Shown here: positions 1 through 64,000 of the stretch, in pieces
How positions within the stretch are numbered: position 1 is the stretch's first letter
Layout of the letters: each line of letters begins with the position of its first letter
DNA from: a virus
Lineage: Duplodnaviria > Caudoviricetes
Direction: 5' to 3' (one strand)
Virus record (IMG/VR): IMGVR_UViG_2767802080_000001
Coordinates: 25,770 to 89,769 of that record
DNA length: 64,000 bases
Made by a program: the position numbers and the translations under genes
The notes under the pieces: generated by a model
What the model was told of the DNA's origin: nothing
Databases searched by the model: none
What the model saw: the letters and a program-made list of their open reading frames with translations, nothing else

Positions 1-120
1 CGCCGACGACATCTGCGCCGTCCTCCGCCATCTCGACGCCCACCGGGTGCCGCACCCGCGCCGCCCCAACATCCACACCGTGGCGCACCTGCTGCCGCCC
101 TACCAGGAAGGCCACCGACG

Positions 121-930
121 GTGACCCCCGGCCCGCACGAGCGCCTGATCCGCCGCTACCTCAACGCGATGGATGCCCGCCCCGTTGGCCACAGCGCCCC
201 CCAGCCGGAGGGTGCCCCGGACCCCGAGCCGCCCGCGGCGCCACCCGCCACAGGCCCCGCTCCCGGCCCGGCGACGACGGACCGGATTCCTCCCTGGTGG
301 GCGCCCAAGCCGCCCCTCAGCGCGGAGCCGCCGGGGGAGCAGCACGAGGAGGTGGCCAAGGAGGGCGCCCCCGCGTGCAGCCACCCGGAGCCGCACCCGG
401 TCCGCGCCCGCCCCACGGGGGAGCTCGTCGCCTACTGGTGCAGCGACTGCGAAACCCAGCTCGAAGTCCCCGACGGCTACACCGACGACGAGGACCAGGG
501 CGACGAGACGGCCGACGGCCGGGTTCCCGCCCTCCTCCGCCGTCACTGGACCCTCCGAGGCTCCGGCAAGACCTACCGCCGCCCCTCCTACCGCAAGCCC
601 AGGCCCGCCCCCCGGCAGTCGCTGATCGACTGGTGGCAGGGCCTGGACCGGCGCACCTGCTGGTTCCTCTACAACGGCACCGCGATCACCGCCGGGTTCG
701 CCCTCGGCGTCCCGCAGTGGTTCACCGCCGAGACCGCGTACCTCGCTGCAACCAGCGACTCGTGGACCGATCCGGGCGCCTTCGCGGGCTACGTCATCAC
801 CCTCGGCGTCTGGATGTGGGACTACCGGACCCGCGGCTGGATCCCGCCCTTCGCCCTGCCCGCCCGCATCCCCCTCGCCTCCCTCCTCGTCGGTGTCCCC
901 CTGTACGGCACCGACGTCATCCCGGCCTGA
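121..930 (+). CDS. Membrane protein with Pro-rich N-terminus and Cys/His motif (plasmid spread-like)
   Basis: 269 aa; CxH..CxxC motif, C-terminal hydrophobic helices; GTGA overlap with an upstream partial ORF ending at 124. Confidence 0.6.
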   Translation: MTPGPHERLIRRYLNAMDARPVGHSAPQPEGAPDPEPPAAPPATGPAPGPATTDRIPPWWAPKPPLSAEPPGEQHEEVAKEGAPACSHPEPHPVRARPTGELVAYWCSDCETQLEVPDGYTDDEDQGDETADGRVPALLRRHWTLRGSGKTYRRPSYRKPRPAPRQSLIDWWQGLDRRTCWFLYNGTAITAGFALGVPQWFTAETAYLAATSDSWTDPGAFAGYVITLGVWMWDYRTRGWIPPFALPARIPLASLLVGVPLYGTDVIPA

Positions 931-947
931 TCCCGAAAGGACCAGTT

Positions 948-1358
948 GTGAGTCTCATCGGCACCGTCGGCCCCTTCGGGCTCGCCGCCATCCTCTCCGC
1001 CATCCTCTTCTTCGGCACGGCAGACGGAGGGGGGCACATCAAGTCGCTCTCCTGGGGATGGTGCCTCTTGCTGTCCCTGGTGGCGGGCGCCTCCTTCGCC
1101 GTCGCCGACTGGCCGTTCTCCATCGTCAATGCCGTGGTTCACGACATCGTCGGCCTGATCACCGCAGCGTTCCCGAAGCTGACGCTCGCCGCCCTCGGCG
1201 TCATCATGATCGTGATGGCTCTGTGGAAGAAGATGACCCTGCGGGGCGTCTCCATGATGGGCATCACCTACTGGTATGTGGCCTCCCACGCGGGCGGCGG
1301 CCAGGGCGTGCTCGCCGACAGGATTGCCGACATCGCTGAGCGGATCGCCAGCTCATGA
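948..1358 (+). CDS. Multi-pass membrane protein (Spd-like)
   Basis: GTG 948 after AAGGA; several hydrophobic segments; overlaps next gene (ATGA). Confidence 0.65.
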   Translation: MSLIGTVGPFGLAAILSAILFFGTADGGGHIKSLSWGWCLLLSLVAGASFAVADWPFSIVNAVVHDIVGLITAAFPKLTLAALGVIMIVMALWKKMTLRGVSMMGITYWYVASHAGGGQGVLADRIADIAERIASS

Positions 1359-2422
1359 CCGAGCCCGGCGCGGCCGGTGACGAGCAGCCGACTGCGGGTG
1401 AGCCGCCGGCATGCGCCCCGCAGGGCGACGCCGAGCACGACGAGGACCAGGCGTACGACGGCGGCGAGGCAGGGGAGGAGCCTCGCCGCCGCGCGTTCGC
1501 CATGCCCGACCTGCGCCCCTACGCCGACCCGCGCCCCCTCGCCGAACTGGGGCCTCTCGCCGTCGAGGCCTGCCAGAGTCCGTCCATCCGCATCTTCCTG
1601 CGCGTCTGTGGCCTCGGCGTGTACCGGCTTCTGGCGGTCATCTTCGGATGGGTCTTCGGCCGCATCGGCAAACGCGGCAGCGTCGGAGCCCGCCTTGCCG
1701 CCACCGGGTTCATCGCCTACGCCCTGGCCCGAGCGCCCCTCTCCCACCCCGTGGCCGTCCCTGCGGTGTGCGCCGCCGTGGCCCTGGCCGTCGTCCTGGC
1801 GGGCACTGGCCGCCTCCCCCTCCCCACCATCGCCCCCGGCCCCAAGGGGGGTGTGAGCAAGGTCAAGTCGAAGCGTTCCATCACCGTGAGGTTCGGCGGC
1901 AGCCTCTGGCGCCGCACGACCGCCCCCGAAGCGCCCTCCGCCGACACCCCGCCGCAGGCCCCCGGCACGCCCCCCGCAGACCAGGCTGCGGACGTCGACA
2001 AGGCCCCCGTCCCCGACCCCTCTCCAGAGGCCGTGATCCGCGCCCTGCACCGGCTCGTGGGAGAGGGCCGGGGAGTGCTCCACACCACCCTGCGCGACCA
2101 CCTCGCCCTACCCGACACCCGGGCCCTGAAGAGGGTGCTGGAACGGGATCAGATCCCCTCCCGCCCAGGGGTGCGCGCGGCGGCCGGGAACGGGCCCGGC
2201 GTACACCGCGACGACTTCCCGCCCCTCCCCCCTCTCCAGGAGCCACCCCAGGGAACCGGTGTTGTTGCAGGCCAGCAGCCAACGCCAACGCCAACAACGC
2301 CGCCAACGGAGCAGGGAGAGGGGGCGGTGCCGTGGACCGAGGAAGAGCGGAGGATGGGGCGCCGACTCGTCCGCGCCCCCCACGAAGGGCCTGCCGCGTG
2401 GAAGGTCGAACGTCTTTCCTGA
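1355..2422 (+). CDS. Membrane-anchored hypothetical protein (plasmid transfer/spread region-like)
   Basis: 355 aa; two TM segments, Pro-rich linker, C-terminal GPGVHRDD-type segment. Confidence 0.6.
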   Translation: MTEPGAAGDEQPTAGEPPACAPQGDAEHDEDQAYDGGEAGEEPRRRAFAMPDLRPYADPRPLAELGPLAVEACQSPSIRIFLRVCGLGVYRLLAVIFGWVFGRIGKRGSVGARLAATGFIAYALARAPLSHPVAVPAVCAAVALAVVLAGTGRLPLPTIAPGPKGGVSKVKSKRSITVRFGGSLWRRTTAPEAPSADTPPQAPGTPPADQAADVDKAPVPDPSPEAVIRALHRLVGEGRGVLHTTLRDHLALPDTRALKRVLERDQIPSRPGVRAAAGNGPGVHRDDFPPLPPLQEPPQGTGVVAGQQPTPTPTTPPTEQGEGAVPWTEEERRMGRRLVRAPHEGPAAWKVERLS

Positions 2423-2516
2423 ACGAGCAGCCCGCGACGGGTCGTGACGAGGCAGGTACAGAGAGGCGCCATATCGAGCATCATGGAGCCGGTCTGAAAT
2501 AAGGGAGGGGTCGGGT

Positions 2517-2759
2517 ATGAGCTACCGCTACCGGTGCGACCAGTGCCGCACCACGTCGCCCCCCGTGCTCACCCGCGGAGCGCTCGCCGACGAGCGCAGA
2601 GTCCACCGCCGCCAGTTCCACGGCGGACACATCCCCGACGGCGAGCGCGTCATCGAGCCGGAGCCCTTCCGCTTCACCGACGTCCCCGTGGGGCAGCTGA
2701 TCGTCGGCACCTTCATGATCGTCATCGTCCTGGCCGGAATCATGGCCCGCATCCTCTGA
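2517..2759 (+). CDS. Small Zn-finger membrane protein
   Basis: CxxC..H..H motif plus C-terminal TM helix; GGGAGGGG RBS. Confidence 0.65.
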   Translation: MSYRYRCDQCRTTSPPVLTRGALADERRVHRRQFHGGHIPDGERVIEPEPFRFTDVPVGQLIVGTFMIVIVLAGIMARIL

Positions 2760-2788
2760 CCGCCTGCCCAGCCCTCAAGGAGAGCACC

Positions 2789-3217
2789 ATGACGACGATG
2801 TGGCGGGGGCCCGACGGGCACCACTGGGAAGAGGCGGGCCAGGAATTCGACGCGGACGCGAGCGAATGGATCACCCACCTCGCGCCCGCAGCGCAGGACT
2901 CTGAGACCGGCCGCTGGGCCAGCACGGAATGCGGCGCGCCTATCCAGGTCCGTGGCGATCTCGGACGGGCCGGATACACCGAGGTGTCCGCTGACCCGCT
3001 CGCCGAGCCACGCGTCGCCCGTCTCCACGCCCTCCTGGCCGAACTCCTCGCCGACTATCACCAGCGCACCGGAGCACCGCACCCGAACGCCACTCAGCTG
3101 CGCCTCTCCTTCGAGGACGTGGCCGCCCTCCCCGAGCAGCTCCGGAACATCGGCCGCGCCACGGCCCGGCAGGCGGCCAGCTCTGGTTACAACCGCGGCG
3201 CCCGCGGTCGACGCTGA
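2789..3217 (+). CDS. Hypothetical protein
   Basis: ATG 2789 after AAGGAG; high GC3. Confidence 0.55.
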   Translation: MTTMWRGPDGHHWEEAGQEFDADASEWITHLAPAAQDSETGRWASTECGAPIQVRGDLGRAGYTEVSADPLAEPRVARLHALLAELLADYHQRTGAPHPNATQLRLSFEDVAALPEQLRNIGRATARQAASSGYNRGARGRR

Positions 3218-3342
3218 ATACTGGCTCATGGGGAGCGTGAACGATCCCGGCGCTGCCCTGGCGGGCGAGGTGGTCGCCCGCCTCGATACGGCCGGGGATC
3301 TCGCCGCGGTGCGGGCGGCATGCCGGCGGTCCGAGCTCGCTA

Positions 3343-3627
3343 TCAGCTCGCCTTGGGCGCAGGCTTCCTTGGCTTCCGGGGCGCGTTCTTCCCGACCGTC
3401 GGCTTCCTCTTCAGCGGGACGTCGTGCGCCCGGGCGATCTGGCGCAGGGTCTCGTCGGTCCACGGCACGTGCCGTGCCATGACGGTCACGCTGACGTCTG
3501 GATTGGCCTTGAGGTCGGCGGCGACGGCGGCGTGCGCCTTCGCGCGGCACTCATCCACCAGCGCCTGCGCCTTTTTGAGGTCGGCCAGTGCGTCCGTCAG
3601 GTCCTGGCTCGGCGTGTAGTCGGTCAT
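3343..3627 (-). CDS. Small HTH repressor (coiled coil + HTH, pIJ101 KorB-like architecture)
   Basis: 94 aa MTDYTPSQ...; HTH-like VSVTVMARHVPWTDETLRQIAR; divergent from an operator-bearing promoter; likely leaderless. Confidence 0.65.
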   Translation of the reverse strand: MTDYTPSQDLTDALADLKKAQALVDECRAKAHAAVAADLKANPDVSVTVMARHVPWTDETLRQIARAHDVPLKRKPTVGKNAPRKPRKPAPKAS

Positions 3628-3650
3628 GCCCGCAGTCTTACACAAGTGGA

Positions 3651-3751
3651 CTTGGCCAAGGAAGCCTGCGCAGTGCGCGCCCGGGCGTGCCGCATCCATG
3701 AGGCAACACGGTTTGGCCAACTTGACTTGGCCAAGCCGTGTTGGTTAATGT
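3651..3751. promoter_or_regulatory. Divergent promoter region: TTGACT-18-TAATGT with TTGGCCAA palindromic operators
   Basis: Operators at 3651-3660, 3713-3720, 3726-3735; -35 at 3722-3727, -10 at 3746-3751. Confidence 0.8.
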
Positions 3752-3799
3752 CTCTGTGTCAGCCGGGCACCAGCCCGGCAAGGGCCACAGGAGGCACGC

Positions 3800-5026
3800 A
3801 TGACGCAGTCCCCCGCCACGACCGAGCAGTCGCAGCCGCCGGTCATTCGTGTCGCGGTCCGCGCGTACAGGAAGCCCCACAGCGGGATCACGGAACTCCG
3901 GGCCCTGATTCACGTCGCCTGCGAATGCCGCGTCGCGGCCACTCTCGTAGGGGCGCACGACACCATCGCCGCCGCCAAGGAGCAGGCGAAGGCCAAGGCT
4001 CACGGATACAACTTCTGCAGCAAGTCCCTGGCGGCCAGCGACGCCGACCTGAAGCGGCTCGGGCTCGCCAGGGAAGAGCCTGCCGCCGCCGCCGAGTCCC
4101 CCCTTCCGGATGGGCCGGAGTGGCGCACCCTGAAGGGCGTGGCCACCCCCTTCAGGCTGTACGGGGAGGAGGGTGAGGGAGGCGCCTTCCGTCCGGCGGG
4201 CGACCGTAAGCAGGTGACCGGGCGGCCGCTCACCATCACCCGCCTGGAGATGCGCGGCAGCGTCCGCTACGGCACGGACGAGAACGGCCGGGAGGTGTAT
4301 CTCTGGGGCGCTGCCGCCAAGTTCTGGGTCCTGCCCGGCGCCCCGGCGGCCGCGCCTGCCGCGACGGCCACGCAGGAACCTGCGGCCGGAGCCGGTCGCC
4401 CCCTGGAGGGCGTCGTCGTCACCCATGACGGCACCGCTCAGGGCTGCGCACCACGGAACGCCGACCATCCCGACGTCGTTGCCGCCCGCCAGGCCCTCGA
4501 CGGCCTCGCTGTCGCCACCCTCACCGACCGTCACGACCTCGTGGAGCCCGAGGAGGGCGAGCGCCACGTACGCGGCTACGTCGTCGATCCGCGCACGGCC
4601 GGGCGCGTGGCCGTGTACTGGCTGGAAGGGGGCCGGGCCGTGCGATACAGCGAGCCCCTCAGCGGCGTCGCCCTCGACTGCCTGGCGGACCGGCTCCGCT
4701 CCCGGGGATGGGTGACGGAGACGATGCTGCGCTCCTCTCTGTGCGTGTTCGCCCATCGGCCTGAAGAGCAGATGCCTACCTCGGCTCAGGCGCGGGCCCG
4801 GCGGGCCGTTCTGCACGTGCACCCGAATGCGCACTCCCTCCAGTCCTTCCACTGGCCCGACGGCGTGCGTGCCGGATGGACCTTCCGCGTCAACCGCGGC
4901 GCTACGGCACGGTACGGAGTCGTCACCGCCGACGCCGGTATCGCCCCTGTCGGCCTTCACGAGTACGCCACCACTGCCGAGCGCGCCTTCTGGCAGTCCG
5001 TGCGCAGGGCCGACGGCACGGCGTAG
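3800..5026 (+). CDS. Multidomain hypothetical protein (first gene of operator-controlled unit)
   Basis: 408 aa; AGGAGG RBS; high GC3. Confidence 0.75.
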   Translation: MTQSPATTEQSQPPVIRVAVRAYRKPHSGITELRALIHVACECRVAATLVGAHDTIAAAKEQAKAKAHGYNFCSKSLAASDADLKRLGLAREEPAAAAESPLPDGPEWRTLKGVATPFRLYGEEGEGGAFRPAGDRKQVTGRPLTITRLEMRGSVRYGTDENGREVYLWGAAAKFWVLPGAPAAAPAATATQEPAAGAGRPLEGVVVTHDGTAQGCAPRNADHPDVVAARQALDGLAVATLTDRHDLVEPEEGERHVRGYVVDPRTAGRVAVYWLEGGRAVRYSEPLSGVALDCLADRLRSRGWVTETMLRSSLCVFAHRPEEQMPTSAQARARRAVLHVHPNAHSLQSFHWPDGVRAGWTFRVNRGATARYGVVTADAGIAPVGLHEYATTAERAFWQSVRRADGTA

Positions 5027-5041
5027 CGGCCGCCCTCGCTG

Positions 5042-5073
5042 GCGCCCCGTCCCCGGGTGTGGGGGCGGGGCGC
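5042..5073 (+). terminator. GC-rich stem-loop
   Basis: gcgccccgtcccc...ggggcggggcgc just after the stop at 5026. Confidence 0.55.
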
Positions 5074-5129
5074 TTCGTCGTTCTGCCCCTCATCTGCGGT
5101 CCCTGCCGCGACACGCTAGACCAAATCTG

Positions 5130-5169
5130 CTTGGCCAAGTTGACTTGGCCAAGTTGAGTTGGTTAACGT
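5130..5169 (+). promoter_or_regulatory. Promoter TTGACT-18-TAACGT with two CTTGGCCAAG operators
   Basis: Operators at 5130-5139 and 5144-5153 (14-bp period); -35 5140-5145, -10 5164-5169. Confidence 0.8.
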
Positions 5170-5221
5170 GTGGGGTGTCAGGACGGGCGAGGGCCCGTCA
5201 CTACGACGGAGGGACAGTGCG

Positions 5222-5989
5222 ATGACCGGCACCATCAAGTCCGCCCGCCTCATGGCTCAGCTCGCCGAGGCCGAGGAGACGGCGGCCGCCGCCCGCCGCG
5301 AGGAGTCCCGCACCGCCCGCCAGGCCGAGCGCGCCGCCGCCCGCACCAAGGCGGCCCGCGCCCGCCTCACGGAGGCCCGCAAGGCGCTGCGCGCCGCCGA
5401 GCGCGCCGGGCGCCGCGTGGCAGCCGCCCGCCGCACCGTCGCCGCCCGCGAGGCCAAGCTGGCCGACCTCGCCGCCACCGCCCGCGCCCTGAAGGGCGAG
5501 GCCACCACCGCCCGCCGCGAGACCCGCCGCGCCGAGCGCCGACTCACCCGCCTGGGCCTGCGCACCGCCGTCGCCGCCTCCCGCACCGTCGAGAAGATCT
5601 CCCGCCGCCTCGGCGAGACGTCCCTCACCCCGGCCCCGGAGGCCGACCGCGTCCTGGACGCCGACGAGCTCCCCGCCGTCGAAGAGATCGAGGCCCACGC
5701 CCTGCGCCACGCCGACATGGACCGGCAGGCCAAGGACTTCGCGAAGGCCGCCGACGCCGAGAAGACGTGGCTGCGCACCCTCCCCTCCGGCATCTACGGC
5801 CGCGTGATCATCACCCGCACCCCCGGCCGGTCGGTGCTCGACAACACCCAGGTCGCCCTGGACTACGCGGCCCGCGGCCTCGCCGCCCCGCGCAAGTCCA
5901 CCCGCACCACGTTCAAGGCCGACGCCACCCAGCTGGTCGCCGACTTCAACAACGGCCGCGCCGACTTCCCCCGCACCCTCGCCGCCTGA
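5222..5989 (+). CDS. Ala/Arg-rich coiled-coil protein
   Basis: ATG 5222 after GGAGGG; long helical N-terminus. Confidence 0.75.
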   Translation: MTGTIKSARLMAQLAEAEETAAAARREESRTARQAERAAARTKAARARLTEARKALRAAERAGRRVAAARRTVAAREAKLADLAATARALKGEATTARRETRRAERRLTRLGLRTAVAASRTVEKISRRLGETSLTPAPEADRVLDADELPAVEEIEAHALRHADMDRQAKDFAKAADAEKTWLRTLPSGIYGRVIITRTPGRSVLDNTQVALDYAARGLAAPRKSTRTTFKADATQLVADFNNGRADFPRTLAA

Positions 5990-6047
5990 CCCCTCGCCAG
6001 CCCGGCCGGGCGCAGCAGGCGCCCGGCCCCGCCCCTCCGGAGAAGCC

Positions 6048-6296
6048 GTGTTCCGCATGCTCCTCATCCGCCCCGGACAGTCCCCGGAGCCCCGCCAGGG
6101 CGAGACCTGCGCAGACGTCCGCACCGCCCTGTGGGACCTGCTCGACTCGCAGGACGTGCAGATCACCGACACGGACACAGGCCGCCTCGTCGCCCTCGTC
6201 GTGGCCGCCTGCTCACAGGCCGAGAGGGACGGCTTCGCCGCCCTCCAACTGGACGGCGGGGCCGCGCTCACGCTGCGCACCACCGCGACCCTCTGA
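6048..6296 (+). CDS. Small hypothetical protein (paralog of 6340-6570)
   Basis: Starts MFRMLLIRPGQ..GETxADV. Confidence 0.7.
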   Translation: MFRMLLIRPGQSPEPRQGETCADVRTALWDLLDSQDVQITDTDTGRLVALVVAACSQAERDGFAALQLDGGAALTLRTTATL

Positions 6297-6339
6297 CCCG
6301 CCGGTTCCCGCCCGCACCGCCACGACCACGGAGCCCGCC

Positions 6340-6570
6340 ATGTACCGCATGATCCTCATCCGCCCCGGACAGCCCATGCAGTGCCGCACCGGCGAGACCC
6401 CCGCCGACGTCCAGCGTGCCTACGTGGACCTCCTCACCTCGCAGGGCATCGGCGTCATCGGCGCCCACACGGTCCGCCTCAAGGCCCTCATGGCCGACTC
6501 CCGCGCCCGCGGCTCGGCCGCCCTGAAGTTCGGCGGCGGCATCTCCCTCGTCCTGCACACCGAACGCTGA
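6340..6570 (+). CDS. Small hypothetical protein (paralog of 6048-6296)
   Basis: Starts MYRMILIRPGQ..GETPADV; GGAG RBS. Confidence 0.7.
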   Translation: MYRMILIRPGQPMQCRTGETPADVQRAYVDLLTSQGIGVIGAHTVRLKALMADSRARGSAALKFGGGISLVLHTER

Positions 6571-6611
6571 CTCGCCCCACCCGGCCCCAACATCAAGAAA
6601 CGGAGCACCTC

Positions 6612-7310
6612 ATGAGCAAGTACATCGCCACCCCCCACGTCGCCACCGCGCTGAAGGACCGGCTCACCCGGGAGTTCCCCGGCGTCCGCTTCCGGGTCAC
6701 CACCGCCACAGGGGGCAACTCCGTCATCCGCGTCAACTACGAAGACGGCCCCGCTGCCAGCGCCGTCCGCCGGATCACCAGCGAGTACGAGGGCTTGTGC
6801 TGGAACGGCGTCCAGCACGAGGCCACCGGCAGCACCCTCACGGTCACCCTCGACCATGAGGAGGTCACGGGCGAACCCCTCTGTGCCGGAGTCGACATCC
6901 AGCGCTTCATCTCACTGAGCGCCATCCAGGAGGCCCGACACCTCTGGACGGAGGCGACCGGCGAGGACTACGACGAGGCCGGGTTCACCGACCCCCTCGC
7001 CATCAAGGGGCGGGACGTTCCGGCTGGATACCCCACGCGGCAGATCGCCTTCATCGCACGCGAGATCGTCCTCGTCGACCGCTGGCAGACCTCCCTGCGA
7101 GCACGCCGGGAGGACGCTAAGGCCGCCGACTCCCCCCAGCCCCCTGCCGCTGACAAGGACCTCGTGCCTGCCGAGCAGGGCGCGCCGCAGGCGTACCGCG
7201 GGGTCCCCGTCCCCGAGCACCTGGCCGCTGCGTGGGACACCGCCAGCGCCTCCATCTGGCGCGACGGCGTCGACGCCGCCCTCACCTATGCCGCCCTCGC
7301 CAAGTCCTGA
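6612..7310 (+). CDS. LPD29-like (large polyvalent protein-associated domain) protein
   Basis: LKxxLxxxFPGVRFRV..IRVNYEDGP motif typical of LPD29. Confidence 0.6.
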   Translation: MSKYIATPHVATALKDRLTREFPGVRFRVTTATGGNSVIRVNYEDGPAASAVRRITSEYEGLCWNGVQHEATGSTLTVTLDHEEVTGEPLCAGVDIQRFISLSAIQEARHLWTEATGEDYDEAGFTDPLAIKGRDVPAGYPTRQIAFIAREIVLVDRWQTSLRARREDAKAADSPQPPAADKDLVPAEQGAPQAYRGVPVPEHLAAAWDTASASIWRDGVDAALTYAALAKS

Positions 7311-7371
7311 TACCTGCCTCTGCCGGGCGCCCTGCACGGCGCCCGGCCCCGCACCCGCCACTGGAGCCACC

Positions 7372-7740
7372 GTGCCTCTCCTCCCGCACAGCATCCCCGC
7401 CGCCGCCCGGGCCGCCCTCGTCGCCGCACTGGCCGCCTCCGGCCTGGAGCTGGACCCGCTGAAGCCGGGTGTGCGCATCACGCACACCGTCACCTCCCGC
7501 GACGTCACCTGGAGGCTGACCTACCTCGGCTCCATGGTGTGGGGCCTGACGGGCCCGAACGTCGAGCACGGCCTCGGCGTCTTCGCGGACGAGGCAGCCG
7601 CCCACATCGCGGCCTACGGCGCCCGCGACCTCACGTACCGGGGTGTCCCCGTACCGCCGGACATCGCCGACGCCTGGCAGGCCTACCCCGCAGAGGCCTG
7701 GCGCGGCGACGTCAACGCCACCCTGACCGACCCGTCCTGA
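7372..7740 (+). CDS. Hypothetical protein sharing a C-terminal YRGVPVP module with 6612-7310
   Basis: GTG 7372 after GGAG; YRGVPVP..AW..WR tail. Confidence 0.65.
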   Translation: MPLLPHSIPAAARAALVAALAASGLELDPLKPGVRITHTVTSRDVTWRLTYLGSMVWGLTGPNVEHGLGVFADEAAAHIAAYGARDLTYRGVPVPPDIADAWQAYPAEAWRGDVNATLTDPS

Positions 7741-7806
7741 CGCCCTGTCACACCCTCTCGGCCGGGCGCCCGCGCGACGCCCGGCCCGCACTCCAGGAGG
7801 ACCCCT

Positions 7807-7995
7807 ATGCCGGCATACGCCATCTATGGCATCTGCGCCCGCCGCGTCGAGGACGGGCAGCCGGGCGAGCTCCTCGCCTGCGCCTCGACCGACGACTTCG
7901 CCGAGCTCCAGGACCACCTCGCCGAGTTCGCCAGCGTGTACGCGGACCGCGACGACGTGATGCTCGACATCGACACGACGCTACCTGCCCCGTAG
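7807..7995 (+). CDS. Small acidic hypothetical protein
   Basis: 62 aa; AGGAGG RBS. Confidence 0.6.
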   Translation: MPAYAIYGICARRVEDGQPGELLACASTDDFAELQDHLAEFASVYADRDDVMLDIDTTLPAP

Positions 7996-8013
7996 TTGTT
8001 GACCTGCAGAAAA

Positions 8014-8066
8014 GTGGCCAAGTGAGCTTGGCCAACTTGACTTGGCCAAGCTCACTTGGGTAACGT
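8014..8066 (+). promoter_or_regulatory. Promoter TTGACT-18-TAACGT with three TGGCCAA operators
   Basis: Operators at ~8014-8022, 8027-8036, 8041-8050; -35 8037-8042, -10 8061-8066. Confidence 0.8.
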
Positions 8067-8115
8067 ACGAGGTGTTGGAAGGCACCACGCCCTCTCGGCC
8101 ACGAAGGAGCACGTC

Positions 8116-8868
8116 ATGCGTACCTACGCCACCGCCCAGATGATCGGCACCCGCAGCCACCAGTGCGACGCCACTGCCGTCCGCACCGGCGCCGACGGCG
8201 CCCGCGCCTATGTCCTCCTGGACGGCATCGGCTCCGACGACGACGTCCGCGACTGGACGCGCGCCGCAGCCCGCCACCTCGCCACGTGGGCCGCTCGCCG
8301 TGGTGACGCGGAGCAGGGTCTGCGCGCCCTCTACGCCGTGTACGCCAACGACCCGCGCCGCAACGAGCTGTTCATGTACCTGCCGTGCGCGGCCGCTGTG
8401 GTCGCCGTCGCCGCCCCCGGGAAGCCGCTCAAGGTCGCCTGGTGCGGCGACTCCCGCGCCTACCTCCTGCACGGCGGCATCGCCCGCCGCCTCACCGAGG
8501 ACCACAACCTCCGCCGCGTCTACCCGCCCACCGCGACCCGCCCGGAAGGCGGCAACCGCAACAGGATCACCAGCTACCTGGGAAGCCACCGGTCAGACGA
8601 GAACGTGAAGGCCCGGTACGGGCACCCGGCCATCGAGGCCGCCAGCGTCCCCCTCAACGGGCCGTGCCGCCTTCTCCTCGCCTCCGACGGCGCGTACGAG
8701 CCTCACGCGGACGCCGGAAACGACATCTACGCCGAGGCCGACGAGGACAAGCCCACGACCGCCGCGCGCGGCTTCGTCGCCACCGCCGTGGACGCCGCCC
8801 TGAAGGCCGAGCCCCAGTACCCCCACGCGGACAACGCCACCGTGCTGGTCGCCGACCTGACCCCCTGA
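8116..8868 (+). CDS. PP2C/PPM-family protein phosphatase
   Basis: Motifs QCDA, VLLDGIG, AWCGDSRAY, LTEDH, LLLASDG, DNAT. Confidence 0.85.
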   Translation: MRTYATAQMIGTRSHQCDATAVRTGADGARAYVLLDGIGSDDDVRDWTRAAARHLATWAARRGDAEQGLRALYAVYANDPRRNELFMYLPCAAAVVAVAAPGKPLKVAWCGDSRAYLLHGGIARRLTEDHNLRRVYPPTATRPEGGNRNRITSYLGSHRSDENVKARYGHPAIEAASVPLNGPCRLLLASDGAYEPHADAGNDIYAEADEDKPTTAARGFVATAVDAALKAEPQYPHADNATVLVADLTP

Positions 8869-8870
8869 CC

Positions 8871-8915
8871 TGTCCGGGGCCTGCCCGGACACCCCGTCCG
8901 GACAGGCCCCGGATA
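8871..8915. repeat. 20-bp imperfect inverted repeat containing GTCCGGAC
   Basis: tgtccggggcctgcccggac / gtccggacaggccccggata. Confidence 0.7.
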
Positions 8916-8954
8916 CCGCCCGGACCTCGATCAACCCGAAGAAAGGCGCCCTGC

Positions 8955-9884
8955 ATGTCCGAGATCAGCATCACGCACACGCCCGCAGATGGCACCCTCG
9001 CCGACGGCACCGAGAAGGACGACGGCTCGGCCCCGATCCTCCACCGGGCGGGCTTCCGCTGGGGCCGGTCCATCGGCTGCTGGTACATCCGCAACAGCCG
9101 CGACCGGGCGCCGCGCCTCGTCGCCATCGAGAGCGCCGCCGAGGAGCTGCGCGCCGACGGCCACACCGTCACGGTCGAGATCAGCGGCGAGGTACGCGAC
9201 AACGCCGTGGTGAACGCCGACCAGCACGAGCGCCTGGAGGACCGCCGCAGGGCGCTTGCCGCGAAGGGCAAGAAGCTGGCCGCCCAGTCCGACGCCCTGC
9301 ACCGCGCCAGCGACGCCATGGTCGAGCACCTCCCCTTGGGGCAGCCCGTCGCCCCCGGCCGCCGAGGCCAGGCGCACAGGCGCCTGCTGGAGCGGTCCGT
9401 GGACACCGCAATCCGCGGCGCGCGGGTCGCAGACGAAGCGGCGCGTATGCCGGCACGCATCGCCGGATCGCGCCGCGCCGAGGCCTACAAGGAGCGGCCC
9501 GACGTCACCGCCCGCCGCGTCGAGCGCCTGGAGGCGGAACTGCGTTCCCTCGACCGGCGCATGGCCTCCCTGAAGCTGTACCCCCAGACCCGGTCAGGGG
9601 CCCTGCTGCGCCAGTACGAGGGAGAGCGCGCCGTCCTGGTGGAGCGCATCGCCGGTGACCGCGCCGTCTTGGAGCAGGCCAGGGCAGCAGGAACGTTCGG
9701 CCGCTACTCCAAGAGCAACGTCCACGCGGGCGACAGTGCGCTCATCCGGGGCACGTGGCGGTCCGTCATCCGTGCCAGCGCCAAGAGCGTGAGCGTCACG
9801 ACCGGCTACTCCTGGTCCGACCGCTACGGCTACGAGGAGATCCGAGACGTCCGCTGCCTGTGCGAGGACGGCGCGCAGGACTGA
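8955..9884 (+). CDS. DUF3560-like protein
   Basis: ITHTxADGTL..GFRWGRS..WY N-terminus and PLGQPV segment. Confidence 0.7.
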   Translation: MSEISITHTPADGTLADGTEKDDGSAPILHRAGFRWGRSIGCWYIRNSRDRAPRLVAIESAAEELRADGHTVTVEISGEVRDNAVVNADQHERLEDRRRALAAKGKKLAAQSDALHRASDAMVEHLPLGQPVAPGRRGQAHRRLLERSVDTAIRGARVADEAARMPARIAGSRRAEAYKERPDVTARRVERLEAELRSLDRRMASLKLYPQTRSGALLRQYEGERAVLVERIAGDRAVLEQARAAGTFGRYSKSNVHAGDSALIRGTWRSVIRASAKSVSVTTGYSWSDRYGYEEIRDVRCLCEDGAQD

Positions 9885-9892
9885 CCCATACC

Positions 9893-9956
9893 CCCCGGGG
9901 GCGGACTGTGTCCGGACAGGAGGTCCGGACGTGTCCGGACGCGGTCCGCCCCGGGG
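9893..9956. repeat. Inverted repeat with three GTCCGGAC palindromes
   Basis: GTCCGGAC at 9910, 9923 and 9933 inside a long hairpin. Confidence 0.7.
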
Positions 9957-9999
9957 CCTCAGCAGCACCCCACTCCACCCGCAGAGATGAGGCACGCAC

Positions 10000-10347
10000 A
10001 TGAAGACGTCAGAGCTCCGCATCGGCCAGCGCCTGGTGATCGTCGACGGCCCGTACACCGGCGCAACCGGCCGGTTCCAGCGCATGCAGCGCCACAACGT
10101 GGAGGAGGCGCCGCCGGTGGTCATCATGCAGGGCGAGGCCGGGCCCGGCTTCCACGTGGGCGTGACCTGCGTCGAGCCGGTCCCCGAGCACGCCCACCCC
10201 CTCCACGTCGTGCCCCTGCCGCGCACGAACGGCGTGACGTGGGGGCTGCACTGCCCCCACCACGCCCCGGCCTGGATCCGCGCCACGAAATACGACAGGG
10301 CCACGGCGCTGCGGGCCTCGGCTGGCCTGGTGTGCCTGCATCGCTGA
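10000..10347 (+). CDS. Hypothetical protein (KOW/SH3-like N-terminus)
   Basis: IGQRLVIVDGPYTGATG motif; GAGG RBS. Confidence 0.6.
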   Translation: MKTSELRIGQRLVIVDGPYTGATGRFQRMQRHNVEEAPPVVIMQGEAGPGFHVGVTCVEPVPEHAHPLHVVPLPRTNGVTWGLHCPHHAPAWIRATKYDRATALRASAGLVCLHR

Positions 10348-10432
10348 CGGGCGCGCAGCAGCGGGGCGGCATCCTGCCAGAGAGCTCTGGAGCCGCCCCG
10401 CTCCTGCGCCCAGGTCAAGTTCTGACCGAACC

Positions 10433-10762
10433 ATGACAAAACCGGTCGAACCGTTCACGCCGGGTAGCCGCTGGGCCAGAATCGCGGGCATGACCTACAC
10501 CCCGGACAATCCGGTCCCTCGCGGCGTGCACGAAGTCCTGAGCGCCGACGGGCGGCACTGGTCGCGCCTCGGCCCGCGCTGGTACTCCGGCATGGACTAC
10601 ACCTGGCCCGGCGACTTGGAAGCCCAGCTCGCACCCCTCGCGCAGGCCCCCGCCCCCGAGCCCGAGGAGGGGCCGCCCGGAGGGAGCCGCGCCAAGTGCC
10701 TCGGCGCGACGCTCTGCCCCAAGTGCACCCGCGACGCCCAGGTCATCCGCGAAGGGCTGTAG
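10433..10762 (+). CDS. Hypothetical protein with C-terminal CxxC
   Basis: ORF with high GC3; start may be the downstream ATG near 10490. Confidence 0.5.
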   Translation: MTKPVEPFTPGSRWARIAGMTYTPDNPVPRGVHEVLSADGRHWSRLGPRWYSGMDYTWPGDLEAQLAPLAQAPAPEPEEGPPGGSRAKCLGATLCPKCTRDAQVIREGL

Positions 10763-10766
10763 CCAC

Positions 10767-10821
10767 CTGCACGACGCCGCCCCGCCCGGGCTGTAGTCCT
10801 GGGCGGGGCGACGTCGTGCAG
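10767..10821. terminator. Stem-loop between convergent genes
   Basis: ctgcacgacgccgccc...gggcggggcgacgtcgtgcag. Confidence 0.55.
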
Positions 10822-10835
10822 CCAGCAGGCGGCCG

Positions 10836-11618
10836 TCACCCGCTGCTGAGGGCGTGCTCGTAGCAGGGCGGGCAGAACGGGCGCAGCTTGCGCTCAGGCC
10901 TGCCCGACGGCGAGTTGACCACCGTGGCGTCCACGAGCAGCGCCTCATCAGCTGCGCCCTGACACCCCTCCGGCTCCCGGGGATGGACGGAGGCGCACAG
11001 GCACTGGCAGGAGCGCTCTTCGTCCGTCTCCGGCAGCGGCTCGTCATAGCTGACCTGGGGCGGGCGCGGGGACCTGCGCGCCGACCAGCCGCCGTTGCAG
11101 AGGGCGTGGAGGCTCTCGCCGTGCAGCGCGGCCCAGCGGGCAGCCGTCTGGCGGCTGAGCGGCCGCTGACCGTCTCGTGAGAAGAGCGGGCCGCTGCTCC
11201 GGCCGTCGAGGGCGGTACGGACGAGGGCTGCGGACTGGTCGCTGAGGGGGATGCGTCGCTCGTCCACGGCGGCGTGCTCCTCAGGGTCGACGTCGCGGGC
11301 GTCGAGGGCCAGGGCCTCGCCAACCCGCGCCTGACCCTCCCACAGCATGGCCCACAGGGCCCGGTGTTCGACCGGCACCGTCTCGTCGTCGAGCAGCTGC
11401 CGGTAGCGCGCGGGCGCCATGGGCGCGGTCCGCATGTCGGAGCGGTAGCCCCGGCTGGGCTGTGCGGCGCGGGCGGCGTCCGCCTCCGCCCGCTTGTACT
11501 GCTTGGCCCCGGTCTCCTGGTCCCGGCCGGGGGAGTCCAGTGAGCTGAGGATGCGGCGGGCGTAGGCGTAGCTGACGCCCCATCGGTCGGCGCACTCGCG
11601 TGCCGTGGTGAGTTCCAT
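10836..11618 (-). CDS. HTH + degenerate tyrosine-recombinase-like domain + Cys-rich tail
   Basis: HRALWAMLWEGQARVGEALALD (box I Arg), GPLF; box II reads LHALC; no clear catalytic Tyr; ends CxCxC..CPPC. Confidence 0.6.
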   Translation of the reverse strand: MELTTARECADRWGVSYAYARRILSSLDSPGRDQETGAKQYKRAEADAARAAQPSRGYRSDMRTAPMAPARYRQLLDDETVPVEHRALWAMLWEGQARVGEALALDARDVDPEEHAAVDERRIPLSDQSAALVRTALDGRSSGPLFSRDGQRPLSRQTAARWAALHGESLHALCNGGWSARRSPRPPQVSYDEPLPETDEERSCQCLCASVHPREPEGCQGAADEALLVDATVVNSPSGRPERKLRPFCPPCYEHALSSG

Positions 11619-11627
11619 GCCTACAGA

Positions 11628-11650
11628 CTTATGCACAGGGTGTGCGTAAG
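11628..11650. promoter_or_regulatory. Imperfect palindrome, probable operator
   Basis: cttatgcaca-ggg-tgtgcgtaag, about 10 bp upstream of the 11618 start. Confidence 0.55.
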
Positions 11651-11823
11651 ACAAGGGTGTGTGCCCCGTGCACCGAAGTGCGCCTCAAGTCCGCGCGCCC
11701 CCACGGGAGTTCGCCGCACGCCTTGGTGCGCGCGTGCACCGGCAAGGCTGCCCGGCGAAGCAGGGCAAACCGGGGCTTATCATTCTGCGCCCCCCTACCG
11801 CCGCCTTGAGGGGATCCCCACCC

Positions 11824-12642
11824 ATGTCCACTGCCACGTACCTACGCACAGCAGACGTCCCCCTCGCCCGCCTGCGCCCCTTCCCGGGCAACGCCAAGCG
11901 GGGGAACGTCCCCACCATCCTCGAAAGCCTCTGCCGCACCGGCCAGTACCGGTCCCTCGTCGTCCGCCAGGGCGACGGCGACGAACTCACCACCCTCGCG
12001 GGCAACCACACCGCACAGGCCATCGCAGCCCACGGTCCCGGCGACTGCGGACTCAACGTCACCGTCGACGGCGAGCAACGCCCCTGCGGCCTCTGCCTGA
12101 ACGCACCGTGGGAGCCCGTCGCCCGCTGCGAGATCGTCACCTGCGACGACGCCACCGCCAAGCGCATCAACCTCGTGGACAACCGGGCCGCCGACCAAGG
12201 CGACTACGACGAGCGCGCCCTGGCAGCCCTCATTGCCGGCATGGACGGCGACCTCGCAGGCACCGGCTACAGCGACGCCGACCTCCAGGACCTCCTCGCG
12301 CCCGTCGACCTCGACGCCGACGTGGACGCCTACGAGCCGCCCGCCCGCCCCGCGGCCGCCACGCGCCCGCCCGCGGACCTGCCACCCGGGCCCGCGCCCG
12401 GCGAACCCGCCCCGCCCGCCCCGGACGGGCACGCCACCGTGCTCCTCACGTACACCACCGCCGAGCACGACGAGGTCGCCGCCCACATGGCGGCCGCCCG
12501 CAACGCCCTGCCGACGGCGGGCACCCCGGTCGTCGTCCTCCACGCCCTGCGCACCCTCACCGCCACCCTGAACGCCCGCGACGCCGCACGGGACAACCTC
12601 GCCGTCGACGAACTCCTGGCCGTCGCGGGAGTCGCCGCGTGA
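11824..12642 (+). CDS. ParB/Srx-like N-terminal domain protein with Cys insertion
   Basis: LRPFPGNAKRG..SL..GQYR..LAGNHT..DN; insert HGPGDCG..CGLC. Confidence 0.8.
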   Translation: MSTATYLRTADVPLARLRPFPGNAKRGNVPTILESLCRTGQYRSLVVRQGDGDELTTLAGNHTAQAIAAHGPGDCGLNVTVDGEQRPCGLCLNAPWEPVARCEIVTCDDATAKRINLVDNRAADQGDYDERALAALIAGMDGDLAGTGYSDADLQDLLAPVDLDADVDAYEPPARPAAATRPPADLPPGPAPGEPAPPAPDGHATVLLTYTTAEHDEVAAHMAAARNALPTAGTPVVVLHALRTLTATLNARDAARDNLAVDELLAVAGVAA

Positions 12643-13397
12643 CCGGCGCGCCCGTCGAGCTGCCCGCCCCCGTACGGCGGCGGCCACGACGGCCCGAGCG
12701 GCTCCTCGGCCAGAACAGCGAGCTCCGCGAAGACGGCGTCTGGGGGTGGACCCTCCCGGCCCTGGCCGCCCGCCTCCCCGACGGCACCACCGTCAAGACC
12801 TGCCCGGCAGCTGGGGTCTGCGCATCCGCCTGTTACGCCAGGAACGGCAGCTACCTCATCCCCAGCGTGGCGGCCCGCCACGTCGAGAACCTCCGGTACG
12901 TCGTCGAGGACCTGCCCGGCTGGACGCGGCAGATGAGCGCAGAGCTGGCCCACCAGCGGTATCGCGGCGGCTGGATCCGTATCCACGACAGCGGGGACTT
13001 CTTCAGCCCGGCGTACCTCGCCGCCTGGCTGCGCATCATGGCCTTCCGGCCCTGGGTGTCCTTCTACTGCTACACCAAGGAGCTGACACTTTTTCGCGAG
13101 ATGGTGGAACCGGCCCCGCCCCGCAACTTCCGGTGGGTGTACTCCTACGGCGGCCGCGAGGACCACCTCCTCGACCCCGCCCGGGACCGCGTGGCCGATG
13201 TCTTCCCCGACGAGGCATCGATCACCGGCGCCGGGTGGCACTCGCAGGACCGCAGCGACCTCCTGGCCGTCCTCGGCCCTGCCCCGGTCGGCATCCCCGC
13301 GAACAACATCCCGCGCTTCCGCAACCGCATGGCGGGCCGCACCTTCCGCCAGTGGCAGGCCGAGCGCGACGGCCGTCGTGCCGCCCCAGGCAGCTGA
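12639..13397 (+). CDS. GP88-family protein (Cys cluster, radical-SAM-like)
   Basis: TCPAAGVCASACYA, RIHDSGDF, FYCYTK motifs; GTGA overlap. Confidence 0.75.
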   Translation: MTGAPVELPAPVRRRPRRPERLLGQNSELREDGVWGWTLPALAARLPDGTTVKTCPAAGVCASACYARNGSYLIPSVAARHVENLRYVVEDLPGWTRQMSAELAHQRYRGGWIRIHDSGDFFSPAYLAAWLRIMAFRPWVSFYCYTKELTLFREMVEPAPPRNFRWVYSYGGREDHLLDPARDRVADVFPDEASITGAGWHSQDRSDLLAVLGPAPVGIPANNIPRFRNRMAGRTFRQWQAERDGRRAAPGS

Positions 13398-13477
13398 CCC
13401 GCGCACGCCCGGTCCGCTCCCGCCTGCCCGCTCTACCCTTCTCCGCCCCGACCCCCCCACGAGTAGGGAATCGCCCG

Positions 13478-14446
13478 ATGACACAGGCCACTTACGTAGC
13501 GACCGAGGACGTCCCGGCCGACAAGCTGATCCCCTTCCCCGGCAACGCCAAGCGGGGGGACGTCAGCGCCATCCTCGACAGCCTCCGCCGCAACGCCCAG
13601 TACCGCGCCGTCGTCGCCCGCCGCCTGCCCGGCGGCGAACTGGTCACCCTCACCGGCAACCACACCGTGGCCGCCTTCCGCGAGCACGGTCCCGGCGACT
13701 GCGGCGTCCACACCAAGAGGACCGTGCTCAAGTACGGCAAGAGGACCGTGCCCTGCGGGGTCTGCGGCAACAAGGCCGGGTGGAAGCCGACCGTCCGCAC
13801 CGAGATCATCACCTGCGACGACGACACCGCCCGCCGCATCAACCTGGCCGACAACCGGACGGCCGACCTCGGCAGCTACGACGACCGCGCCCTCCATGAA
13901 CTCCTCGCCGCTCTCGACGGGGACCTGACCGGCACCGCCTACACCGACAGCGACGTCGACGACCTCCTCAAGACCAGCGGCGCCCTCGCCGAATCGGCCA
14001 GCGCTTTCCTGGAGGACTTCGCCGCCCCGGCACCCGGCGCCCCGTCGACACACCCCTTCTCCGACACCGCCCCGCCCACCGGCGCCGCCCAGACCCCGCA
14101 GCCCCCTGAAGGCACCCAGGAGCGCCCGGCAGACAGCGAGGCGGCCGCCGCCCCGCCCCCGCACTCCGAAGGCGTCCACACCGGCCCCGCGCCGTACACC
14201 GGGCCCGGCGCGCGGCAGCCCGCGGGCGACGGAATCCCCCTGCCCACCTCTCCCCAGATGGCCCCCCTTCAGTGGGTGTTCACCCTGGAGCAGCGCGACA
14301 CCGTCCGCGCCGCCATCAAGGCCGAGCAGATCCAGGGCGGCCACGACACTGCGGCGCAGGCACTCACCGCGATCTGCAGCCACTACCTCGCCGCCGCCCC
14401 CGAGCAGGCCAGTAGCGACGCGGAGGGAGCGGCCGCGCGTGTCTGA
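13478..14446 (+). CDS. ParB/Srx-like N-terminal domain protein (paralog of 11824)
   Basis: LIPFPGNAKRG..QYR..GNHT..HGPGDCG..CGVC..INLADN. Confidence 0.8.
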   Translation: MTQATYVATEDVPADKLIPFPGNAKRGDVSAILDSLRRNAQYRAVVARRLPGGELVTLTGNHTVAAFREHGPGDCGVHTKRTVLKYGKRTVPCGVCGNKAGWKPTVRTEIITCDDDTARRINLADNRTADLGSYDDRALHELLAALDGDLTGTAYTDSDVDDLLKTSGALAESASAFLEDFAAPAPGAPSTHPFSDTAPPTGAAQTPQPPEGTQERPADSEAAAAPPPHSEGVHTGPAPYTGPGARQPAGDGIPLPTSPQMAPLQWVFTLEQRDTVRAAIKAEQIQGGHDTAAQALTAICSHYLAAAPEQASSDAEGAAARV

Positions 14447-15533
14447 CCTCCTCGCCCTGCACGACGTGCGCTGGCCGCCCGCCCCGACCGCGGCCGCGCG
14501 CCACGCCGTCAGCAGCGCCCTCGACTCCCGCTCATGGACGGCGCGCCGCTACACCCGCCTCGCCGAACAGGCCATGAGCGACCTCACCGGCGCCCCGCAC
14601 GCGGTGGCGTTCCAGTCCTGCACGGCCGCCATCCACGCCACCCTCCTCGCCCACGGTGCGCAGCGCGGCACGCCCGTGCACACCCCTGCCTTCGGCTTCG
14701 CCGGAACCCTCACCGGCGCCGCCCACATCGGCGCCACGCTGCTCTACCACGACGTCGACCTCGGCACCGGCAACAGCGTCGAGCCCGGGCACACGCCGGG
14801 GCAGCTCGTCCTCACCCCCGACCTCCACGGCGTCCCCCACAACCTGCCGCGCGCCGAGGTCATCACCGACGCCTGCCAGTCCCTCGGCACCCTCACCGAC
14901 GGCCGCCACGGCGGCGCCACCGGCACGCACTGCTGGAGCTTCTCGTCGACCAAGCTCGTCGCCGCCCCGGACGGGGGAGCGGTCACCACCGACGACGAGG
15001 CCCTGGCCGCCGAGCTCCGCCAGCTCCGCGACTACGGCGCCGAACCGTGGGAGTCCCGCGCCAACGCCTTGATCACCCGGCCCGGTCACAACTGGCGGCC
15101 CAGCGAGCTGTCCATGGCCCTCGTCGTCGAACAGCTCTACACCCTCACCGAGACCGCGGCCCGCGCGCGGGAGGTCGGCGCCCGCGTCCAGCAGACCCTC
15201 GTCGACTGCGGCCTGTGGCACCAGCGCACCCGCCCCATGGTCGAACCCGCCTGGCACAAACTCCGCACCGGCCTCCCTGGCTCCGGGCACCGGCGGCTGC
15301 CCGCGGCCCTCACCGAGGCCGGGATGCCCCTCCACCGATGGGGCCACCACCCACTGCCCGACCACCCCTTCTTCGCCCCAGCCGAGGGCCGCCGGCATGC
15401 CACCCCGCACGCCGAACGCCTCGCCGCTCAGACCTTCTGCCTCGGCACCGAGGCCTGCCCGCCCTGGACGTGGTCGCCCGGCGAGACCGAACTCGTCTGC
15501 ACCACCCTCGAAATGATCACGGAGGACCTGTGA
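14439..15533 (+). CDS. DegT/DnrJ/EryC1/StrS PLP-dependent aminotransferase
   Basis: SCTAAIH, DACQSLG, SFSSTKL (PLP Lys), DGGAVTT. Confidence 0.9.
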   Translation: MSDLLALHDVRWPPAPTAAARHAVSSALDSRSWTARRYTRLAEQAMSDLTGAPHAVAFQSCTAAIHATLLAHGAQRGTPVHTPAFGFAGTLTGAAHIGATLLYHDVDLGTGNSVEPGHTPGQLVLTPDLHGVPHNLPRAEVITDACQSLGTLTDGRHGGATGTHCWSFSSTKLVAAPDGGAVTTDDEALAAELRQLRDYGAEPWESRANALITRPGHNWRPSELSMALVVEQLYTLTETAARAREVGARVQQTLVDCGLWHQRTRPMVEPAWHKLRTGLPGSGHRRLPAALTEAGMPLHRWGHHPLPDHPFFAPAEGRRHATPHAERLAAQTFCLGTEACPPWTWSPGETELVCTTLEMITEDL

Positions 15534-16642
15534 CCCACACCCCGCTCCACCCAGTCCGCGTCGGCATCATCGGCGTCGGCAACTGCGCCCGCGCCCTCAT
15601 CGAGGGCATCGCCTACTACCGGCAGGAGCCCGACGACGACACCGGCCTGTGCCACCCGACCATCGGTGGCTACACCCCCGCCGACGTCGAGCCCGTCGCC
15701 GCCTGGGACGTCGACACCGACAAGGTCGGCCGCTCCCTGTGGGACGCGCGCGCCGCGGGCCAGAACCTCGACGTCGGCCTCCCACAGGACCTGAAGCCGA
15801 TCGCCGACGACGTCACCGTCAGCCGTGCCCCCGTCCTCGACGGCGCGGGCCACAAGTACCGCGAGCGGATCACCGTCGACGAGGGCGAGCACAACACGTG
15901 CGACGACGCGCACCGCATCTGCGAGGAGATCCAAGCCGCCGGGGTCCTCGTCCTGATCAACTACCTGCCCGTCGGCTCCCAGCAGGCCACGGAGTGGTGG
16001 GCGCGGATCGCCCTGGAGACCGGCTGCGCCTTCGTCAACTGCATCCCCGTCTTCATCGCCCGCAACGAGGAGTGGCGCCAGCGCTTCCGCGCCGCCAGGA
16101 CGCCCCTCATCGGCGACGACATCAAGAGCCAGCTCGGCGCGACGTACGTGCACCGCGTCCTCGCCCGCGCCTTCCGGGACCGGGGCATCACCCTGGAACA
16201 GACGTACCAGCTGAACGTCGGCGGCAACATGGACTTCTACAACATGCTGGAGGCCGACCGACTGGCCACCAAGCGGGAGTCCAAGAGCGGCGCCGTCACC
16301 GATGCGTACGGCCCCATCTGCCCCGGCAACGTGCACATCGGCCCCTCCGACTACGTGCCGTGGCTCGGCGACACGAAGAAGGCCTTCATCCGCTGTGAGG
16401 GCCGTGGCTTCGCCGGGGCGCCCATCGAGCTGGAGATGCAGCTCACCGTCCCCGACTCCCCGAACTCCGCCGGGATCGTGATCGACGCCGCCCGCATCGC
16501 GCAGACCGCCCTCGACCGCGGGGACCCCGACGTCGACGCGTGGGCGTCCGCATGGCTCTTCAAGGCCCCGCCGCGCTCCGTCGCGGAGCAGGACGACACA
16601 GAAGCCCGTCACCGCCTCGACGCGTGGCTCGAAGAGGCCTGA
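15530..16642 (+). CDS. ino1: myo-inositol-1-phosphate synthase
   Basis: GVGNCA, NYLPVGS, GDDIKSQLGAT, YQLNVGGNMDF, HIGPSDYVPWL, DSPNSAG. Confidence 0.93.
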   Translation: MTHTPLHPVRVGIIGVGNCARALIEGIAYYRQEPDDDTGLCHPTIGGYTPADVEPVAAWDVDTDKVGRSLWDARAAGQNLDVGLPQDLKPIADDVTVSRAPVLDGAGHKYRERITVDEGEHNTCDDAHRICEEIQAAGVLVLINYLPVGSQQATEWWARIALETGCAFVNCIPVFIARNEEWRQRFRAARTPLIGDDIKSQLGATYVHRVLARAFRDRGITLEQTYQLNVGGNMDFYNMLEADRLATKRESKSGAVTDAYGPICPGNVHIGPSDYVPWLGDTKKAFIRCEGRGFAGAPIELEMQLTVPDSPNSAGIVIDAARIAQTALDRGDPDVDAWASAWLFKAPPRSVAEQDDTEARHRLDAWLEEA

Positions 16643-16643
16643 C

Positions 16644-17456
16644 GTGCACACCGTCCTCAAGTCCAAGACGGCGTACAGCAACGACGACGTCGCCCGCGTG
16701 TGGGCCAGCATCACCGACCACGTCACCGAGGACGAGGCCGAACGCGCCGTCGAGGAGGCCGCCCGCGAGACCCGGGCGGTCCTCGACGGCCGCCCCGACA
16801 CCGCGGTGTACGGCTGGTCCGGCGGCAAGGACAGCGTCGCCCTCCAGGTCGTCATGGAACGCGCCGGTGTCCACCGCGCCCTCCTCGGCACCATCCCCCA
16901 CCTCGAGTTCCGCAGCTATCTCGCCTGGTGCGACGAGCACCGGCCCGACGGCCTCACCGTCATCGGCAACCCGCACATCACCCCGGCCTGGCTCGCCCGC
17001 CCCGGCAACGACCGCTACCTCTTCCCCACCACAAGCACCGACGGCTACAAGTGGACGATGCTCGGCACCCGCCGCGCCCAGCACCTCTACCAGCAGCAGA
17101 TGCACCCCCGCCTTCAGATCTACGGGCGCCGCACCGCCGACGGCAACTACATCCCCCCGACCGAGCACGGCATCCACCGCACCCGCCGCCTCACCACCTA
17201 CAGCCCCATCCGGCACTGGCCGCACGAACTCGTCCTCGCCGTCGTCCACTACAACCGGCGCCCCCTGCCGCCCGTCTACGACTGGCCGGACGGGTGGAAG
17301 ACCGGCACCGGCTCCTGGCCCGGCCGCCGCGTCGGCGACCGCGACACCGCCTTCGCGCAGACGTACGCGATCGAACCTGAGCGCCTCCTCGAGGCCGCCC
17401 CGGATCTGCCCGCGGCTGCCGACTGGCTGCGCCGGCATACCGACGGGAGCACCTGA
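16644..17456 (+). CDS. PAPS-reductase-family (PP-loop) protein
   Basis: WSGGKDS, GRRxAD, SPIRHW. Confidence 0.8.
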   Translation: MHTVLKSKTAYSNDDVARVWASITDHVTEDEAERAVEEAARETRAVLDGRPDTAVYGWSGGKDSVALQVVMERAGVHRALLGTIPHLEFRSYLAWCDEHRPDGLTVIGNPHITPAWLARPGNDRYLFPTTSTDGYKWTMLGTRRAQHLYQQQMHPRLQIYGRRTADGNYIPPTEHGIHRTRRLTTYSPIRHWPHELVLAVVHYNRRPLPPVYDWPDGWKTGTGSWPGRRVGDRDTAFAQTYAIEPERLLEAAPDLPAAADWLRRHTDGST

Positions 17457-18862
17457 TGACCGACATGCCCGACGGTTGGGCCCCGGTCGGCGCCTGCATC
17501 GACAAGCACGTAATGGGCTACGTGGCCAAGCACAACCGGCCGCGCCTTGCCGCCGGGGCCGACGTCTACACGCTGGCCTGCGAGCGCACCGAGTACGTCC
17601 TGGACACCCACGACCGGGCCACGGTCGCGTTCTCCGGCGGCAAGGACTCCACCGCGGTCCTCAACGTCGCCCTGGAGGTCCTCGCCCGGGAGAAGCGCCT
17701 GCACCGGCATCTGCCGCTGCGCGTCTACTTCTTCGACGAGGAGGCCATCCCGTACGAGACCGAGGAGTACGTGCGCCGCGTCGCCCAGCGCGACGACATC
17801 GACCTCGTCTGGCTGTGCCTGCCCGTGCAGCACCGCAACGCCTGCTCCCGCCGCTCCCCGTACTGGTGGCCTTGGGCGCCAGAGGACGAGGCGAAGTGGT
17901 GCAGGCCGCTGCCCCCCGAGGCGGTCACGACGTGGCCCGGCTTCCCGATCTGGCCGCCCGAGGAACGCCTGTCCGTCCCCAACACGAACGGCCTCCTCGC
18001 CCCGCCCCCACACACCACCGCGACCTTCATGGGCATCCGCGCGCAAGAGTCCCTGATCCGCGCACACGCCGTACGCCTGCGGTCCGTCGACAACTACATC
18101 GTCCCCTACCGGCCGAAGTCGAACGCGCGGCAGGCCGCGGCCGTCTTCCACGGCAACCTGTGGAAGGCCTACCCGATCTACGACTGGCTCACCGAGGACG
18201 TGTGGGCCGCGGTCCGCCTCAAGGGCTGGGACTACAACCGGGCGTACGACGTGATGGAGATGGCCGGTATCGGACCCGCAGGGCAGCGCTGCTCACCCGC
18301 CTTCGGCGAGGAGCCCCTGCAGAAGATCCACACCTACGCGCAGTGCTTCCCCGACGTGTGGGCCCGCATGGCCGAGCGCGTGCCGGGCATCGGCGCCGCC
18401 TACCGGTACGCCCGCACCGAGCTGTACGGCTACGGCAGCAAGCCCGACAAGCCCGCCGGTATGCCCTGGCCGGACTTCATCCGCCACTACCTCAGCAAGC
18501 ACGGACAGAAGGTCCAGCCGCAGATCGCCGCGCGCATCCAGGAGATCGTCACCCGGCACTACAGCAAGGTCACGCACCCGATCCTCCCCGCGACCCCGCA
18601 CCCGGTGACCGGGGTGAGCTGGGCCTTCCTCCTCACGATCGCGATGCGCGGCGACTTCAAGCAGCGCCGCCAGGAGGCGCACCAGCTGCTGAAGAAGGAC
18701 CCCACGGCCCTGTGGCACCGCTACGCCCAGGAGCTCACCGACCTCACCGCGGCCGGGCCCGAGGGCCGGACGGAGATCGGCTACCCGCAGGCGCTGCCCG
18801 CCGACCCGCGGACCCTCATCCCCGACGAGTACAAGACCCCGCCCACGGAGGCCACACCGTGA
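17456..18862 (+). CDS. IbrA-like PAPS-reductase-family protein
   Basis: FSGGKDS, FDEE, GIRAQES, YPIYDW, YNRAYD; paired with IbrB-like gene. Confidence 0.85.
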   Translation: MTDMPDGWAPVGACIDKHVMGYVAKHNRPRLAAGADVYTLACERTEYVLDTHDRATVAFSGGKDSTAVLNVALEVLAREKRLHRHLPLRVYFFDEEAIPYETEEYVRRVAQRDDIDLVWLCLPVQHRNACSRRSPYWWPWAPEDEAKWCRPLPPEAVTTWPGFPIWPPEERLSVPNTNGLLAPPPHTTATFMGIRAQESLIRAHAVRLRSVDNYIVPYRPKSNARQAAAVFHGNLWKAYPIYDWLTEDVWAAVRLKGWDYNRAYDVMEMAGIGPAGQRCSPAFGEEPLQKIHTYAQCFPDVWARMAERVPGIGAAYRYARTELYGYGSKPDKPAGMPWPDFIRHYLSKHGQKVQPQIAARIQEIVTRHYSKVTHPILPATPHPVTGVSWAFLLTIAMRGDFKQRRQEAHQLLKKDPTALWHRYAQELTDLTAAGPEGRTEIGYPQALPADPRTLIPDEYKTPPTEATP

Positions 18863-19410
18863 CCGACCACACCCCCGTGCCCGAGCCGTTGAGGGCACCG
18901 ACAGGAACGGAGCTCCAGCCCGTGAGCACGGTCACCTGGCTGCCCCGCGACGCCCTCGCCGCGAACTCCTACAACCCGAACAAGCAGGCACCCCCGGAGT
19001 ACCGCCTCCTCAAGACCTCCATCCTGGAGAACGGGTGGACGCAGCCCATCGTGGCCCGGGAAGTCGACGACCGGCTGGAGGTCGTCGACGGCTACCACCG
19101 GTGGAAGGTCTCCACCGACGCGGAGCTGGCCGCGCTCACCGGCGGCCTGGTCCCCGTCGTCGTCCTCCCTCCGACGGACCCCGCCTCAGCGCGCATGGCC
19201 ACCATCCGCCACAACCGCGCCCGGGGCACGCATCACGTCCTGGCCATGGCCGACATCGTCTCCGACCTCAAGCGCCTCGGCATCCCCGAGGACGAGATCA
19301 GCCGCCGCCTGGAGATGGACCCCGAAGAGGTCGACCGCCTCGCCGACCGCGGCGACATGATCGCCCGCCACGCCCCTGACACCTTCAACCAGGGATGGAC
19401 CGTCGGCTAG
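18859..19410 (+). CDS. IbrB-like ParB-domain protein
   Basis: ANSYNPN..SILENGWTQPIV..VDGYHR..TIRHNRARG. Confidence 0.88.
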   Translation: MTDHTPVPEPLRAPTGTELQPVSTVTWLPRDALAANSYNPNKQAPPEYRLLKTSILENGWTQPIVAREVDDRLEVVDGYHRWKVSTDAELAALTGGLVPVVVLPPTDPASARMATIRHNRARGTHHVLAMADIVSDLKRLGIPEDEISRRLEMDPEEVDRLADRGDMIARHAPDTFNQGWTVG

Positions 19411-19448
19411 CCCCGCCCCACCAGCCCGCCCGCACAAGGAGCCGCAGC

Positions 19449-20174
19449 ATGCCCGCCGCCATGAAGCGCAGCCCTGACGACGAGAACGAGATCCACGACC
19501 TCACCGCGCACACCGACCCCGGGAACTGCGTCGTCACCCCCGTCGCCCACTTCCCGGCCCGCGTCGCCCGCACCGTCACCGACGCCCTCCGCCACCTGGT
19601 CCAGGCCGCCCACCGCTCCCCGGCCGCCACCACCCCCAACGAGGACGGCATCACCCGTGCCCAGACCTTCGAGGAGGGGGAGGTCTACATGCTCGGCGCG
19701 CCCTTCACCGGCTACCCCGCCGACCGGTACCTCATGGACTTCTACGACGTCGTCGAGCGCGACATCTGCTCACGCATGCACCTGCACACCGGGCTCCGCT
19801 ACGTCCGCATGATGACCGGCCCCGGCACCCGCATCCGCGTCGCCTCCCTCGCCCCCATCCACATCACCCACGTCCCCGGCGTCACCGCGTTCCTGCCCGA
19901 GACCTTCGAAGACGACTACCCCGACGCCCCCGAAGACCAGCCACGCACCCGCCACAACCTGGTCATCCCCCCGAACTCCTGGGCCGACATGCAGATCCCC
20001 CGCGGCGTCAGCCACCAGTTCAACGCCCACGGCCCCCACGCCGTCATCGACTCCGTCCACCCCGAGGAGTCCATCGAGACCCTCCGCGAGCACATGACCG
20101 GCTACCGCATGATGGCCCAAACGATCTTCCTCGCCGACGAGCAGCCCCCCGCCCACTCCTGTCGACTCACCTGA
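19449..20174 (+). CDS. Cupin-like metal-binding protein
   Basis: MHLHTG..IPRGVSHQF cupin-like His motifs; AAGGAG RBS. Confidence 0.6.
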   Translation: MPAAMKRSPDDENEIHDLTAHTDPGNCVVTPVAHFPARVARTVTDALRHLVQAAHRSPAATTPNEDGITRAQTFEEGEVYMLGAPFTGYPADRYLMDFYDVVERDICSRMHLHTGLRYVRMMTGPGTRIRVASLAPIHITHVPGVTAFLPETFEDDYPDAPEDQPRTRHNLVIPPNSWADMQIPRGVSHQFNAHGPHAVIDSVHPEESIETLREHMTGYRMMAQTIFLADEQPPAHSCRLT

Positions 20175-20753
20175 CAGCACAGGCGTCACGCACAGGCCCG
20201 CCCAGTAACCCAGGCGGCGGGCCACAGCGCCCCGTGCACAACGCGGACAGACACACCCGGCCACCCGCACCGACGCGCCTCGGGCTAGCCGTCCCGCGTA
20301 CCGTCGCAACCCGGAGTCGTGCAAATCCACATCACGCCCTTGCCGTTAGGCACGGGATGCATCTGTCCATAGCACTTTGGACAAGGCATGGAGAGCCTCT
20401 CAGGAGTGGATGCGGTACCCGCACTCGCACGACCAGCGGACAAGCGGCCCGTCCTTGGTGCCCTCCATGTAGCGCCCGCAGCTCCGCGGGCACGTCATGT
20501 GCACCGTACCGGTGTTCAGATCCTTCACCGTGGCCAGATACGCCTGACGGACTTCCTGCTGCTGGTCCATGCCTGGAGTCTAGGACTCCCGCCAGGCCCC
20601 GTCATCCACGCCCGCACGGACGACCCCCGCCCCTCCCCACAGCTATCCTCATGCGCCCCTCACCTGCACACACCCAGGGAAGCCACCCACATGACCCGCT
20701 AGTTGAAGAGCAAACCTGGACACATTCCGGTCCCCGCACCCCCGAGGAGACCC

Positions 20754-21176
20754 ATGGGCGCCTCAGGCCGACAGCGACTCTCCGCCGTGGAGCGACGCAA
20801 GAACGCCCTCCAGCTCCAGCTCGCAGGCGTCGACCTCCGCACCATCGCCGAACAGGTCGGGTACGCGGACGCCTCCGCCGCGAAGAAGGCCATCGACCGG
20901 GCCATCGCCGACAGCATCAGCCGGGACAAGGAGGACATCGACAGCCTCCGCCGCGACGAGATCATGCGCTACAACCGGCTGCAGGCCGCCTTCTGGTCAC
21001 GGGCCGTCACGGACAAGAACCCGAAGGCCGCGGACATCGTGCTGAAGTGCATCGCCGGACGCGAGCGCCTCCGCGGCCTCCAGGCCCCCACGCAGATCAA
21101 CGTCGACGCGCAGAAACTCGGCAACGAGATCCTCGCTCTCCTCGATGGCGGAGACGACGATGCCGGCAGCGTCTGA
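20754..21176 (+). CDS. HTH protein, probable terminase small subunit
   Basis: RRKNALQLQLAGVDLRTIAEQVGY HTH; overlaps large terminase gene. Confidence 0.75.
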   Translation: MGASGRQRLSAVERRKNALQLQLAGVDLRTIAEQVGYADASAAKKAIDRAIADSISRDKEDIDSLRRDEIMRYNRLQAAFWSRAVTDKNPKAADIVLKCIAGRERLRGLQAPTQINVDAQKLGNEILALLDGGDDDAGSV

Positions 21177-22815
21177 CCCGGAGCGGGCGCTGATCGAGCG
21201 GCAGGTCCTGGAGCTCGTCCGCGCCGGGGACGTCAAGACCCTGCGCCTGCTCCGCGACCGGGCGCAGCGCAAGCGGGACGAGAAGACCGCCCGCCGCATC
21301 ATCAAGTACATGTACGACCCGGCCGGGTGGGCGCGGGACTGTATCGACTGGGGCGACGACGGCGGCACCACCGCGTATCAGGCGGAGATCCTCTCCGCCC
21401 TCGCCGAGCACCACCGCGCGGCCGTACGCGGCCCGCACGGCCTCGGCAAGACCGGCCTCGCCTCGTGGGCCGTCCTCTGGTTCGCGACGACGCGGGAGGC
21501 CGCGGGCATCGACTGGAAGGTCCTCGTCACGGCCTCGGCGTGGCGGCACCTGTCGGTCTACCTGTGGCCCGAGATCCACAAGTGGGCGCGGCGCATCCGC
21601 TGGGACGTCCTGGGGCGGCAGCCCTTCAGCGAACTGCGAGAGCTCCTCACCCTGAACCTGAAGCTGGTGCACGGCGCGGCCACGCCCGTCGCCTCGCACA
21701 AGCCGGAGCTGATCGAGGGCGCGCACGCCGAGTCCCTGCTGTACATGATCGACGAGGCGAAGGTCGTCGTGGACGGCACCTGGGACGCCATCGAGGGCGC
21801 CTTCTCCGGTGGCCGCACCGACCGGACGCTCCCGGAGGCTTTCGCCCTCGCGATCAGCACCCCGGGCCCGCCCGCGGGCCGCTTCTACGACATCCACCGC
21901 CGCGCCCCCGGCCTTGAGGACTGGTGGGTCCGCCACGTCACCCTCGCCGAAGCCGTCGCTGCCGGGCGCATCAGCCCGCAGTGGGCGGAGCAGCGCGCCC
22001 GCCAGTGGGGCCGCGACTCCGCGATGTTCGCCAACCGCGTCCTGGGGGAGTTCCACGCCAGCGACGAGGACTCCGTCATCCCCCTCGCCTGGGTGGAGGC
22101 AGCCATCGAACGCTGGCATGCCTGGGACGGCGCCGGACGACCGGCCCTCGAGGGCCGCCGCATCCTCGGGGTCGACGTCGCCCGCTCCGGCGGCGACTCC
22201 ACCGTGTTCGCGCACCGCCAGGGCCACGCGATCACAGAGCTGGAGATCCACGACCGCGAGGACACCATGCAGACCACCGCCCGCGTACAGGCCGCCGTCG
22301 GCCAGGGCGAGCAGGAGCGGGTGCCGGTGGTCGACTCCATGGGCGTGGGCGGCGGCGTCGTCGACCGGCTCCGCGAACTCAACGTGCCCGTCCTGGCGTA
22401 CACCGGCGCAGCCAAGTCGCGCAGCCGCACGCGTGACGGCGAGTGGGGGTTCACCAACCTGCGCAGCGCCGCCTACTGGCGCGTGCGCGAGCTCCTCGAT
22501 CCCGCCTTCGACGCCGAGCTGCTGCTCCCCCCGGACGACCTCCTCATCAGCGACCTGACTGCGCCGACGTGGAAGACCCTCACGGGCATCCCGCCCAAGA
22601 TCCAGATCGAGCCGAAGGAGCAGCTGGTCGAGCGCCTGGGACGCTCACCCGACCGCGGCGACGCAGTGGTGATGGCGCTCGCCTCCGAGTTGCTCGCCTC
22701 GTCCACCGTGCACGTCCCCGTCCGCCGCGAGACAGACCGGCAGTTGCCGCGGGCCGCCGCACGGTACGGGCGCTCGCTCGGGCATGGCGGGGGCGCAGCA
22801 GGGCCCGGCCGCTGA
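21160..22815 (+). CDS. Terminase large subunit
   Basis: Walker A GPHGLGKT, Walker B MIDEA, ISTP motif, nuclease GVDVAR and SPDRGDA. Confidence 0.92.
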   Translation: MPAASDPERALIERQVLELVRAGDVKTLRLLRDRAQRKRDEKTARRIIKYMYDPAGWARDCIDWGDDGGTTAYQAEILSALAEHHRAAVRGPHGLGKTGLASWAVLWFATTREAAGIDWKVLVTASAWRHLSVYLWPEIHKWARRIRWDVLGRQPFSELRELLTLNLKLVHGAATPVASHKPELIEGAHAESLLYMIDEAKVVVDGTWDAIEGAFSGGRTDRTLPEAFALAISTPGPPAGRFYDIHRRAPGLEDWWVRHVTLAEAVAAGRISPQWAEQRARQWGRDSAMFANRVLGEFHASDEDSVIPLAWVEAAIERWHAWDGAGRPALEGRRILGVDVARSGGDSTVFAHRQGHAITELEIHDREDTMQTTARVQAAVGQGEQERVPVVDSMGVGGGVVDRLRELNVPVLAYTGAAKSRSRTRDGEWGFTNLRSAAYWRVRELLDPAFDAELLLPPDDLLISDLTAPTWKTLTGIPPKIQIEPKEQLVERLGRSPDRGDAVVMALASELLASSTVHVPVRRETDRQLPRAAARYGRSLGHGGGAAGPGR

Positions 22816-22851
22816 CCGGCGGCGGTGCGCATGCCGGCAGCCGCTGGTCCG

Positions 22852-23037
22852 TCAGTCGGGCAGAGTGACAGCGAGGGTGATGTTGTACGCGAGCTCGCGG
22901 CCCTCGCTGCCGTCCGGACCGCGGTCACGGAGGCTGAAGTGAACCGTCGGCCCCACATCGTCCGCCTGGCTGCGTACAACCTTCTCGGCGATCTCCTGCG
23001 TATCGGCCCGGATATTGACGATCGCTTCCCTGGGCAT
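22852..23037 (-). CDS. Small hypothetical protein
   Basis: 61 aa MPREAIV...; GGAG RBS. Confidence 0.45.
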   Translation of the reverse strand: MPREAIVNIRADTQEIAEKVVRSQADDVGPTVHFSLRDRGPDGSEGRELAYNITLAVTLPD

Positions 23038-23087
23038 AGTGGGTCTCCATCCTGGCTTCATTGTCCCGCCGTCCCGCTGGCGGTGCA

Positions 23088-23677
23088 TGTCCTGTGCCAC
23101 TGAATCTTGACCGTTTGCCACTGAACTTTGACCAGTTGCGCCGAGCATCTCCGCGTACTTCGGGCACCGACCTACTCTGTGGTGCCATGGATGACGAGCT
23201 GACCAACGACGACCATCTCCGGGCCCTGGCCGCGCTGGAGGCCGTCGTCCAGAACAACGACAGCGCCCTGGAGGTCTTGGCGGGCGGCGCGCACGAGCGC
23301 CCGCTGGCGGCCCTGCTCGCCGCGTACGGACAGCACACGCTTCACCGCGTCCTGCTCGCCGCGTTCGGCATCGAGGCCGCCATGACCCATGACGAGACCG
23401 GCCAGCGCGTCGCGGAGCTCAACGGCGATCCCATGGCGCGCATCGTCTTCCTCCTGACCGACTCCCTCCACCACCAGGCTGCCCTCGCTGGCGACGACCT
23501 CGTCACCGCCAAACGGATTGGCGGATCCATCCTGCTCGCGATCCACGTCTTCACCGACGCGGACAACCAGGACGCGTTGACCCTGCTGCGCGCCCTGCGC
23601 AACGAGGCCCTCCGAGCTGGCTGACGACGCCGGTCAAAGTTCGGTGGCAAACGGTCAAGATTCAGTGGCACAGGACA
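23088..23677. mobile_element. Non-autonomous transposable cassette (IS21-like ends) with one passenger gene
   Basis: 46-bp inverted repeats (23088-23133 / 23632-23677, 1 mismatch), TGT...ACA ends, 5-bp GTGCA direct repeats on both sides, no transposase. Confidence 0.85.
23187..23624 (+). CDS. Alpha-helical hypothetical passenger protein
   Basis: 145 aa; TACTCT -10 at 23173-23178 suggests a leaderless transcript. Confidence 0.75.
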   Translation: MDDELTNDDHLRALAALEAVVQNNDSALEVLAGGAHERPLAALLAAYGQHTLHRVLLAAFGIEAAMTHDETGQRVAELNGDPMARIVFLLTDSLHHQAALAGDDLVTAKRIGGSILLAIHVFTDADNQDALTLLRALRNEALRAG

Positions 23678-23726
23678 GTGCACGCCAGTGCTGCCCAGCG
23701 AGCAGCACCCGCCTACTATCGAAAGC

Positions 23727-24065
23727 GTGATCGAAGAGCCGGAGCAGGCGCCGCCCTGGCGCCCCGAGCACGGGCCCGCCCCGCAGGTCCACACATGGCC
23801 GTGCGGCGGCCGCCCGGCCTTGGAGGTGTACGCCAACGGCCGGTGGCGCTACGCCCCCGTCGGTGCCCGGCACGACTACGCGGACGGCCGTGTCGCCTAC
23901 CTCGTCGAGGTCGACCTCGACGGCTCCACGAGCGTCAGTCACCGCGCGTACTGGTGGCCTCAGCCCGGCCTCAGGAAGGCCCACGGGCCGGTGGGTGCGG
24001 CGGACGCCGCCATGCCCCGCCCTCACGTGCGCCGCTCCCGCCCGCCCGCGCAGGGGCAGGCGTAG
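23727..24065 (+). CDS. Hypothetical protein
   Basis: GTG 23727 just after TACTAT; Trp/Tyr-rich beta domain. Confidence 0.55.
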   Translation: MIEEPEQAPPWRPEHGPAPQVHTWPCGGRPALEVYANGRWRYAPVGARHDYADGRVAYLVEVDLDGSTSVSHRAYWWPQPGLRKAHGPVGAADAAMPRPHVRRSRPPAQGQA

Positions 24066-24068
24066 CGC

Positions 24069-24437
24069 CTAGGTCATGCCGGCCGCACCGGCCCTCTCCG
24101 GCAGCGGCGCGTACTTCAGCGCGATCCGCGCCTTCACGACGTCCGCCCCGCTGAGCTGCCCCCAGTACGGGTGCGTGATCACAGCCGCGGCCTTCTCTCG
24201 CAGCGCTTCCCGGAGCTCCTCCAGCTCCGCCGCGTCGGCAGGTTCATACCCCTTGCTGGCAGCGCGCGACGACCGCAGCCACCGGTGATCGGCGCCGCTG
24301 TCGTCCCAGCCCTCATGCGGCTCGGCTGCCCACGGCAGCCGGGCGCACAGTGCCGTGTACCTCGCGCTGAGGTCGGCGAGCACGTGCTGTTCCTCGATGA
24401 GGTCACGGGGGAAGTCAAAAGCGGGGGCGTCGGGCAT
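24069..24437 (-). CDS. Hypothetical protein
   Basis: MPDAPAFDFPRDL..LPW..HPYW; high GC3. Confidence 0.65.
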   Translation of the reverse strand: MPDAPAFDFPRDLIEEQHVLADLSARYTALCARLPWAAEPHEGWDDSGADHRWLRSSRAASKGYEPADAAELEELREALREKAAAVITHPYWGQLSGADVVKARIALKYAPLPERAGAAGMT

Positions 24438-24598
24438 GTGCTCGATTTTATGGCCGCGGTGACTGAATCCGTCGCCCGCGGCCCGACGCGGACCCGAGTG
24501 CACCCCGCCTGGCGGCCGAAGGGGGAGTGGCGGCAGGTGCTGCCTGGTTGCCCTACTCTGTCCGCCCCCGTCGCCCCCTTCTTCGACTGGAGACGCCC

Positions 24599-24796
24599 GT
24601 GAGCTCCCCGTTGAACCTGACTGCCGAGCAGCTCCGGAAGATCAGCTCGGCGCTCGACGACATGGCCGATATCACTCGGGCCCATGGTGTCAGCCTCTGC
24701 CCCTACGGCCGACAGCAGCTCGGCCTCGAGGACAACGTGCTCGCGTTCTCATGGGACGGCAGCGCGTACGTCATCGATGACAGCAACGGTGACTGA
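24599..24796 (+). CDS. Small hypothetical protein
   Basis: GTG after GGAG; 65 aa. Confidence 0.5.
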   Translation: MSSPLNLTAEQLRKISSALDDMADITRAHGVSLCPYGRQQLGLEDNVLAFSWDGSAYVIDDSNGD

Positions 24797-24827
24797 GCGG
24801 AGACCCGGGACCGCACGCCCGAGCCAC

Positions 24828-24906
24828 AGATCTTCCGGCTGAAGATCAGAGCAACCGGAGATCTTCCGGCCCTGGCTTATAGTGTCCGCCCGCAACCGGA
24901 AGATCT
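24828..24906. promoter_or_regulatory. Head-operon promoter region with AGATCTTCCGG repeats
   Basis: Direct copies 24828-24838 and 24859-24869, inverted copy 24896-24906; TATAGT at 24878-24883. Confidence 0.55.
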
Positions 24907-24926
24907 CCCGCGCAAGGGGGCGCCCC

Positions 24927-25265
24927 ATGATCGGCCCAGCGGAGTTCGCCCTGCTCGCCGCCGCCAGCTACCGCGGCACGCAGCTCGTCGTCCACGACAG
25001 CATCCTCGACCCCCTCCGAGACCGCGTCGCCGCCTGGGAGGACCGCGCCGACAGCCGCGCCCGCACGGCGCTCCTGACCCTCATCTCCTGCATCTACTGC
25101 AGCGGCTGGTGGGTATCCGGCGCCGTCCTCGCCACCTGGCTTCTCGCCACCGGCCAGTGGCACGGCGTGGCCCCGGCCGTGCACGCCGTCGAGTGGTTCG
25201 CCGTCGCCGGGGTGCAGGCCCTCCTCAACCGCTGGGACGACAGCCGCGATACGGCGGAGTCCTGA
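24927..25265 (+). CDS. DUF1360-like membrane protein with CxxC
   Basis: YRGTQLVVHDSI..LR..LISCIYCSGWW. Confidence 0.75.
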   Translation: MIGPAEFALLAAASYRGTQLVVHDSILDPLRDRVAAWEDRADSRARTALLTLISCIYCSGWWVSGAVLATWLLATGQWHGVAPAVHAVEWFAVAGVQALLNRWDDSRDTAES

Positions 25266-27004
25266 TGGCCAACCTCACCGCCGCCGCCCAGCGCTTCATC
25301 GACCGCCGCCTCAGGCGCGGCAGGAACGCCACCCCGGACAAGGCGTGGCAGCTCGCCGCCTGGGGCTTCTACCGGCGCGTGCCCGAGGTGTACTTCTCCG
25401 CCGCCTACAACGGCCACGCCATGGCCCGCGCCCGCCTCTTCGCCGGACGCCGCGCCGACGACGGCACGATCGAACCGGCCCCCGACGACCACCCCGCCAC
25501 AGAGATCGTCTCTCAGATCGCGGGCGGCCCCGACGGACAGTCCAAGCTCCTCGGAGCGTTCGGCAAGCACCTCACCATCGCGGGCGAGGGCTGGGTCGTC
25601 GTCCGCCCCAACTCCGAGGTGAGAAACCCCGACGTCCCCGAGGACGGCCACGACTGGCTGACCCTGTCCGTCCGCGAGGTCGAGCAGCAGAACGGCAAGC
25701 TGTCCGTCCAGATCGACGGCGAAGACATCGAGATCCCCGCAGGCGACCCCGACACCCTCGACCCCCAGGCGCCCGTGGCGCTCCGCGTATGGACGGCCGA
25801 CCCCGAGCGCGCCATCGAGGCCGACAGCCCCGTCCGCTCCAGTCTCGGCCTCCTCGAAGAGCTGGAACTCCTGAACGCCGCCGTCAAGGCCATCGCCAGG
25901 AGCAGGCTCACGGGCCGCGGCATCCTCCTCGTCCCCAAGGGCGTGCGTTTCCCCACCAAGCCCGGCCAGTCAGACGCCGAGGACGACCTGATCGAGATGC
26001 TGATGACCGTCGCCGAGACGGCCATTCGCGAGCCCGACAGCGCCGCCGCCACCATCCCCATCGTCCTCGAAGTCCCGTCCGACTCGATCGCGAGCTTCAA
26101 GCTGATCACCTTCGAGTCCGAATTCGACGAGCTCGCGATCAAGCTCCGCGAGGAGGCGATCCGCCGCTACGCCACCGGCCTGGAGATGCCCGCCGAGATC
26201 CTCCTCGGCATGGGCGACATCAACCACTGGGGCGCGTGGCAGCTCACCGAGGAGGCGATCAGCCTCGGCATCGAGCCCAAGCTCGCCACGGTCGCCCACG
26301 CCCTCACCCTGCAGTGGCTGCGCCCCCTCCTCCAGGCCGAGCGCGTCCCCGACTGGCACCGGTGGCTCGTCTGGTACGACACCGCCCCCCTGCGCGTACG
26401 CAGCAACCGCAGCCAGGTCGCCCTGGAGACATGGGACCGGGGCCTGATCTCCGACACGGCGGCCCGGCGCGAGACCGGCTTCGACGACGCCGACGCCCCC
26501 GACACGCCCCCGAAGCGCCCGAAGGCACGCACCGAACCCCAGGACGACGACACCAGCACGCCGGAGGTGGACCTGCCCGTGGACGAGACGAACAGCGAAC
26601 CCGACACCCTGCCCGCATCCCTCGCCTACGCCCCGCCCATCGACCCGGCGCTCCTGGCCGCAGCGGACGGCCTGATCTGGGCCGCCCTGTCCGCCGCAGG
26701 GGAGAAGCTGCGCCGCACGCCGGCATGCCCGCGCTCCGAACGCGCCCGCGCCCGCGAGCTCCAGCCCGCGCAGCTCCACACGATCCTCATCATCGAGCAG
26801 GACGAGGTCGACCGGTGGCGTCTCCTCGACGGCGCATGGGCGCGCCTGCCCGAGGTCGCCGACCGCTACGGCGTCGACCCGGACTGTCTCACCGCAGCCC
26901 TGGACACCTACGCCCGGGAGCTCATCACCGCCGGGGTCGAGCACTCCTACGACCTGGTCCCCAGCGCCCTCCACCCCTGCACGGCCGCGCGGGAGGCCGC
27001 ATGA
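25265..27004 (+). CDS. Portal protein
   Basis: Position after terminase; ~579 aa; PAEILLG..NHW motif. Confidence 0.75.
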   Translation: MANLTAAAQRFIDRRLRRGRNATPDKAWQLAAWGFYRRVPEVYFSAAYNGHAMARARLFAGRRADDGTIEPAPDDHPATEIVSQIAGGPDGQSKLLGAFGKHLTIAGEGWVVVRPNSEVRNPDVPEDGHDWLTLSVREVEQQNGKLSVQIDGEDIEIPAGDPDTLDPQAPVALRVWTADPERAIEADSPVRSSLGLLEELELLNAAVKAIARSRLTGRGILLVPKGVRFPTKPGQSDAEDDLIEMLMTVAETAIREPDSAAATIPIVLEVPSDSIASFKLITFESEFDELAIKLREEAIRRYATGLEMPAEILLGMGDINHWGAWQLTEEAISLGIEPKLATVAHALTLQWLRPLLQAERVPDWHRWLVWYDTAPLRVRSNRSQVALETWDRGLISDTAARRETGFDDADAPDTPPKRPKARTEPQDDDTSTPEVDLPVDETNSEPDTLPASLAYAPPIDPALLAAADGLIWAALSAAGEKLRRTPACPRSERARARELQPAQLHTILIIEQDEVDRWRLLDGAWARLPEVADRYGVDPDCLTAALDTYARELITAGVEHSYDLVPSALHPCTAAREAA

Positions 27005-27204
27005 GCCGCCCCGATCCGCCCGACGACTTCACCGTGCAGATCGGCGGCGTGCGCGCCGAGTGGTGCGCCACATGCAAGGCGTGGACCAAGACCACCGGTG
27101 ACGCGCAGCTCCTCACCCCGGACGGCGTCACCGCCCTCGGCACCTGGGGCGTCTGCCAGATCTGCGAAGACCCCGAGGTTCGCCAGGAGGGACGACGTGC
27201 CTGA
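27001..27204 (+). CDS. Small Zn-ribbon protein
   Basis: CxxC..CxxC; translationally coupled. Confidence 0.6.
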   Translation: MSRPDPPDDFTVQIGGVRAEWCATCKAWTKTTGDAQLLTPDGVTALGTWGVCQICEDPEVRQEGRRA

Positions 27205-27397
27205 CAGTCGCCATCACGCCAGCCTCTGCACCGAGTGCGGCGGCCTCGTCGCTGTCGAGCTGCTGAGACTCCATCCCGCCAGCCTCACCCTCACTGCGGA
27301 GGACGGACAGGTGATCTCGTACGACAACCCGCGCGTCTACGTCGGCCCCGTCGTGAAGTGCACCGCCCGTCCCAGCGCCACCGGAGGCAGCCCGTGA
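27197..27397 (+). CDS. Small Cys-containing protein
   Basis: CTECGG; overlapping start/stop. Confidence 0.5.
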   Translation: MPDSRHHASLCTECGGLVAVELLRLHPASLTLTAEDGQVISYDNPRVYVGPVVKCTARPSATGGSP

Positions 27398-27798
27398 GCT
27401 GCTTCCCTGACGAGTACTACAGGGCCCTGTTCGCCGCCGCCGGGGACATCCCCGCCGAAATCCTCTTCAGCACGGACGACTCCAGCCACTGGGAGGCGTG
27501 GCGGCTCCCTCACGAGTCCCAGGCGCCCGGCACAGTACCGGCACCCAGGAGGGAAGCCCCCGTGCCCGACACCCCCGATGACGAAGAGCCCGCACCCGAG
27601 GGACCGCCCAAGGAGTACGTGGCACCGCCTGGCCACTCCCGCGCCGGGCACCGCGTGCACGGCTGGTGCTCGCGCTGCCCGGGCCGCGAAGTGTGGGAGG
27701 AGCTCCTCGCCTGGCGGCTGCGCGACAACGAGGCCAACGACGAGTCCCCGGCGCCCGACCGGGCACCGGCACCGAGCAGGGAGGCCGCTCGTGGCTGA
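27394..27798 (+). CDS. Hypothetical protein
   Basis: HGWCSRC motif; coupled to neighbours. Confidence 0.5.
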   Translation: MSCFPDEYYRALFAAAGDIPAEILFSTDDSSHWEAWRLPHESQAPGTVPAPRREAPVPDTPDDEEPAPEGPPKEYVAPPGHSRAGHRVHGWCSRCPGREVWEELLAWRLRDNEANDESPAPDRAPAPSREAARG

Positions 27799-30700
27799 CG
27801 ACCTGGAGGGCGCGCTCGCCGCCGCCGAGGAGGACGTCGCCGCCGAGGTGCGCGCGATCCTCGACGACGTCGCCGCCGAGTTCGCCGCCGAGCTGGCTGA
27901 CGCGACCGAGCTGGTGGCCGCACGCTTCTCCGTGTCCCGTATCGCCGGCATGTGGTCCCGCCACGTCCCCCGCCTGATGCGGCGTCTCTTCGGCGCGGGC
28001 GAGACTGCCGCGCGCACCGCTGCCGACAGCGTCGACGCGCAGCTGCCCGACGACTTCGAGGACCTCCCCGCCCGCTACGACGACGGCACCCTGCCCACCG
28101 GCCTCGGCGAGTACGCCGAGAGCACCGAGCACCTGCTGCGCGCTGTCGGGGACCGGCTCGCCGAGACCGCGGTCCGGGAGCTCGCGACCGGCCTCGACGC
28201 GGGCGAGGACATCGACGCCCTCCGCGCCCGCCTGCGCGCCGTCTTCGACGCAGAGGGCGCGCAGTTGGGGGAGACCCGGGAGGAGCGCATCGCGCGCACC
28301 GAGGCGGCCCGCGTGTGGAACGCCGCCACCCTCGCGGCGGCGGACGCGCTCGACGGCCTTGAGCGGCCCCTGGTGAAGCAGTGGGTCACCCGCCGCGACT
28401 CCCGCGTCCGTGACGCTCACGATGCCGTCGACGGCTTCGTGCGGCTCCTCGACGACACGTTCACCGTCGCCGGTGTCCCCATGGCCTACCCAGGCGACCC
28501 CACCGCCCCCGCCGCCCTCACCGTCAACTGCCGGTGCATCCTGCGACTTCAAACCGCCCACCGGGCTGCCGCCTTGGAATCTCAGGATCGCCTCGGGGGC
28601 GGACTTATCAAAGCGCGGCCCGCGGACGCCGAGCACACCGCGGCCGCCGACGGGAGCCACCGCAGCGGCGCCATGATCGCCCTCATGCCCACCGAGGACG
28701 ACGCCCGGCGCCTGGCCATCGAGGGCGGCGAGCCCGCCGAGGAGCTGCACCTCACCCTGTACTTCCTCGGCGAGGGCGCCGACTGGACCGAGGACCAGCG
28801 CAACGAGCTGATCGGGAACCTCCACGCGTCCGCCGCCGAACTCGGCGCACCGCTGCACGCCTTCGCCTTCGGAGCCGCCCACTGGAACCCCGCCAGCGAC
28901 ACCCCGTCGTGGGTGTGGAACGTCGGCGACGACCGCGACCGGCCGCTCGACACACCCACTCTGGCCTACGCCCACGCCCTCGCCACCTACGCGCTGGACA
29001 CCCACGAGCGGCCCGAGCTTCCCGTCCAGCACTCCCCGTGGGCGGCCCACGTCTGCGCCGCCTACAGCGACGACCCGGCCCTCCTGGGCGAACTCGTCGC
29101 CCGCACCGGCCCGATCACCTTCGACCGCCTGCGCGTGGCTTTCGCGGGCGAGCACACCGACATCCCCCTCGCGCCCCGGGAGGAGCCCATGCCCGACACC
29201 ACAGCGGCCGCCACACCGGTCCGCGCCTGGTCCACGCCCGACGAAACCGCCATCGCCTACGAAGACGAGGAGACCGGCGACGGCCGGATCTTCGCTCGGG
29301 ACAGCCTCTACTGGGACGCGCCCGGCCCCTGGCCCCTTCAGTACGCCGACGAGATGCTCATGGGCCACGAGGGCGCCGAGCTCGCCGGGCAGATCGACAC
29401 CATGGGCCGGGAGGGCGGCCGCATCCCCGCCACCGGCGTTCTCTACGCCACCCGGCCCGCCGGACAGGACGCGATCCACCTCCTCGAAGAGGGCGCTCCC
29501 CTGGGCGTCAGCGTCGACCTCGACGACGTCGACATGGAGGTCATCGACCGCACCAAGACCGACGACGACGGTGACGTGCTCGTCCTCGCCGCGTCGCTGC
29601 CCTCCGCCAGCGTGCTGCGCCTGGCCGACGGCGCGTACATGCTCTCGGCTGCCACGGCCGGGGAGTGGACCGCGGACGGCGGCACCCTCACCCGCGCTCG
29701 CCACAACGTCCAGCTCTTCACCGGCCCCGACGGCCGGATCAGCTCAGCCGCGTTCGCCGCCGCGTTCGCCGGGACGGGCGTCCTCACCGCGGCCGCCGGG
29801 GACCGCGACGACCCCGAGCAGGGCACGGTCGTCCACACCCAGCACGCCGGGGACGTCCTGATGAGGATCACCCGGGCGCGCGTGCGCGGCGCCACCCTCG
29901 TCGCCATGCCCGCCTACAGCAGGGCCCGCATCGTCCTCGACGCCGCCGAGGAGACCGCGGCCGCCGCCGCGCCACCCGCCCTGTCCGCGTCGGGCGACGA
30001 CCACGAGCGCGTCATCAGCTACGTGCGGACCTCGCCCGTCGCCGTCGGCGCCCGCGAGACGTCAGGCGCGGTCGGCATCGGCATGAACAGTGCCCGCGCC
30101 CACCTCGCCCGCGCGGCCAAGGCGGGCCGCCTGGTCCGCCTTGCCCCCGGCCTCTACGCCGGACCCTGCACCACCATGAGCGACGAGCAGCAAGCCGCCT
30201 GCCGGGGCCTGTCGGCCGCCGCGTCGGGTGACCTGGACCTGCCCGTCCACGAGGACCCTGATGCCGCCTGGGATGGCGACCAGGCCGCTTCCCGCATCCT
30301 CGCCTGGGCCACCGGCGAGGATGGCACGGTGGACGCGGACCGGCTCGGCGCCGCCTTCCTCTACCGCGACCCCGACAAGGACGCGACGACCCTCGCCGCC
30401 TACAAGCTGCCCTTCGCTGACCTCTTCCCGTCCGGGGACGGCGAGCGCCTGGAGGTCGTGGCCCGAGCCGTGTTCGCCGTCGCCGGGGTCCTGCAGGGCG
30501 CCATGGGCGGCGTCGACCTCCCCGAGGACGAGCGGGACAGCATCCGGGCCCGCGTCGAACAGCTCTATGCCCGGCTCGCTGAGGCGTACGACGACCCGTC
30601 GCTCACCGCCCCCTGGGACGACGGCCAGGACGATGACGATGAGGGCATGGCGGCCTCGCTCGCCGAGCTGGAGGCGTCGGCCTGGTCCGCGATGCGCGAC

Positions 30701-31627
30701 CTGCCCCCGATGCCCGCGCGCTGGTTCGCCGCACCGACTGCCGAGGAACTCCCGCCGGGATCAGGCGGCGTGCACTACAAGGACGGCCGCGTCTTCGGCT
30801 GGGTCGCCCAGGCCGGTGTTCCTCACGCGGGCTACCCGGGGAAGAACCTGACGATCGAGAAGCTGGTGAGGGAAGGGCTGGACACCACTCACTTCCTGCG
30901 GCAGAAGTTCGTCCTCGACGACGGCACCGCGGTTCGCGCGGGCGCCTTCACGATGAACGTGCCCCACCGGCGGGACGGCGCCGAGTGCGAGGACGCCGCC
31001 TGCCAGTTCGACGACACGCGCACCGTGGCCGGGGTCGTGACGTGCGGCCTGTCCGAGGGCGGCCTGTGGTTCACCGGTGCAGCCGCCCCGTGGCTGAGCG
31101 AGTGGGACATGCGTGTGTTCCTGGCCTGTCAGCCGTCCTACCACCTGATGCAGGCGGAACGCGGCAAGGGCTGGGAGCTGCGCGCCGTCCTGACCGTGCC
31201 GGTGCCCGGTCACTCGTCGGCCCTCGTGGCCGCCGCCGTCGACCGCGCGAACCTCGCCCTCGCAGCTTCTGCGGCCGCCGAGCAGGACGACGTCCGGACC
31301 GTGTCCGCAGACGCGTCCGTACTGAGTCCGGATGCTGTCCGGACGACATCCACGGCCACCCCCGGCATGGCCGATGAGCAGGGCGGACACAGTCCGGACG
31401 CGGAGTACGGACAGTTTCCGGACGCGCGTGAGGTAGCCGATGCGGTGGTCGCCGCGATGCTCACCGACGGCGAGTTCCTGGACTACCTGAGCGCCGCCCT
31501 GGAGGAACGGGAGGCGGCGCGCGCGGAGATGGACGCGGAGATCGAGCGCCTCGCCGCACAGATCGACCCCGACACACAGCACGTCGCCGCCGCGCTCGTC
31601 GGCGGCCCGGCAGAGGGAGGCCAGTGA
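27791..31627 (+). CDS. MuF-like minor head protein fused to 2H phosphoesterase and probable prohead protease/scaffold regions
   Basis: KQWVTRRDSRVRDAH..YPGDP..NCRC (MuF); HLTL and HVC (2H); ETGDGRIF..GVSVDLDD..GATLVAMPAY (protease-like). Confidence 0.8.
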   Translation: MADDLEGALAAAEEDVAAEVRAILDDVAAEFAAELADATELVAARFSVSRIAGMWSRHVPRLMRRLFGAGETAARTAADSVDAQLPDDFEDLPARYDDGTLPTGLGEYAESTEHLLRAVGDRLAETAVRELATGLDAGEDIDALRARLRAVFDAEGAQLGETREERIARTEAARVWNAATLAAADALDGLERPLVKQWVTRRDSRVRDAHDAVDGFVRLLDDTFTVAGVPMAYPGDPTAPAALTVNCRCILRLQTAHRAAALESQDRLGGGLIKARPADAEHTAAADGSHRSGAMIALMPTEDDARRLAIEGGEPAEELHLTLYFLGEGADWTEDQRNELIGNLHASAAELGAPLHAFAFGAAHWNPASDTPSWVWNVGDDRDRPLDTPTLAYAHALATYALDTHERPELPVQHSPWAAHVCAAYSDDPALLGELVARTGPITFDRLRVAFAGEHTDIPLAPREEPMPDTTAAATPVRAWSTPDETAIAYEDEETGDGRIFARDSLYWDAPGPWPLQYADEMLMGHEGAELAGQIDTMGREGGRIPATGVLYATRPAGQDAIHLLEEGAPLGVSVDLDDVDMEVIDRTKTDDDGDVLVLAASLPSASVLRLADGAYMLSAATAGEWTADGGTLTRARHNVQLFTGPDGRISSAAFAAAFAGTGVLTAAAGDRDDPEQGTVVHTQHAGDVLMRITRARVRGATLVAMPAYSRARIVLDAAEETAAAAAPPALSASGDDHERVISYVRTSPVAVGARETSGAVGIGMNSARAHLARAAKAGRLVRLAPGLYAGPCTTMSDEQQAACRGLSAAASGDLDLPVHEDPDAAWDGDQAASRILAWATGEDGTVDADRLGAAFLYRDPDKDATTLAAYKLPFADLFPSGDGERLEVVARAVFAVAGVLQGAMGGVDLPEDERDSIRARVEQLYARLAEAYDDPSLTAPWDDGQDDDDEGMAASLAELEASAWSAMRDLPPMPARWFAAPTAEELPPGSGGVHYKDGRVFGWVAQAGVPHAGYPGKNLTIEKLVREGLDTTHFLRQKFVLDDGTAVRAGAFTMNVPHRRDGAECEDAACQFDDTRTVAGVVTCGLSEGGLWFTGAAAPWLSEWDMRVFLACQPSYHLMQAERGKGWELRAVLTVPVPGHSSALVAAAVDRANLALAASAAAEQDDVRTVSADASVLSPDAVRTTSTATPGMADEQGGHSPDAEYGQFPDAREVADAVVAAMLTDGEFLDYLSAALEEREAARAEMDAEIERLAAQIDPDTQHVAAALVGGPAEGGQ

Positions 31628-31824
31628 TGGGATGCGGCTGCAACAAGAACAAGCGCGAGCAGTTCCAGGTGGTCACCGCGCAGGGAAGCGGGCGCGCCGT
31701 CTACACCTCCACCGCCCAGCAGACCGCGGTCAGCGTCAGCAGGCGCTACCCGGGCAGTGTCGTGAAGTCCACCAAGAGCGGCGACATCGTCCACCGCAAC
31801 ACCACACCGGCCGCCAAGACCTGA
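31627..31824 (+). CDS. Small basic protein beginning MGCGC
   Basis: 65 aa; GGGAGG RBS. Confidence 0.7.
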   Translation: MGCGCNKNKREQFQVVTAQGSGRAVYTSTAQQTAVSVSRRYPGSVVKSTKSGDIVHRNTTPAAKT

Positions 31825-31876
31825 CGGCCGGTACCCTGTCCGATGCTCCGTCCCGCCGCAGGTCAACGCGGCGGGC

Positions 31877-31912
31877 TAACATCATCTCGACGCCGCTGGT
31901 TCTGGGCCGGGC
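31877..31912 (+). promoter_or_regulatory. Late-gene element copy 1 (TAACAT + GCCGCTGGTTCTGGGCCGGGC)
   Basis: Upstream of major capsid gene. Confidence 0.8.
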
Positions 31913-31941
31913 CTCCACGTACACCGCCTGGAGACCCGCTC

Positions 31942-33633
31942 ATGACCGAGCCGAACGAGAGCACCGAGCACACCGAGTTCACCGTCCCCGAGGACTTCAG
32001 CGGCCTCCGCAACGAGCAGCTCGACGAACTCCTCACCACCGCCCGCGCCGAGTTCGGCACCCTGCGCGCCCAGACCTCCATCACGGACGGCGACCTGGAG
32101 CGCATGCGCTCCCTCGCCGCCGGTGTCCAGCGCATCCAGGTGGAGCAGGAGACCCGCGTCAGCGCCGCTCGCGAAGCGGCCGCTGAAATCGACTCCCTGG
32201 CCGCACAGGTCAACGGGGAGGAGGCGAACGCCCCGGAAGACGACGGCGCCAGCGGCGGCGAGGAGGAGGCCGCCGAGGTCACCGCAGCCGCCCCGGACGA
32301 CGCCAGTACCGCCGCCGGTGAAGGCGATGCCAGGCCGGAGAGCGCCACGGCGGCGGCCGCGCCCTCGCGCACCTATGACCTGTCCATGGTCCGTCAGCGG
32401 CAGCCGCGTGTCCTCCCGCCCGAGCGCACCGTTGCCATCCCGCGGATCACCGCAGCTGTCGACGTCCCGGGCTACCGCGCCGGGGACGACATGACGCTCC
32501 AGGACCTGGTCCCGGGCACCATCCGCCGGGCCTCCTCGATCGTGAAGTCCGGGCACAAGTCGGGCCTGGTGGCGTCGTACCACCATCCGTTCCCCGAGGA
32601 ACTGGTCGTCAACGACCCCGGCTCGGCGCCGGAGGGCTCCACCGTCGCCCTCCACGCCGCGCAGCAGGCCCGCCTGCCCAAGGGCGACCTCGTCGCCTCG
32701 GGCGGCTGGTGCGCCCCCTCCGAGACGCTGTACACCTTCCTGGAGGTGTCCTGCCCCGACATGCTCTGGGACGCCCCCGAGATCCAGCTCGCCCGTGGTG
32801 GCCTCAGGTACTTCAAGACGCCGTCCCTCGACGTCGCCGCGATGACGTGGGTGCACACCGAGGCCGACGACATCGCCGGGAACGAGAAGCCCTGCTACAA
32901 GATCCCGTGTGAGGAGCCGATCGAGTCCCGCTGTGACGCCGTCGGCATCTGTGTCGAGGCCGGCATCCTCACCCAGCGGCACTTCCCGGAGCTCGTCAGC
33001 TTCTACCTGAACCTGACGATGGTGGCCCACGAGATCCGCGTGAGGCAGCACCTCCTCGCGCAGGTCGCCGCCTCCGCCACCCCCGTGGTCATGCCGACGA
33101 CCTTCGGCGCGCTCTCCGCCGTCTTCGACGCCGTCGCCCTCCAGGCCGCCGACATGATCGAGCGCCACAGCCTGTGCGACAACATCGCCCTCGAGGTGGT
33201 CTTCCCCTGGTGGTCGCGCAATCTCTTCCTGGCGGACCTGGCGCGCCGTAACGGCGTCAGGGTCGACGAGGTCACCGTCGCCGACGTACAGGCCCTCTTC
33301 ACCCCGCTCGGCGTCCGCATCCAGTGGGCGCGCGGCATCGGCCCTGCGGTGCCCGGCGACATCGGCGGCCAGACCCCCGTCACCGCCTGGCCCACCGAGA
33401 TCGAGTTCCTCATCTACCCGGCAGGCCAGATCCAGATCGGCCGCGGCGCCGAGGTCAGCCTGGGCGTCGTCCACAGCCCGGAGCTGTTCCGGACCAACGA
33501 CTACACCGCGGCGTTCTCGGAGGAATGCGTCACGATCATCGACCGGTCCGTGGACACCCGCCTCGTCACCGTCCCCGTCTGCCCGAGCGGCGAGACCGGC
33601 GCGCAGACCCTCCTCACCTGCGCCGCCTCCTGA
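31942..33633 (+). CDS. Major capsid protein with N-terminal scaffold-like region
   Basis: 563 aa; coiled-coil/acidic N-terminus, LVASGGWCAPSE motif; followed by a strong hairpin. Confidence 0.8.
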   Translation: MTEPNESTEHTEFTVPEDFSGLRNEQLDELLTTARAEFGTLRAQTSITDGDLERMRSLAAGVQRIQVEQETRVSAAREAAAEIDSLAAQVNGEEANAPEDDGASGGEEEAAEVTAAAPDDASTAAGEGDARPESATAAAAPSRTYDLSMVRQRQPRVLPPERTVAIPRITAAVDVPGYRAGDDMTLQDLVPGTIRRASSIVKSGHKSGLVASYHHPFPEELVVNDPGSAPEGSTVALHAAQQARLPKGDLVASGGWCAPSETLYTFLEVSCPDMLWDAPEIQLARGGLRYFKTPSLDVAAMTWVHTEADDIAGNEKPCYKIPCEEPIESRCDAVGICVEAGILTQRHFPELVSFYLNLTMVAHEIRVRQHLLAQVAASATPVVMPTTFGALSAVFDAVALQAADMIERHSLCDNIALEVVFPWWSRNLFLADLARRNGVRVDEVTVADVQALFTPLGVRIQWARGIGPAVPGDIGGQTPVTAWPTEIEFLIYPAGQIQIGRGAEVSLGVVHSPELFRTNDYTAAFSEECVTIIDRSVDTRLVTVPVCPSGETGAQTLLTCAAS

Positions 33634-33653
33634 CCCCGCCTCAACCCCCGCAC

Positions 33654-33687
33654 GCGGCGGGCCCGAGTACCTGACCGGGCCCGCCGC
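33654..33687 (+). terminator. Stem-loop after capsid gene
   Basis: gcggcgggcccg / cgggcccgccgc 12-bp stem. Confidence 0.65.
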
Positions 33688-33710
33688 ACCCCAATCCGAG
33701 AGGTGAGGTC

Positions 33711-34544
33711 ATGCCAAGCGTCGGACTCCGCCGCTACGTCGAGGCCGTCCCCGGCGACCCGCTGCCCCACGGCCTCCTCGGCGGCTGCACGCAGATCATC
33801 GACGTCACCGACCCCCACGAACTCCTCGGCACCGAGTGGCGGCCCCTGTCCTGCGCGGACGCCCACACCACCACGTGGTGCCCCGGCGGCGACGAATCGC
33901 CCGGCCTGCCCGCGGAGAAGACGTTCGACCGGCCCGGGTTCTGCACGGCGCCGCCCATCACCGTCTACGCGGGCGCCGAGTGTTCCACCATCGGCTGGTC
34001 GTACGACGAGGCCGTGGAGCACGCGCGCGAGACGCTGCGCATGGGCGAGCAGCGCGCCCTCGAAGAGTGGCTGATGAGCGAAGTCCTGTGCTCCATCGGC
34101 GACGACCTCACCCCGGCCGCGGGCGCCGTGTCCATCTCACAGGGTGTGGGCGCGCTGGAGAACTGGCTTGGCACCGAGTACGGCGGCCGCGGCGTGCTCC
34201 ACATCCCCGTGGGCGCTGGCGCCCTGCTGGGCTGCTGCAACATCGTGCACCTGGTCGACGGCACCCCCGAGACCCTCGCGGGCAACTGCGTTGTCCTGGG
34301 CGCCGGATACGCCGTCAACGTCGGCCCACCCGACTGCACCGTGGCCGAGCCGGGCGAGACCTGGCTGTACGCGACGAGCCCCGTCCGCGTACGCCGCGAG
34401 GCCGTCGCACAGGTGCCGGACAGCGACGCGCAGAGCGTGCTCACGCGCACTAACGACCGCCTGGCCCTGGCCGAGCGCACCTTCGTCGTCGAGATCGCGT
34501 GCTGCCGGGCCGCCGCCATCCGCGTCCGGATCTGCCCGGAATGA
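33711..34544 (+). CDS. Cys-rich head-associated structural protein
   Basis: 277 aa directly after capsid gene; GAGG RBS. Confidence 0.7.
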   Translation: MPSVGLRRYVEAVPGDPLPHGLLGGCTQIIDVTDPHELLGTEWRPLSCADAHTTTWCPGGDESPGLPAEKTFDRPGFCTAPPITVYAGAECSTIGWSYDEAVEHARETLRMGEQRALEEWLMSEVLCSIGDDLTPAAGAVSISQGVGALENWLGTEYGGRGVLHIPVGAGALLGCCNIVHLVDGTPETLAGNCVVLGAGYAVNVGPPDCTVAEPGETWLYATSPVRVRREAVAQVPDSDAQSVLTRTNDRLALAERTFVVEIACCRAAAIRVRICPE

Positions 34545-34558
34545 GAGGGAGGCAGCAC

Positions 34559-35071
34559 GTGAAGGACACCATCCGGGTCCAGCCCGCGGCGCGCCGCCGC
34601 CGCGAGTTCGCCGCGTGGGCCACGGCCCAGACGCCGAAGATCCGCACCGTCTCCCCGAACACCTTCGCCGTCCCCGCCGCGCTGTTCGCGCAGGCGGACG
34701 AGGAACTCCTCATCGGCGCCCTCGTCGACGGCCAGCGGTACGTGTCGCCCGCCGAGGACCAGGAGCAGGGCGTCACGCCCCCGGCCGCCCCTGCCTGGCA
34801 GCCGCCCGAACTGCCGGCACTGACCGGGAAGCGCGGGCAGCCGCTCCCCGCCGTCCCGGACGAGGCGTACGGGCCCGATGCGGTCCCGCTGCCCCCGCCG
34901 GACTTCGCCCCGCTGGAGGACGCTCCCGTGGACGAGACGCCCCCGGCCAGCGACTCAAGCGACCCAAGCCCTGACCCCGGCGCGCCCTGGTGCGGAGACT
35001 GCGGGCGCGCGTTCACCACCACCCGCGGCCTGGCCATGCACAGACGACTGAAGCATGCCGAAGGAGACTGA
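34559..35071 (+). CDS. Protein with C-terminal C2H2 zinc finger
   Basis: CGDCGRAFTTTRGLAMHRRLKH. Confidence 0.65.
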   Translation: MKDTIRVQPAARRRREFAAWATAQTPKIRTVSPNTFAVPAALFAQADEELLIGALVDGQRYVSPAEDQEQGVTPPAAPAWQPPELPALTGKRGQPLPAVPDEAYGPDAVPLPPPDFAPLEDAPVDETPPASDSSDPSPDPGAPWCGDCGRAFTTTRGLAMHRRLKHAEGD

Positions 35072-35073
35072 CC

Positions 35074-38000
35074 GTGCCATCCCCGAACGGCTACCTGAGC
35101 GGCTTCAGTTACCTGGTCCACGACCGGCAGTCTTTCCGGACCACGCTCACCCACGACATCAACAGCCCGCCCTGGCTCCCCGGACAGGCGGGAAGCTACA
35201 CGCTCGTCTGGGAGACCGGCCCGACAGCGGTAGGCCCCTGGACGGCAGCTCCGCTCACCGACCTCGGCGTGGGCTGTACCCCGCAGCCGGACAACGAGAC
35301 CACCGTGGGCGGCGTCACGAGCACGGTCGTCCGCATCGGCGACCCGACCCCGGGCACCGGCACGACCGCGGACACCGACTACTTCGTGCGCGTCACCATC
35401 CTCGACCCCACCGACGTCCAGGTCGACCAATGGGTCCTGGACAGCCCCGCGCACACCGAGGCCTACCCGGCCTTCGTCTGCGGCGGCGGGGCCACCGGAG
35501 AGACCAGCGCTGACGTCTTCCTCGGCGCCACGGCAGGCCAGGTGAACATCTCCGCGCCCTGCAACGAGGACACCATCGTCTGGGAGCTCGCGACCACCCC
35601 GGGCGGCCCCTACACCGCCTCGCCGTCCGAGCCTGTGGACGGCCTGAGCCCAGGGCACACGTTCACCGGGCTGGCCGCGGGCACGACCTACTACTGGCGG
35701 GGGCGTCTCACCGAGCAGGCGGAGAGCGGCGGTGAGTACCTCGTCTCGCAGGAGTGCACGTTCACCACCGAGGCCGCCACCGCCTTCACCCCCGAGTGCA
35801 GCGCGGTCGGCCCGTTCACGACCACCAGCGGCCGCGTTGCCAGCACTGCCGACGGCGTGCCCGCGGACCACACGATCCTCCTCGCGCTCGGCACGGCCCC
35901 CGGCGGCCCGTACACCACCCTCTCCCCGGCCGCAGCGGGCACGGGCGCCACGAACCAGCCAGTGATCCACACGTACACGGGGTTGGCCCCGGCGACGACG
36001 TACTACTTCCGCACCGAGGTCCGTGACGCCGGGGACACGGTCGTCGAGTCGTCCACGGAGTGCTCGTTCACCACCGCCGCGCTGCCCGGCCCGTCGCCCT
36101 TCGACCCGCAGCCCTGCGACGCGGGCGCCGGGGCGGACGCGGTCGACGTCGAGCAGTTCGTGCTGTGCGACCTCGACGCGGAGGGCAACCTCCTCGGCAC
36201 CGCCCTGGCGGTGTACGAGTACGACAGCGAGGGCAACCCGACCGGTGCGCCCACGTTCGTGGACCCAACGACCGGTGCCCCGTATGTGGCGCAGGGCACC
36301 CTCCAGCCGTGCCCGGACGCGGCGTGCCTGCCGCCCATGCAGTTCTGCCAGACGTCGACCACCACGGGCCCGGTCGACCACCCGGGCCGCCAGTACGACA
36401 TCACCCTGCCGATCAACCCTGGCTTCGCGGTGCAGTCCCTCCAGGTCGACGCCGTCAGCCACGCGGCCGGGATCACCTGGGAGGTCGACGACCCGGACGG
36501 TGAGACTTTCCGGCAGAACCTGACCACCTTCATGGAGGGGCGGGTTCCTGCGGCGGCCACGGTCACCATCACGAACCCGAACGCGGGCGTACCCCAGGTG
36601 TGCGGTGCGGCTCAGCCGATGACCGTGCATATCGAGTGCATCCGGCTGGACGAGGATCCCCCGGACCTGATCGAACTCGTCTACAACGGCGGCCAGGACC
36701 TCATCCAGAACCCCGCCTACAACGAGTTCCCCCCGCTCAATCCGCCCGTGTCCCAGGGCAACTATGGCTTCCATCTCCTGTCGCGGCAGGACGACCCCGG
36801 GCCGTTCCCCGGGAACCCGCCCGCCGGTGACGTCCTCTGTACGAGCGTCGCGAACCGCGGCTGGGAGACCAATGACGTCGGGCGTACCTTCGAGATCTGG
36901 GGTCAGGACGTCTCGAACGCCCAGAACACTACGCCGACCCCGCGTGGAACTCCGGTGCAGGAGATCACTTCGGACGGCCCGCCGCCCGGTGGCCGCTCCA
37001 CCATCTGGCAGACCTTCGTTGCGCCCGCGTCGGGCAACTTCATCATCCGCGTTGTCCACGGCGCCCGCGACAACGGCGAGCAGCACCGGATCACGCTGGA
37101 CAACGGCGACACGAACGACGCCCAGAACGGCGACCTGATCGATGACATCAGCAACCCGCCGTCGGTCACGTCCTCGGGCGGCCCGAACCCGTGGACCCAG
37201 TTCTCCCAGACGATCCCGCTGAACGGCGGCAGCACCTACACGCTGGCCCTGTCCACGAACAACCCTGCGGGTGGCGCCCGCGGCGGCCTGTTCACTGACA
37301 TGAGGGCTTTCATCGACAGGCCGGATCTGCGCGCGACCGCGACCACGGATGACGACACCTGCGTGGTCACGGTCGACGAGACGACCACGAACACCACGTG
37401 CTCGTACTGGCAGCCGCAGTGTGCGGGCGGGACGGTCGTCGGCTGGCAGAAGACGGACACGGGCGAGTCGCTGACGAACGCCGAGTTCTGGGCGCAGGTC
37501 CCGTCGCCGTCTTGCTGTCTCCCGGACAGCGGTGGCGACGGCGGGGCCAGCTCCACGCTGTCCAACATGCTGACCTCGGACATCGTCTGTGCGACGGTCG
37601 GCGGGATCCCGCAGAACGCGATCCGGGTCATGGTCACCGACCCGTCCGGCGGCACCCTCCAAACGCTGTTCGTGGGCACTGACGGCGCTCCGATCGCCCC
37701 CGACACCTGGACCCCCGGCGCGTGCACCACGAGCCGCTACCTGGCCGATGAGATCCTCTGTGACGACAACGGGCCGTTCCTACGGAAGTACGTCCAGAGC
37801 CTCGACGCGACCAACCAGGCGCAGGTCAACTCCTTCCGTGATTTCACGCTCGCCGGAGTTTCGTACACGCCAGTCGGCACCGTCGGCACCTGCGCCCCGC
37901 TCGACCGGGACCGGGAGGTCGTCTGCTGGACGCAGAACAGCACTGGCGACCAGGTCCACACCGGCACCATCCGGCACGATGACTCCCTGCCTGCGCCCGG

Positions 38001-38838
38001 CTGGATCTTGTTCGACCAGCATCAGACGCCGGTCAACCCCGCCGAGCCCGGCCTCACCTTCGTGCCGTGCGAGGGGCGTGACAGCGAGTCGGTCATCCTG
38101 TGTGACTCGGCTGCCGTCCCGAACCGGTTCATCCGCACCTACACGTACACCACGGCGGGCGCGGTCGCCGGGTTCACGGACACCACCCTCGCGGGCGCCC
38201 CGTTCGTGCCCACGGGGGCGGTAGGGGTCTGCGCTCAGACCGTCCAGTCGGACACCGACTTTGTGGAGGAGGTGCTCTGCGACAGCAACGGCACCGCCTT
38301 CATCAGGCTGTTCCGGTTCAACTCGGCTACCGGGGCGCTGATCTCCACCACGAACACGACTCTCGCGGGCGCCGCGTTCGCCCCCGTCGGGACGGTCGGG
38401 GTGTGCTCCGACTGCTGCCCCAACGTCGTCGGGGAGGGCTGCACCAACACCGGCAGCGGCCGGTACACGGCGATCCGGGCCGTCAACGGCACCATCACCC
38501 TGATCGACTCCGTGTCCGGCGCCACGGTCCTCGCGGCGAACATCGTGCCGTGCTCGGACGACGACACCGTGCGGACGCTGACCGCTCAGGCCCGCGTCCT
38601 GACCAACGGCACGCCGTGGACGCCGGGCGGGGACGTGACGGGGACGCTGACTAGCCTCACCGTCACCGGCACGCTCGGCCTGTGGGATCTGGTCGACGCC
38701 GACGGCACGGTCGTGACGGGCCTCCCAGCCGGGCTCACGCTCACCTGGAACGCGGAAGACGACAACCAGCTGACCGGCCCCCAGAGCGTCACGCCACAGG
38801 TCGGCTCAACGGTCGTCGCCAACTGGACCCAGCGCTAG
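35074..38838 (+). CDS. Large FN3-like/repeat-rich virion decoration or fibre protein
   Basis: 1254 aa; GGPYT..FTGLxxxTTYY repeats and LCD..TLAG..PxGxVGxC repeats. Confidence 0.7.
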   Translation: MPSPNGYLSGFSYLVHDRQSFRTTLTHDINSPPWLPGQAGSYTLVWETGPTAVGPWTAAPLTDLGVGCTPQPDNETTVGGVTSTVVRIGDPTPGTGTTADTDYFVRVTILDPTDVQVDQWVLDSPAHTEAYPAFVCGGGATGETSADVFLGATAGQVNISAPCNEDTIVWELATTPGGPYTASPSEPVDGLSPGHTFTGLAAGTTYYWRGRLTEQAESGGEYLVSQECTFTTEAATAFTPECSAVGPFTTTSGRVASTADGVPADHTILLALGTAPGGPYTTLSPAAAGTGATNQPVIHTYTGLAPATTYYFRTEVRDAGDTVVESSTECSFTTAALPGPSPFDPQPCDAGAGADAVDVEQFVLCDLDAEGNLLGTALAVYEYDSEGNPTGAPTFVDPTTGAPYVAQGTLQPCPDAACLPPMQFCQTSTTTGPVDHPGRQYDITLPINPGFAVQSLQVDAVSHAAGITWEVDDPDGETFRQNLTTFMEGRVPAAATVTITNPNAGVPQVCGAAQPMTVHIECIRLDEDPPDLIELVYNGGQDLIQNPAYNEFPPLNPPVSQGNYGFHLLSRQDDPGPFPGNPPAGDVLCTSVANRGWETNDVGRTFEIWGQDVSNAQNTTPTPRGTPVQEITSDGPPPGGRSTIWQTFVAPASGNFIIRVVHGARDNGEQHRITLDNGDTNDAQNGDLIDDISNPPSVTSSGGPNPWTQFSQTIPLNGGSTYTLALSTNNPAGGARGGLFTDMRAFIDRPDLRATATTDDDTCVVTVDETTTNTTCSYWQPQCAGGTVVGWQKTDTGESLTNAEFWAQVPSPSCCLPDSGGDGGASSTLSNMLTSDIVCATVGGIPQNAIRVMVTDPSGGTLQTLFVGTDGAPIAPDTWTPGACTTSRYLADEILCDDNGPFLRKYVQSLDATNQAQVNSFRDFTLAGVSYTPVGTVGTCAPLDRDREVVCWTQNSTGDQVHTGTIRHDDSLPAPGWILFDQHQTPVNPAEPGLTFVPCEGRDSESVILCDSAAVPNRFIRTYTYTTAGAVAGFTDTTLAGAPFVPTGAVGVCAQTVQSDTDFVEEVLCDSNGTAFIRLFRFNSATGALISTTNTTLAGAAFAPVGTVGVCSDCCPNVVGEGCTNTGSGRYTAIRAVNGTITLIDSVSGATVLAANIVPCSDDDTVRTLTAQARVLTNGTPWTPGGDVTGTLTSLTVTGTLGLWDLVDADGTVVTGLPAGLTLTWNAEDDNQLTGPQSVTPQVGSTVVANWTQR

Positions 38839-38844
38839 CACGGT

Positions 38845-38880
38845 GCACAGGCGGGGCGCATGCGGGCGCCCCGCCTGTGC
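38845..38880 (+). terminator. Stem-loop
   Basis: 15-bp perfect stem gcacaggcggggcgc / gcgccccgcctgtgc. Confidence 0.65.
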
Positions 38881-38892
38881 GGAAGGAGAGCC

Positions 38893-40014
38893 ATGCCCGT
38901 ACCGTGCAACTGCTGTCCGATCGCCGGGCCCACGCGCTGCGCGCCCGGGGAGGTGCCGTTCTCCGCCGTCCAGATCTCGGCGAACCCGGCTGGCCTGCCC
39001 ATCACCAACCTCGCGTCCACCATCGACGGGACAGCGGGCGCCGATCTGTCCGGGTTCTCCCCGCCGGTCACCGAAGCACAGCTCGTCGCCAACCCCACGA
39101 CCGGCTTCGACTACCTGTTCGCGGCCCCCGTCGACAACCTCGTCCGACTCCGCTGGCACAACGGCGGCGGCGGCGTCCTGACCGATCAGGACGGCTTCGG
39201 CCTGATCACCGTCACGCTCCTCGACGCCGGACTTGCGCCGCTCTACACCACGCCGTGGGACCTCACCGCGCCGATCACTAACAATGCCGTCGTCCGCGAG
39301 CTGAACTTCCCCCCGGTGTCCGGCGTGGCCCGGGTCCGGTTCGACGGCTTCCACAAGCAGAACGTCGGGGTGATGGGCACAGGGTCACCGCTGCTGCGCC
39401 AGGTCGAGGCATTCACCAACGGGCCGGTGTTCCCCTGCCGGCGCAGGAACGGAACGCTGGAGTGGTACGACGAGGCGGGCAACCTCGTCCCCAACAGTGA
39501 GGTCGTGAGCTGCGACGGCCCTCAGCCGTTCATCCTCCCTGATCTGCACCTGGTGGGCGCGGCCTTCGGCGACGATCCGGGCGGCCTCGGCGAGAACCTG
39601 TGCAACGTCGTCCCGGCACCGTCCGCCTTCACCGGCTGGACGTTCAACGGGACCTGCTACGACCCGACCACGGGCGCCCCCACGATGGACTGGGCCCCGA
39701 CCTCCAGCGTCGTCATGGAGTACGACGAGCCGGTCGGCGCCCAGTCCGGCGGCGTCTTCATGCAGTTCTCCTCCCCGACGTTCGGCACCATCACCTGGCC
39801 GACGAACAACACGGACATGGCAGTCGGGGACGTCCGTGTCTCCAACGCGTTCGGAGGCGGCCACCGTGCCGTCCTGACGTACCTGTCCGGCCCGGCCGCC
39901 GGGAGCGCAGCAGGGACGATCCGCATGACCGGCGGGGCCAACCTGGGCGTCCACTTCGGCAACGTCTCCAACGCCGCGCCCATCCGCTTCCGGCTCGACT
40001 TCCAGACCGTCTAG
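38893..40014 (+). CDS. Beta-rich putative virion protein
   Basis: Starts MPVPCNCC; AAGGAG RBS. Confidence 0.65.
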   Translation: MPVPCNCCPIAGPTRCAPGEVPFSAVQISANPAGLPITNLASTIDGTAGADLSGFSPPVTEAQLVANPTTGFDYLFAAPVDNLVRLRWHNGGGGVLTDQDGFGLITVTLLDAGLAPLYTTPWDLTAPITNNAVVRELNFPPVSGVARVRFDGFHKQNVGVMGTGSPLLRQVEAFTNGPVFPCRRRNGTLEWYDEAGNLVPNSEVVSCDGPQPFILPDLHLVGAAFGDDPGGLGENLCNVVPAPSAFTGWTFNGTCYDPTTGAPTMDWAPTSSVVMEYDEPVGAQSGGVFMQFSSPTFGTITWPTNNTDMAVGDVRVSNAFGGGHRAVLTYLSGPAAGSAAGTIRMTGGANLGVHFGNVSNAAPIRFRLDFQTV

Positions 40015-40026
40015 GAGGACGCGACA

Positions 40027-41616
40027 ATGTCCACTTCGGGGGCATACACCCCGCCCGCTGCTCCTCCGTGCCCGTACCCGACGAGGATGACCCGGGCGCA
40101 GGCACTGGCACTCCGGGCGGCCGGGACGCTCGACGAGGATTGCGTCATCGTCATCACCGACGGCCCGACGATCGGCACGGCCGGGAACACGTCGGCGACT
40201 GAGATCGAGCTGAACCCGACCGGCCCGTCCGAGTTCGGCACGGCGGCGCGGGTGCACACCGCCTTCGATGACTCCGCGTGGGTGGGGACTTTCGACATCG
40301 ACCTCGGTACGGCCGGGTCCATCACCCGCCTGACGGACGCCTTCGGCAACACGGCCGTGGACACCGACGCGGACGCGCCGACCGTTCACACCCAGTGGCC
40401 CTGGCACCGGGGCTCGACCACCTTCCGGGACAACCGAGCCGAGAACGTCACGCTACCCGGGTGGGACGTGGCCACCGCCCCGGCGCTGAACAACACTCTG
40501 CGCCGGACCACGCTGGACAACTCCGGCAACTGGACGATCTCCGGCAACACGATCGACGGCGGGTCCACGGTCAACACCGTCACCCTCGGGTCCTCGGCCG
40601 GGGCAGCCCGGTCCATGACCAACAACACGATCGTCGGCGGCGCCGTGATCCGGGACAACGCGGGCGGGGCGGGTACCCGGTTCATCAGTACCTCGACGTT
40701 CCGCGACGGGTACGTCCTGGACATCGCGGCTACGAACACCTCCAACGTCTCCATCAGCGGTTCCACATTCGAGGGCCATAGCACCCAGCCGACCGATGCG
40801 GAGTTCGACGGGGCAGGCACCCGGACCATCGACAACTGCCGCGTGACCGCGAACCGCACGGCGCAGCAGTTCACCCTGCACGGGACTGGGGGAGTCGTCG
40901 CCCTCAACGATTCGGAGTTCCCCGGGGGCAGGGTCGTCCGCGATCCGGCGGCCACGGCGAACCTCAGTATTGCCGCGGGCACCACGTTGAACGGGGTGGT
41001 CACCCAGGCGGCCGGGGCGACCTCGGGCGCGCTCTCCGTCTCGAACTCCGTCCTCCAGTCTATCGGCACCGTGCTCACGCAGAACGGGCCCGGGGCAGTC
41101 ACCGTGCAGGACAGTTACCTGATCGGAGGGTCCGCCGCCAACTCGGCCTCCGCGACCCGTGGACTCACGGTCCAGTCGTCCACGCTCCAGAGCGGCACCG
41201 TGCAGCAGAACCGCACCGGGGGCACAGGGGCGGACAGCGTCCTGAACAGCTACGTCGAGGGGCAGGGGAACTGTGTCACCTTCAACGGGGCGGCGGACCC
41301 GGGCGGGTCGCAGACGCTGATGAACTCCGTACGGGTCACCGGACTGTCCTCGCTGGCACTGACCGACCCGGTCGGGTCCGGAGGGCCGGGGGCCGTGGTC
41401 ATGCAGGCGACGGAGATCACCGCAGGTACCGACGTGACCGGCCCGGCGGGCGTCGCCCTGGTGACGGACTGCCGCTTCTCCGGCGGGGCGGTCGTCAACC
41501 TCGGCGCGTTCGGCCATCAGAACACGATCATCGAGGGCGCGTTCACCCGAACCCTCAACGCCGCCAACGTAAACCGGCTGCTCAACAAGGCGTTCGACGA
41601 CGTCCTAGGCGTCTGA
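40027..41616 (+). CDS. Putative beta-helix virion protein
   Basis: 529 aa Thr/Gly/Asn-rich with periodic xNSxL/xNNTI repeats. Confidence 0.65.
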   Translation: MSTSGAYTPPAAPPCPYPTRMTRAQALALRAAGTLDEDCVIVITDGPTIGTAGNTSATEIELNPTGPSEFGTAARVHTAFDDSAWVGTFDIDLGTAGSITRLTDAFGNTAVDTDADAPTVHTQWPWHRGSTTFRDNRAENVTLPGWDVATAPALNNTLRRTTLDNSGNWTISGNTIDGGSTVNTVTLGSSAGAARSMTNNTIVGGAVIRDNAGGAGTRFISTSTFRDGYVLDIAATNTSNVSISGSTFEGHSTQPTDAEFDGAGTRTIDNCRVTANRTAQQFTLHGTGGVVALNDSEFPGGRVVRDPAATANLSIAAGTTLNGVVTQAAGATSGALSVSNSVLQSIGTVLTQNGPGAVTVQDSYLIGGSAANSASATRGLTVQSSTLQSGTVQQNRTGGTGADSVLNSYVEGQGNCVTFNGAADPGGSQTLMNSVRVTGLSSLALTDPVGSGGPGAVVMQATEITAGTDVTGPAGVALVTDCRFSGGAVVNLGAFGHQNTIIEGAFTRTLNAANVNRLLNKAFDDVLGV

Positions 41617-41653
41617 TCAACATCTGTCACTGATCTCGTTTCGGGGAAACACG

Positions 41654-42196
41654 ATGCCGCTCCACAGCACAGACTCGCTCGCCATCGAGACGGCCTCCGT
41701 TGCCGAGTCCCTCCCGGACCCGGCAACGGTCCCGTTCCGCACGCACGACCTGACGAACACAGGCAGCGCCACGGCCGTATGGACGGCCTCCGGGCCAGCG
41801 AGCCCCTTCACCATCGACGGTGTCCTCGCCGCCTCCCTCAGCATCCTGCGCGGCCGCTCGCGCCGCGTGCAGTCGGACGGGTCGACATGGATCGTCGCGC
41901 CGACCGCAGCCCGCCGGGTGTTCGCCGCCACGGCCGTCTCCGACGCGTCCGGGAACGCCGCGTTCACCTTCAGCCCGGCGTTCGCGGCGGTTCCGGTCGT
42001 AAGCGTCGGCCTGGCCACGACGAACACCAACGCCACGGAGGCCCGGGTCACGGCGCTGTCGGCGTCGTCGTGCACGGTGAACGTCCGCCAGTCCCCGGGC
42101 GTCGTGCTCCTCGGCGTCAGCGTGCTCCAGGTCCCACAGCCCCTCGCGGGGGCGACCGTCCACCTGCTCGCGATCGAGCCCGGCCAGGGGGTGTGA
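41654..42196 (+). CDS. Putative virion protein
   Basis: 180 aa; TFSPAF..VPVV tail-fibre-like C-terminus. Confidence 0.6.
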   Translation: MPLHSTDSLAIETASVAESLPDPATVPFRTHDLTNTGSATAVWTASGPASPFTIDGVLAASLSILRGRSRRVQSDGSTWIVAPTAARRVFAATAVSDASGNAAFTFSPAFAAVPVVSVGLATTNTNATEARVTALSASSCTVNVRQSPGVVLLGVSVLQVPQPLAGATVHLLAIEPGQGV

Positions 42197-42203
42197 GCGG
42201 CCC

Positions 42204-42857
42204 GTGACGGCGGCCATCCCGCGCCTCATCCACTGGATCTGGATCGGCTCACCGGTCCCGGCCCGGTTCGAGGCCTACCGGGACACCTGGGCCAGCGCGC
42301 ATCCCGACTGGGAGATGCGGGTGTGGACCGACGACAACCTTCCGCCCATGTACAACCAGCACCTCTACGACCAGGCCGCCGACTACGCGCCCGCGTCCAT
42401 GGTCGGCCAGTTCCGCGCTGACGTCCTGCGCTACGAGCTGCTGTGGCAGTACGGCGGCGTCTACGTCGACGCGGACTTCGAGTGCCTGCAGCCCATCACA
42501 CCGCTCCTGGACGGCATCGACGCGTTCGCGGCGTGGGAGACCGACGGCAGGCGCATCGCCAACGGCCTGATGGGCGCCGCCCGGAGCCATCGGTTCATCG
42601 GCCGGTTGATCACCGACCTGGAGGCGTCCGCGGCCCGGCACAAGGGCGCACGGCCCGCCATCTCCACCGGCCCCGCCTACCTCACCACCGCGTACCGCGA
42701 GCACCCCGGGGAGCTGGCCGTGCTCCCGTCCCGCCTCTTCTACCCATACCTGTGGAGCGAGCTCGACAGCCTGAAGGCGCGGCCGCCGTGGCCCGCGCAC
42801 TGCTACGCCGTCCATCACTGGCACAACCGCCGCAAGCACCGTGGAGAGGCGCCATGA
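42204..42857 (+). CDS. Glycosyltransferase, GT32/OCH1-like
   Basis: IPRLIHWIW, ADVLRYELLWQYGGVYVDAD (DxD), TGP. Confidence 0.9.
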   Translation: MTAAIPRLIHWIWIGSPVPARFEAYRDTWASAHPDWEMRVWTDDNLPPMYNQHLYDQAADYAPASMVGQFRADVLRYELLWQYGGVYVDADFECLQPITPLLDGIDAFAAWETDGRRIANGLMGAARSHRFIGRLITDLEASAARHKGARPAISTGPAYLTTAYREHPGELAVLPSRLFYPYLWSELDSLKARPPWPAHCYAVHHWHNRRKHRGEAP

Positions 42858-44272
42858 TCCGTGTCCCGCTGGCCGCGCACGGAGCCACCGTGCAGCTCGA
42901 CGTCGACCCGGGCGACCACATCGGCGCCCGCATCGCCCGCGGCCGCGACTGGTACGAGCGCGACCTCCTGGAGGACCTGCGCCACCGCGTACGCCGCGGC
43001 CGGACCGCGGTCGACGTCGGCGCCCACATCGGCAACCACACCTCGTGGCTCGCCGCTGTCTGCGGGCTGCACGTGGTCGCCCTCGAACCCAGCCCGCAGG
43101 CGCGCGCGCAGCTGCTCCGCAACGTCTTCCTGTCGCGGCTCGGCGAGCAGGTCGACGTGATCTGCGCCGCTGCCGGAGCCGAGAACGGCAGAGCCGTCAT
43201 GCAGGCAGGCCCTGCCGGCAACACGGGGATGGCCCGCGCAGCCGCCGACCCGTCCGGGGACGTACGGGTCCTCACCATCGACAGCCTCGGCCTGACGGAC
43301 GTAGGCCTGATCAAGATCGACGTGGAAGGCGGAGAGCTCGACGTCCTCCGCGGCGCCCTCAATACGATCCGCCGCGACCGGCCCGTCCTGTACGTCGAGA
43401 CCGCAGCCGACCGGCTCCCTGACGTCGATGCGCTCCTCGCCCCGCTCCGCTACGCCCGGTTCGGCCGGTACGCGATCACCCCTACCTACGGCTACGCCCC
43501 CACCGAGCATGGCCAGGTGCGCCTCAGTGCCGCGATCATGGCGCACCCCTCGCGGCAGCACTTCGTGCACCAGCTGGAGGACGACCTCGACGGCCCCGCC
43601 CGGGTGGTGTGGGACCGGCACAACGACCGCTGGGACACGGGCCGCCGCGCGCTCCTCGCGCACGACCCCGAGGCCACCCACCACCTCGTCATCCAGGACG
43701 ACGTACAGCCCTGCCGCGACCTGCTCGCCGGGTGCACGGAGCTCCTGGCCCACGTGCCTGCCGGGCACCCCGTGGCGCTCTACATGGGCCGCACCCGCAC
43801 CGCCCCCAGGTTCTCCATGGGGCACGTGGTCGAGGCCGCCCAGCGCAAGGCGGCGTTCGCCGCCTTCGAGGGCCCGTGGTGGGGGCAGGCCGTGATCCTG
43901 CCGACCAGCACTGTCCCGGCCGTGGTGGCTTTCGGCGACACTCACCCGCAGATCACCAACTACGACCACCGCATCGCCTGGTACTTCAACAGCATCCGCA
44001 TGGCCTGCTACTACACGATGCCCTCGCTGGTCGAGCACCGTACCGGTCCCGAGAACCCCTCGCTCTTGGACCACGGCAACGGCGAGGGGCGGCGCGCGGC
44101 GTGGCGGATCGGAGACGGTGAGGCGGCCACGGGCATCGACTGGGGGCGGGGCGTGGTGACGCCCGCTGACCTGCCGCCCCGGCTGCGCGGCGCCTTCCCC
44201 AGCACACCCAGCTACCCCGGGCTGCGCGGCTATGCTGGTCGGCAGCCGCTGGTTGTGGGCCGGGCCTCCTGA
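42854..44272 (+). CDS. FkbM-family methyltransferase fused to a glycosyltransferase-like domain
   Basis: DVGAHIGNH, LIKIDVEGGE; C-terminal IMAHPSR..VIQDD..PSLVEH. Confidence 0.82.
   Translation: MIRVPLAAHGATVQLDVDPGDHIGARIARGRDWYERDLLEDLRHRVRRGRTAVDVGAHIGNHTSWLAAVCGLHVVALEPSPQARAQLLRNVFLSRLGEQVDVICAAAGAENGRAVMQAGPAGNTGMARAAADPSGDVRVLTIDSLGLTDVGLIKIDVEGGELDVLRGALNTIRRDRPVLYVETAADRLPDVDALLAPLRYARFGRYAITPTYGYAPTEHGQVRLSAAIMAHPSRQHFVHQLEDDLDGPARVVWDRHNDRWDTGRRALLAHDPEATHHLVIQDDVQPCRDLLAGCTELLAHVPAGHPVALYMGRTRTAPRFSMGHVVEAAQRKAAFAAFEGPWWGQAVILPTSTVPAVVAFGDTHPQITNYDHRIAWYFNSIRMACYYTMPSLVEHRTGPENPSLLDHGNGEGRRAAWRIGDGEAATGIDWGRGVVTPADLPPRLRGAFPSTPSYPGLRGYAGRQPLVVGRAS
44231..44265 (+). promoter_or_regulatory. 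Late-gene element copy 2 (TATGCT + motif)
   Basis: Inside the 3' end of the FkbM gene, upstream of the tail tube gene. Confidence 0.8.
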
Positions 44273-44291
44273 TCAAAGGGAGGTACCCGGC

Positions 44292-44996
44292 ATGAGCTGC
44301 CCGCTCATCTCCAACGTCGAGAACATCCGCGTCACCCGCGTTGACTCCTGCGGTCGCCCCGTCTGCGGTGCCGACAACGCGTTCGTCCTCGAATGCCTTG
44401 CCAGCGTCTCCATGTCGCCCGACGTGGAGGAGGGCGAGGACATCGAGTACAAGGCAGCCAACGGCAAGGTCTGCGGCTTCAAGAGGGGCTGCCCGTCCTT
44501 CCGCGGCTACGAGGTCGAGGTCAACTTCTTCTCCGTCAGCCCGGAGTTCGTGGAGATCACCACGGGCAACCCGGTCGTCTTCGGCTTCGACGGACAGCCG
44601 ATCGGACACGACGACTGCTCCGTACAGTGCAACATCGGCTTCGCGCTGGAGCTGTGGGCGCCGATCCTGGGCGACGACATCTGTGACGCCAGCGGCCTGA
44701 ACGAGGGCAAGTGGATCTACATGCTGCTGCCGTGGATCACCAACGGCGTTCTGGGTGACCTGGAGGCAGGCTCCGAGGCCGTGACGCTCGTCCTCCAGGG
44801 CGCCACACGCAGCGGCGGCGGCTGGGGCATCGGCCCCTACGACGTCCTGGAGCAGGACGCCGCGCTGACGCCGGGGCCGCTCCTGACGCCGCTGGGAAAC
44901 ACCTGCCACCGGCGGGTCATCCAGACGCAGATCGCCCCACCGACACCGGGCTGCGACTACGTGGACGTCACGGGCGGCGTCTGCCTGGCGTCCTGA
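44292..44996 (+). CDS. Major tail (tube) protein
   Basis: 234 aa; RVTRVDSCGRP..EEGEDI..ANG; position before tail chaperones and tape measure. Confidence 0.7.
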   Translation: MSCPLISNVENIRVTRVDSCGRPVCGADNAFVLECLASVSMSPDVEEGEDIEYKAANGKVCGFKRGCPSFRGYEVEVNFFSVSPEFVEITTGNPVVFGFDGQPIGHDDCSVQCNIGFALELWAPILGDDICDASGLNEGKWIYMLLPWITNGVLGDLEAGSEAVTLVLQGATRSGGGWGIGPYDVLEQDAALTPGPLLTPLGNTCHRRVIQTQIAPPTPGCDYVDVTGGVCLAS

Positions 44997-45715
44997 TGGG
45001 CCACCAGGAGCTGCCCGACATCGTCGTGCCGGTGCGGCCGGGCGCTGTGAACCAGCAGCTTCGGTTTGCGCTGCGCTCCTGGTCCTCGAACCTGCCTCAC
45101 CGGCAGGTGTGGATCGTCGGCCACCTCCCCCACTGGGTGGCCGACGTCCGCCACATCCCGCTGGAGCAGCGAGGCACGAAGTACGCGAACACCACGGCGG
45201 CCGTTCGGGCGGCCTGCGAGCACCCGGACGTCGCGGAGAACTTCCTGCTGTGCAACGACGACTTCTTCGTCATGCAGCCGCTGCCCGCCGGCATGCCCGC
45301 CCTGCACCGCGGCCCGGTCCGGGAGGTGGAGCAGCACTACGTGGCCCGCGGCTCCGGCCCGTACCTGCGGGGGATGCGCGAGACGCGCGACCTGCTGCGC
45401 GAACACGGGCACGACGACCCGGTCAGCTACGAGCTCCACGTGCCGCTGCCGGTGACGAAGACGGGGATGCTCAAGGCCCTCGACATCGGCCACCACCTGG
45501 ACGTGCTCCACAAGCGCACGGCCTACGGCGTCCTCGCCGGGATCGGCGGCGAGCAGATCGAGGACGTCAAGATCCTCCACCGGGGCCCGCGCGGCTTCGG
45601 CGAGGAGAGCGCGTTCCTGTCGACCATGCCCGACAGCTTCGCCAACGGCCGCGTCGGCAACCTCATCCGGGCCGCCTTCCCCCTGGCCTGCCGGTACGAA
45701 CGAGGCGGACGCTGA
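44996..45715 (+). CDS. Stealth-family-like phosphoglycosyltransferase
   Basis: LRFALRS..PHW..FLLCNDDFF..ELHVP resembles Stealth conserved regions. Confidence 0.65.
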   Translation: MGHQELPDIVVPVRPGAVNQQLRFALRSWSSNLPHRQVWIVGHLPHWVADVRHIPLEQRGTKYANTTAAVRAACEHPDVAENFLLCNDDFFVMQPLPAGMPALHRGPVREVEQHYVARGSGPYLRGMRETRDLLREHGHDDPVSYELHVPLPVTKTGMLKALDIGHHLDVLHKRTAYGVLAGIGGEQIEDVKILHRGPRGFGEESAFLSTMPDSFANGRVGNLIRAAFPLACRYERGGR

Positions 45716-46515
45716 TGCCCCTACAGACCGATGTGTGCGACCCGTGGCCCATCGACCTCACCTGCTGCGACCTGTCCGACGACACGAGCCCGGAGACCAT
45801 CGAGCGCTGGCAGAAGGTGGCCTCGATCCTCCTGTTCCGGCTGTCCGGCAGGCGGCTCGGCCCGTCGTGCCCCGTGACCGTCCGGCCGTGCCGCAGACAG
45901 TGCCTGGAGGCCCTGCCGTGGCTCACCCCGTACTGGGGCGCGGTCGGCCCGTGGATCCCGTACCTGAGCGACGGCGTGTGGCGGAACGCGTCGGTGTGCG
46001 GGTGCCGGGGCGACTGCTCCTGTGAGGAGCTGTGCGAGATCCGGCTCGACGGGCCGGTGTACGACATCGTGTCGGTGCAGGAGGGGCCCGAGACGCTGCC
46101 CGACACCGCGTACCGCGTCGACGGCTCGGGGACGCTGCTGCGCACTGACGGTGAATGCTGGCCGGACTGCCAGGACATGGCCGCGGCCGAGGGCGAGGAG
46201 GACACCCTCACGGTCACCTACCGCACCGGCCTGCCCCTCGACGAGGCCGCGGTCGCCGCCGTCAGCGCGCTCACCTGCCACCTCATCAAGGGCTGCGGCA
46301 CAGGCGCCTGCGGCTGCAAGGCCAACCGGAACCTGACCCGCCTCAACCGGCAGGGCACGGAGTACGAGTTCGCCGACCCCACCCTGGTCTACAGCGAGGG
46401 CCGGACCGGCATCCCTGACGTCGACCTGTGGCTGGTCACCGTCAACCCGCACCGGCTCGCGTCGCCCTCGCGCGTCTACTCGCCCGACTTCCCCCGGCCC
46501 CGGCTGGTGCGCTGA
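45715..46515 (+). CDS. Cys-rich head-tail adaptor-like protein
   Basis: LFRLSGRR, RQG..GIPDVDLW; 17 Cys by my count. Confidence 0.7.
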   Translation: MPLQTDVCDPWPIDLTCCDLSDDTSPETIERWQKVASILLFRLSGRRLGPSCPVTVRPCRRQCLEALPWLTPYWGAVGPWIPYLSDGVWRNASVCGCRGDCSCEELCEIRLDGPVYDIVSVQEGPETLPDTAYRVDGSGTLLRTDGECWPDCQDMAAAEGEEDTLTVTYRTGLPLDEAAVAAVSALTCHLIKGCGTGACGCKANRNLTRLNRQGTEYEFADPTLVYSEGRTGIPDVDLWLVTVNPHRLASPSRVYSPDFPRPRLVR

Positions 46516-47099
46516 TGGCCCTCCCGCCCCTGGCCATCGACGCCCTCGCCGAGACCCTCCTCGGCTGTGTCTGCCAGACCCTCAACGACACCGCGGCGCT
46601 CGTCGAGGGGCAGCCGGGCTGTCCCTGCCGCGCCTGCCTCGTTCCCGGCACCCCGGCCTGGGACTCCTGTGAGGACCCGTGCGGCAATCCCCAGGACGGG
46701 GCCGGTGGACAGCTCACCGTGTCCCTCGCCCGCATCCTGACGGCGCCCGACCTCGGCGGCGCCCGCACCCCGACCATCCTCGGCGCCCGCTCCTGCCCGG
46801 CGCCGACGATGTCCGCCGAGCTGGTCGTCACCCTGCTGCGCTGCGCCCCGTCCTCCGACGAGGAGGGATGTCCGCCCACCTGCGAGCAGCTGGCCGCCGC
46901 AGCGCGCGTGCTGCACGTGGACGCCACCAGCGTGCACAACGCCCTCGTGTGCTGCTTCCCGCAGACCGGGCCGCCGTCCCGCCGCTACCGGTACACCCTC
47001 GGCCAGCTGACCGTCCTGGGGCCGGAAGGCCAGTGCGTCGGTGTCGAGCAGCGTGTCACCATCGCCCTCCCGAACTGCGCATGCCCGGAGGAATCATGA
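46515..47099 (+). CDS. Cys-rich neck/tail completion-like protein
   Basis: 194 aa, 16 Cys by my count; coupled to upstream gene. Confidence 0.65.
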   Translation: MALPPLAIDALAETLLGCVCQTLNDTAALVEGQPGCPCRACLVPGTPAWDSCEDPCGNPQDGAGGQLTVSLARILTAPDLGGARTPTILGARSCPAPTMSAELVVTLLRCAPSSDEEGCPPTCEQLAAAARVLHVDATSVHNALVCCFPQTGPPSRRYRYTLGQLTVLGPEGQCVGVEQRVTIALPNCACPEES

Positions 47100-47266
47100 G
47101 GATCAGCGAGCTCGTGTCCACCCTCACCGAGATCCAGACCGAGTGGGGCGACCTGAAGGTGATGGTGGCCAGGAGCCATAACGGCCACTTCGAAGCCAGG
47201 AGGGTCGAATTGGGAGAGGTGCGCGACCCGCACGACCCGCAGCTGCTCGCCCTCATCGAGATGTAG
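47096..47266 (+). CDS. Small hypothetical protein
   Basis: MRISELVSTL..WGDL; GGAGG RBS. Confidence 0.55.
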   Translation: MRISELVSTLTEIQTEWGDLKVMVARSHNGHFEARRVELGEVRDPHDPQLLALIEM

Positions 47267-47276
47267 AGGGGCTGGG

Positions 47277-47660
47277 ATGCACGTCGAGGTGCAGGTCGAC
47301 CCGTCACGCCTTCAGAGGATGTTGAGGCGGCGAGGCGGCCTTGCAGAGCGCAGGCTGCGGGCCCGCACGGAACGGGTGGCCGCCCTCGCCCGCCAGGAGG
47401 CCGCCCCTCACGGCAGCGTCGCCTCCCGCATCACCACCGACGTCCGCGAGGGCCCTAGCGGCCTGGTCGGGTTCGTGATCTCCAACCATCCGGCGAGCCG
47501 GTACATCCTCGACGGGACGCGGCCGCACCTCATCCGGCCGCGCAGGCGGAAGGCTCTGCGGTTCGACGTCGGCGGGGAGATCGTCTTCGCCAAGCTCGTA
47601 CGCCACCCCGGCACCCGGGCGCACAACTTCCTCGGGATCGCCCTGCGGCTCGGCCGGTGA
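47277..47660 (+). CDS. HK97 gp10-like neck protein
   Basis: GTRPHLIRP..LRF..VRHPGT..FL. Confidence 0.7.
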   Translation: MHVEVQVDPSRLQRMLRRRGGLAERRLRARTERVAALARQEAAPHGSVASRITTDVREGPSGLVGFVISNHPASRYILDGTRPHLIRPRRRKALRFDVGGEIVFAKLVRHPGTRAHNFLGIALRLGR

Positions 47661-47734
47661 CCGGCAGGTAGCCCAGAGCCCCGGAGGCTGCCGCGGGGCT
47701 CTCATGCCGGCAGGAGGTCGGTAGCCGCCGCCGC

Positions 47735-47773
47735 TACTCTGTTCCCTCGCACGCTGCTGGTTGTGGGCCGGGC
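47735..47773 (+). promoter_or_regulatory. Late-gene element copy 3 (TACTCT + motif)
   Basis: Upstream of tail assembly chaperone. Confidence 0.78.
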
Positions 47774-47806
47774 GTTTGCGCAACCCCTGAAGGGGGCGAC
47801 TCGCCC

Positions 47807-48244
47807 ATGGCCACCAGAACGTTTTCCGTGAACACCGAGCCTCACGTCGCGGTCATCGGTGACATCGAACTCCGCTTCCAGCCCGAGGTCGCAGGCTCTG
47901 AGTTCCTCGACGTGTACGAGCGGCTGGTCTCGACGCAGAAGCAGGTCGGGACGGACCTGGCGAAAGCGGATCCGCGTCAGATGCGGGAGGTCCTGGCAGC
48001 GCTCCGAGGCTTCATCAAGGAGCTGATGCTGCCCGAGTCGGTCCCCGTCTTCGACAAGATGCCGCTCCCTGACCGCATCATGATCGAACTCGTTGAGTTC
48101 CTGATGGAGGTCTACGGGGGCGGGGTGAACAAGAAGCGCCCTACTACACGGTCCAGCGGCTCCTCGCCAGCATCGCCGAGTCCTGGGACACGTGGACCGG
48201 CCACCTCGCCCTCCAAGGCGTCGACCCGCGCACGTGGTCGCTGA
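47807..48244 (+). CDS. Tail assembly chaperone (G)
   Basis: Just upstream of tape measure; ends RPT + low-complexity tail. Confidence 0.75.
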   Translation: MATRTFSVNTEPHVAVIGDIELRFQPEVAGSEFLDVYERLVSTQKQVGTDLAKADPRQMREVLAALRGFIKELMLPESVPVFDKMPLPDRIMIELVEFLMEVYGGGVNKKRPTTRSSGSSPASPSPGTRGPATSPSKASTRARGR

Positions 48245-48462
48245 ACACCATGCTGTCGGCCGCCGAGGCCGCCCTGGACCAGTCCGCCGAGGACGACAAG
48301 GCGCGGGAGCGCAACCGGGCGCGCCTGTACGCCCCGCCGAAGGGCGAGCGCGCCCGCCAAGGGCGTACCGCGGCCGGGGCCATGGCGCCTCATGAGGCGC
48401 AGCAGCTGATCTCCATGGCGGCGGCGGAGGACGCCAAGCTCCGTCGGGCGGCCAGCGGATAA
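48139..48462 (+). CDS. Tail assembly chaperone T part (probable -1 frameshift product)
   Basis: The -1 frame reads PYYTVQRLLASIAESWDTW.. through to 48462. Confidence 0.6.
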   Translation, partial: PYYTVQRLLASIAESWDTWTGHLALQGVDPRTWSLNTMLSAAEAALDQSAEDDKARERNRARLYAPPKGERARQGRTAAGAMAPHEAQQLISMAAAEDAKLRRAASG

Positions 48463-48492
48463 CCTGAGATCGCCGCTGGTTCTGGGCCGGGC
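48460..48492 (+). promoter_or_regulatory. Late-gene element copy 4 (TAACCT + motif)
   Basis: Upstream of tape measure gene. Confidence 0.8.
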
Positions 48493-48518
48493 AACCGAAC
48501 GCTTCGTGAGGTTGCCCG

Positions 48519-51500
48519 ATGGCCGAGGAAGAGGACTACGGGACCGGCCGCGTACGGATCGTCCTCGACGACAGCGCCGTAGACGGCGAGGCGCGCGCGA
48601 TCGGGCGGCGCATCCAGCGGTCGCTTGAGCGGGCGACCCGCAACCTCGGACAGCAGCTACGCCGGAACATCACCCGGGCCCTGCGCGGGGACTTCTCCGT
48701 CCGCGTCAGCCCGGACACCGCGGACTTCCGCACCCGGCTGGCCAGCCAGCTGCGGGAGCTGGAGGCCGTCGCGGTCCCGGTCGTCCCGGACCTGGACCGT
48801 TTCGAGAGTGACCTCGTCACCGGCCTGCGGGGCCTGGGCGCCGTTGAGGTGCCGGTCCTGCCGGACCTCGACCGTTTCGAGAGCGCTCTCCGCGCTGAGC
48901 TGCAGGGCTTCGGCGACGTCGAGGTGCCGGTAGTCCCGGACTTCGACCGTTTCGAGAGCGCTCTCGCACTCGGGCTGCTGGGCTTGGGCTCGGTCGAGGT
49001 GCCGGTGGTCCCGGACCTGGACCGTTTCGAGGTCGCTCTCCGGGCGGGGCTGCCGGACCTGCGCTCGGTCGAGGTGCCGGTGGTCCCGGATCTCGACCGT
49101 TTCGAGAGCGCCCTCCTGGTCGGGTTGCGGGGCCTCGGCGAGATCGAGGTCCGGGTCGTCCCCAACCTGGACCGTTTCGAGAGCGCCCTCCTGGTTGGGC
49201 TGCGGGGCCTCGGCGAGATCGAGGTCCGGGTCGTCCCCAACCTGGACCGTTTCGACAGCGCCCTCCTCGCCGGGCTTCGAAGCCTGGACAGCATCGACGT
49301 CCCGGTCGTCCCGGACCTGGAAGGCTTCGTGGAGCGGCTCCGCGCCGCACTCGCCGGGGTCGAGCTCTCCGTCCGTGTCGTCCCGGACCTGGACGGCTTC
49401 GACGCCCGGATCCGCGCGCACCGCCCGCCCGACGTCACGGTCAACGTCAACCCCAACGTCGACGCCAACCGGCTCACCCGCTCGCTGTCGCGGGTCAAGA
49501 GCGTCGCCGGTGGCGTCGTGAAGGCGCTGGGCGGGCTGCTCGCCTTCGGGGCCGTCGGTATCGCAGCTGCGAACGCCGCAGCCGGGGTCGGCGCGTTCAT
49601 CGCCGCCGTCACCCCCGCGGCCGGGATCGTCGCCGCCTTTCCCGCGGCGATCCTGACGACCGTCGCCGCGATGGGCGCGCTGAAGCTCGCGCTGTCGGGC
49701 GTCAGCGAGGCCTTCTCCGCCGCGCTCACGGGGAGCGCGAAGGCGTTCGAGAAGAGCCTCGAAGGGCTCTCGCCCAAGGCCCGAGCAGCGGCGCGGGAGC
49801 TCCGGGGGCTGAAGCCGGCATTCGAGGACCTGCGCAACTCGGTGCAGGACAGCTTCTTCGGCAAGATCGAGGGGCAGATCACAGACCTTGCGAGTGCCCT
49901 TGGCGGCCCGCTGGAAAAGGGCCTGTCGAAGATCGCAGCCAACTTCGGCACGGCCGCGGCCCGCGTCGGGAACTTCCTGCAGTCCGCGCGGGGCGTCGCC
50001 GCGGTCAAGAACATCCTCACCGGCACCGAGGAGGCAACGAAGGGCCTGGCCGCCGCCCTGCGGCCCGTGGTGGGGGGCTTCGTGCGCGTGGCTGGCAGCG
50101 TCAGCGAGGCCTTCGGTGAGCAGCTGGGCAGCAAGATCGAAGACGTGGGTAAGCGGCTCGGCCGCTTCCTCGAGAACGCAGCGAAGTCCGGGCGGGCGGT
50201 GGCCGCCGTCGGCGCCGCGGTGGGCGTCTTCCGGCAGCTCGGCGCGATCATCTCCAACGTCCGCTCCATCATCAGCGGCGTCTTCGAGGCCGGGGAGCAA
50301 GCAGGGGCTGGATTCCTCGCCCGCCTGGAGAAGATCACCCAGAAGTTCGACAAGTTCGTCAACTCCGACCGCGGGCAGAAGACGCTCGGGAACCTCTTCG
50401 CGACGGTCGGCACGATCGCCGCGCAGCTCGGCCCGATCCTGGCCGCGCTGCTCACACAGATCGGTGCGATCGCCCCCGCCCTCGCGCCGATCTTCACCGC
50501 GCTCGGCCCGGCCCTGACCAACCTGATCAATGCGTTGGGCCCGGCTCTGGCGTCGATCGCCCCGGCTCTGGCGACGGTCGGTACGGTGCTGGCCGACGCC
50601 TTCGAGGAACTTGCCTCTGGTGATGTGCTGACCGCGGTCGGCGCGGTGATCGGGAGACTGCTGACCGGGCTGGCGCCGCTGCTGCCGCTGGTCGGCGCGC
50701 TGGCGAACACCGTGCTGGCGGCCCTGGCACCCGCCTTCCAGGCCGTCCTGGAAGTCCTGAACCCGGTCATCGCCACTCTTGTCGGCGCGCTCATGCCGGT
50801 GCTGCCGCAGCTGACCACGGCGCTCCAGTCGATCCTCAAGGCGGTCATCCCACTGGGGACCGCGCTCGGCGAGGCACTCGGTACGGCCATCGTGGGTCTG
50901 GGCCCGCTCCTGCTCATCCTCGCGCAGGCCATCGCTCAAGTCGTCGCCGCCCTCGTCCCCTTTGTCACGGCGCTCGTCGACGCCCTGATCCCCGTCCTGC
51001 CGCCGCTGGTCACTGCCTTCCAGGCGGTCGTGGACGCTGTGATCCCCTTGGTGCCGCCGCTCGCGGAGCTCCTCGCGTCGCTCGCCCCGCTGGCGGTCCT
51101 GATCGTGAAGATCGCGGCGCCGCTGCTCCAGGCCGCTGCGGCCCTCACCGGCTGGCTCGTTATCGAGGGCGTCGTGCCGCTCATCGAGGGCATCGTGTCC
51201 GCGCTGACCGGCTTGGCCAAGGTCCTGACGTTCATCGTCACTGCGGTGACGAGCTTCGTGCAACTGATCATCGACGGGTTTCAGTTCCTGTTTGACACGC
51301 TCGTGGGCGGGTCGATCGTCCCAGACCTGGTGAACGCGATCGTCACGCTGTTCACCAACCTCCCGCTCCTCATCCTCAGCGCGATCAGTGGCCTCGTGTC
51401 GACCGTGGTCGGCGTCTTCAGGAGCCTCGCGTCCGCGGCGCTGAGCGTGGTGAGCAGCGCCGTGAGCAACGTCGTGCGGTTCTTCTCCCAGCTGCCCGGC

Positions 51501-52880
51501 CGCGCCGCATCGGTCCTGGGGGCGCTCCCCGGCCGGGTGTCGGAGCTGTTCAACCGGGCCCGGTCCGCAGCCGTGTCCGCGGTCCGGGATCTGCTCGGTG
51601 CCGTCCTCGACCTCCTGCGGAGCCTGCCGGGCCGGGCGGCGTCCGCCCTGTCCGGGGCCGCCTCGGCGCTCGTCGGCGCGGGGCGTGACCTCATCCAGGG
51701 CATGATCGGCGGCATCAAGTCGGTGGCTGGCAGCCTGGCCTCAGCCGCAAAGGATGTCGTGAGCGGTGCCATCAGCGGGGCGAAGAGCGTGCTGGGCATC
51801 AGCAGCCCCTCGAAGGTCTTCGCGGAGATCGGCCGGGACACCGGCCTCGGCTTCATCAAGGGCCTGACGGGGACGGCCTCGGAGATCGAGCAGACCACCA
51901 AGAAGCTCGCCGACGCCATCACCCGCGCGTTCCGGGGCCGCAAGACGACCGTGGACGACCGGCTCGTCAGCCTCCTGGAGAGCGGCAACCGGCGGCTCCA
52001 GCGCCTGGCGTCGCAACGTGAGGCACTGCTCAAGAAGATCGCGGACGCGCAGAAGTTCGCGGCGGACACCACGGCCGCGGCTCTCCAGTCCGGTGCGCTG
52101 CAGAACTTCGCACGCGACGGCCAGGTGAACGCGGACAACATCATCGACGGCCTGCGCAACGCCGTCTCCCAGATCGAGGGCTTCACCCGCCGCGTCAACG
52201 CACTCGCGCGCCGCGGTGTCCGTAAGGACTTGCTCCGGCAGATCATCGGCCTCGGCCCCGAGCAGGGCGACGCCTTCGCGCGCGCCCTGGCCTCCGCCGA
52301 CAAGCGCACCCTCCAGCGCATCAACAGCCTCCAGGGCGACCTCGCCGAGGCGTCGACCCGTCTCGGCCGCCGCAGTGCCGACATTCTCTTCGATGCCGGC
52401 AAGGAGGCCGGGCGCGGGTTCCTTGAGGGTCTGAAGGGGCAGCGGGAGCAGATCGAGGACCTCATGCTCGACATCGCCCGCGGGATCCAGCGGGCGATTC
52501 GCGGGGCGCTGCGCATCAAGTCGCCGTCGAGAGTGTTCGCCGACATCGGTGACCAGACCGGTGCGGGCCTGGAGCAAGGACTGCTGCGCCGCGTCGCCGT
52601 GCTTGAGGAGGCGCTGCGCGGCGCCGCCCGGGGCCTGGCCGACACGGTGGCGGGGGAACTCGTGCGCAGCCCTGCAGTGAGCGGGCTGGCCGCCACGCCT
52701 CAGGCCTCGCTGGTACGCACGCCCACGAGCACGCAGGTGCCGGGGCCGACGGCGAGCAGCGACCGCCAGAAGGCGAGGCCGCAGGAGGTCACCAACACCT
52801 TCTACATCACGGAGGTTGGCGACGCCCGGACGACCGCGCATCAGGTCGTGACGCGCCTGACCCTCGCGTCAGGGATCTGA
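48519..52880 (+). CDS. Tape measure protein
   Basis: 1453 aa, Ala/Leu-rich amphipathic repeats, two I.SPS.VF motifs. Confidence 0.9.
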   Translation: MAEEEDYGTGRVRIVLDDSAVDGEARAIGRRIQRSLERATRNLGQQLRRNITRALRGDFSVRVSPDTADFRTRLASQLRELEAVAVPVVPDLDRFESDLVTGLRGLGAVEVPVLPDLDRFESALRAELQGFGDVEVPVVPDFDRFESALALGLLGLGSVEVPVVPDLDRFEVALRAGLPDLRSVEVPVVPDLDRFESALLVGLRGLGEIEVRVVPNLDRFESALLVGLRGLGEIEVRVVPNLDRFDSALLAGLRSLDSIDVPVVPDLEGFVERLRAALAGVELSVRVVPDLDGFDARIRAHRPPDVTVNVNPNVDANRLTRSLSRVKSVAGGVVKALGGLLAFGAVGIAAANAAAGVGAFIAAVTPAAGIVAAFPAAILTTVAAMGALKLALSGVSEAFSAALTGSAKAFEKSLEGLSPKARAAARELRGLKPAFEDLRNSVQDSFFGKIEGQITDLASALGGPLEKGLSKIAANFGTAAARVGNFLQSARGVAAVKNILTGTEEATKGLAAALRPVVGGFVRVAGSVSEAFGEQLGSKIEDVGKRLGRFLENAAKSGRAVAAVGAAVGVFRQLGAIISNVRSIISGVFEAGEQAGAGFLARLEKITQKFDKFVNSDRGQKTLGNLFATVGTIAAQLGPILAALLTQIGAIAPALAPIFTALGPALTNLINALGPALASIAPALATVGTVLADAFEELASGDVLTAVGAVIGRLLTGLAPLLPLVGALANTVLAALAPAFQAVLEVLNPVIATLVGALMPVLPQLTTALQSILKAVIPLGTALGEALGTAIVGLGPLLLILAQAIAQVVAALVPFVTALVDALIPVLPPLVTAFQAVVDAVIPLVPPLAELLASLAPLAVLIVKIAAPLLQAAAALTGWLVIEGVVPLIEGIVSALTGLAKVLTFIVTAVTSFVQLIIDGFQFLFDTLVGGSIVPDLVNAIVTLFTNLPLLILSAISGLVSTVVGVFRSLASAALSVVSSAVSNVVRFFSQLPGRAASVLGALPGRVSELFNRARSAAVSAVRDLLGAVLDLLRSLPGRAASALSGAASALVGAGRDLIQGMIGGIKSVAGSLASAAKDVVSGAISGAKSVLGISSPSKVFAEIGRDTGLGFIKGLTGTASEIEQTTKKLADAITRAFRGRKTTVDDRLVSLLESGNRRLQRLASQREALLKKIADAQKFAADTTAAALQSGALQNFARDGQVNADNIIDGLRNAVSQIEGFTRRVNALARRGVRKDLLRQIIGLGPEQGDAFARALASADKRTLQRINSLQGDLAEASTRLGRRSADILFDAGKEAGRGFLEGLKGQREQIEDLMLDIARGIQRAIRGALRIKSPSRVFADIGDQTGAGLEQGLLRRVAVLEEALRGAARGLADTVAGELVRSPAVSGLAATPQASLVRTPTSTQVPGPTASSDRQKARPQEVTNTFYITEVGDARTTAHQVVTRLTLASGI
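48690..49450 (+). repeat. 75-bp (25-aa) tandem repeat in tape measure gene
   Basis: GACCGTTTC recurs at 48795, 48870, 48945, 49020, 49095, 49170, 49245. Confidence 0.9.
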
Positions 52881-52915
52881 CCGGCGGATCTTAGGAGGCC
52901 GCCCGGGCGGCGTCT

Positions 52916-53161
52916 TCACTTCGCAGGACGAGGCGGGCGGCCGGTCGACGTTCTGGAGGCGATGACGGCGCGGCCTGTCTTCGCCGCGCACTCGGTGCCG
53001 ACCCCGGCCCGGACGGCGCGCTCCGACTTCAGCGGCCGACCGCACTCCGAGCAGGTGACGGCCGTCTGCCGCTGGCGGCGCCGCACCGGCGTCCGCTGCT
53101 CGGGGACGTCGAACAGCAGGGGCTGGCTGGCTTCGGGTACCTCGCTGCCGCGTGTACGCAT
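52916..53161 (-). CDS. DUF6011-like Zn-finger protein
   Basis: CSECGRPL..S/A..GVGTEC motif. Confidence 0.65.
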   Translation of the reverse strand: MRTRGSEVPEASQPLLFDVPEQRTPVRRRQRQTAVTCSECGRPLKSERAVRAGVGTECAAKTGRAVIASRTSTGRPPRPAK

Positions 53162-53232
53162 ACGTCCAGGATGCCCGACTGGCGGTGGGTGTCGCAGGGG
53201 ATTGGCCGACGGCCGCAGCGGGCGGCGCCTCC

Positions 53233-53268
53233 TAGACTGGCCGGTGCGCCGCTGGTTGTGGGCCGGGC
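53233..53268 (+). promoter_or_regulatory. Late-gene element copy 5 (TAGACT + motif)
   Basis: Upstream of distal tail gene. Confidence 0.8.
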
Positions 53269-53296
53269 CGCCAACGCTGTTGCGGGAGGTGGCCTC

Positions 53297-54733
53297 TTGG
53301 CGCTCTTGGACTACATCACGCTGGGCGGCGTCGAGATCGCGAACGCGGCCCGGCTCGCGGCCTACCTGGACGCGGAGTCGGTTGGCTCGCCGCTGAGCAG
53401 CTTCACGCCCTGCTCCTGCCCCACGATCACGGCGGAGTCCCTGGGCGACCTGCCGTACACCACGCCCGCCGAGGACGAGGCGCCCTGGTACGACCCCGAC
53501 CTGCCCGTGAGCGAGGACTTCGCGGGCCTGCTGGTCCTGTCCATCGAGGGCCTCGACGAGTACCCGGTGCGGCGGGCGGTGACGAACGCGGTCACGGGCG
53601 GCGGCGTCCTGGGCCCGGCACGTGTTCTGCCGCGCACCATGGTCGTGACCGGCATCCTCCTGGGCCGGACCTGCTGCGGCGTCGAGTACGGCCTGCACTG
53701 GCTCTCCGAAGCCCTCCAGGGCTGCGCGGGCAACGAGTGTGACGGCGACTGCATGGAACTCCTCTCGTGCTGCCCGGACGAGGAGCTCAGCGAGGAGTGT
53801 CTGAACGAGGCGCACCGGCGCACGCTGCGTCGTGTCGCGCTCGTCGACGGGCCGCGTGTCGTCTCCCGCGCGGGCGACGGCTGTTCGGCGGGGGAGTGCG
53901 CGGCGAGCGGTGCCGATGTCGTCACCGTCGAGTTCACCCTCGTCGCGGCCACGCCGTGGCTGTGGACGGACCCGGTGCCGTTGATCGAGGTCGCGCCGCC
54001 GCTCGATGACAGCACCGAGTGCGTGACCTGGTGCCTGGACGGCGGCACCGAAGACCCCACCCTGTGCCTCGAGCTCACCGAGACCTGCCCGCCCGGCTCG
54101 TTCGGGGTGGAGGAGACCACGGAGGCCTGCGACCTGGCGTGGCCGGTGAACGAGGACGACGGGCCCTGTGACGGCACCTGTCGCCTCGCCGCGTGCGCGG
54201 ACCCCACGGCGCTGTGCCCGGACCCGCTCTGCAAGACGCCGACGCCACCGACAGTGGAGGCGCCTCAGGAGACGTGCTTCTGCCTGCCGCTGGCCGTGGA
54301 GCGCCGGTGCTGTGACGTCGACCTGTCCGCCTGCCCGGCCTGGGCCGTCGACGTGCCGATCATCATCGTCCGCGCGGGCAGCAAGGACCTGCGCAACCTC
54401 ACGATCACCTTCTTCGAGCGCTCGCCGAACCACGAGGACATGACGTGTGAGGAGATCGCCGACGCGGAGCGCTGCAACACGGTGGCGGTCTTCCACATCG
54501 CGTACGTGCCCGCGGGCGGGGCGCTCACCCTGGACGGCCAGACGGGCCGCCCGATCGTCGAGTGCGGCGGCGTCTGCGAGTCGAGCCCCGACGTGTACGG
54601 CCTCGACGGAGGCCCGCTCAAGTTCCCGACGCTGACCTGCGCCAGCTACGTGATCTGCATGGAGTCCGACCTCCTGCACCCCCCGTCCGGCGACGCGGTG
54701 GTCACGGTCAGCGTCACGGGCCGCGGCTTCTGA
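53297..54733 (+). CDS. Cys-rich distal/minor tail protein
   Basis: TTG after GGAGG; follows tape measure; about 33 Cys. Confidence 0.75.
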   Translation: MALLDYITLGGVEIANAARLAAYLDAESVGSPLSSFTPCSCPTITAESLGDLPYTTPAEDEAPWYDPDLPVSEDFAGLLVLSIEGLDEYPVRRAVTNAVTGGGVLGPARVLPRTMVVTGILLGRTCCGVEYGLHWLSEALQGCAGNECDGDCMELLSCCPDEELSEECLNEAHRRTLRRVALVDGPRVVSRAGDGCSAGECAASGADVVTVEFTLVAATPWLWTDPVPLIEVAPPLDDSTECVTWCLDGGTEDPTLCLELTETCPPGSFGVEETTEACDLAWPVNEDDGPCDGTCRLAACADPTALCPDPLCKTPTPPTVEAPQETCFCLPLAVERRCCDVDLSACPAWAVDVPIIIVRAGSKDLRNLTITFFERSPNHEDMTCEEIADAERCNTVAVFHIAYVPAGGALTLDGQTGRPIVECGGVCESSPDVYGLDGGPLKFPTLTCASYVICMESDLLHPPSGDAVVTVSVTGRGF

Positions 54734-54747
54734 CCTGCACTCCCGGC

Positions 54748-54783
54748 TACCCTGGCCGGTGCGCCGCTGGTTGTGGGCCGGGC
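54748..54783 (+). promoter_or_regulatory. Late-gene element copy 6 (TACCCT + motif)
   Basis: Intergenic. Confidence 0.8.
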
Positions 54784-54811
54784 CGACACCTCCCTGAGAG
54801 GCGGTTCGGCC

Positions 54812-55858
54812 GTGGCTGTAGCCGGATGCGGGACACACTCCTGCCGGATCGTGGACCGTGACGGCGCCACGGTCAGCAACGCCGACGTCCTCACGTCGGT
54901 GGAGTGGAGCCGCGTCCTGGACGACACCTCGGCGGCGAGCGTGGTCGTGTCCCCGGAGGGCGACTGCTGCGAGCGCCTCGGCCTGGTCCGCGCCTGGCGC
55001 CACAGCCTGCTGATCTACCGCGACGACAGCGCGCCGGTGTGGAGCGGGCCCGTCGTCGACGTCCGATGGCATCTGGGGCGCGTGGAGATCTCGGCGCTGG
55101 ACGTGTCGGCGTGGCTGGCCCGGCGCGTGCCGCACGAGACGATCGCGTTCACCAACACCGACCTGGCCGAGATCGCCGACTGGCTGATCACGGACGCGTT
55201 CGCCCCCGACGACCCCGGGCACAGCATCGTGACCGTGGCGCCCACGCGCGTACGCGGCGCCCGCAACTACACCAAGAACGTGGGCCAGGCCCTCGACCAC
55301 CTCACCGACCTCGCCGACACCGGCCTCGACTGGACCGTCCTCGGCCGGACCTTCCTTCTCCTCCCCGAGACCCACCGGGAGAGCGTGGGCAGGCTCAGCG
55401 ACGTCGACTTCCCCGAGGGCCTGGTCGTCGCCGAGGACGGCACCGCGCTCACGACCCGCTGGATTGTGGCCGGTGACGAGGAGGGCGAGGTCCTCGGCGA
55501 AGCGGGCGGCGTGCACCCCTACTACGGGCTGCTGGAGCGCTACTTCGAGCAGACCTCCATCCCGGACGACGCGTCGGCCACCGCGGCCGCCGAGGCCAAG
55601 CTCCGCGCGAGTCAGCCGGTGCCGGTCTTCATCGACTCCCAGCAGGTGACGATCAGCCCCCAGGCGGCGGTCGACGTCGCCCACCTGGTGCCCGGCTGGT
55701 GCCTGGACGTCACCAGCGCCGAGACCTGCCGCACCGTGTCGCAGCGGCTGAAGATCACGGGGGTGACCGTGACCGAGGAGGGCGGCAGCGGCGACGACCC
55801 GGGCAGCGAGAGCGTCCAGGTCCAGGTAGCGGCCACGGGAACGGAGGCGAGCAGCTGA
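54812..55858 (+). CDS. Minor tail / baseplate hub-like protein
   Basis: WSRVLDD..VWSGPV; position after distal tail. Confidence 0.7.
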   Translation: MAVAGCGTHSCRIVDRDGATVSNADVLTSVEWSRVLDDTSAASVVVSPEGDCCERLGLVRAWRHSLLIYRDDSAPVWSGPVVDVRWHLGRVEISALDVSAWLARRVPHETIAFTNTDLAEIADWLITDAFAPDDPGHSIVTVAPTRVRGARNYTKNVGQALDHLTDLADTGLDWTVLGRTFLLLPETHRESVGRLSDVDFPEGLVVAEDGTALTTRWIVAGDEEGEVLGEAGGVHPYYGLLERYFEQTSIPDDASATAAAEAKLRASQPVPVFIDSQQVTISPQAAVDVAHLVPGWCLDVTSAETCRTVSQRLKITGVTVTEEGGSGDDPGSESVQVQVAATGTEASS

Positions 55859-56310
55859 TGGCGCTGCGAGGAAGCCCCGCCCGGCGGCTCCAGGGCAACG
55901 CGCTCGGCAGCATCCTGCGGGACCTGGACCGCAAGACGAGGTCGACGACCAGACGGCGAGGCAAGGCCGCCCCCGCAGCGCCCCAGAATGCGCCTCAGGA
56001 GGGCGCGCAGGGGCGCACCGGCCCCCGAGGGCCCCGGGGCCCTCAAGGGGCGCCAGGAGTGGCGGGAGTGGCCGCCATGGTGGCGGTGACCGGTGAGGAC
56101 GGCCGGGCCCGGGCCGACTTCCCCACGGCCTTCGAGCAGCCGCCGGTGGTGACCGCGATGGCCGCGGGTACCGAGCTGCTGCTTGCGGTCCTCGAGGAGG
56201 TCGGGCCCGGGCACGCGCTCGTGCGCGTGTGGATGCCGCACGGCATGCCGGCCCCGGCGGGGACCGCGGTTCACCTGCTGGCCGCGGCCTCCTCGATCCC
56301 GTCCTCGTAG
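55858..56310 (+). CDS. Tail protein with short collagen-like segment
   Basis: GAQGRTGPRGPRGPQGAPG. Confidence 0.65.
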   Translation: MALRGSPARRLQGNALGSILRDLDRKTRSTTRRRGKAAPAAPQNAPQEGAQGRTGPRGPRGPQGAPGVAGVAAMVAVTGEDGRARADFPTAFEQPPVVTAMAAGTELLLAVLEEVGPGHALVRVWMPHGMPAPAGTAVHLLAAASSIPSS

Positions 56311-56522
56311 AAGGGGTTGAAGACGTAGCCCGAGATGTCGCGGTACAGGTCGCTCTGGATGCGGGCTCCGCCGGTCATGACCTGCTCGGCGTCAGCGGGA
56401 CTCCGCGAGCCAAGGAGCAGTCCCAGGTACAGGAGTTCGTGCTGCGTCAGCTCGGCGGTGACCGTGGCCGGACGGCCCGGCTCCTCGAAGGTGATCGCCT
56501 TGATCTCCACGGGGGCTCCCAT
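56271..56522 (-). CDS. Small hypothetical protein (antisense insert)
   Basis: High GC3 on the minus strand; start at 56522 or 56510. Confidence 0.55.
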   Translation of the reverse strand: MGAPVEIKAITFEEPGRPATVTAELTQHELLYLGLLLGSRSPADAEQVMTGGARIQSDLYRDISGYVFNPFYEDGIEEAAASR

Positions 56523-56548
56523 CAGGTAGAGGCAGGGGCAGCGCACAG

Positions 56549-56583
56549 TACTGTTTCTGGAAGCCGCTGGTTGTGGGCCGGGC
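56549..56583 (+). promoter_or_regulatory. Late-gene element copy 7 (TACTGT + motif)
   Basis: Intergenic. Confidence 0.8.
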
Positions 56584-56612
56584 TGCCGCTGCCTCATGAA
56601 GGGTGAGCCAGG

Positions 56613-57332
56613 GTGGCCGATGTCTGTGTGTGCAGTGACTACTTCACGGTCGACAATGACGGCCGACTCTGCCTTGTGCCGGGCACGATGGGCCTCCGCG
56701 AGATCCTGGAGTTCAAGGAGGCGGGCACCTTCGCCTTCGAGAAGGCCGACTATCCGTGGCTCGCGCGGGTCTTCGTCCGTGTGCAGGGCGCAGGGGGCGG
56801 CTCGGCGGGTGCGAACGCCGCGGCCAACGAAACGATCGTGCGTCCCGGTGGCGCGGGGGGCGGCTACTCGGAGCGGCTGATCCTGGCCTCGACGCTCGGG
56901 GCGTCGGAGTCCGTCGTCGTGGGCGCGGGCGGGGCGGGCGGGACGGGCAACAACGCGGGCAGCGCCGGGGGCTCGTCGTCCTTCGGCGGTCTGGTGACGG
57001 CGAACGGGGGTGCGGGCGGGACAGCAGCGCAGTCCTCGGGCACGGTCGCGGACGCTGTGCAGGGCCCTGCGGGTCCGCTCGCCGGTACAGGTGACTGGGC
57101 GATGGGCGGCGGCGCCGGGGGCGGCGGCGTACGCCTGAGCTCGTCCAACGGCCTGTCAGGGATCGGCGGACAGAGCCACCTTGGGCACGGCGGTGTCGCG
57201 CGCTCCCAGGAGGGGGCGGGGACGTCCTCGCGCGGCTACGGGGGCGGCGCGGGCGGCGCCCTGTCCTATGGCGGGTCGTACGACGGCGGCGACGGCGGGA
57301 ACGGCATCGTGATCGTGGAGCTCCACGGCTGA
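56613..57332 (+). CDS. Glycine-rich tail fibre-like protein
   Basis: GAGGG..GGAGGGY..GGNGIVIVE glycine-rich domain. Confidence 0.8.
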   Translation: MADVCVCSDYFTVDNDGRLCLVPGTMGLREILEFKEAGTFAFEKADYPWLARVFVRVQGAGGGSAGANAAANETIVRPGGAGGGYSERLILASTLGASESVVVGAGGAGGTGNNAGSAGGSSSFGGLVTANGGAGGTAAQSSGTVADAVQGPAGPLAGTGDWAMGGGAGGGGVRLSSSNGLSGIGGQSHLGHGGVARSQEGAGTSSRGYGGGAGGALSYGGSYDGGDGGNGIVIVELHG

Positions 57333-57345
57333 CCCCCGCAGCTGC

Positions 57346-57490
57346 GTCCGGACACGCTGTCCGCGCCCGTGTCCGGACGCTGTCCAGCCTGGCCACAGGG
57401 CTACCCTCGGCGCCATCCGGACGCGGGCGCGGCGTCGTCCGGACGGCATCGGCTGGCTGTCCGGACGGCGGGCGGCGGGGGTGTCCGGCG
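57346..57490. repeat. Cluster of (G/A)TCCGGAC palindromes
   Basis: Copies at 57346, 57371, 57415, 57437, 57459. Confidence 0.7.
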
Positions 57491-57526
57491 TAGACTCGGG
57501 GCGCTGCCGCTGGTTCTGGGCCGGGC
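57491..57526 (+). promoter_or_regulatory. Late-gene element copy 8 (TAGACT + motif)
   Basis: Intergenic. Confidence 0.8.
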
Positions 57527-57552
57527 GATCCACCCATCAAGGGGAGGACGCC

Positions 57553-58533
57553 GTGGCCAGGTGCGGATGCGGCGGGGGCAGTTGCAACTGCTCCATCGAG
57601 GCCGGAGAGAACGTCACCGTCGATGGCAGCGGAACCATCGCGAACCCGTATGTGATCTCCGCCGGGGACCCCGACTGTTCCGTGGTCCGCCCCTGTATCT
57701 CCGCCGGGGACGGCGCCTCGTACAACTCCGGCACCGGTGTCGTGACTGCCCGCCTGTCCGGGGACGCCGGGAACCTGATGGAGTTCGGCGCCGACGGCGG
57801 ACTGTACGTCGAAACCGACTGCCCTACCGTCCGGCAGTGCTTCAGCGCGGGCGACGGCGCCGAATACGACGCGTCCACAGGCGTGTTCTCGGCGCGACTG
57901 TCGACGGACGCTGGGAACAACATCATCTTCGGCGGAGACAGCGGCCTCTACGTGCCAACCGGGGCAGCGACGGTGAGCGTGGACTGCGGCCTCACCGGCA
58001 ACGGCTCGGCGGGCAACCCGCTCACGGCCGCCGTCGGCACCTGGCCCTACCCCTGCAACCTGGACGCCGAGGCCGGACAGGTCTACTGCGACAGCACCGG
58101 GGTACTGCGCGGCGAGCCCCGGCCGGTCGCCGCATTCCAGCAGAACCAGCAGATCCTCAACCCCGCCAACCTGGCGGTCCCCGCAGCGCAGGACACCGAG
58201 GTTGCGACCCACACCCTGAACATCCTGAACCCCGACTCCTGCCGCGACGCCTTCGTGATGCTCGAGGCGGAGGTGGACGCGGACTTCGACCTTCCCTCAG
58301 GCAACAGCAGTGCCGCCCTTGGCATCACGACGGACGAGATGTCGTTCGTCTTCAACAAGGGCGCCACGGCAGCCCTCGACGTCCATATCCAGGGCACCAA
58401 GGTGATCAACCAGACCATTCCAGCAGGCGGCAACCTCAACTTCGTCCTCTCCATCACCATGGGCCGCGGCAGCGGTGGCGCTACCTACAACCGCATCCAG
58501 TCCTTCCTCCGCGCGTTCGTCTTCGTCCTGTAA
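57553..58533 (+). CDS. Tail fibre-like protein with internal duplication
   Basis: Starts MARCGCGGGSCNC; duplicated DC..VR.C.SAGDGA.Y..ARLS.DAGN..FG.D.GLYV. Confidence 0.75.
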   Translation: MARCGCGGGSCNCSIEAGENVTVDGSGTIANPYVISAGDPDCSVVRPCISAGDGASYNSGTGVVTARLSGDAGNLMEFGADGGLYVETDCPTVRQCFSAGDGAEYDASTGVFSARLSTDAGNNIIFGGDSGLYVPTGAATVSVDCGLTGNGSAGNPLTAAVGTWPYPCNLDAEAGQVYCDSTGVLRGEPRPVAAFQQNQQILNPANLAVPAAQDTEVATHTLNILNPDSCRDAFVMLEAEVDADFDLPSGNSSAALGITTDEMSFVFNKGATAALDVHIQGTKVINQTIPAGGNLNFVLSITMGRGSGGATYNRIQSFLRAFVFVL

Positions 58534-58544
58534 GGGGCCCGATC

Positions 58545-58841
58545 GTGGAATCAGCAACGGTGTACTACCGGCGCGCCGACGGCGTACTGGTTGAACAGAC
58601 CGCCTCAGACGGCGCCCTGCCTGAACTCCCCGAGGGCGCGGCCCGGCTGACGGCTAAGGAGTACAAGGGGGCGCTGAAGGAGGTGGAGGCTGCGCGCAGG
58701 GAGCACGCCGCCGCGCTCACTGCCCAGGACGAGGAGCGGGCCCGCGGCGACTACGAGGCGCTGCGGGCCGCCGGCATTCCGGAGGGCACCGCGCGGCGCC
58801 TGACCGGCTACGCAGGGGCGGACGGAGAGGGCGATGGCTGA
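58545..58841 (+). CDS. Small tail-associated protein
   Basis: 98 aa after fibre gene. Confidence 0.6.
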   Translation: MESATVYYRRADGVLVEQTASDGALPELPEGAARLTAKEYKGALKEVEAARREHAAALTAQDEERARGDYEALRAAGIPEGTARRLTGYAGADGEGDG

Positions 58842-58856
58842 TCGGCCCGGGGGACG

Positions 58857-58893
58857 TACACTCACTCGCCACGCCGCTGGTTGTGGGCCGGGC
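58857..58893 (+). promoter_or_regulatory. Late-gene element copy 9 (TACACT + motif)
   Basis: Upstream of lysis-proximal genes. Confidence 0.8.
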
Positions 58894-58920
58894 TGACGAA
58901 CTTCCCCCAGGGGAGGGGCC

Positions 58921-59436
58921 TTGACCATGTGCGGCTGCATCCATCCTGGTGTGCTGGTGTGCTCCCTCAAGCGGGACATCCCGCAGGAGATCGAGCCCGG
59001 CGGGTATCACATCGTCCGCTTCCCCTTCAGCGATGACGAGTCGTACGACGCGCACGCCATGCACCAGTCCATCCAGCCCGACGCCTTCGTGATCAATGAC
59101 GACGGATGGGATGACGACGACCGGTCGGGCCTGATCTGGCCGACCCGGTCAGGGTGGGGCACCCTGCACGCCCTGATTCAGTGGGGGAGCCCGGCGGCCA
59201 CGGCGACCGAGTACCGGGACCAGTTCGTACGTGACCCCCTGGGGCTGTTCGCTCCTCCCGACACCACGGCGACCGACCACCGGGCGCCGAGTCCGGGCGG
59301 GCAGTACTGGAGCAAGACGCACGGGATCTTCGTGCATCCGGGCGTGCCCCTGGCGCTGCGCGTCGCGCACAACGCGCCGATCCCGCTGGCCCTCACGCTC
59401 GCCGAGTTCAAGCTCGCGATCCACCCGGCCGCCTGA
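58921..59436 (+). CDS. Hypothetical protein
   Basis: 171 aa; GGGGAGG RBS. Confidence 0.65.
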   Translation: MTMCGCIHPGVLVCSLKRDIPQEIEPGGYHIVRFPFSDDESYDAHAMHQSIQPDAFVINDDGWDDDDRSGLIWPTRSGWGTLHALIQWGSPAATATEYRDQFVRDPLGLFAPPDTTATDHRAPSPGGQYWSKTHGIFVHPGVPLALRVAHNAPIPLALTLAEFKLAIHPAA

Positions 59437-59462
59437 CCGCTCTACCCGTCTGGAGGTACTCC

Positions 59463-59738
59463 ATGAGCTCGTGCGATTCCAAGGACCTGACCCCGCGTGT
59501 GGGCTTCACTGTCCACTACGTCAGCCACGGGACGCCCGTGCGCGAGGACGGTACGCAGGCCTTCACGCCCGCGTGCCGGGCCGCGATCGTCACCGAGGTG
59601 GACGAGGACGACCCGTTCCACCTCGGCCTGTGCGTGCTGAACCCGACTGGCCAGTTCTTCCACCCGCTCGCTGCGGGCGGATGCCACTTCTCCGATGAGC
59701 CCCGGGAGGGCGGCACGTGGCACTGGATTGACGACTAG
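59463..59738 (+). CDS. Hypothetical phage protein
   Basis: P.VG..VHYVS..CRAAIVTEV..GGTWHW. Confidence 0.7.
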   Translation: MSSCDSKDLTPRVGFTVHYVSHGTPVREDGTQAFTPACRAAIVTEVDEDDPFHLGLCVLNPTGQFFHPLAAGGCHFSDEPREGGTWHWIDD

Positions 59739-59741
59739 GCC

Positions 59742-60674
59742 ATGAGGTTCGTCGAGCGTGAGGAGTGGGGCGCCCCGGCGGCGTCCCCGGCCGCGTACCT
59801 GGCGAAGGCCCGCGGGGTGAAGGTCCACTACCTGGGGACGGAGTACACGAGCCGGGCGCACCCGCTGTGCGATGACGTCGTGCGCTCCATCCGCGCCTCG
59901 CACCTGGCCAACGTGGCGGAGGGGTACGTCGATATCGCGTACACCGCGCTGGTCTGCGAGCACGGCGCGGTGTTCGAGGGGCGCGGCACGCACAAGCGGC
60001 CCGGCGCGAACGGGAGCGCCGTCCTCAACACCACGGACTACGCGGTCTGTGCGCTGCTGGGCAGTGAGGGCATGACGGTGCCCACGGACCCGATGCTCAA
60101 CGGCCTGGTCGACGCCGTCGAGTGGCTGCGCCGCAGCGGCGACGCGGGGGACTGGGTGGGTGGCCACCGCGACGGCTACGCCACCGAGTGCCCGGGCGAT
60201 GCGCTGTACGCGTGGATCGAGCGCGGGGCGGGGCGTCCGGAGGTGGCGCGGCCGCGGCCGGTGCCTCCGGGCGCGTACGCGGTGCGGCTGCACGACACCC
60301 TGGCGGCGGTCGCCCGGCGCCTCGACGTCGACTGGCGTGACCTGGCCGCCGTGAACGGGCTGCGTCCCCCGTACACGATCTATCCGGGGCAGATCCTGCA
60401 CCTGCCCCGCACCCCTGACCGGGTGGCGGTGCCGTTTCCCGGGAGCGGTGCGTTCCTCCTCGGCCGGGCGCATCCGGCGGTCCTGACGCTGGACGAGGGT
60501 CTGATCGAGAAGGGCTTCACCCGGCACCACGACGGCAACGGCTACCAGCGTGGCCCGGTGTTCTCCGAGTTCACGCGCCGCAACGTCGCGGACTTCCAGC
60601 GCTCGCACGCTGCGCTGCGCGGCAACCCGGACGGCATTCCGGGGCCGGTCACCTGGCAGCTCCTCCTCACCTGA
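59742..60674 (+). CDS. Endolysin: amidase_2 + LysM + peptidoglycan-binding domain
   Basis: DIAY..VFEGRG..GHRD..TECPG; LAAVNGL..IYPGQIL; DGIPGPVTW. Confidence 0.9.
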   Translation: MRFVEREEWGAPAASPAAYLAKARGVKVHYLGTEYTSRAHPLCDDVVRSIRASHLANVAEGYVDIAYTALVCEHGAVFEGRGTHKRPGANGSAVLNTTDYAVCALLGSEGMTVPTDPMLNGLVDAVEWLRRSGDAGDWVGGHRDGYATECPGDALYAWIERGAGRPEVARPRPVPPGAYAVRLHDTLAAVARRLDVDWRDLAAVNGLRPPYTIYPGQILHLPRTPDRVAVPFPGSGAFLLGRAHPAVLTLDEGLIEKGFTRHHDGNGYQRGPVFSEFTRRNVADFQRSHAALRGNPDGIPGPVTWQLLLT

Positions 60675-60684
60675 TGGGAGATCA

Positions 60685-61092
60685 ATGATCCCCGAGCCGA
60701 CGGGCATTCACGGCCTGGACCAAGTGCTGATCTGGGGTGGGGCACTGTCGCTGCTCCTCGGACTGGGCGCGGGAGCGTGGCGGCTGGTGCGTGCCGGCAT
60801 GCGGTTCGCTGGCCGCGTCGACCACCTCATCGACGACTGGTGCGGAGAGCCCGCCCGGCCCGGCGTCCCGGCCAGGCCCGGGGTGATGGAGCGCGTGGCG
60901 GGTATCGAGGCGCAGATGAGTGACCTCCACGGGAGGGTGCAGGGCATGGAGCACGAACTCCACCCCAACGACGGTGACTCCTTGCGTGATGCCGTCGACC
61001 TGGCGAACTGCCGCCTCGCGCGGCTGGCTCAGCTCTTCCCGGACGCCGATGGGAACTGCCCGCCTTCAGGGCCGCCGACCGGCGCGCCCTGA
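60685..61092 (+). CDS. Membrane/coiled-coil protein next to the endolysin
   Basis: One TM; PGVMER..HELHPNDGDSLRDAV. Confidence 0.7.
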   Translation: MIPEPTGIHGLDQVLIWGGALSLLLGLGAGAWRLVRAGMRFAGRVDHLIDDWCGEPARPGVPARPGVMERVAGIEAQMSDLHGRVQGMEHELHPNDGDSLRDAVDLANCRLARLAQLFPDADGNCPPSGPPTGAP

Positions 61093-61198
61093 GCGACGGT
61101 GCGGGCCAAGTGGCCTCGCGTGAGCCTTAGTTCCCAGGTCAGCGGCGGCGTGTCCGGTATCGTCTGCCGTGTCCATTGCTGGTGCATAACTCGGGGTC

Positions 61199-61236
61199 GC
61201 GTCCCGCTCTCCCTCATCCCCGGAGAGCGGGACGCT
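61199..61236. terminator. Stem-loop ending the late region
   Basis: gcgtcccgctctcc / ggagagcgggacgc. Confidence 0.6.
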
Positions 61237-61242
61237 CGCGTT

Positions 61243-61416
61243 TCAGGCAGCCTTGACGATCTCGCCGCGTGACGTCTTCACCCACAGCCAGAGCAGGCGC
61301 CTGTACTCCTCCGCGCGCTGGTCACTGACTGGTTGCTCCATGAGGCGGCGGATCGCCGTGTTGATGTCGTCGAGGGCGGGCGGCATCTGGCCGCCGGGCC
61401 CGGAGCGGGGGGACAT
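61243..61416 (-). CDS. Small hypothetical protein divergent from the XRE gene
   Basis: 57 aa; INTAIRRL..EYRRLL..W. Confidence 0.5.
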   Translation of the reverse strand: MSPRSGPGGQMPPALDDINTAIRRLMEQPVSDQRAEEYRRLLWLWVKTSRGEIVKAA

Positions 61417-61551
61417 GCCCACCACCGTATGCGGAGGCACTGACAGCCCGCCCGGCCGATTACAGGCCAGTGCCCCTACAACTCCCGGGAGCGGTAGGGG
61501 CACTGTCGGAGTACCGTTCTGAATTGTCGAGGTCAGAACGAGGAGACCAGT

Positions 61552-62796
61552 ATGCCCCTCAGCAGCGACGAACACATTGGAACGCGCGTACGTATCGCGC
61601 GGAATGCCGCGGGCCTGACTCAAGCGGAACTCGCGGGCCTCCTGGGCCGGACAGAGTGCTGGCTCGCACACGTGGAGAGCGGCCGTCGGCCGCTGGAGCG
61701 TTTCTCAGTGATCACAGCCATCGCCCACGAATGCGACGTCGACGTCGTATGGCTCTTGGGGATGCCTTACCGGCTGGCCGGAGACAAGGGGGCGGTGGGC
61801 CACGCGTACATCCCGGCCCTGCGCACAGGACTCAGGCGCGCCGGGCTGATCCTCTCCGGACATCCCGGCCTCACCGCCCAGGGGATGCCGGTCGACCTGG
61901 CAGCGGCAGGCGCCACGTTGAAGAAGGCGAACATCGCGCGGCAGGCCGCGAACCTGCCGCGGGTCGCGCAGCTGCTCGCGCCGGTCGTGGAGGACCTGAA
62001 CACGGCCCTGCTCACTGCCGACGGCCGTGCGCGCGAGCAGGCGCTGCGGCTCATTGCGGACGCGGGCCGTACGGCCCGGATGTGCCTGAACCAGCTCGGA
62101 TACCCCGACCTCGCGTGGAGCGCGGCGGAGGTGGCCGCGGGCGCGGCGGCACAGCTTCAGGACCCGGTGCTCCAGGCGGCTGTGGCATGGGACCGCTGCG
62201 GTGCGCTTCTGCACCAGGCGTCGACACGGGAGACGGTCGCCGTGGCCGATGCGGCGCTGAGGGACCTGGAGTCCTACACGGTGGGCGCCGGGGCGCTGAA
62301 GGCGGCAGTGAGCCTGCGCGGGGCCTTGCACCTGCGCTGCGCGGTCGCTCACGCGCGGGGCGGTCAGCAGGCGGGCGCGTGGGAGCGCATCGACGAGGCA
62401 CTGATCGACGCTGACCGACTGGGCTCGGAGTGGTGCGACCTAGAGCTGCACACCGTCTTCTCCCGGGGCAACGTCCTGGTCCACGCGACCGAGGTGGGCG
62501 TCGAGGTCGAGGAGCCCGAGGAGGGCCTCCAGCGGGTGCGCGGCGTCGTCCTCGACGACCTGCCGAGCCGCGAGCGCCGGACGCACTACATGATCGACCG
62601 GGCGCGGGCGCTGCACTTCATGGGCCGGAGCCCGGCGGCGGTCGTGCAGCTGAGGAAGGCGGCCGGTGACGCCCCGTACTACGTGTTCGCGCACGCCATG
62701 GCGCGGGCCCTCGTGTCGGACCTGGCCCGGGTCGGAGTGCCCTCGCAGGCGACGGCCCTGTCCTCACTGATCAGGGATATGGAACTAGTGTCCTGA
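61552..62796 (+). CDS. XRE-family HTH transcriptional regulator with TPR-like C-terminus
   Basis: IGTRVRIAR..GLTQAELAGLLGRT..VESGRR. Confidence 0.85.
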   Translation: MPLSSDEHIGTRVRIARNAAGLTQAELAGLLGRTECWLAHVESGRRPLERFSVITAIAHECDVDVVWLLGMPYRLAGDKGAVGHAYIPALRTGLRRAGLILSGHPGLTAQGMPVDLAAAGATLKKANIARQAANLPRVAQLLAPVVEDLNTALLTADGRAREQALRLIADAGRTARMCLNQLGYPDLAWSAAEVAAGAAAQLQDPVLQAAVAWDRCGALLHQASTRETVAVADAALRDLESYTVGAGALKAAVSLRGALHLRCAVAHARGGQQAGAWERIDEALIDADRLGSEWCDLELHTVFSRGNVLVHATEVGVEVEEPEEGLQRVRGVVLDDLPSRERRTHYMIDRARALHFMGRSPAAVVQLRKAAGDAPYYVFAHAMARALVSDLARVGVPSQATALSSLIRDMELVS

Positions 62797-62921
62797 GGGT
62801 AACTCCCGTGGGAACAACGCCCCCTACTTTTTGTAGGGGGCGCGCCCCCGCGCATGCACAAGGCTTCAGGTGTCACGTTCCGTATCTGAGTGATCACCTC
62901 GGGAGTCGTGCCGTGCAGCCG

Positions 62922-63491
62922 ATGAACAACGACCCTGGAGCCTGGGCCCGCGCCTACATGGGGCTGGGCTGGCCTGTCGCCTTAGGGCATCGCTACCGCC
63001 CCCGCCAGGGGTGCACCTGCAACGACCCGACGTGCGAGCGCCCGGGGGCTCATCCCGGGCCCGGAGGGCCCCAGTACCTGACGGAGCACGAGCTCGACGA
63101 GCACCTCGAAAAGGCACCGGCGCCGTCGCTGATCGTCCCTATGGCCGACTTCGACGCTGTGACCGTGGAGCGCTATGCCGGCACGTACGTGATGGTGCAT
63201 CTGGAGTCTTCAGCGCCGGTGCCGTGCGTGATGACGCACGAGACCGCGACGTTCCTCGTCCGGCAGGGAACAGGCGCCATGGCCAAGACTCATCCGGCCG
63301 TCCACGTGACCGCAGGCGCGCGGGGCTGGCTGGCTCTCCCGCCCAGCCACGGCACCTACTGGGACACGCCGCCCTGGGACGAGGCGACGGGGGAGCCGCG
63401 CGACTTCGTCGACGGCGAGCGTGTCGGCGCGGTGCTCACGGGCATGCGTACCTGGCTCGACGGGACGGAGAGAGTGGGAGCGGTCCGGTGA
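62922..63491 (+). CDS. Bifunctional primase/polymerase N-terminal domain protein
   Basis: AYMGLGWPV..CTC..C..PGAHP..LPPS. Confidence 0.75.
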   Translation: MNNDPGAWARAYMGLGWPVALGHRYRPRQGCTCNDPTCERPGAHPGPGGPQYLTEHELDEHLEKAPAPSLIVPMADFDAVTVERYAGTYVMVHLESSAPVPCVMTHETATFLVRQGTGAMAKTHPAVHVTAGARGWLALPPSHGTYWDTPPWDEATGEPRDFVDGERVGAVLTGMRTWLDGTERVGAVR

Positions 63492-64000
63492 TCGGGGCGG
63501 CGGCCGGGGCCAACGCGCAGTCGGCGGAGACCTGGCTGTTGCGGAGCGCGCCAGAGGCCGACAGGGCCATGCTGGAATGGCACAGGGGCGGGATCGCCCT
63601 GCTGCGCTGCGGGCAGGAGTTCGCGGCCGTGCGCATGGCGGGCGCCCTGGTGGAGGCTGCCGTAGGGAGCAAGGACCTGGCCCAGGCCGCCGCGTACCTG
63701 TGCGGCGCCCTGCGCGGCCCTGTGTTCATGGACCTCTACCCACCCCGCTACTACGCCCTCGTCCCCCCGTCGACGGCGCCGCGCCCCGAGTGGCGTGTGG
63801 GCCGTCAGTTCGTCGAGTTGCTCGGGGGCGACACCTTCCTCGGCGTGCCCCGCGTGGACCGGGTGCAGCCGGAGGGAGTCCACAGCTACTGGTGCGTGCC
63901 GGTCGACCGGAGCCGGGGCCTGTGCTCCGTGACCGGCCTGGACCAGCTCGTCGCCCGCGGCCGCTGTCGGCTGCCGACGAGGGAGGTCACCGGTGAGTAG
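63488..64000 (+). CDS. Conserved actinobacterial hypothetical protein
   Basis: WL..FAAVR..GPV..YYALVPP..LGVP; GTGA overlap. Confidence 0.65.
   Translation: MIGAAAGANAQSAETWLLRSAPEADRAMLEWHRGGIALLRCGQEFAAVRMAGALVEAAVGSKDLAQAAAYLCGALRGPVFMDLYPPRYYALVPPSTAPRPEWRVGRQFVELLGGDTFLGVPRVDRVQPEGVHSYWCVPVDRSRGLCSVTGLDQLVARGRCRLPTREVTGE

Follow-up and report, generated by a model that had tools for sequence, protein, structure and literature searches.

A DegT-Ino1 gene pair in the variable slot of a widespread, uncharacterised phage late-operon module

In a prophage of a high-GC actinomycete, a DegT-family aminotransferase and an Ino1-type cyclitol-phosphate synthase occupy the 'substrate-supply' slot, variable in content, of a phage late-operon module that is conserved and widespread but uncharacterised and consists of two PP-loop proteins (F and the IbrA-like protein), ParB and IbrB. 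The pair shares its ancestry with a pair in a biosynthetic gene cluster. The best reading, with a probability of about 0.35, is that an aminocyclitol-supply cassette feeds an ATP-dependent ligase-type module that would place a mark on phage DNA before packaging. If so, the phage makes an amino-sugar-like compound for attachment, possibly to its own DNA. The literature searched yielded no paper linking the nine cluster genes and, in keeping with the earlier note on this DNA, none on a phage inositol-derived DNA modification.

The window, meaning the whole 64,000-nucleotide stretch that was analysed, has a GC content of 72%, and third-position GC was therefore used for gene calling. The features are as follows.

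11824..12642, + strand: ParB/Srx-like protein 1 (ParB1), 272 aa, with a Cys-rich insert (phrog_723, 1.3e-46; phrog_498, 3e-15)
12639..13397, + strand: GP88-family protein, 252 aa (PF17338, 1.2e-53)
13478..14446, + strand: ParB/Srx-like protein 2 (ParB2), 322 aa (phrog_723, 8.1e-40; phrog_498, 1.2e-14)
14439..15533, + strand: DegT/DnrJ/EryC1/StrS-family PLP aminotransferase, 364 aa (PF01041, 3.4e-44)
15530..16642, + strand: Ino1-type cyclitol-phosphate synthase of a DegT-linked subclade, 370 aa (PF01658, 4.9e-32)
16644..17456, + strand: F, stand-alone PP-loop ATP pyrophosphatase of PAPS-reductase/FAD-synthetase fold, 270 aa (AlphaFold/Foldseek, motifs)
17456..18862, + strand: IbrA-like protein, PAPS_reduct plus DUF3440, 468 aa (Pfam, 1.4e-09 and 6.8e-07; phrog_2302, 1.2e-74)
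18859..19410, + strand: IbrB-like ParB/Srx-domain protein, 183 aa (ParB_N, 1.2e-08; phrog_2159, 2.1e-56; phrog_498, 5.3e-17)
19449..20174, + strand: metal-type cupin, 241 aa (phrog_28683, 1.3e-114; cupin fold in model)
20787..21176, + strand: probable small terminase subunit (terS), 129 aa (position and size)
21145..22815, + strand: TerL, large terminase subunit, 556 aa (phrog_2, 2.7e-37)
25265-27004: portal

The first nine genes are co-directional and mostly overlapping, spanning 11824-20174 upstream of terS/TerL. Gene calls and family matches confirm the nine-gene cluster and the gene identities given in the earlier note; its placing of the cluster directly before the terminase holds approximately, with a 613-base gap between the cupin and the terS-like gene. 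Overlaps of 4 bases join ParB1 to GP88, DegT to Ino1 and IbrA to IbrB, ParB2 overlaps DegT by 8 bases and F overlaps IbrA by 1, while a 1-base spacer separates Ino1 from F and an 80-base gap GP88 from ParB2. A consensus scan of 11.8-20.2 kb found no promoter-like or terminator-like site on the + strand. The 129-aa gene is probably the small terminase subunit, to judge by position and size; its sole family match (phrog_645, 2.3e-23) is labelled 'Rnase E', and a terS-like gene preceding TerL is kept in loci L006, L007 and L008.

DegT and Ino1 act as a unit, DegT lying immediately 5' of Ino1 in all nine loci of the DegT-linked Ino1 clade. In the six phage-type loci (the window, L006, L007, L008, L009 and L128) the pair is followed every time by F, and IbrA and IbrB lie downstream in the five with enough contig to show them. 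This order persists at identities down to 38% for DegT and 39% for IbrA, so the lack of conserved linkage that the earlier note would have counted against its own proposal is not what other phages display. Given the conserved order, the overlapping junctions and the lack of an internal promoter- or terminator-like site on the + strand, the cassette is likely to be functionally coupled to the F/IbrAB module. The pair is also a biosynthetic unit in its own right: an Actinomadura natural-product cluster devoid of phage genes contains a pair of the same clade, set within an ACP-DegT-Ino1-acyltransferase arrangement in L040 (likewise, by gene sizes, in L041 and L043), beside an aromatic amino-acid lyase, a type III PKS, a sulfotransferase and a thioesterase.

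Both enzymes look intact from their sequences. The PLP lysine of DegT (in SFSSTK) and its TDACQSLG motif are invariant in 8/8 clade members, and Ino1 preserves the motifs GDDIKSQ, NVGGNMDF, SKS and DSPNSAG relative to 1GR0, which it matches at 5.2e-95 (Ari2, 6K96, at 7.8e-52). The six phage and three Actinomadura cluster Ino1s form a separate clade (SH-aLRT 99, stem 1.25), throughout which about 20 sites with at least 95% conservation among 77 housekeeping sequences have changed, and the window Ino1 scores 354.9 bits against the equivalog TIGR03450, below the 638 cut-off; its product may therefore not be myo-inositol phosphate. The nearest solved structure to DegT is ArnB (2e-23), with the solved Gln:scyllo-inositol transaminase at 1.5e-11. 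This affinity to nucleotide-sugar aminotransferases, closer than that to the solved inosose enzyme, counts against the best reading and weakens the role in aminating inososes first proposed for DegT. None of the nine DegT-Ino1 loci has a phosphatase or dehydrogenase within the cassette (the missing inositol dehydrogenase had already been remarked on for the window), and the host has 5 IMPase-family plus IolG-like genes. An aminocyclitol is the somewhat favoured product of the pair.

F, ParB, IbrA and IbrB make up a phage module that spans 37-72% GC and is placed just before terS/TerL throughout that range. Among 28 viral F loci, IbrA is present in 27 and IbrB in 26, but Ino1 with DegT in only four. 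Deposited phage genomes almost never contain F (1/50,697 records); IbrA-like genes occur in 215 of the 50,697, including Flavobacterium, Mycobacterium and Streptococcus phages, with every match below 60% identity (27.5-31.9% among the 25 matches listed). The position immediately 5' of F is taken by a 7-11-TM permease related to SSF transporters in 8/16 non-redundant loci, by an SsuA/TauA-like binding protein in L034 and by a cupin in L122-124 and L126. L009 carries an SSF permease and DegT-Ino1 together, and in both L008 and L009 a pair of GT25-like genes separates Ino1 from F. Such permeases and solute-binding proteins fit small-molecule handling as well as DNA modification.

By sequence, F matches only phrog_424 (1e-10). 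Its AlphaFold model (pLDDT 95.5) finds PAPS reductases, FMN adenylyltransferase, TtuA and the GMP synthetase ATPPase subunit in Foldseek (best E 4e-6, TMq 0.50). The motifs YGWSGGKD, GxRxxDxN and HE are invariant in 22 F sequences and SGGKD, DEE and GxRxxE in 32 IbrA sequences; no conserved Cys was found among the former, nor an invariant one among the latter. A PP-loop kept in this way without an invariant Cys fits adenylation with subsequent attack by an N- or O-nucleophile, or else transfer of an adenylyl group, better than it fits sulfur insertion. TilS, GMP synthetase, CysD and FMN adenylyltransferase are precedent families for such Cys-free PP-loop chemistry.

Several features hint at DNA: all three ParB domains (ParB1, ParB2 and IbrB) match phrog_498 (1e-14 to 5e-17), which in phages forms the N-terminal domain of ParB-DNA methyltransferase fusions; a CPxCGE zinc-ribbon-like motif terminates many relatives; and the module adjoins the packaging genes. 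IbrB also matches PADLOC MTase_II (6.3e-05) over its ParB part. Some phosphotransferases that act on small molecules or proteins (sulfiredoxin, archaeal serine kinase) have ParB/Srx folds as well, so the presence of ParB is no proof of DNA targeting, and DNA is only tentatively and modestly favoured over a small molecule as acceptor. ParB1, which has no Pfam match at E<=0.01, belongs to the family of a ~200-aa gene 3' of F in other phages, and the start of ParB2 is backed by alignment with L006 and L007.

GP88 has three clustered Cys (55, 61, 65), matches only viral clusters without assigned function in the Atlas (DUF7227 included), has no PDB relative found by sequence and, among DegT-Ino1 loci, is confined to the window, L006 and L007. 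The cupin, whose start is likelier at 19449 than at 19395 (259 aa), has no Pfam match; its model (pLDDT 85.6) adopts a cupin fold (Foldseek E 1.5e-6; VIA Z 9.7). It has 464 homologues at E<=1e-5, and 34 aligned sequences, 63-80% identical, share an invariant HxH and further His/Glu. The cupin is a general accessory of the F/IbrAB module and does not belong to the inositol branch; it accompanies F, IbrA and IbrB in 5/5 loci lacking Ino1 and DegT.

Under the best reading, Ino1 would form a cyclitol phosphate by cyclising a hexose phosphate, and DegT would transaminate a keto-cyclitol to an inosamine-type amine, the keto-cyclitol arising through a host phosphatase and dehydrogenase or being the phosphorylated inosose itself. 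F and IbrA would activate an acceptor by ATP adenylation and link the amine or cyclitol from the cassette to it, and ParB1, ParB2 and IbrB would direct the reaction onto phage DNA before packaging, leaving a bulky anti-restriction mark. The product, the ligation chemistry and the DNA acceptor are all inferred. Of the amino-inositol DNA modification put forward in the earlier note, the gene identities, the DegT-Ino1 unit and its linkage hold, whereas the DndC/SspD analogy, the affinity of DegT and the role of the cupin find little or no support, and the use of the same pair by a non-phage natural-product cluster weakens it further. No base hydroxymethylase, DpdA/TGT or hypermodification kinase was matched among the 40 window genes scanned, which also counts against the best reading.

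The module as a whole could instead make a soluble cyclitol or aminocyclitol conjugate, for instance a nucleotide-activated, acylated or glycosylated inosamine acting as effector, anti-defence metabolite or superinfection-exclusion agent, with the ParB/Srx proteins as NTP-dependent phosphotransferases or regulators rather than DNA clamps. The permeases, binding protein, cupin and GT25-like genes in or beside the slot point this way, as do the natural-product cluster that uses the same cassette, the C-terminal acyl carrier domain on three cupin homologues and the small-molecule enzymes (PAPS reductase, FMN adenylyltransferase) nearest in fold to F. We consider it somewhat unlikely, given ParB domains that resemble those of DNA methyltransferase fusions, the constant position 5' of terS/TerL and a window operon without export or further tailoring genes.

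It is improbable that DegT-Ino1 is an independent auxiliary metabolic insert, serving for example host inositol, mycothiol or envelope pools from a permissive spot, and that IbrAB is unrelated to it (regulation, packaging help). The cassette is mobile, occurring in prophages and a natural-product cluster, and the L008 DegT is closer to the Actinomadura cluster copies (61-62% identity) than to the window's (52%); Ino1 occurs without cassette partners in large Stenotrophomonas, Caulobacter and Ralstonia phages; and a passage of one paper names IbrAB a co-activator of prophage gene expression (PMC4490671). Set against this are an insertion point and order that stay constant in 6/6 phage-type loci with overlapping stops and starts, the substrate-handling genes that fill the slot in other phages, and a host that already owns an Ino1, 49% identical. 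Least probable of all is that the cyclitol or amino-cyclitol enters a glycan put on capsid or tail proteins by phage glycosyltransferases. Virion glycosylation is known in mycobacteriophages, L008 and L009 have their GT25-like genes, and the window's structural region encodes an FkbM-methyltransferase/glucosyltransferase fusion (42854-44272) and a Stealth-like gene (44996-45715); the Stealth match, however, falls below its cut-off (24.8 vs 39.4 bits), no GT25-like gene lies near the cassette in the window, L006 or L007, and F, IbrA and the ParB proteins would be left without a role.

Among known systems, E. coli IbrA/IbrB (paralogues YbdN/YbdM) and the 'PAPS reductase'/ParB-like pairs that appear in the annotation of many phages share the architecture of PAPS_reduct plus DUF3440 followed by ParB_N, the domains also given for YbdN and YbdM in an excerpt of one paper (PMC9068703). 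The window module adds F, further ParB-type proteins, GP88, the cupin and the DegT-Ino1 cassette. The literature searched yielded no established biochemical function for IbrA/IbrB or YbdN/YbdM. Streptidine, spectinomycin and hygromycin A pathways start with Ino1, a phosphatase, an inositol dehydrogenase and an aminotransferase. Like such actinomycete aminocyclitol antibiotic pathways, the cassette pairs an Ino1-family synthase with a DegT-family aminotransferase; unlike them, it has neither phosphatase nor dehydrogenase, its DegT is ArnB-nearer, its Ino1 belongs to a separate long-stem clade and it lies in a phage late operon.

Dnd/Ssp phosphorothioation likewise sets a PAPS-reductase-superfamily PP-loop ATP pyrophosphatase beside a ParB-superfamily protein, as DndB is termed in one passage of the literature (PMC12839542). 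The analogy is weak for F and IbrA: IbrA resembles DndC at the P-loop alone (18.3 bits vs a 290.4 cut-off), PADLOC DndC gives 22 bits with no single stretch passing alone, F and IbrA have no invariant Cys, and none of the nine genes encodes a cysteine desulfurase. Among other PP-loop enzymes, TilS lysidine synthase, GMP synthetase and QueC activate a carbonyl or carboxylate by adenylation and then attach an amine, and CysD and eukaryotic FMN adenylyltransferase transfer AMP. The module resembles these in its Cys-independent SGGKD PP-loop, the similar fold of F and an amine donor putatively encoded next door, the likeness not going beyond the superfamily (TM about 0.45-0.5, 11-18% identity).

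Menderavirus phages (Moby, Ps15 and relatives) carry an Ino1, 38-39% identical, beside FolE, QueC, a TGT-like gene and QueE, which belong to an established DNA-modification route. These loci, from a single phage lineage, are without DegT, F and IbrAB, their Ino1s fall outside the DegT-linked clade, and the Ps15 paper, in the portion that bears on this, treats Ino1 as a bacterial gene gained by horizontal transfer and links the que genes to tRNA. The Ino1 of Stenotrophomonas phage Moby, lying between FolE and the QueC/TGT-like/QueE genes and so amid 7-deazaguanine genes, is an independent hint in favour of DNA modification.

The window is part of contig 6 in an actinomycete-type genome of 10.2 Mb, and third-position GC gave clean gene calls in its 72% GC sequence. 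Nine genes occupy 11824-20174, and Pfam, PHROGs and NCBIfam profiles, together with structural models of two of the proteins, returned the same identities as an earlier note had listed:

11824-12642, + strand, ParB-like protein 1 (phrog_723)
second gene, + strand, GP88 (PF17338, 1.2e-53)
13478-14446, + strand, ParB-like protein 2 (phrog_723)
14439-15533, + strand, DegT aminotransferase (PF01041, 3.4e-44)
15530-16642, + strand, Ino1 (PF01658, 4.9e-32)
16644-17456, + strand, F, a 270-aa stand-alone PP-loop protein (no Pfam match)
seventh gene, + strand, IbrA-like protein (PAPS_reduct and DUF3440)
eighth gene, + strand, IbrB-like protein (ParB_N)
19449 (or 19395)-20174, + strand, cupin (no Pfam match)

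Six of the seven measured junctions are overlaps or single-base spacings, the eighth (IbrB/cupin) varying with the cupin start chosen, and a consensus scan found no promoter-like or terminator-like site on the + strand inside the block. Further 3' are a terS-like gene, TerL, portal, a MuF-type polyvalent protein and the major head protein, so the setting is that of a prophage late operon. The polyvalent head protein (27791-31627, 1278 aa) carries extra regions matching PHROGs labelled as RNA ligase and head protease. Divergent from the ParB1 start, an integrase-like gene on the - strand (10836-11618, 260 aa; phrog_1 at 7.8e-08, below the Pfam cut-off) might be an unusual recombinase or simply a remnant. 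Farther upstream are genes for LPD29 (6612-7310), a PP2C-like phosphatase domain (8056-8868) and DUF3560 (8955-9884). The structural region 42854-46515 may hold a virion-glycosylation set, comprising a FkbM-type methyltransferase/glucosyltransferase-like fusion (42854-44272), two genes of no known function and a weak Stealth_CR2-like gene (44996-45715) scoring under its cut-off. No tRNA genes or Rfam families were found within the window, megablast found no near-identical DNA among deposited phages, and a search of sequencing runs listed the probable source assembly as the sole match, with no RNA run among the matches listed.

The Ino1 protein aligns with the solved Mycobacterium tuberculosis enzyme 1GR0 over residues 8-353 (5.2e-95), sharing the motifs GIIGVGNCA, GDDIKSQLGAT, NVGGNMDF, KRESKS, TKK, DSPNSAG and FKAPP. 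The first of these is the N-terminal NAD-binding glycine motif, and the active-site Lys/Asp motifs are kept; the catalytic residues within them are presumably those assigned in the Archaeoglobus enzyme. Its score against the TIGR03450 equivalog is 354.9 bits, under the cut-off of 638, and its second-best solved relative is Ari2 (6K96, 7.8e-52), a paralogue whose product is a cyclitol phosphate with a five-membered ring. Among 163 columns at least 95% conserved in 77 housekeeping Ino1s, 55 are altered in at least one DegT-linked Ino1, about 20 of them clade-wide; this comparison also included eight rows of the linked clade and three from large phages, leaving out the locus L042 as identical to the prophage relative L008. 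A maximum-likelihood tree of 39 of 89 rows (13 named, plus 26 taken as every third of the 75 remaining housekeeping-type sequences, with the 30%-identical partial paralogue L005 kept out) joins the nine DegT-linked Ino1s in one clade (SH-aLRT 99) on a long stem of 1.25. This clade excludes the housekeeping Ino1s, the copy native to the host (49% identical) and the Ino1s found in large phages.

Relatives of this type are rare. Of the best 80 of 586 Ino1 relatives in species-representative genomes, four reach 68-71% identity and the other 76 do not exceed 52%, and the best 80 of 575 in metagenomes comprise one at 79% and 79 at 52% or less. Both scans used peptide patterns from the window protein, so divergent clade members may be missed. 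All four of the 68-71% proteins are from Actinomadura. One of them belongs to the prophage L008; the other three (L040, L041 and L043, from Actinomadura darangshiensis, A. kijaniata and Actinomadura sp. WMMA1423) are DegT-Ino1 pairs without F, IbrAB, ParB or terminase. In L040, the pair sits within an ACP-DegT-Ino1-acyltransferase series, neighboured by an aromatic amino-acid lyase, a type III polyketide synthase, a sulfotransferase, a thioesterase, CysD/CysN, a LuxR regulator and a MATE exporter, and gene sizes and order around the pair are the same in L041 and L043. This conserved chromosomal operon is probably a cluster for a sulfated natural product containing an aminocyclitol. In the tree the cluster Ino1s branch from within the phage copies at supports of just 88-90, compatible with transfer in either direction; the L008 DegT is closer to the Actinomadura cluster copies than to the window DegT. 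DegT and Ino1 are a portable biosynthetic cassette.

Among viruses, the window Ino1 retrieved four IMG/VR contigs at 65-80% identity, and in every one of them DegT lies directly upstream of Ino1, while F, IbrA and IbrB lie on its downstream side. One more contig, the short L128 (79%), came from a metagenome scan and runs from the end of DegT through Ino1 to the start of F. Across cassette loci, identity falls as low as 38% for DegT and 39% for IbrA; the arrangement has therefore outlasted long divergence. The linkage of Ino1/DegT to IbrAB and terminase, whose absence from other phages the earlier note had listed among the signs that would refute its proposal, is real and conserved, extending to phage relatives with DegT identities down to 38%. 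Details vary around this core. The IbrA-like gene occurs as two tandem copies in the relatives L006 (11904-14692) and L007 (11914-14721) and in the locus L019 (10588-13316). L008 has a Cupin_2 gene 5' of DegT and two GT25-like genes 3' of Ino1, and another relative, L009, reads ParB, ParB, SSF permease, DegT, Ino1, an uncharacterised gene, two GT25-like genes and F.

A larger and older unit than the cassette is the module formed by F, a ParB-like protein, IbrA and IbrB. As an IMG/VR query, F retrieved 28 loci spanning 37-72% GC, of which 27 have IbrA, 26 have IbrB and four have Ino1 and DegT, these last being the contigs also found with the window Ino1. The usual order is a variable gene, F, a gene of about 200 aa that shares its family with the window's ParB1 and ParB2, IbrA, IbrB, a small gene, TerL and portal. 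The position upstream of F, the slot, holds a 7-11-TM permease related to sodium:solute symporters in half of the non-redundant loci (8/16), an SsuA/TauA-like solute-binding protein in the viral locus L034 and the cupin in four others (L122-124 and L126). F is rare in deposited phage genomes, with one match in 50,697 records compared to 215 records for IbrA-like genes, and this query found no match at E<=1e-10 in 300 other genomes of the window's family (1/301 with the window's own genome).

The cupin also belongs with the module. It accompanies F, IbrA and IbrB in all five further viral loci that lack Ino1 and DegT, and is therefore part of the module rather than of the inositol branch. Its alignment-based model (pLDDT 85.6) matches cupin sugar isomerases in Foldseek (1.5e-6) and gentisate dioxygenase in VIA (Z 9.7, rmsd 3.2 over 134 residues), with many cupins tied, and the metal-type histidines H111, H113, H189 and H204 are invariant. 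The model is that of a generic metal cupin with a double-stranded beta-helix fold, the fold matches giving no specific function. At E<=1e-5, this unusually conserved protein has 464 homologues, with about 60-61% identity even to a 35% GC phage; 34 aligned cupins from Streptomyces, Nocardia, Mycobacterium and Deinococcus are 63-80% identical, and in three genomes (proteins P0033, P0080 and P0109) a C-terminal acyl carrier domain is fused to it. The suggestion that the cupin oxidises inositol for the cassette is not supported, as it travels with F/IbrAB without Ino1/DegT, is absent from L008 and L009 (L008 having only its unrelated Cupin_2) and has generic fold matches. GP88 matched only viral families lacking an assigned function in sequence and cluster searches, which speaks neither for nor against it as the oxidase.

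What the cassette would make can be predicted in outline. The PLP-binding lysine of DegT, in WSFS(S/A)(T/A)K, is invariant in all eight sequences. Among solved structures, DegT matches ArnB (2.1e-23) and perosamine synthetase (1.4e-17) better than it does the inosose aminotransferase, the glutamine:scyllo-inositol transaminase 7B0D (1.5e-11), its nearest resemblance being to ArnB-type nucleotide-sugar enzymes. All of its scores against NCBIfam equivalogs are far under cut-off, and its substrate may be an inosose or an NDP-ketosugar. Neither a phosphatase nor a dehydrogenase is present in the nine cassette loci, among the nine window genes (where the earlier note had likewise seen no dedicated inositol dehydrogenase) or among the scanned neighbours of L008, L009 and L040. 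The host could supply both steps, its genome encoding five IMPase-family genes above cut-off together with an IolG-like gene that scores 304.9 bits against a cut-off of 355; alternatively, DegT might act straight on a phosphorylated inosose intermediate. An aminocyclitol-type product is plausible.

The PP-loop proteins F and IbrA both keep the SGGKD PP-loop and the acidic and arginine motifs. The F model, built with an alignment (pLDDT 95.5), matches PAPS reductases, FMN adenylyltransferase, TtuA and the ATPPase subunit of GMP synthetase at TM about 0.45-0.5. No cysteine is invariant in 32 IbrA-type sequences (the best column has Cys in 28) and none is conserved in 22 F sequences. PP-loop enzymes without a catalytic cysteine typically either activate a carbonyl or carboxylate by adenylation so that an amine can attack it, or transfer AMP to phosphate or sulfate. 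Because the slot encodes either solute import or, by prediction, synthesis of an amine-bearing cyclitol, it is read as the substrate supply, and F with IbrA would be the ligase.

The main question is what would receive the amine. A complete DNA-modification chain is the preferred reading, with a probability of roughly 0.35. A DNA acceptor is modestly favoured because all three ParB domains match phrog_498, the N-terminal domain of phage ParB-DNA-methyltransferase fusions (1e-14 to 5e-17), because many relatives end in a zinc-ribbon-like CPxCGE, because the module is found at the packaging genes of very different phages, and because of the Ino1 of Menderavirus. That protein is unrelated to the DegT-linked clade. 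In Stenotrophomonas phage Moby (MN095772.1; 7207-12621 of the retrieved locus), Ino1 has GTP cyclohydrolase I on one side and QueC-like, TGT-like and QueE-like genes on the other, within a 7-deazaguanine set. Ino1 matches occur in 20 phage records, 16 of them from Stenotrophomonas phages, where the gene context is that of Moby only; in Caulobacter phage Cr30 and Ralstonia phage RP13 the gene is flanked by hypothetical genes only, an uninformative setting. The Ps15 paper regards the gene as a stray bacterial acquisition (PMC9025141).

The permeases, the binding protein, the GT25-like genes and the carrier-domain cupin fusion suit a metabolite pathway equally well, and a soluble small-molecule conjugate is a rival product only slightly less probable than the DNA chain. 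Two further points count against a DNA acceptor: the ParB/Srx folds include non-DNA phosphotransferases, and Pfam and/or PHROGs scans of 40 window genes, a set that leaves aside about 36 smaller called ones, turned up no transglycosylase (DpdA), no base hydroxymethylase and no hypermodification kinase. Smaller weight falls on the cassette as an independent moron and on decoration of the virion. Of the earlier interpretation, the conserved linkage and the plausible aminocyclitol stand, and DNA modification becomes one of two live readings. Extended to the whole module, DNA modification would make F, ParB, IbrA and IbrB a widespread, unrecognised class of post-replicative phage hypermodification, in which PP-loop adenylation installs an amine decided by the slot just before packaging, the amine being imported in phages whose slot has a permease or binding protein and self-made, as an inosamine, in the present lineage of actinomycete prophages. 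This broader proposal is unlikely as a whole.

Hundreds of phage genomes, and E. coli K-12 as well (ybdNM), carry pairs of the IbrA/IbrB type annotated as 'PAPS reductase + ParB', and the literature found assigns them no biochemical function. In main texts of mostly open-access literature, no report was found tying phage inositol-1-phosphate synthase to DNA modification or phage inositol-3-phosphate synthase to deazaguanine, nor of phosphoadenosine phosphosulfate reductase with ParB-like protein and terminase in a phage; a search for prophages with aminocyclitol and inositol returned only an unrelated species description, and no defined chemistry for phage Ino1 or IbrAB-type modules was found in this literature, which takes in few subscription journals. 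The present locus places the pair in a larger module with a second PP-loop enzyme and a variable substrate-supply slot. One lineage fills this slot with two recognisable enzymes, a cassette whose product can be predicted and, with isotope labels, traced to its acceptor, giving an unusually direct experimental handle on a module of a known but uncharacterised phage kind. If the acceptor is DNA, both the chemical class of phage DNA modification and the family of DNA-modifying enzymes behind it would be new, and under the hypermodification-class proposal this would be the first inositol-derived DNA modification; if it is a small molecule, this would be a rare instance of one biosynthetic cassette common to a prophage and a natural-product cluster of actinomycetes.

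The classical aminocyclitol route uses Ino1, IMPase, inositol dehydrogenase and an aminotransferase, and the window has Ino1 and DegT without the other two. The analogy to DndC and SspD drawn in the earlier note is weak. DndC/SspD systems have conserved cysteines and a desulfurase partner, whereas F and IbrA have no invariant cysteine and no cysteine desulfurase family is found among the nine genes. IbrA matches DndC (TIGR03183) at 18.3 bits against a cut-off of 290.4, over P-loop residues 56-81 only, and the PADLOC DndC model at 1.4e-05 with no single stretch passing alone. Membership in a phosphorothioation-like system is therefore rejected, and sulfur insertion of the Dnd/Ssp type is unlikely. 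The closer likeness is to E. coli IbrA/IbrB (YbdN/YbdM), whose domain architecture, PAPS_reduct and DUF3440 beside ParB_N, is that of the window pair and is kept in 26 of the 28 F loci, the two being likened by domains rather than by direct alignment.

Follow-up and report, generated by a model that had tools for sequence, protein, structure and literature searches.

The virion genes of this phage raise the question of why the outer proteins of the particle are so rich in cysteine and the tape measure protein has none. The window is a stretch of 64,000 nucleotides (positions 25,770–89,769 of IMGVR_UViG_2767802080_000001), within which the region 24,927–59,436 was analyzed. The GC content of the window is 69–75%, and the phage is a prophage on a 208-kb contig from a Streptomyces-like genome of 10.2 Mb. 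The region forms the virion-assembly module of a large siphophage whose hexons and pentons each have a capsid protein of their own (MCPh and MCPp). The lineage of this module, in which these two proteins are likewise separate, comprises mycobacteriophage cluster B, prophi_GD43-6 (GD43-6 below) and its close relative Jabs, Woodruffvirus, and TurkishDelight. The features of the module are as follows.

24927–25265, + strand: DUF1360 / phrog_781 small CxxC membrane protein (C55, C58; Pfam PF07098, phrog_781)
25265–27004, + strand: portal protein, 579 aa, 3 Cys (phrog_776, E 1e-166; GD43-6 portal, 28% identity, E 1e-48)
27578–31627, + strand: MuF-like / capsid maturation protease fusion, 1349 aa (start codon uncertain), 12 Cys (Pfam Phage_Mu_F, E 1e-12; synteny with TurkishDelight gp15 and Xkcd426 gp12)
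31843–33633, + strand: hexon major capsid protein (MCPh), 596 aa, 10 Cys (phrog_777, E 4e-160; GD43-6 MCP, 33% identity, E 2e-46)
33711–34544, + strand: penton capsid protein (MCPp), 277 aa, 13 Cys (phrog_779, E 5e-71)
35074–38838, + strand: Cys-rich 1254-aa protein, 33 Cys, putative virion component (weak FN3-like Pfam match, phrog_18824)
44292–44996, + strand: major tail (tube) protein (MTP), 234 aa, 12 Cys (phrog_792, E 2e-84; GD43-6 MTP, 34% identity, E 4e-29)
45715–46515, + strand: head-to-tail adaptor, 266 aa, 17 Cys (phrog_783, E 2e-83; GD43-6 adaptor, 32% identity, E 3e-31)
46515–47099, + strand: tail terminator, 194 aa, 16 Cys (phrog_810, E 5e-34)
47807–48244, + strand: tail assembly chaperone, 145 aa, 0 Cys (position before the tape measure gene; phrog_12617; frames); the overlapping open frame 48097–48462 is likely its frameshift extension
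48519–52880, + strand: tape measure protein, 1453 aa, 0 Cys (size, position, synteny)
53297–54733, + strand: distal tail protein (Dit), 478 aa, 33 Cys (phrog_838, E 4e-104; AF2 model; Foldseek)
54812–55858, + strand: Tal-like minor tail protein, 348 aa, 6 Cys (phrog_837, E 4e-81; GD43-6 gp71, 26% identity, E 7e-10)
57553–58533, + strand: putative fibre / receptor-binding protein, 326 aa, 12 Cys (Cys positions; no family match in the Pfam and PHROG comparisons)

In DNA of 72% GC, cysteine richness could be an artefact of reading the wrong frame, or a compositional quirk of no structural meaning. Wrong frames remain open over long stretches of high-GC DNA, and CTG followed by C gives TGC after a one-base shift. 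However, a plot of third-codon-position GC gave a single + strand coding frame across 24.9–59.4 kb, agreeing with the frames used earlier, with values of 0.85–0.94 in the chosen frames. All proteins in these frames had strong PHROG or BLAST matches, and the cysteine positions are kept down to 28–40% identity. An artefact was rejected on these three grounds; there is next to no chance that it accounts for the pattern.

The cysteine counts of the original prediction were exact in the correct frames: 33 in the 478 residues of Dit, 17 in the 266 of the adaptor, 16 in the 194 of the terminator, and none in the 1453 of the tape measure protein. Its observation that other structural proteins are also Cys-rich was confirmed for the tail tube (12/234), the penton protein (13/277) and the putative fibre (12/326); the hexon protein (10/596) is only about twofold above background (binomial P 0.023). 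All counts depend on the chosen start codons. Cys makes up 0.796% of residues across the 4976 host ORFs that are 150 aa or longer, where the 99.9th percentile is 4.1%, and the frame that holds Dit (53171–54733) is the most Cys-rich of all 4976 in the 10.2-Mb genome. The binomial probability of the excess is 1.7e-20 for Dit, 8.9e-11 for the adaptor, 7e-12 for the terminator, and 5e-7 for the tail tube and penton proteins. Pooled, the outer-shell proteins have 152 Cys in 3973 residues (3.8%); the portal, MuF-protease, tape measure, chaperone and two small proteins have 15 in 3709 (0.40%).

A structure is available for a related particle. The virion of the Mycobacterium abscessus phage Jabs, solved by cryo-EM, is described in a 2026 preprint as having about 1,700 disulfides, 955 of them in the capsid (T=9, built of MCPh and MCPp) and 660 in the tube (bioRxiv 10.64898/2026.07.24.740622). 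The window was compared with Jabs through its close relative prophi_GD43-6 (MW584174), which served as a stand-in and is 26–34% identical to the window proteins. The stand-in has Cys at the Jabs-listed disulfide positions in Dit (13/13), MTP (4/4), MCPp (1/1) and the terminator (1/1), and in MCPh (4/4) after a one-residue shift, and its protein lengths agree with those of Jabs. GD43-6 gp59 (phrog_779, E 4e-93; 257 aa, C97) and gp65 (phrog_810, E 8e-66; 180 aa, C93) have the length and cysteine of the Jabs MCPp and terminator, respectively, and gp71, the match to the Tal-like protein, has the Jabs Tal length of 345 aa. The window and GD43-6 share PHROG families 776, 777, 779, 781, 783, 792, 810, 837 and 838, with E values between the two of 9e-14 for MCPp and 3e-20 for Dit.

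Several Jabs cysteines are kept in the window. C290 and C356 of MCPh align with the hexon–hexon pair C271–C347, C91 of MCPp aligns with C97, the partner of MCPh C271, and C20, C61 and C131 of MTP align with C19, C60 and C131, so that C19/C131 is retained too. C61 lacks its Jabs partner, as F80 stands at the C79 position, and the intra-hexon MCPh pair C281–C563 is absent from the window. In a set of 9 phages, the members of each MCPh pair come and go together: 8 phages have C271 with C347 and 1 has neither, while 5 have C281 with C563 and 4 have neither. MCPp C97 is present exactly where MCPh C271 is (9/9).

The additional cysteines are also conserved and paired, as the original prediction would have them, across about 100 relatives, and they are gained and lost as pairs, in steps of two. 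Mean conservation of the window cysteines is 0.79–0.98, versus 0.51–0.61 for other residues (60–94 distinct homologues). The Cys count is even in 65/68 MTP and 73/75 terminator sequences and odd in 66/77 adaptors; in Dit it is even in only 63/99. The odd totals in the window proteins (33, 17 and 13) count against the disulfide reading, as they leave unpaired or inter-subunit cysteines to account for. Covariation was mapped on trees built without the Cys columns. MTP C25 and C231 always change on the same branches (5 changes each, 60/60 sequences in agreement); so do, with 3 changes each, terminator C41~C123 and C188~C190, the adaptor pair at columns E159~T166, and Dit C127~C158, C242~C329 and C196~C291. 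Each covarying pair represents only 1–5 inferred events, too few for significance in a sign test on independent pairs. Cysteines are replaced by small or aliphatic residues, mainly A, V, T, S, G and P, and rarely by His. Dit has a Cys-dense, loop-like insertion at about residues 240–333; its AF2 model (pLDDT 87) matched the Douge baseplate (8zdo, E 4.5e-8) and SPP1 Dit (2x8k, E 1.4e-7) in Foldseek.

Alternatively, a substantial share of the cysteines could coordinate metal – zinc or iron-sulfur clusters – in a metal-stapled virion. Tail tip proteins of the lambda gpL type do bind an iron-sulfur cluster. The adaptor CxCxxxCxC cluster (C95, C97, C101, C103) is Cys in 21/21 homologues of the narrower alignment; in a wider alignment of 9 phages, C95, C97 and C101 are lost in the phage Wilde and GD43-6 has Val at C103. 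The matching stretch of the Jabs adaptor (residues 68–102) is reported to lack interpretable density, so this one cluster could possibly bind metal. Four terminator cysteines are missing together in two Woodruffvirus sequences, but with more sequences they resolve into two independently evolving pairs, present in 62/73 and 58/73. The variable cysteines change in twos, not fours. Tube and adaptor cysteines are rarely replaced by His or Asp, the Cys-rich proteins have few His (2/266, 2/194 and 5/478), and few classical paired CxxC knuckles occur. Those homologous cysteines that were resolved in Jabs form disulfides, and neither "zinc" nor "metal" appears in the accessible preprint text. Metal as the general explanation is therefore quite unlikely.

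A disulfide-linked shell is well supported, because the Jabs cysteines are conserved and because the additional ones are conserved in position, paired, and rarely replaced by His. Of the predicted shell, disulfide-crosslinked or metal-stapled, the first half stands, given the homology to GD43-6 and Jabs and the paired evolution; metal is not the main pattern, as cysteines are lost in twos and seldom become His. So many conserved, paired cysteines in the outer proteins are almost certainly there because disulfides hold the particle together. The best explanation, which we consider very probable from the sequence comparisons, is that the hexon and penton capsid proteins, adaptor, terminator, tail tube, Dit and probably fibres would carry disulfides both within and between subunits, so that capsid, connector, tube and tail tip would form one covalent network. 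The putative fibre has 4 of its 12 Cys within residues 1–13 of the chosen start codon, and by analogy with Jabs ORF61/ORF62 it may be anchored to Dit through these N-terminal cysteines if that start is correct. Few or no cysteines occur in the portal, MuF-protease, chaperone and tape measure proteins, which are transient, internal or ejected.

The original prediction also held that the ejected tape measure protein stays uncrosslinked. It is indeed Cys-free, which has a chance probability of 9e-6; the same probability for the 145-aa chaperone is 0.31, so the lack of Cys there is uninformative. All matched tape measure homologues have 0 Cys except 3/23 loci of one search, with 2 Cys each. However, the tape measure protein of the Cys-poor phage Wilde also has none (0/1581), so the absence of cysteine is lineage-wide rather than an adaptation specific to Cys-rich virions.

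One point against the disulfide shell is that the actinobacterial cytoplasm is reducing. The bonds would presumably form once particles meet oxidizing conditions at or after lysis, with no need of a dedicated enzyme; the Jabs preprint leaves the timing of oxidation open (bioRxiv 10.64898/2026.07.24.740622).

A different source of the bonds would be the first gene of the head operon, which was expected to encode a DUF1360-like membrane protein with CIYC, and does (DUF1360, PF07098, E 1.6e-8, 34.9 bits where the cut-off is 21; phrog_781, E 3e-23; C55-I-Y-C58). A membrane-bound thiol oxidase or redox relay could make virion disulfides from the cytoplasmic face before or during lysis. C55 and C58 are invariant in 60/60 close homologues, as are some 20 further residues, most of them polar, and the CxxC is kept in distant homologues of Mycobacterium, Gordonia, Microbacterium and Arthrobacter phages. 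The charged loop that precedes the CxxC would face the cytoplasm under the positive-inside rule. The gene immediately precedes the portal gene in the window and in most relatives with gene tables examined, and lies 1–2 short genes or a 0.2-kb gap upstream of it in Xkcd426, Salete, Shotgun, Squash and prophi_GD43-6. In all sampled phages with the protein, Wilde included, the core Jabs disulfide pairs at least are kept, and the Jabs authors leave a phage-encoded oxidoreductase as a possibility, with the DUF1360 gene unmentioned in the accessible text (bioRxiv 10.64898/2026.07.24.740622).

The CxxC protein is nevertheless a core gene of the whole lineage's module, found in every relative whose pre-portal gene was examined, whatever its Cys load. 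Its presence does not follow Cys content, an outcome that the original prediction had named among those that would refute it: in Wilde the capsid, tube, adaptor and terminator proteins have 0–2 Cys each, and their window counterparts have 10–17. Co-occurrence with Cys-rich virions is co-inheritance within one lineage and therefore not independent evidence. The window protein has a single Cys pair and no recognizable quinone or flavin site. Its AF2 model (pLDDT 92, five helices) had no structural match: the best Foldseek E was 2.1 and the best VIA Z 7.1, the latter at the noise level of helical bundles. Among the disulfide-generating enzymes set beside it (DsbB, VKOR, Erv1/ALR and the poxvirus E10R pathway), the only likeness of DsbB and VKOR is a CxxC at the membrane boundary; they are four-helix bundles with two Cys pairs, whereas DUF1360 has about three membrane helices, one pair, and no fold match to either. 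No thioredoxin or glutaredoxin was found on the 208-kb contig, the Evr1_Alr, thioredoxin and glutaredoxin Pfam models had no match among the ORFs scanned, and Erv1 had no match in the genome, in a search where the Erv1 control query also matched nowhere. Disulfide networks are described in other phage lineages, and engineered tail tubes oxidize without such a protein. The predicted thiol oxidase was thus neither supported nor refuted, and we regard it as unlikely.

Outside this lineage, published accounts describe disulfide-linked virion parts in Milano and in Pam3, where DTT causes fibre loss or contraction, and recombinant tail tubes in which engineered cysteines form inter-ring disulfides and raise thermostability. 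By analogy, all three may be precedents for bonds made without a dedicated phage enzyme. According to the same accounts, these systems resemble the window phage in having a virion or tail tube held by inter-subunit disulfides, but they belong to unrelated protein families and have Gram-negative or cyanobacterial hosts. Two of them are contractile-tailed, with bonds proposed to gate contraction, and Pam3 and gp39 have far fewer Cys per protein.

The closest sequenced phages are TurkishDelight (NC_073473) and the Woodruffvirus phages Xkcd426 and Salete, with 72–75% nucleotide identity in patches and 43–68% protein identity. A literature search on Streptomyces phage capsid cysteines and disulfides yielded no paper on those of these three. 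They are Cys-rich in the same proteins as the window (29, 26 and 24 in Dit; 15 each in the adaptor; 16, 12 and 12 in the terminator) and have 0 Cys in the tape measure protein. They are free isolates of 57–94 kb, whereas the window copy is in a bacterial assembly.

Jabs/GD43-6 has the same gene order as the window: DUF1360-like protein, portal, MuF-protease, hexon MCP, penton MCP, tail tube, adaptor, terminator, chaperones, tape measure, Dit and Tal. Both have the cysteines of the hexon–hexon, penton–hexon and tube inter-ring disulfides and a Cys-free tape measure protein. The window differs in its Streptomyces-like host, in protein identity of only 26–34%, and in glycosylation genes and the 1254-aa Cys-rich protein inserted between the capsid and tail genes. 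Its Cys counts are higher than those of GD43-6 in the tube (12 vs 6), adaptor (17 vs 10), terminator (16 vs 4), Dit (33 vs 15), penton protein (13 vs 1) and hexon protein (10 vs 6). Disulfides were seen by cryo-EM in Jabs, whereas in the window phage we infer from sequence that they form; a disulfide-linked shell is an already known kind of virion.

The window is so GC-rich (69–75%) that reading frames were checked first, since wrong frames in GC-rich DNA remain open over long stretches. Third-codon-position GC is 0.85–0.94 in one + strand frame across 24.9–59.4 kb, and this frame gives the same genes as those in the original prediction. A wrong-frame artefact as the source of the Cys richness was ruled out by this analysis. 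Start codons for the Cys counts were picked by position and ribosome-binding sites, and genes were assigned from Pfam and PHROG scans, with the following result:

Genes of the structural operon, with the basis of assignment and Cys content
24927–25265, + strand: DUF1360 (PF07098) / phrog_781 protein (Pfam, PHROG)
25265–27004, + strand: portal (phrog_776)
27578–31627, + strand: MuF-protease fusion (Pfam)
31843–33633, + strand: major head (hexon) protein, MCPh (phrog_777); 10 Cys in 596 aa
33711–34544, + strand: penton capsid protein, MCPp (phrog_779); 13 Cys in 277 aa
35074–38838, + strand: 1254-aa protein; 33 Cys in 1254 aa
44292–44996, + strand: major tail (tube) protein, MTP (phrog_792); 12 Cys in 234 aa
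45715–46515, + strand: head-tail adaptor (phrog_783); 17 Cys in 266 aa
46515–47099, + strand: tail terminator (phrog_810); 16 Cys in 194 aa
47807–48244, + strand: chaperone; 0 Cys in 145 aa
48519–52880, + strand: tape measure; 0 Cys in 1453 aa
53297–54733, + strand: distal tail protein, Dit (phrog_838); 33 Cys in 478 aa
54812–55858, + strand: Tal-like minor tail protein (phrog_837)
57553–58533, + strand: 326-aa protein; 12 Cys in 326 aa

The original prediction had counted 33 Cys in 478 residues, 17 in 266 and 16 in 194, and none in the tape measure and chaperone; the recount returned exactly these numbers. The window occupies positions 59,574–123,573 on a contig of 207,886 bp, part of a 10.2-Mb assembly. 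Across 4976 confident ORFs of this genome, 0.796% of residues are Cys, with a 99.9th percentile of 4.1%; no ORF of the genome is richer in Cys than the Dit frame. Binomial probabilities for the Cys-rich proteins range from 1.7e-20 to 5e-7, while the enrichment in MCPh is only mild (P 0.023). The lack of Cys in the tape measure has a probability of 9e-6; that in the chaperone (P 0.31) is by itself meaningless. Two other Cys-rich ORFs of the genome, on contig C30 at 11935–14917 (389 aa with 16 Cys and 265 aa with 13 Cys), showed no relation to the structural proteins of the window by tblastn. Between MCPp and the 1254-aa protein, a 170-aa protein (34559–35071) has a weak C2H2 zinc-finger-like match around C145/C148, below the Pfam cut-off.

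The closest structural reference is Jabs, a Mycobacterium abscessus phage with genome accession PQ001584. A July 2026 preprint describes for it a T=9 capsid of 594-aa hexon and 257-aa penton proteins, and about 1,700 disulfides (955 in the capsid, 660 in the tube) that join capsid, connector, tube and tail tip (bioRxiv 10.64898/2026.07.24.740622). Proteins were compared through a stand-in, prophi_GD43-6 (MW584174), which was already a tblastn match of the window Dit. It has Cys at the positions named in the available Jabs text in Dit (13/13), tube (4/4), penton (C97) and terminator (C93), and in the hexon protein (4/4) after a one-residue offset; four protein lengths are identical to those given for Jabs (257, 180, 478 and 345 aa) and a fifth is 593 vs 594 aa. 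The window proteins match those of prophi_GD43-6 for portal (E 1e-48), hexon (gp58, E 2e-46), adaptor (E 3e-31), tube (E 4e-29), Dit (E 3e-20), penton (gp59, E 9e-14), Tal (E 7e-10) and DUF1360 (E 1e-5). Gp52, gp59 and gp65 of the stand-in belong to phrog_781, phrog_779 and phrog_810, respectively, and because of these matches and shared families the 277-aa protein is identified as the penton protein and the 194-aa protein as the tail terminator. Separate hexon (~590 aa) and penton (~260–280 aa) genes adjoin in the window, as in the two-capsid-protein module of the Jabs type.

The Dit gene lies directly 3' of the tape measure, and the AlphaFold2 model of its 478-aa product (pLDDT 87) has the belt and galectin-like fold and matches distal tail proteins. 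The best Foldseek matches were the Douge baseplate (8zdo, E 4.5e-8) and SPP1 gp19.1 (2x8k, E 1.4e-7), with a probability of 1.00 to both of these and to TP901-1 (4v96) and 80alpha (6v8i). Residues ~240–333 of Dit, with about half of its Cys, have low model confidence and no regular secondary structure. No PDB sequence matched Dit, MCPh or MTP at E up to 1.

Several of the Jabs disulfides that could be followed in a 9-phage alignment, as named in the available preprint text, have their Cys in the window. The hexon–hexon Cys (MCPh C271–C347) are kept as C290 and C356, the penton–hexon Cys (MCPp C97–MCPh C271) as MCPp C91 and MCPh C290, and the inter-ring tube pair MTP C19–C131 as C20 and C131. 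For the other inter-ring pair, MTP C60–C79, the window has C61 and Phe at 80 in place of C79. The intra-hexon pair MCPh C281–C563 is absent, with L300 and S569 at those columns; C304 and C562 of the window are near these columns but unaligned with them, and the closest sequenced Streptomyces phages TurkishDelight and Xkcd426, as well as Squash, lack the pair too. Partners come and go together: C271 and C347 are both present in eight phages and both absent in Wilde, a Cys-poor Arthrobacter phage of the same lineage; C281 and C563 are both present in five and both absent in four, including the window; and the presence of penton C97 mirrors that of its hexon partner C271 in 9/9 phages. In this alignment the experimentally observed pairs act as evolutionary units. 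The correspondence for Dit (28% identity) is tentative and partly conflicts with covariation within the family: window C448 covaries with C143, yet lines up with C454 of Jabs, which is bonded there to C388.

The window proteins have many Cys beyond those of Jabs. TurkishDelight, Xkcd426 and a third Streptomyces phage, Salete, share the gene order of the window and have equally Cys-rich homologues. For the extra Cys, 20 loci from bacterial genomes and 80 from IMG/VR were used as relatives; no second related prophage was found in the genome of the window itself. Cys counts are stable in these relatives (8–12 in the tube protein, 14–19 in the adaptor, 10–18 in the terminator, mostly 24–33 in Dit) and shift in twos: the count is even in 65/68 tube proteins and 73/75 terminators and odd in 66/77 adaptors, while that of Dit is even in only 63/99 (rows not deduplicated).

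On trees built with Cys columns removed, particular Cys change on the same branches. Tube C25 and C231, 213 alignment columns apart, change five times each, and 60/60 sequences agree. Three changes each were found for terminator C41 and C123, terminator C188 and C190, a pair of adaptor Cys missing from the window, and Dit C127 and C158, C242 and C329, and C196 and C291. With 1–5 events per covarying pair a sign test on independent pairs cannot reach significance, so these are raw coincidences of changes. Four terminator Cys that seemed to be lost together in a small sample resolved into two independent pairs with more sequences. Where Cys is lost, it is mostly A, V, T, S, G or P that takes its place.

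A shell stapled by metal had been offered alongside disulfides in the original prediction. Zinc-ribbon or Cys4 sites would be expected to keep and lose four ligands as a unit, to have paired CxxC knuckles, and to use His or Asp as alternative ligands. The variable Cys are lost in twos, not in fours, and His is scarce; with the Jabs precedent, these patterns favour disulfides over Cys4 sites for the variable and extra Cys. Metal may be bound in one place, the CxCxxxCxC cluster of the adaptor (C95–C103). Its Cys are kept in 21/21 homologues of one alignment, so that covariation says little about it; Wilde lacks C95, C97 and C101 in the 9-phage alignment. In the preprint's account, the counterpart of this stretch, adaptor residues 68–102 of Jabs, has no interpretable cryo-EM density (bioRxiv 10.64898/2026.07.24.740622), and the chemistry of the cluster may be disulfide or metal. 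For the virion as a whole, the predicted disulfide-linked shell is well supported by the retention of Jabs-type Cys, the joint gain and loss of pairs, and homology to prophi_GD43-6.

Cys clusters also lie within the first 20 residues of putative tail-tip or fibre proteins (starts at 54812, 56613, 57553, 58927 and 38893), for example C4, C6, C11 and C13 in one and C5, C7 and C20 in another, depending on the choice of start codon. They recall the N-terminal Cys of Jabs ORF61 and ORF62, described in the available text as disulfide-linked to an insertion of Dit. The structural operon also contains genes for sugar modification, placed between those for capsid and tail: a DXD glycosyltransferase (42204–42857), an FkbM methyltransferase (42854–44272) and a weak Stealth-like protein (44996–45715, phrog_7999), with a DegT/EryC1 aminotransferase upstream (14439–15533). 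The sugar genes in the operon suggest that the virions are glycosylated.

The tape measure has no Cys in the window, TurkishDelight, Xkcd426, Salete, GD43-6, Shotgun, Megan, Squash and Wilde, and one in 1954 aa in CloverMinnie. In the C-terminal parts from 20 relatives there is one Cys in ~8,000 aa; 11/11 homologues with full-length coverage have none, and in another table 3/23 loci have two. The original prediction had linked this absence to an ejected protein that stays uncrosslinked within a Cys-rich shell. The Cys-free tape measure is real, but it is also found in Cys-poor Wilde, making it a lineage-wide trait independent of shell Cys richness. In the record of Wilde, two proteins are labelled 'major tail protein', probably by mis-annotation: gp25 (17174–18157) matches endolysin PHROGs (E 2e-104), and gp31 is by position the 1581-aa tape measure.

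The protein heading the operon matches PF07098 with 34.9 bits (curated cut-off 21) and phrog_781 with E 3e-23. Its 228 homologues come nearly all from Streptomyces genomes. The CxxC-x3-W motif of the family, which opens the second hydrophobic helix, is present in the window protein; C55 and C58 are invariant, W61 and W62 invariant or nearly so, and about 20 further residues are invariant. The structure model is confident, with five helices, about three of them hydrophobic. By the positive-inside rule, the CxxC would sit where the second hydrophobic helix meets the cytoplasm.

The original prediction had proposed co-occurrence of DUF1360 with Cys-rich capsids as a check on a possible phage-encoded thiol oxidase, and had named a failure to track Cys content as counting against it. 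A first comparison of PF07098 with the Cys percentage of Dit in 20 phages gave a match at E up to 0.01 in 16/20 and over the cut-off in 14/20, with no match in MellowYellow and a weak one in SPI1. This comparison is misleading, as true members were missed and Dit is a poor proxy for Cys load. Wilde gp16, Squash gp23 and CloverMinnie gp9 escaped the Pfam search and are phrog_781 proteins with CxxC-x3-W, encoded ahead of the portal gene. In Shotgun and Megan the Dit is Cys-poor, yet the adaptors have 14 Cys. By tblastn the DUF1360 protein had matches in only 19 phage records, and this search is too insensitive to judge distribution. In every phage whose pre-portal region was read, the phrog_781 gene is, judging by sequence, a core member of the module. 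Because it is present even in Wilde, which has two Cys in hexon, none in penton, and two each in tube, adaptor and terminator (vs 10, 13, 12, 17 and 16 in the window), it does not track Cys load. The two hexon and two tube Cys of Wilde are exactly the pairs C281–C563 and C60–C79 named for Jabs, so that no sampled phage has phrog_781 without a minimal disulfide set. Distribution alone neither confirms nor excludes a link between phrog_781 and disulfides.

Fold and family searches do not point to a known thiol oxidase. For the DUF1360 model no fold match rose above noise: neither DsbB nor VKOR came up in the Foldseek matches listed (best E 2.1) or in the 50 best VIA matches (best Z 7.1), and the Atlas results were DUF1360 clusters and unnamed look-alikes throughout. 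DsbB- and VKOR-type proteins are four-helix membrane bundles with two essential Cys pairs, a CxxC and a shuttle pair; the window protein has exactly two Cys, and the GD43-6 homologue four. Evr1_Alr, the domain of the Erv1/ALR sulfhydryl oxidases of a poxvirus-like pathway, had no match in the 49 window ORFs scanned or in the genome, and none in the control genomes of the genome search either, which leaves the sensitivity of that search unproven; thioredoxin and glutaredoxin had no match on the contig. Nothing redox-related was seen in the scanned upstream ORFs except a PAPS-reductase-like protein, and proteins of this kind are usually tied to DNA modification. It carries DUF3440 (17456–18862) and, with a weak RepB/ParB-like ORF (20703–21176), lies just before the terminase (21145–22815), a pairing common near phage packaging genes. 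Farther upstream of the packaging genes, all on the − strand, are an LPD29 domain protein (6381–7310), a PP2C-like phosphatase (8056–8868) and a weak integrase-like ORF (10836–11654).

Of the proposed phage-encoded thiol oxidase, what stands is a conserved CxxC membrane protein; the lack of tracking with Cys load, the lack of a fold match and the single Cys pair speak against it. It is improbable that phrog_781, at the head of the morphogenesis operon, represents a new class of small thiol-disulfide oxidoreductases that would act from the cytoplasmic side of the membrane to oxidise virion proteins. The oxidase idea is a long shot, though a cheaply testable one. If it were true, the Streptomyces branch, in which five virion proteins are 5–8% Cys, would be the most reliant on phrog_781. 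The named Cys pairs and phrog_781, the sole phage-encoded candidate for bond formation in a reducing cytoplasm, make testable predictions.

Relatives are common among Streptomyces genomes, with 20 genome loci and 116 confirmed IMG/VR stretches. Many of their contigs are 83–118 kb; a plasmid location is annotated for one homologue, and some copies sit within complete chromosomes. From these sequences, the family is widespread and consists of large temperate phages or phage-plasmids. The disulfide trait goes furthest in such Streptomyces phages and prophages, ca. 100 of which were retrieved here. Practical relevance is modest: it concerns how robust and how redox-sensitive phage particles are, and the rules for designing protein tubes and cages with covalent stabilisation.

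Disulfides in tailed phages have precedents in Milano and Pam3, and a siphovirus tail tube with engineered Cys is described as oxidising without a helper. The Milano paper has none of a set of terms on cytoplasm, redox environment, oxidoreductases and lysis, and so says nothing in such words about how its disulfides form. The Jabs authors, in the text available, leave open whether bonding is spontaneous at lysis or catalysed by a host or phage oxidoreductase (bioRxiv 10.64898/2026.07.24.740622). A phrog_781 oxidoreductase, if real, would answer that question and be the phage counterpart of the cytoplasmic disulfide pathway of poxviruses. The disulfide-linked shell already has a published relative in Jabs, and the window would be a more extreme member of this kind. 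The whole-virion disulfide architecture seen by cryo-EM in one M. abscessus phage would thus reach deep into a large lineage of actinophages.
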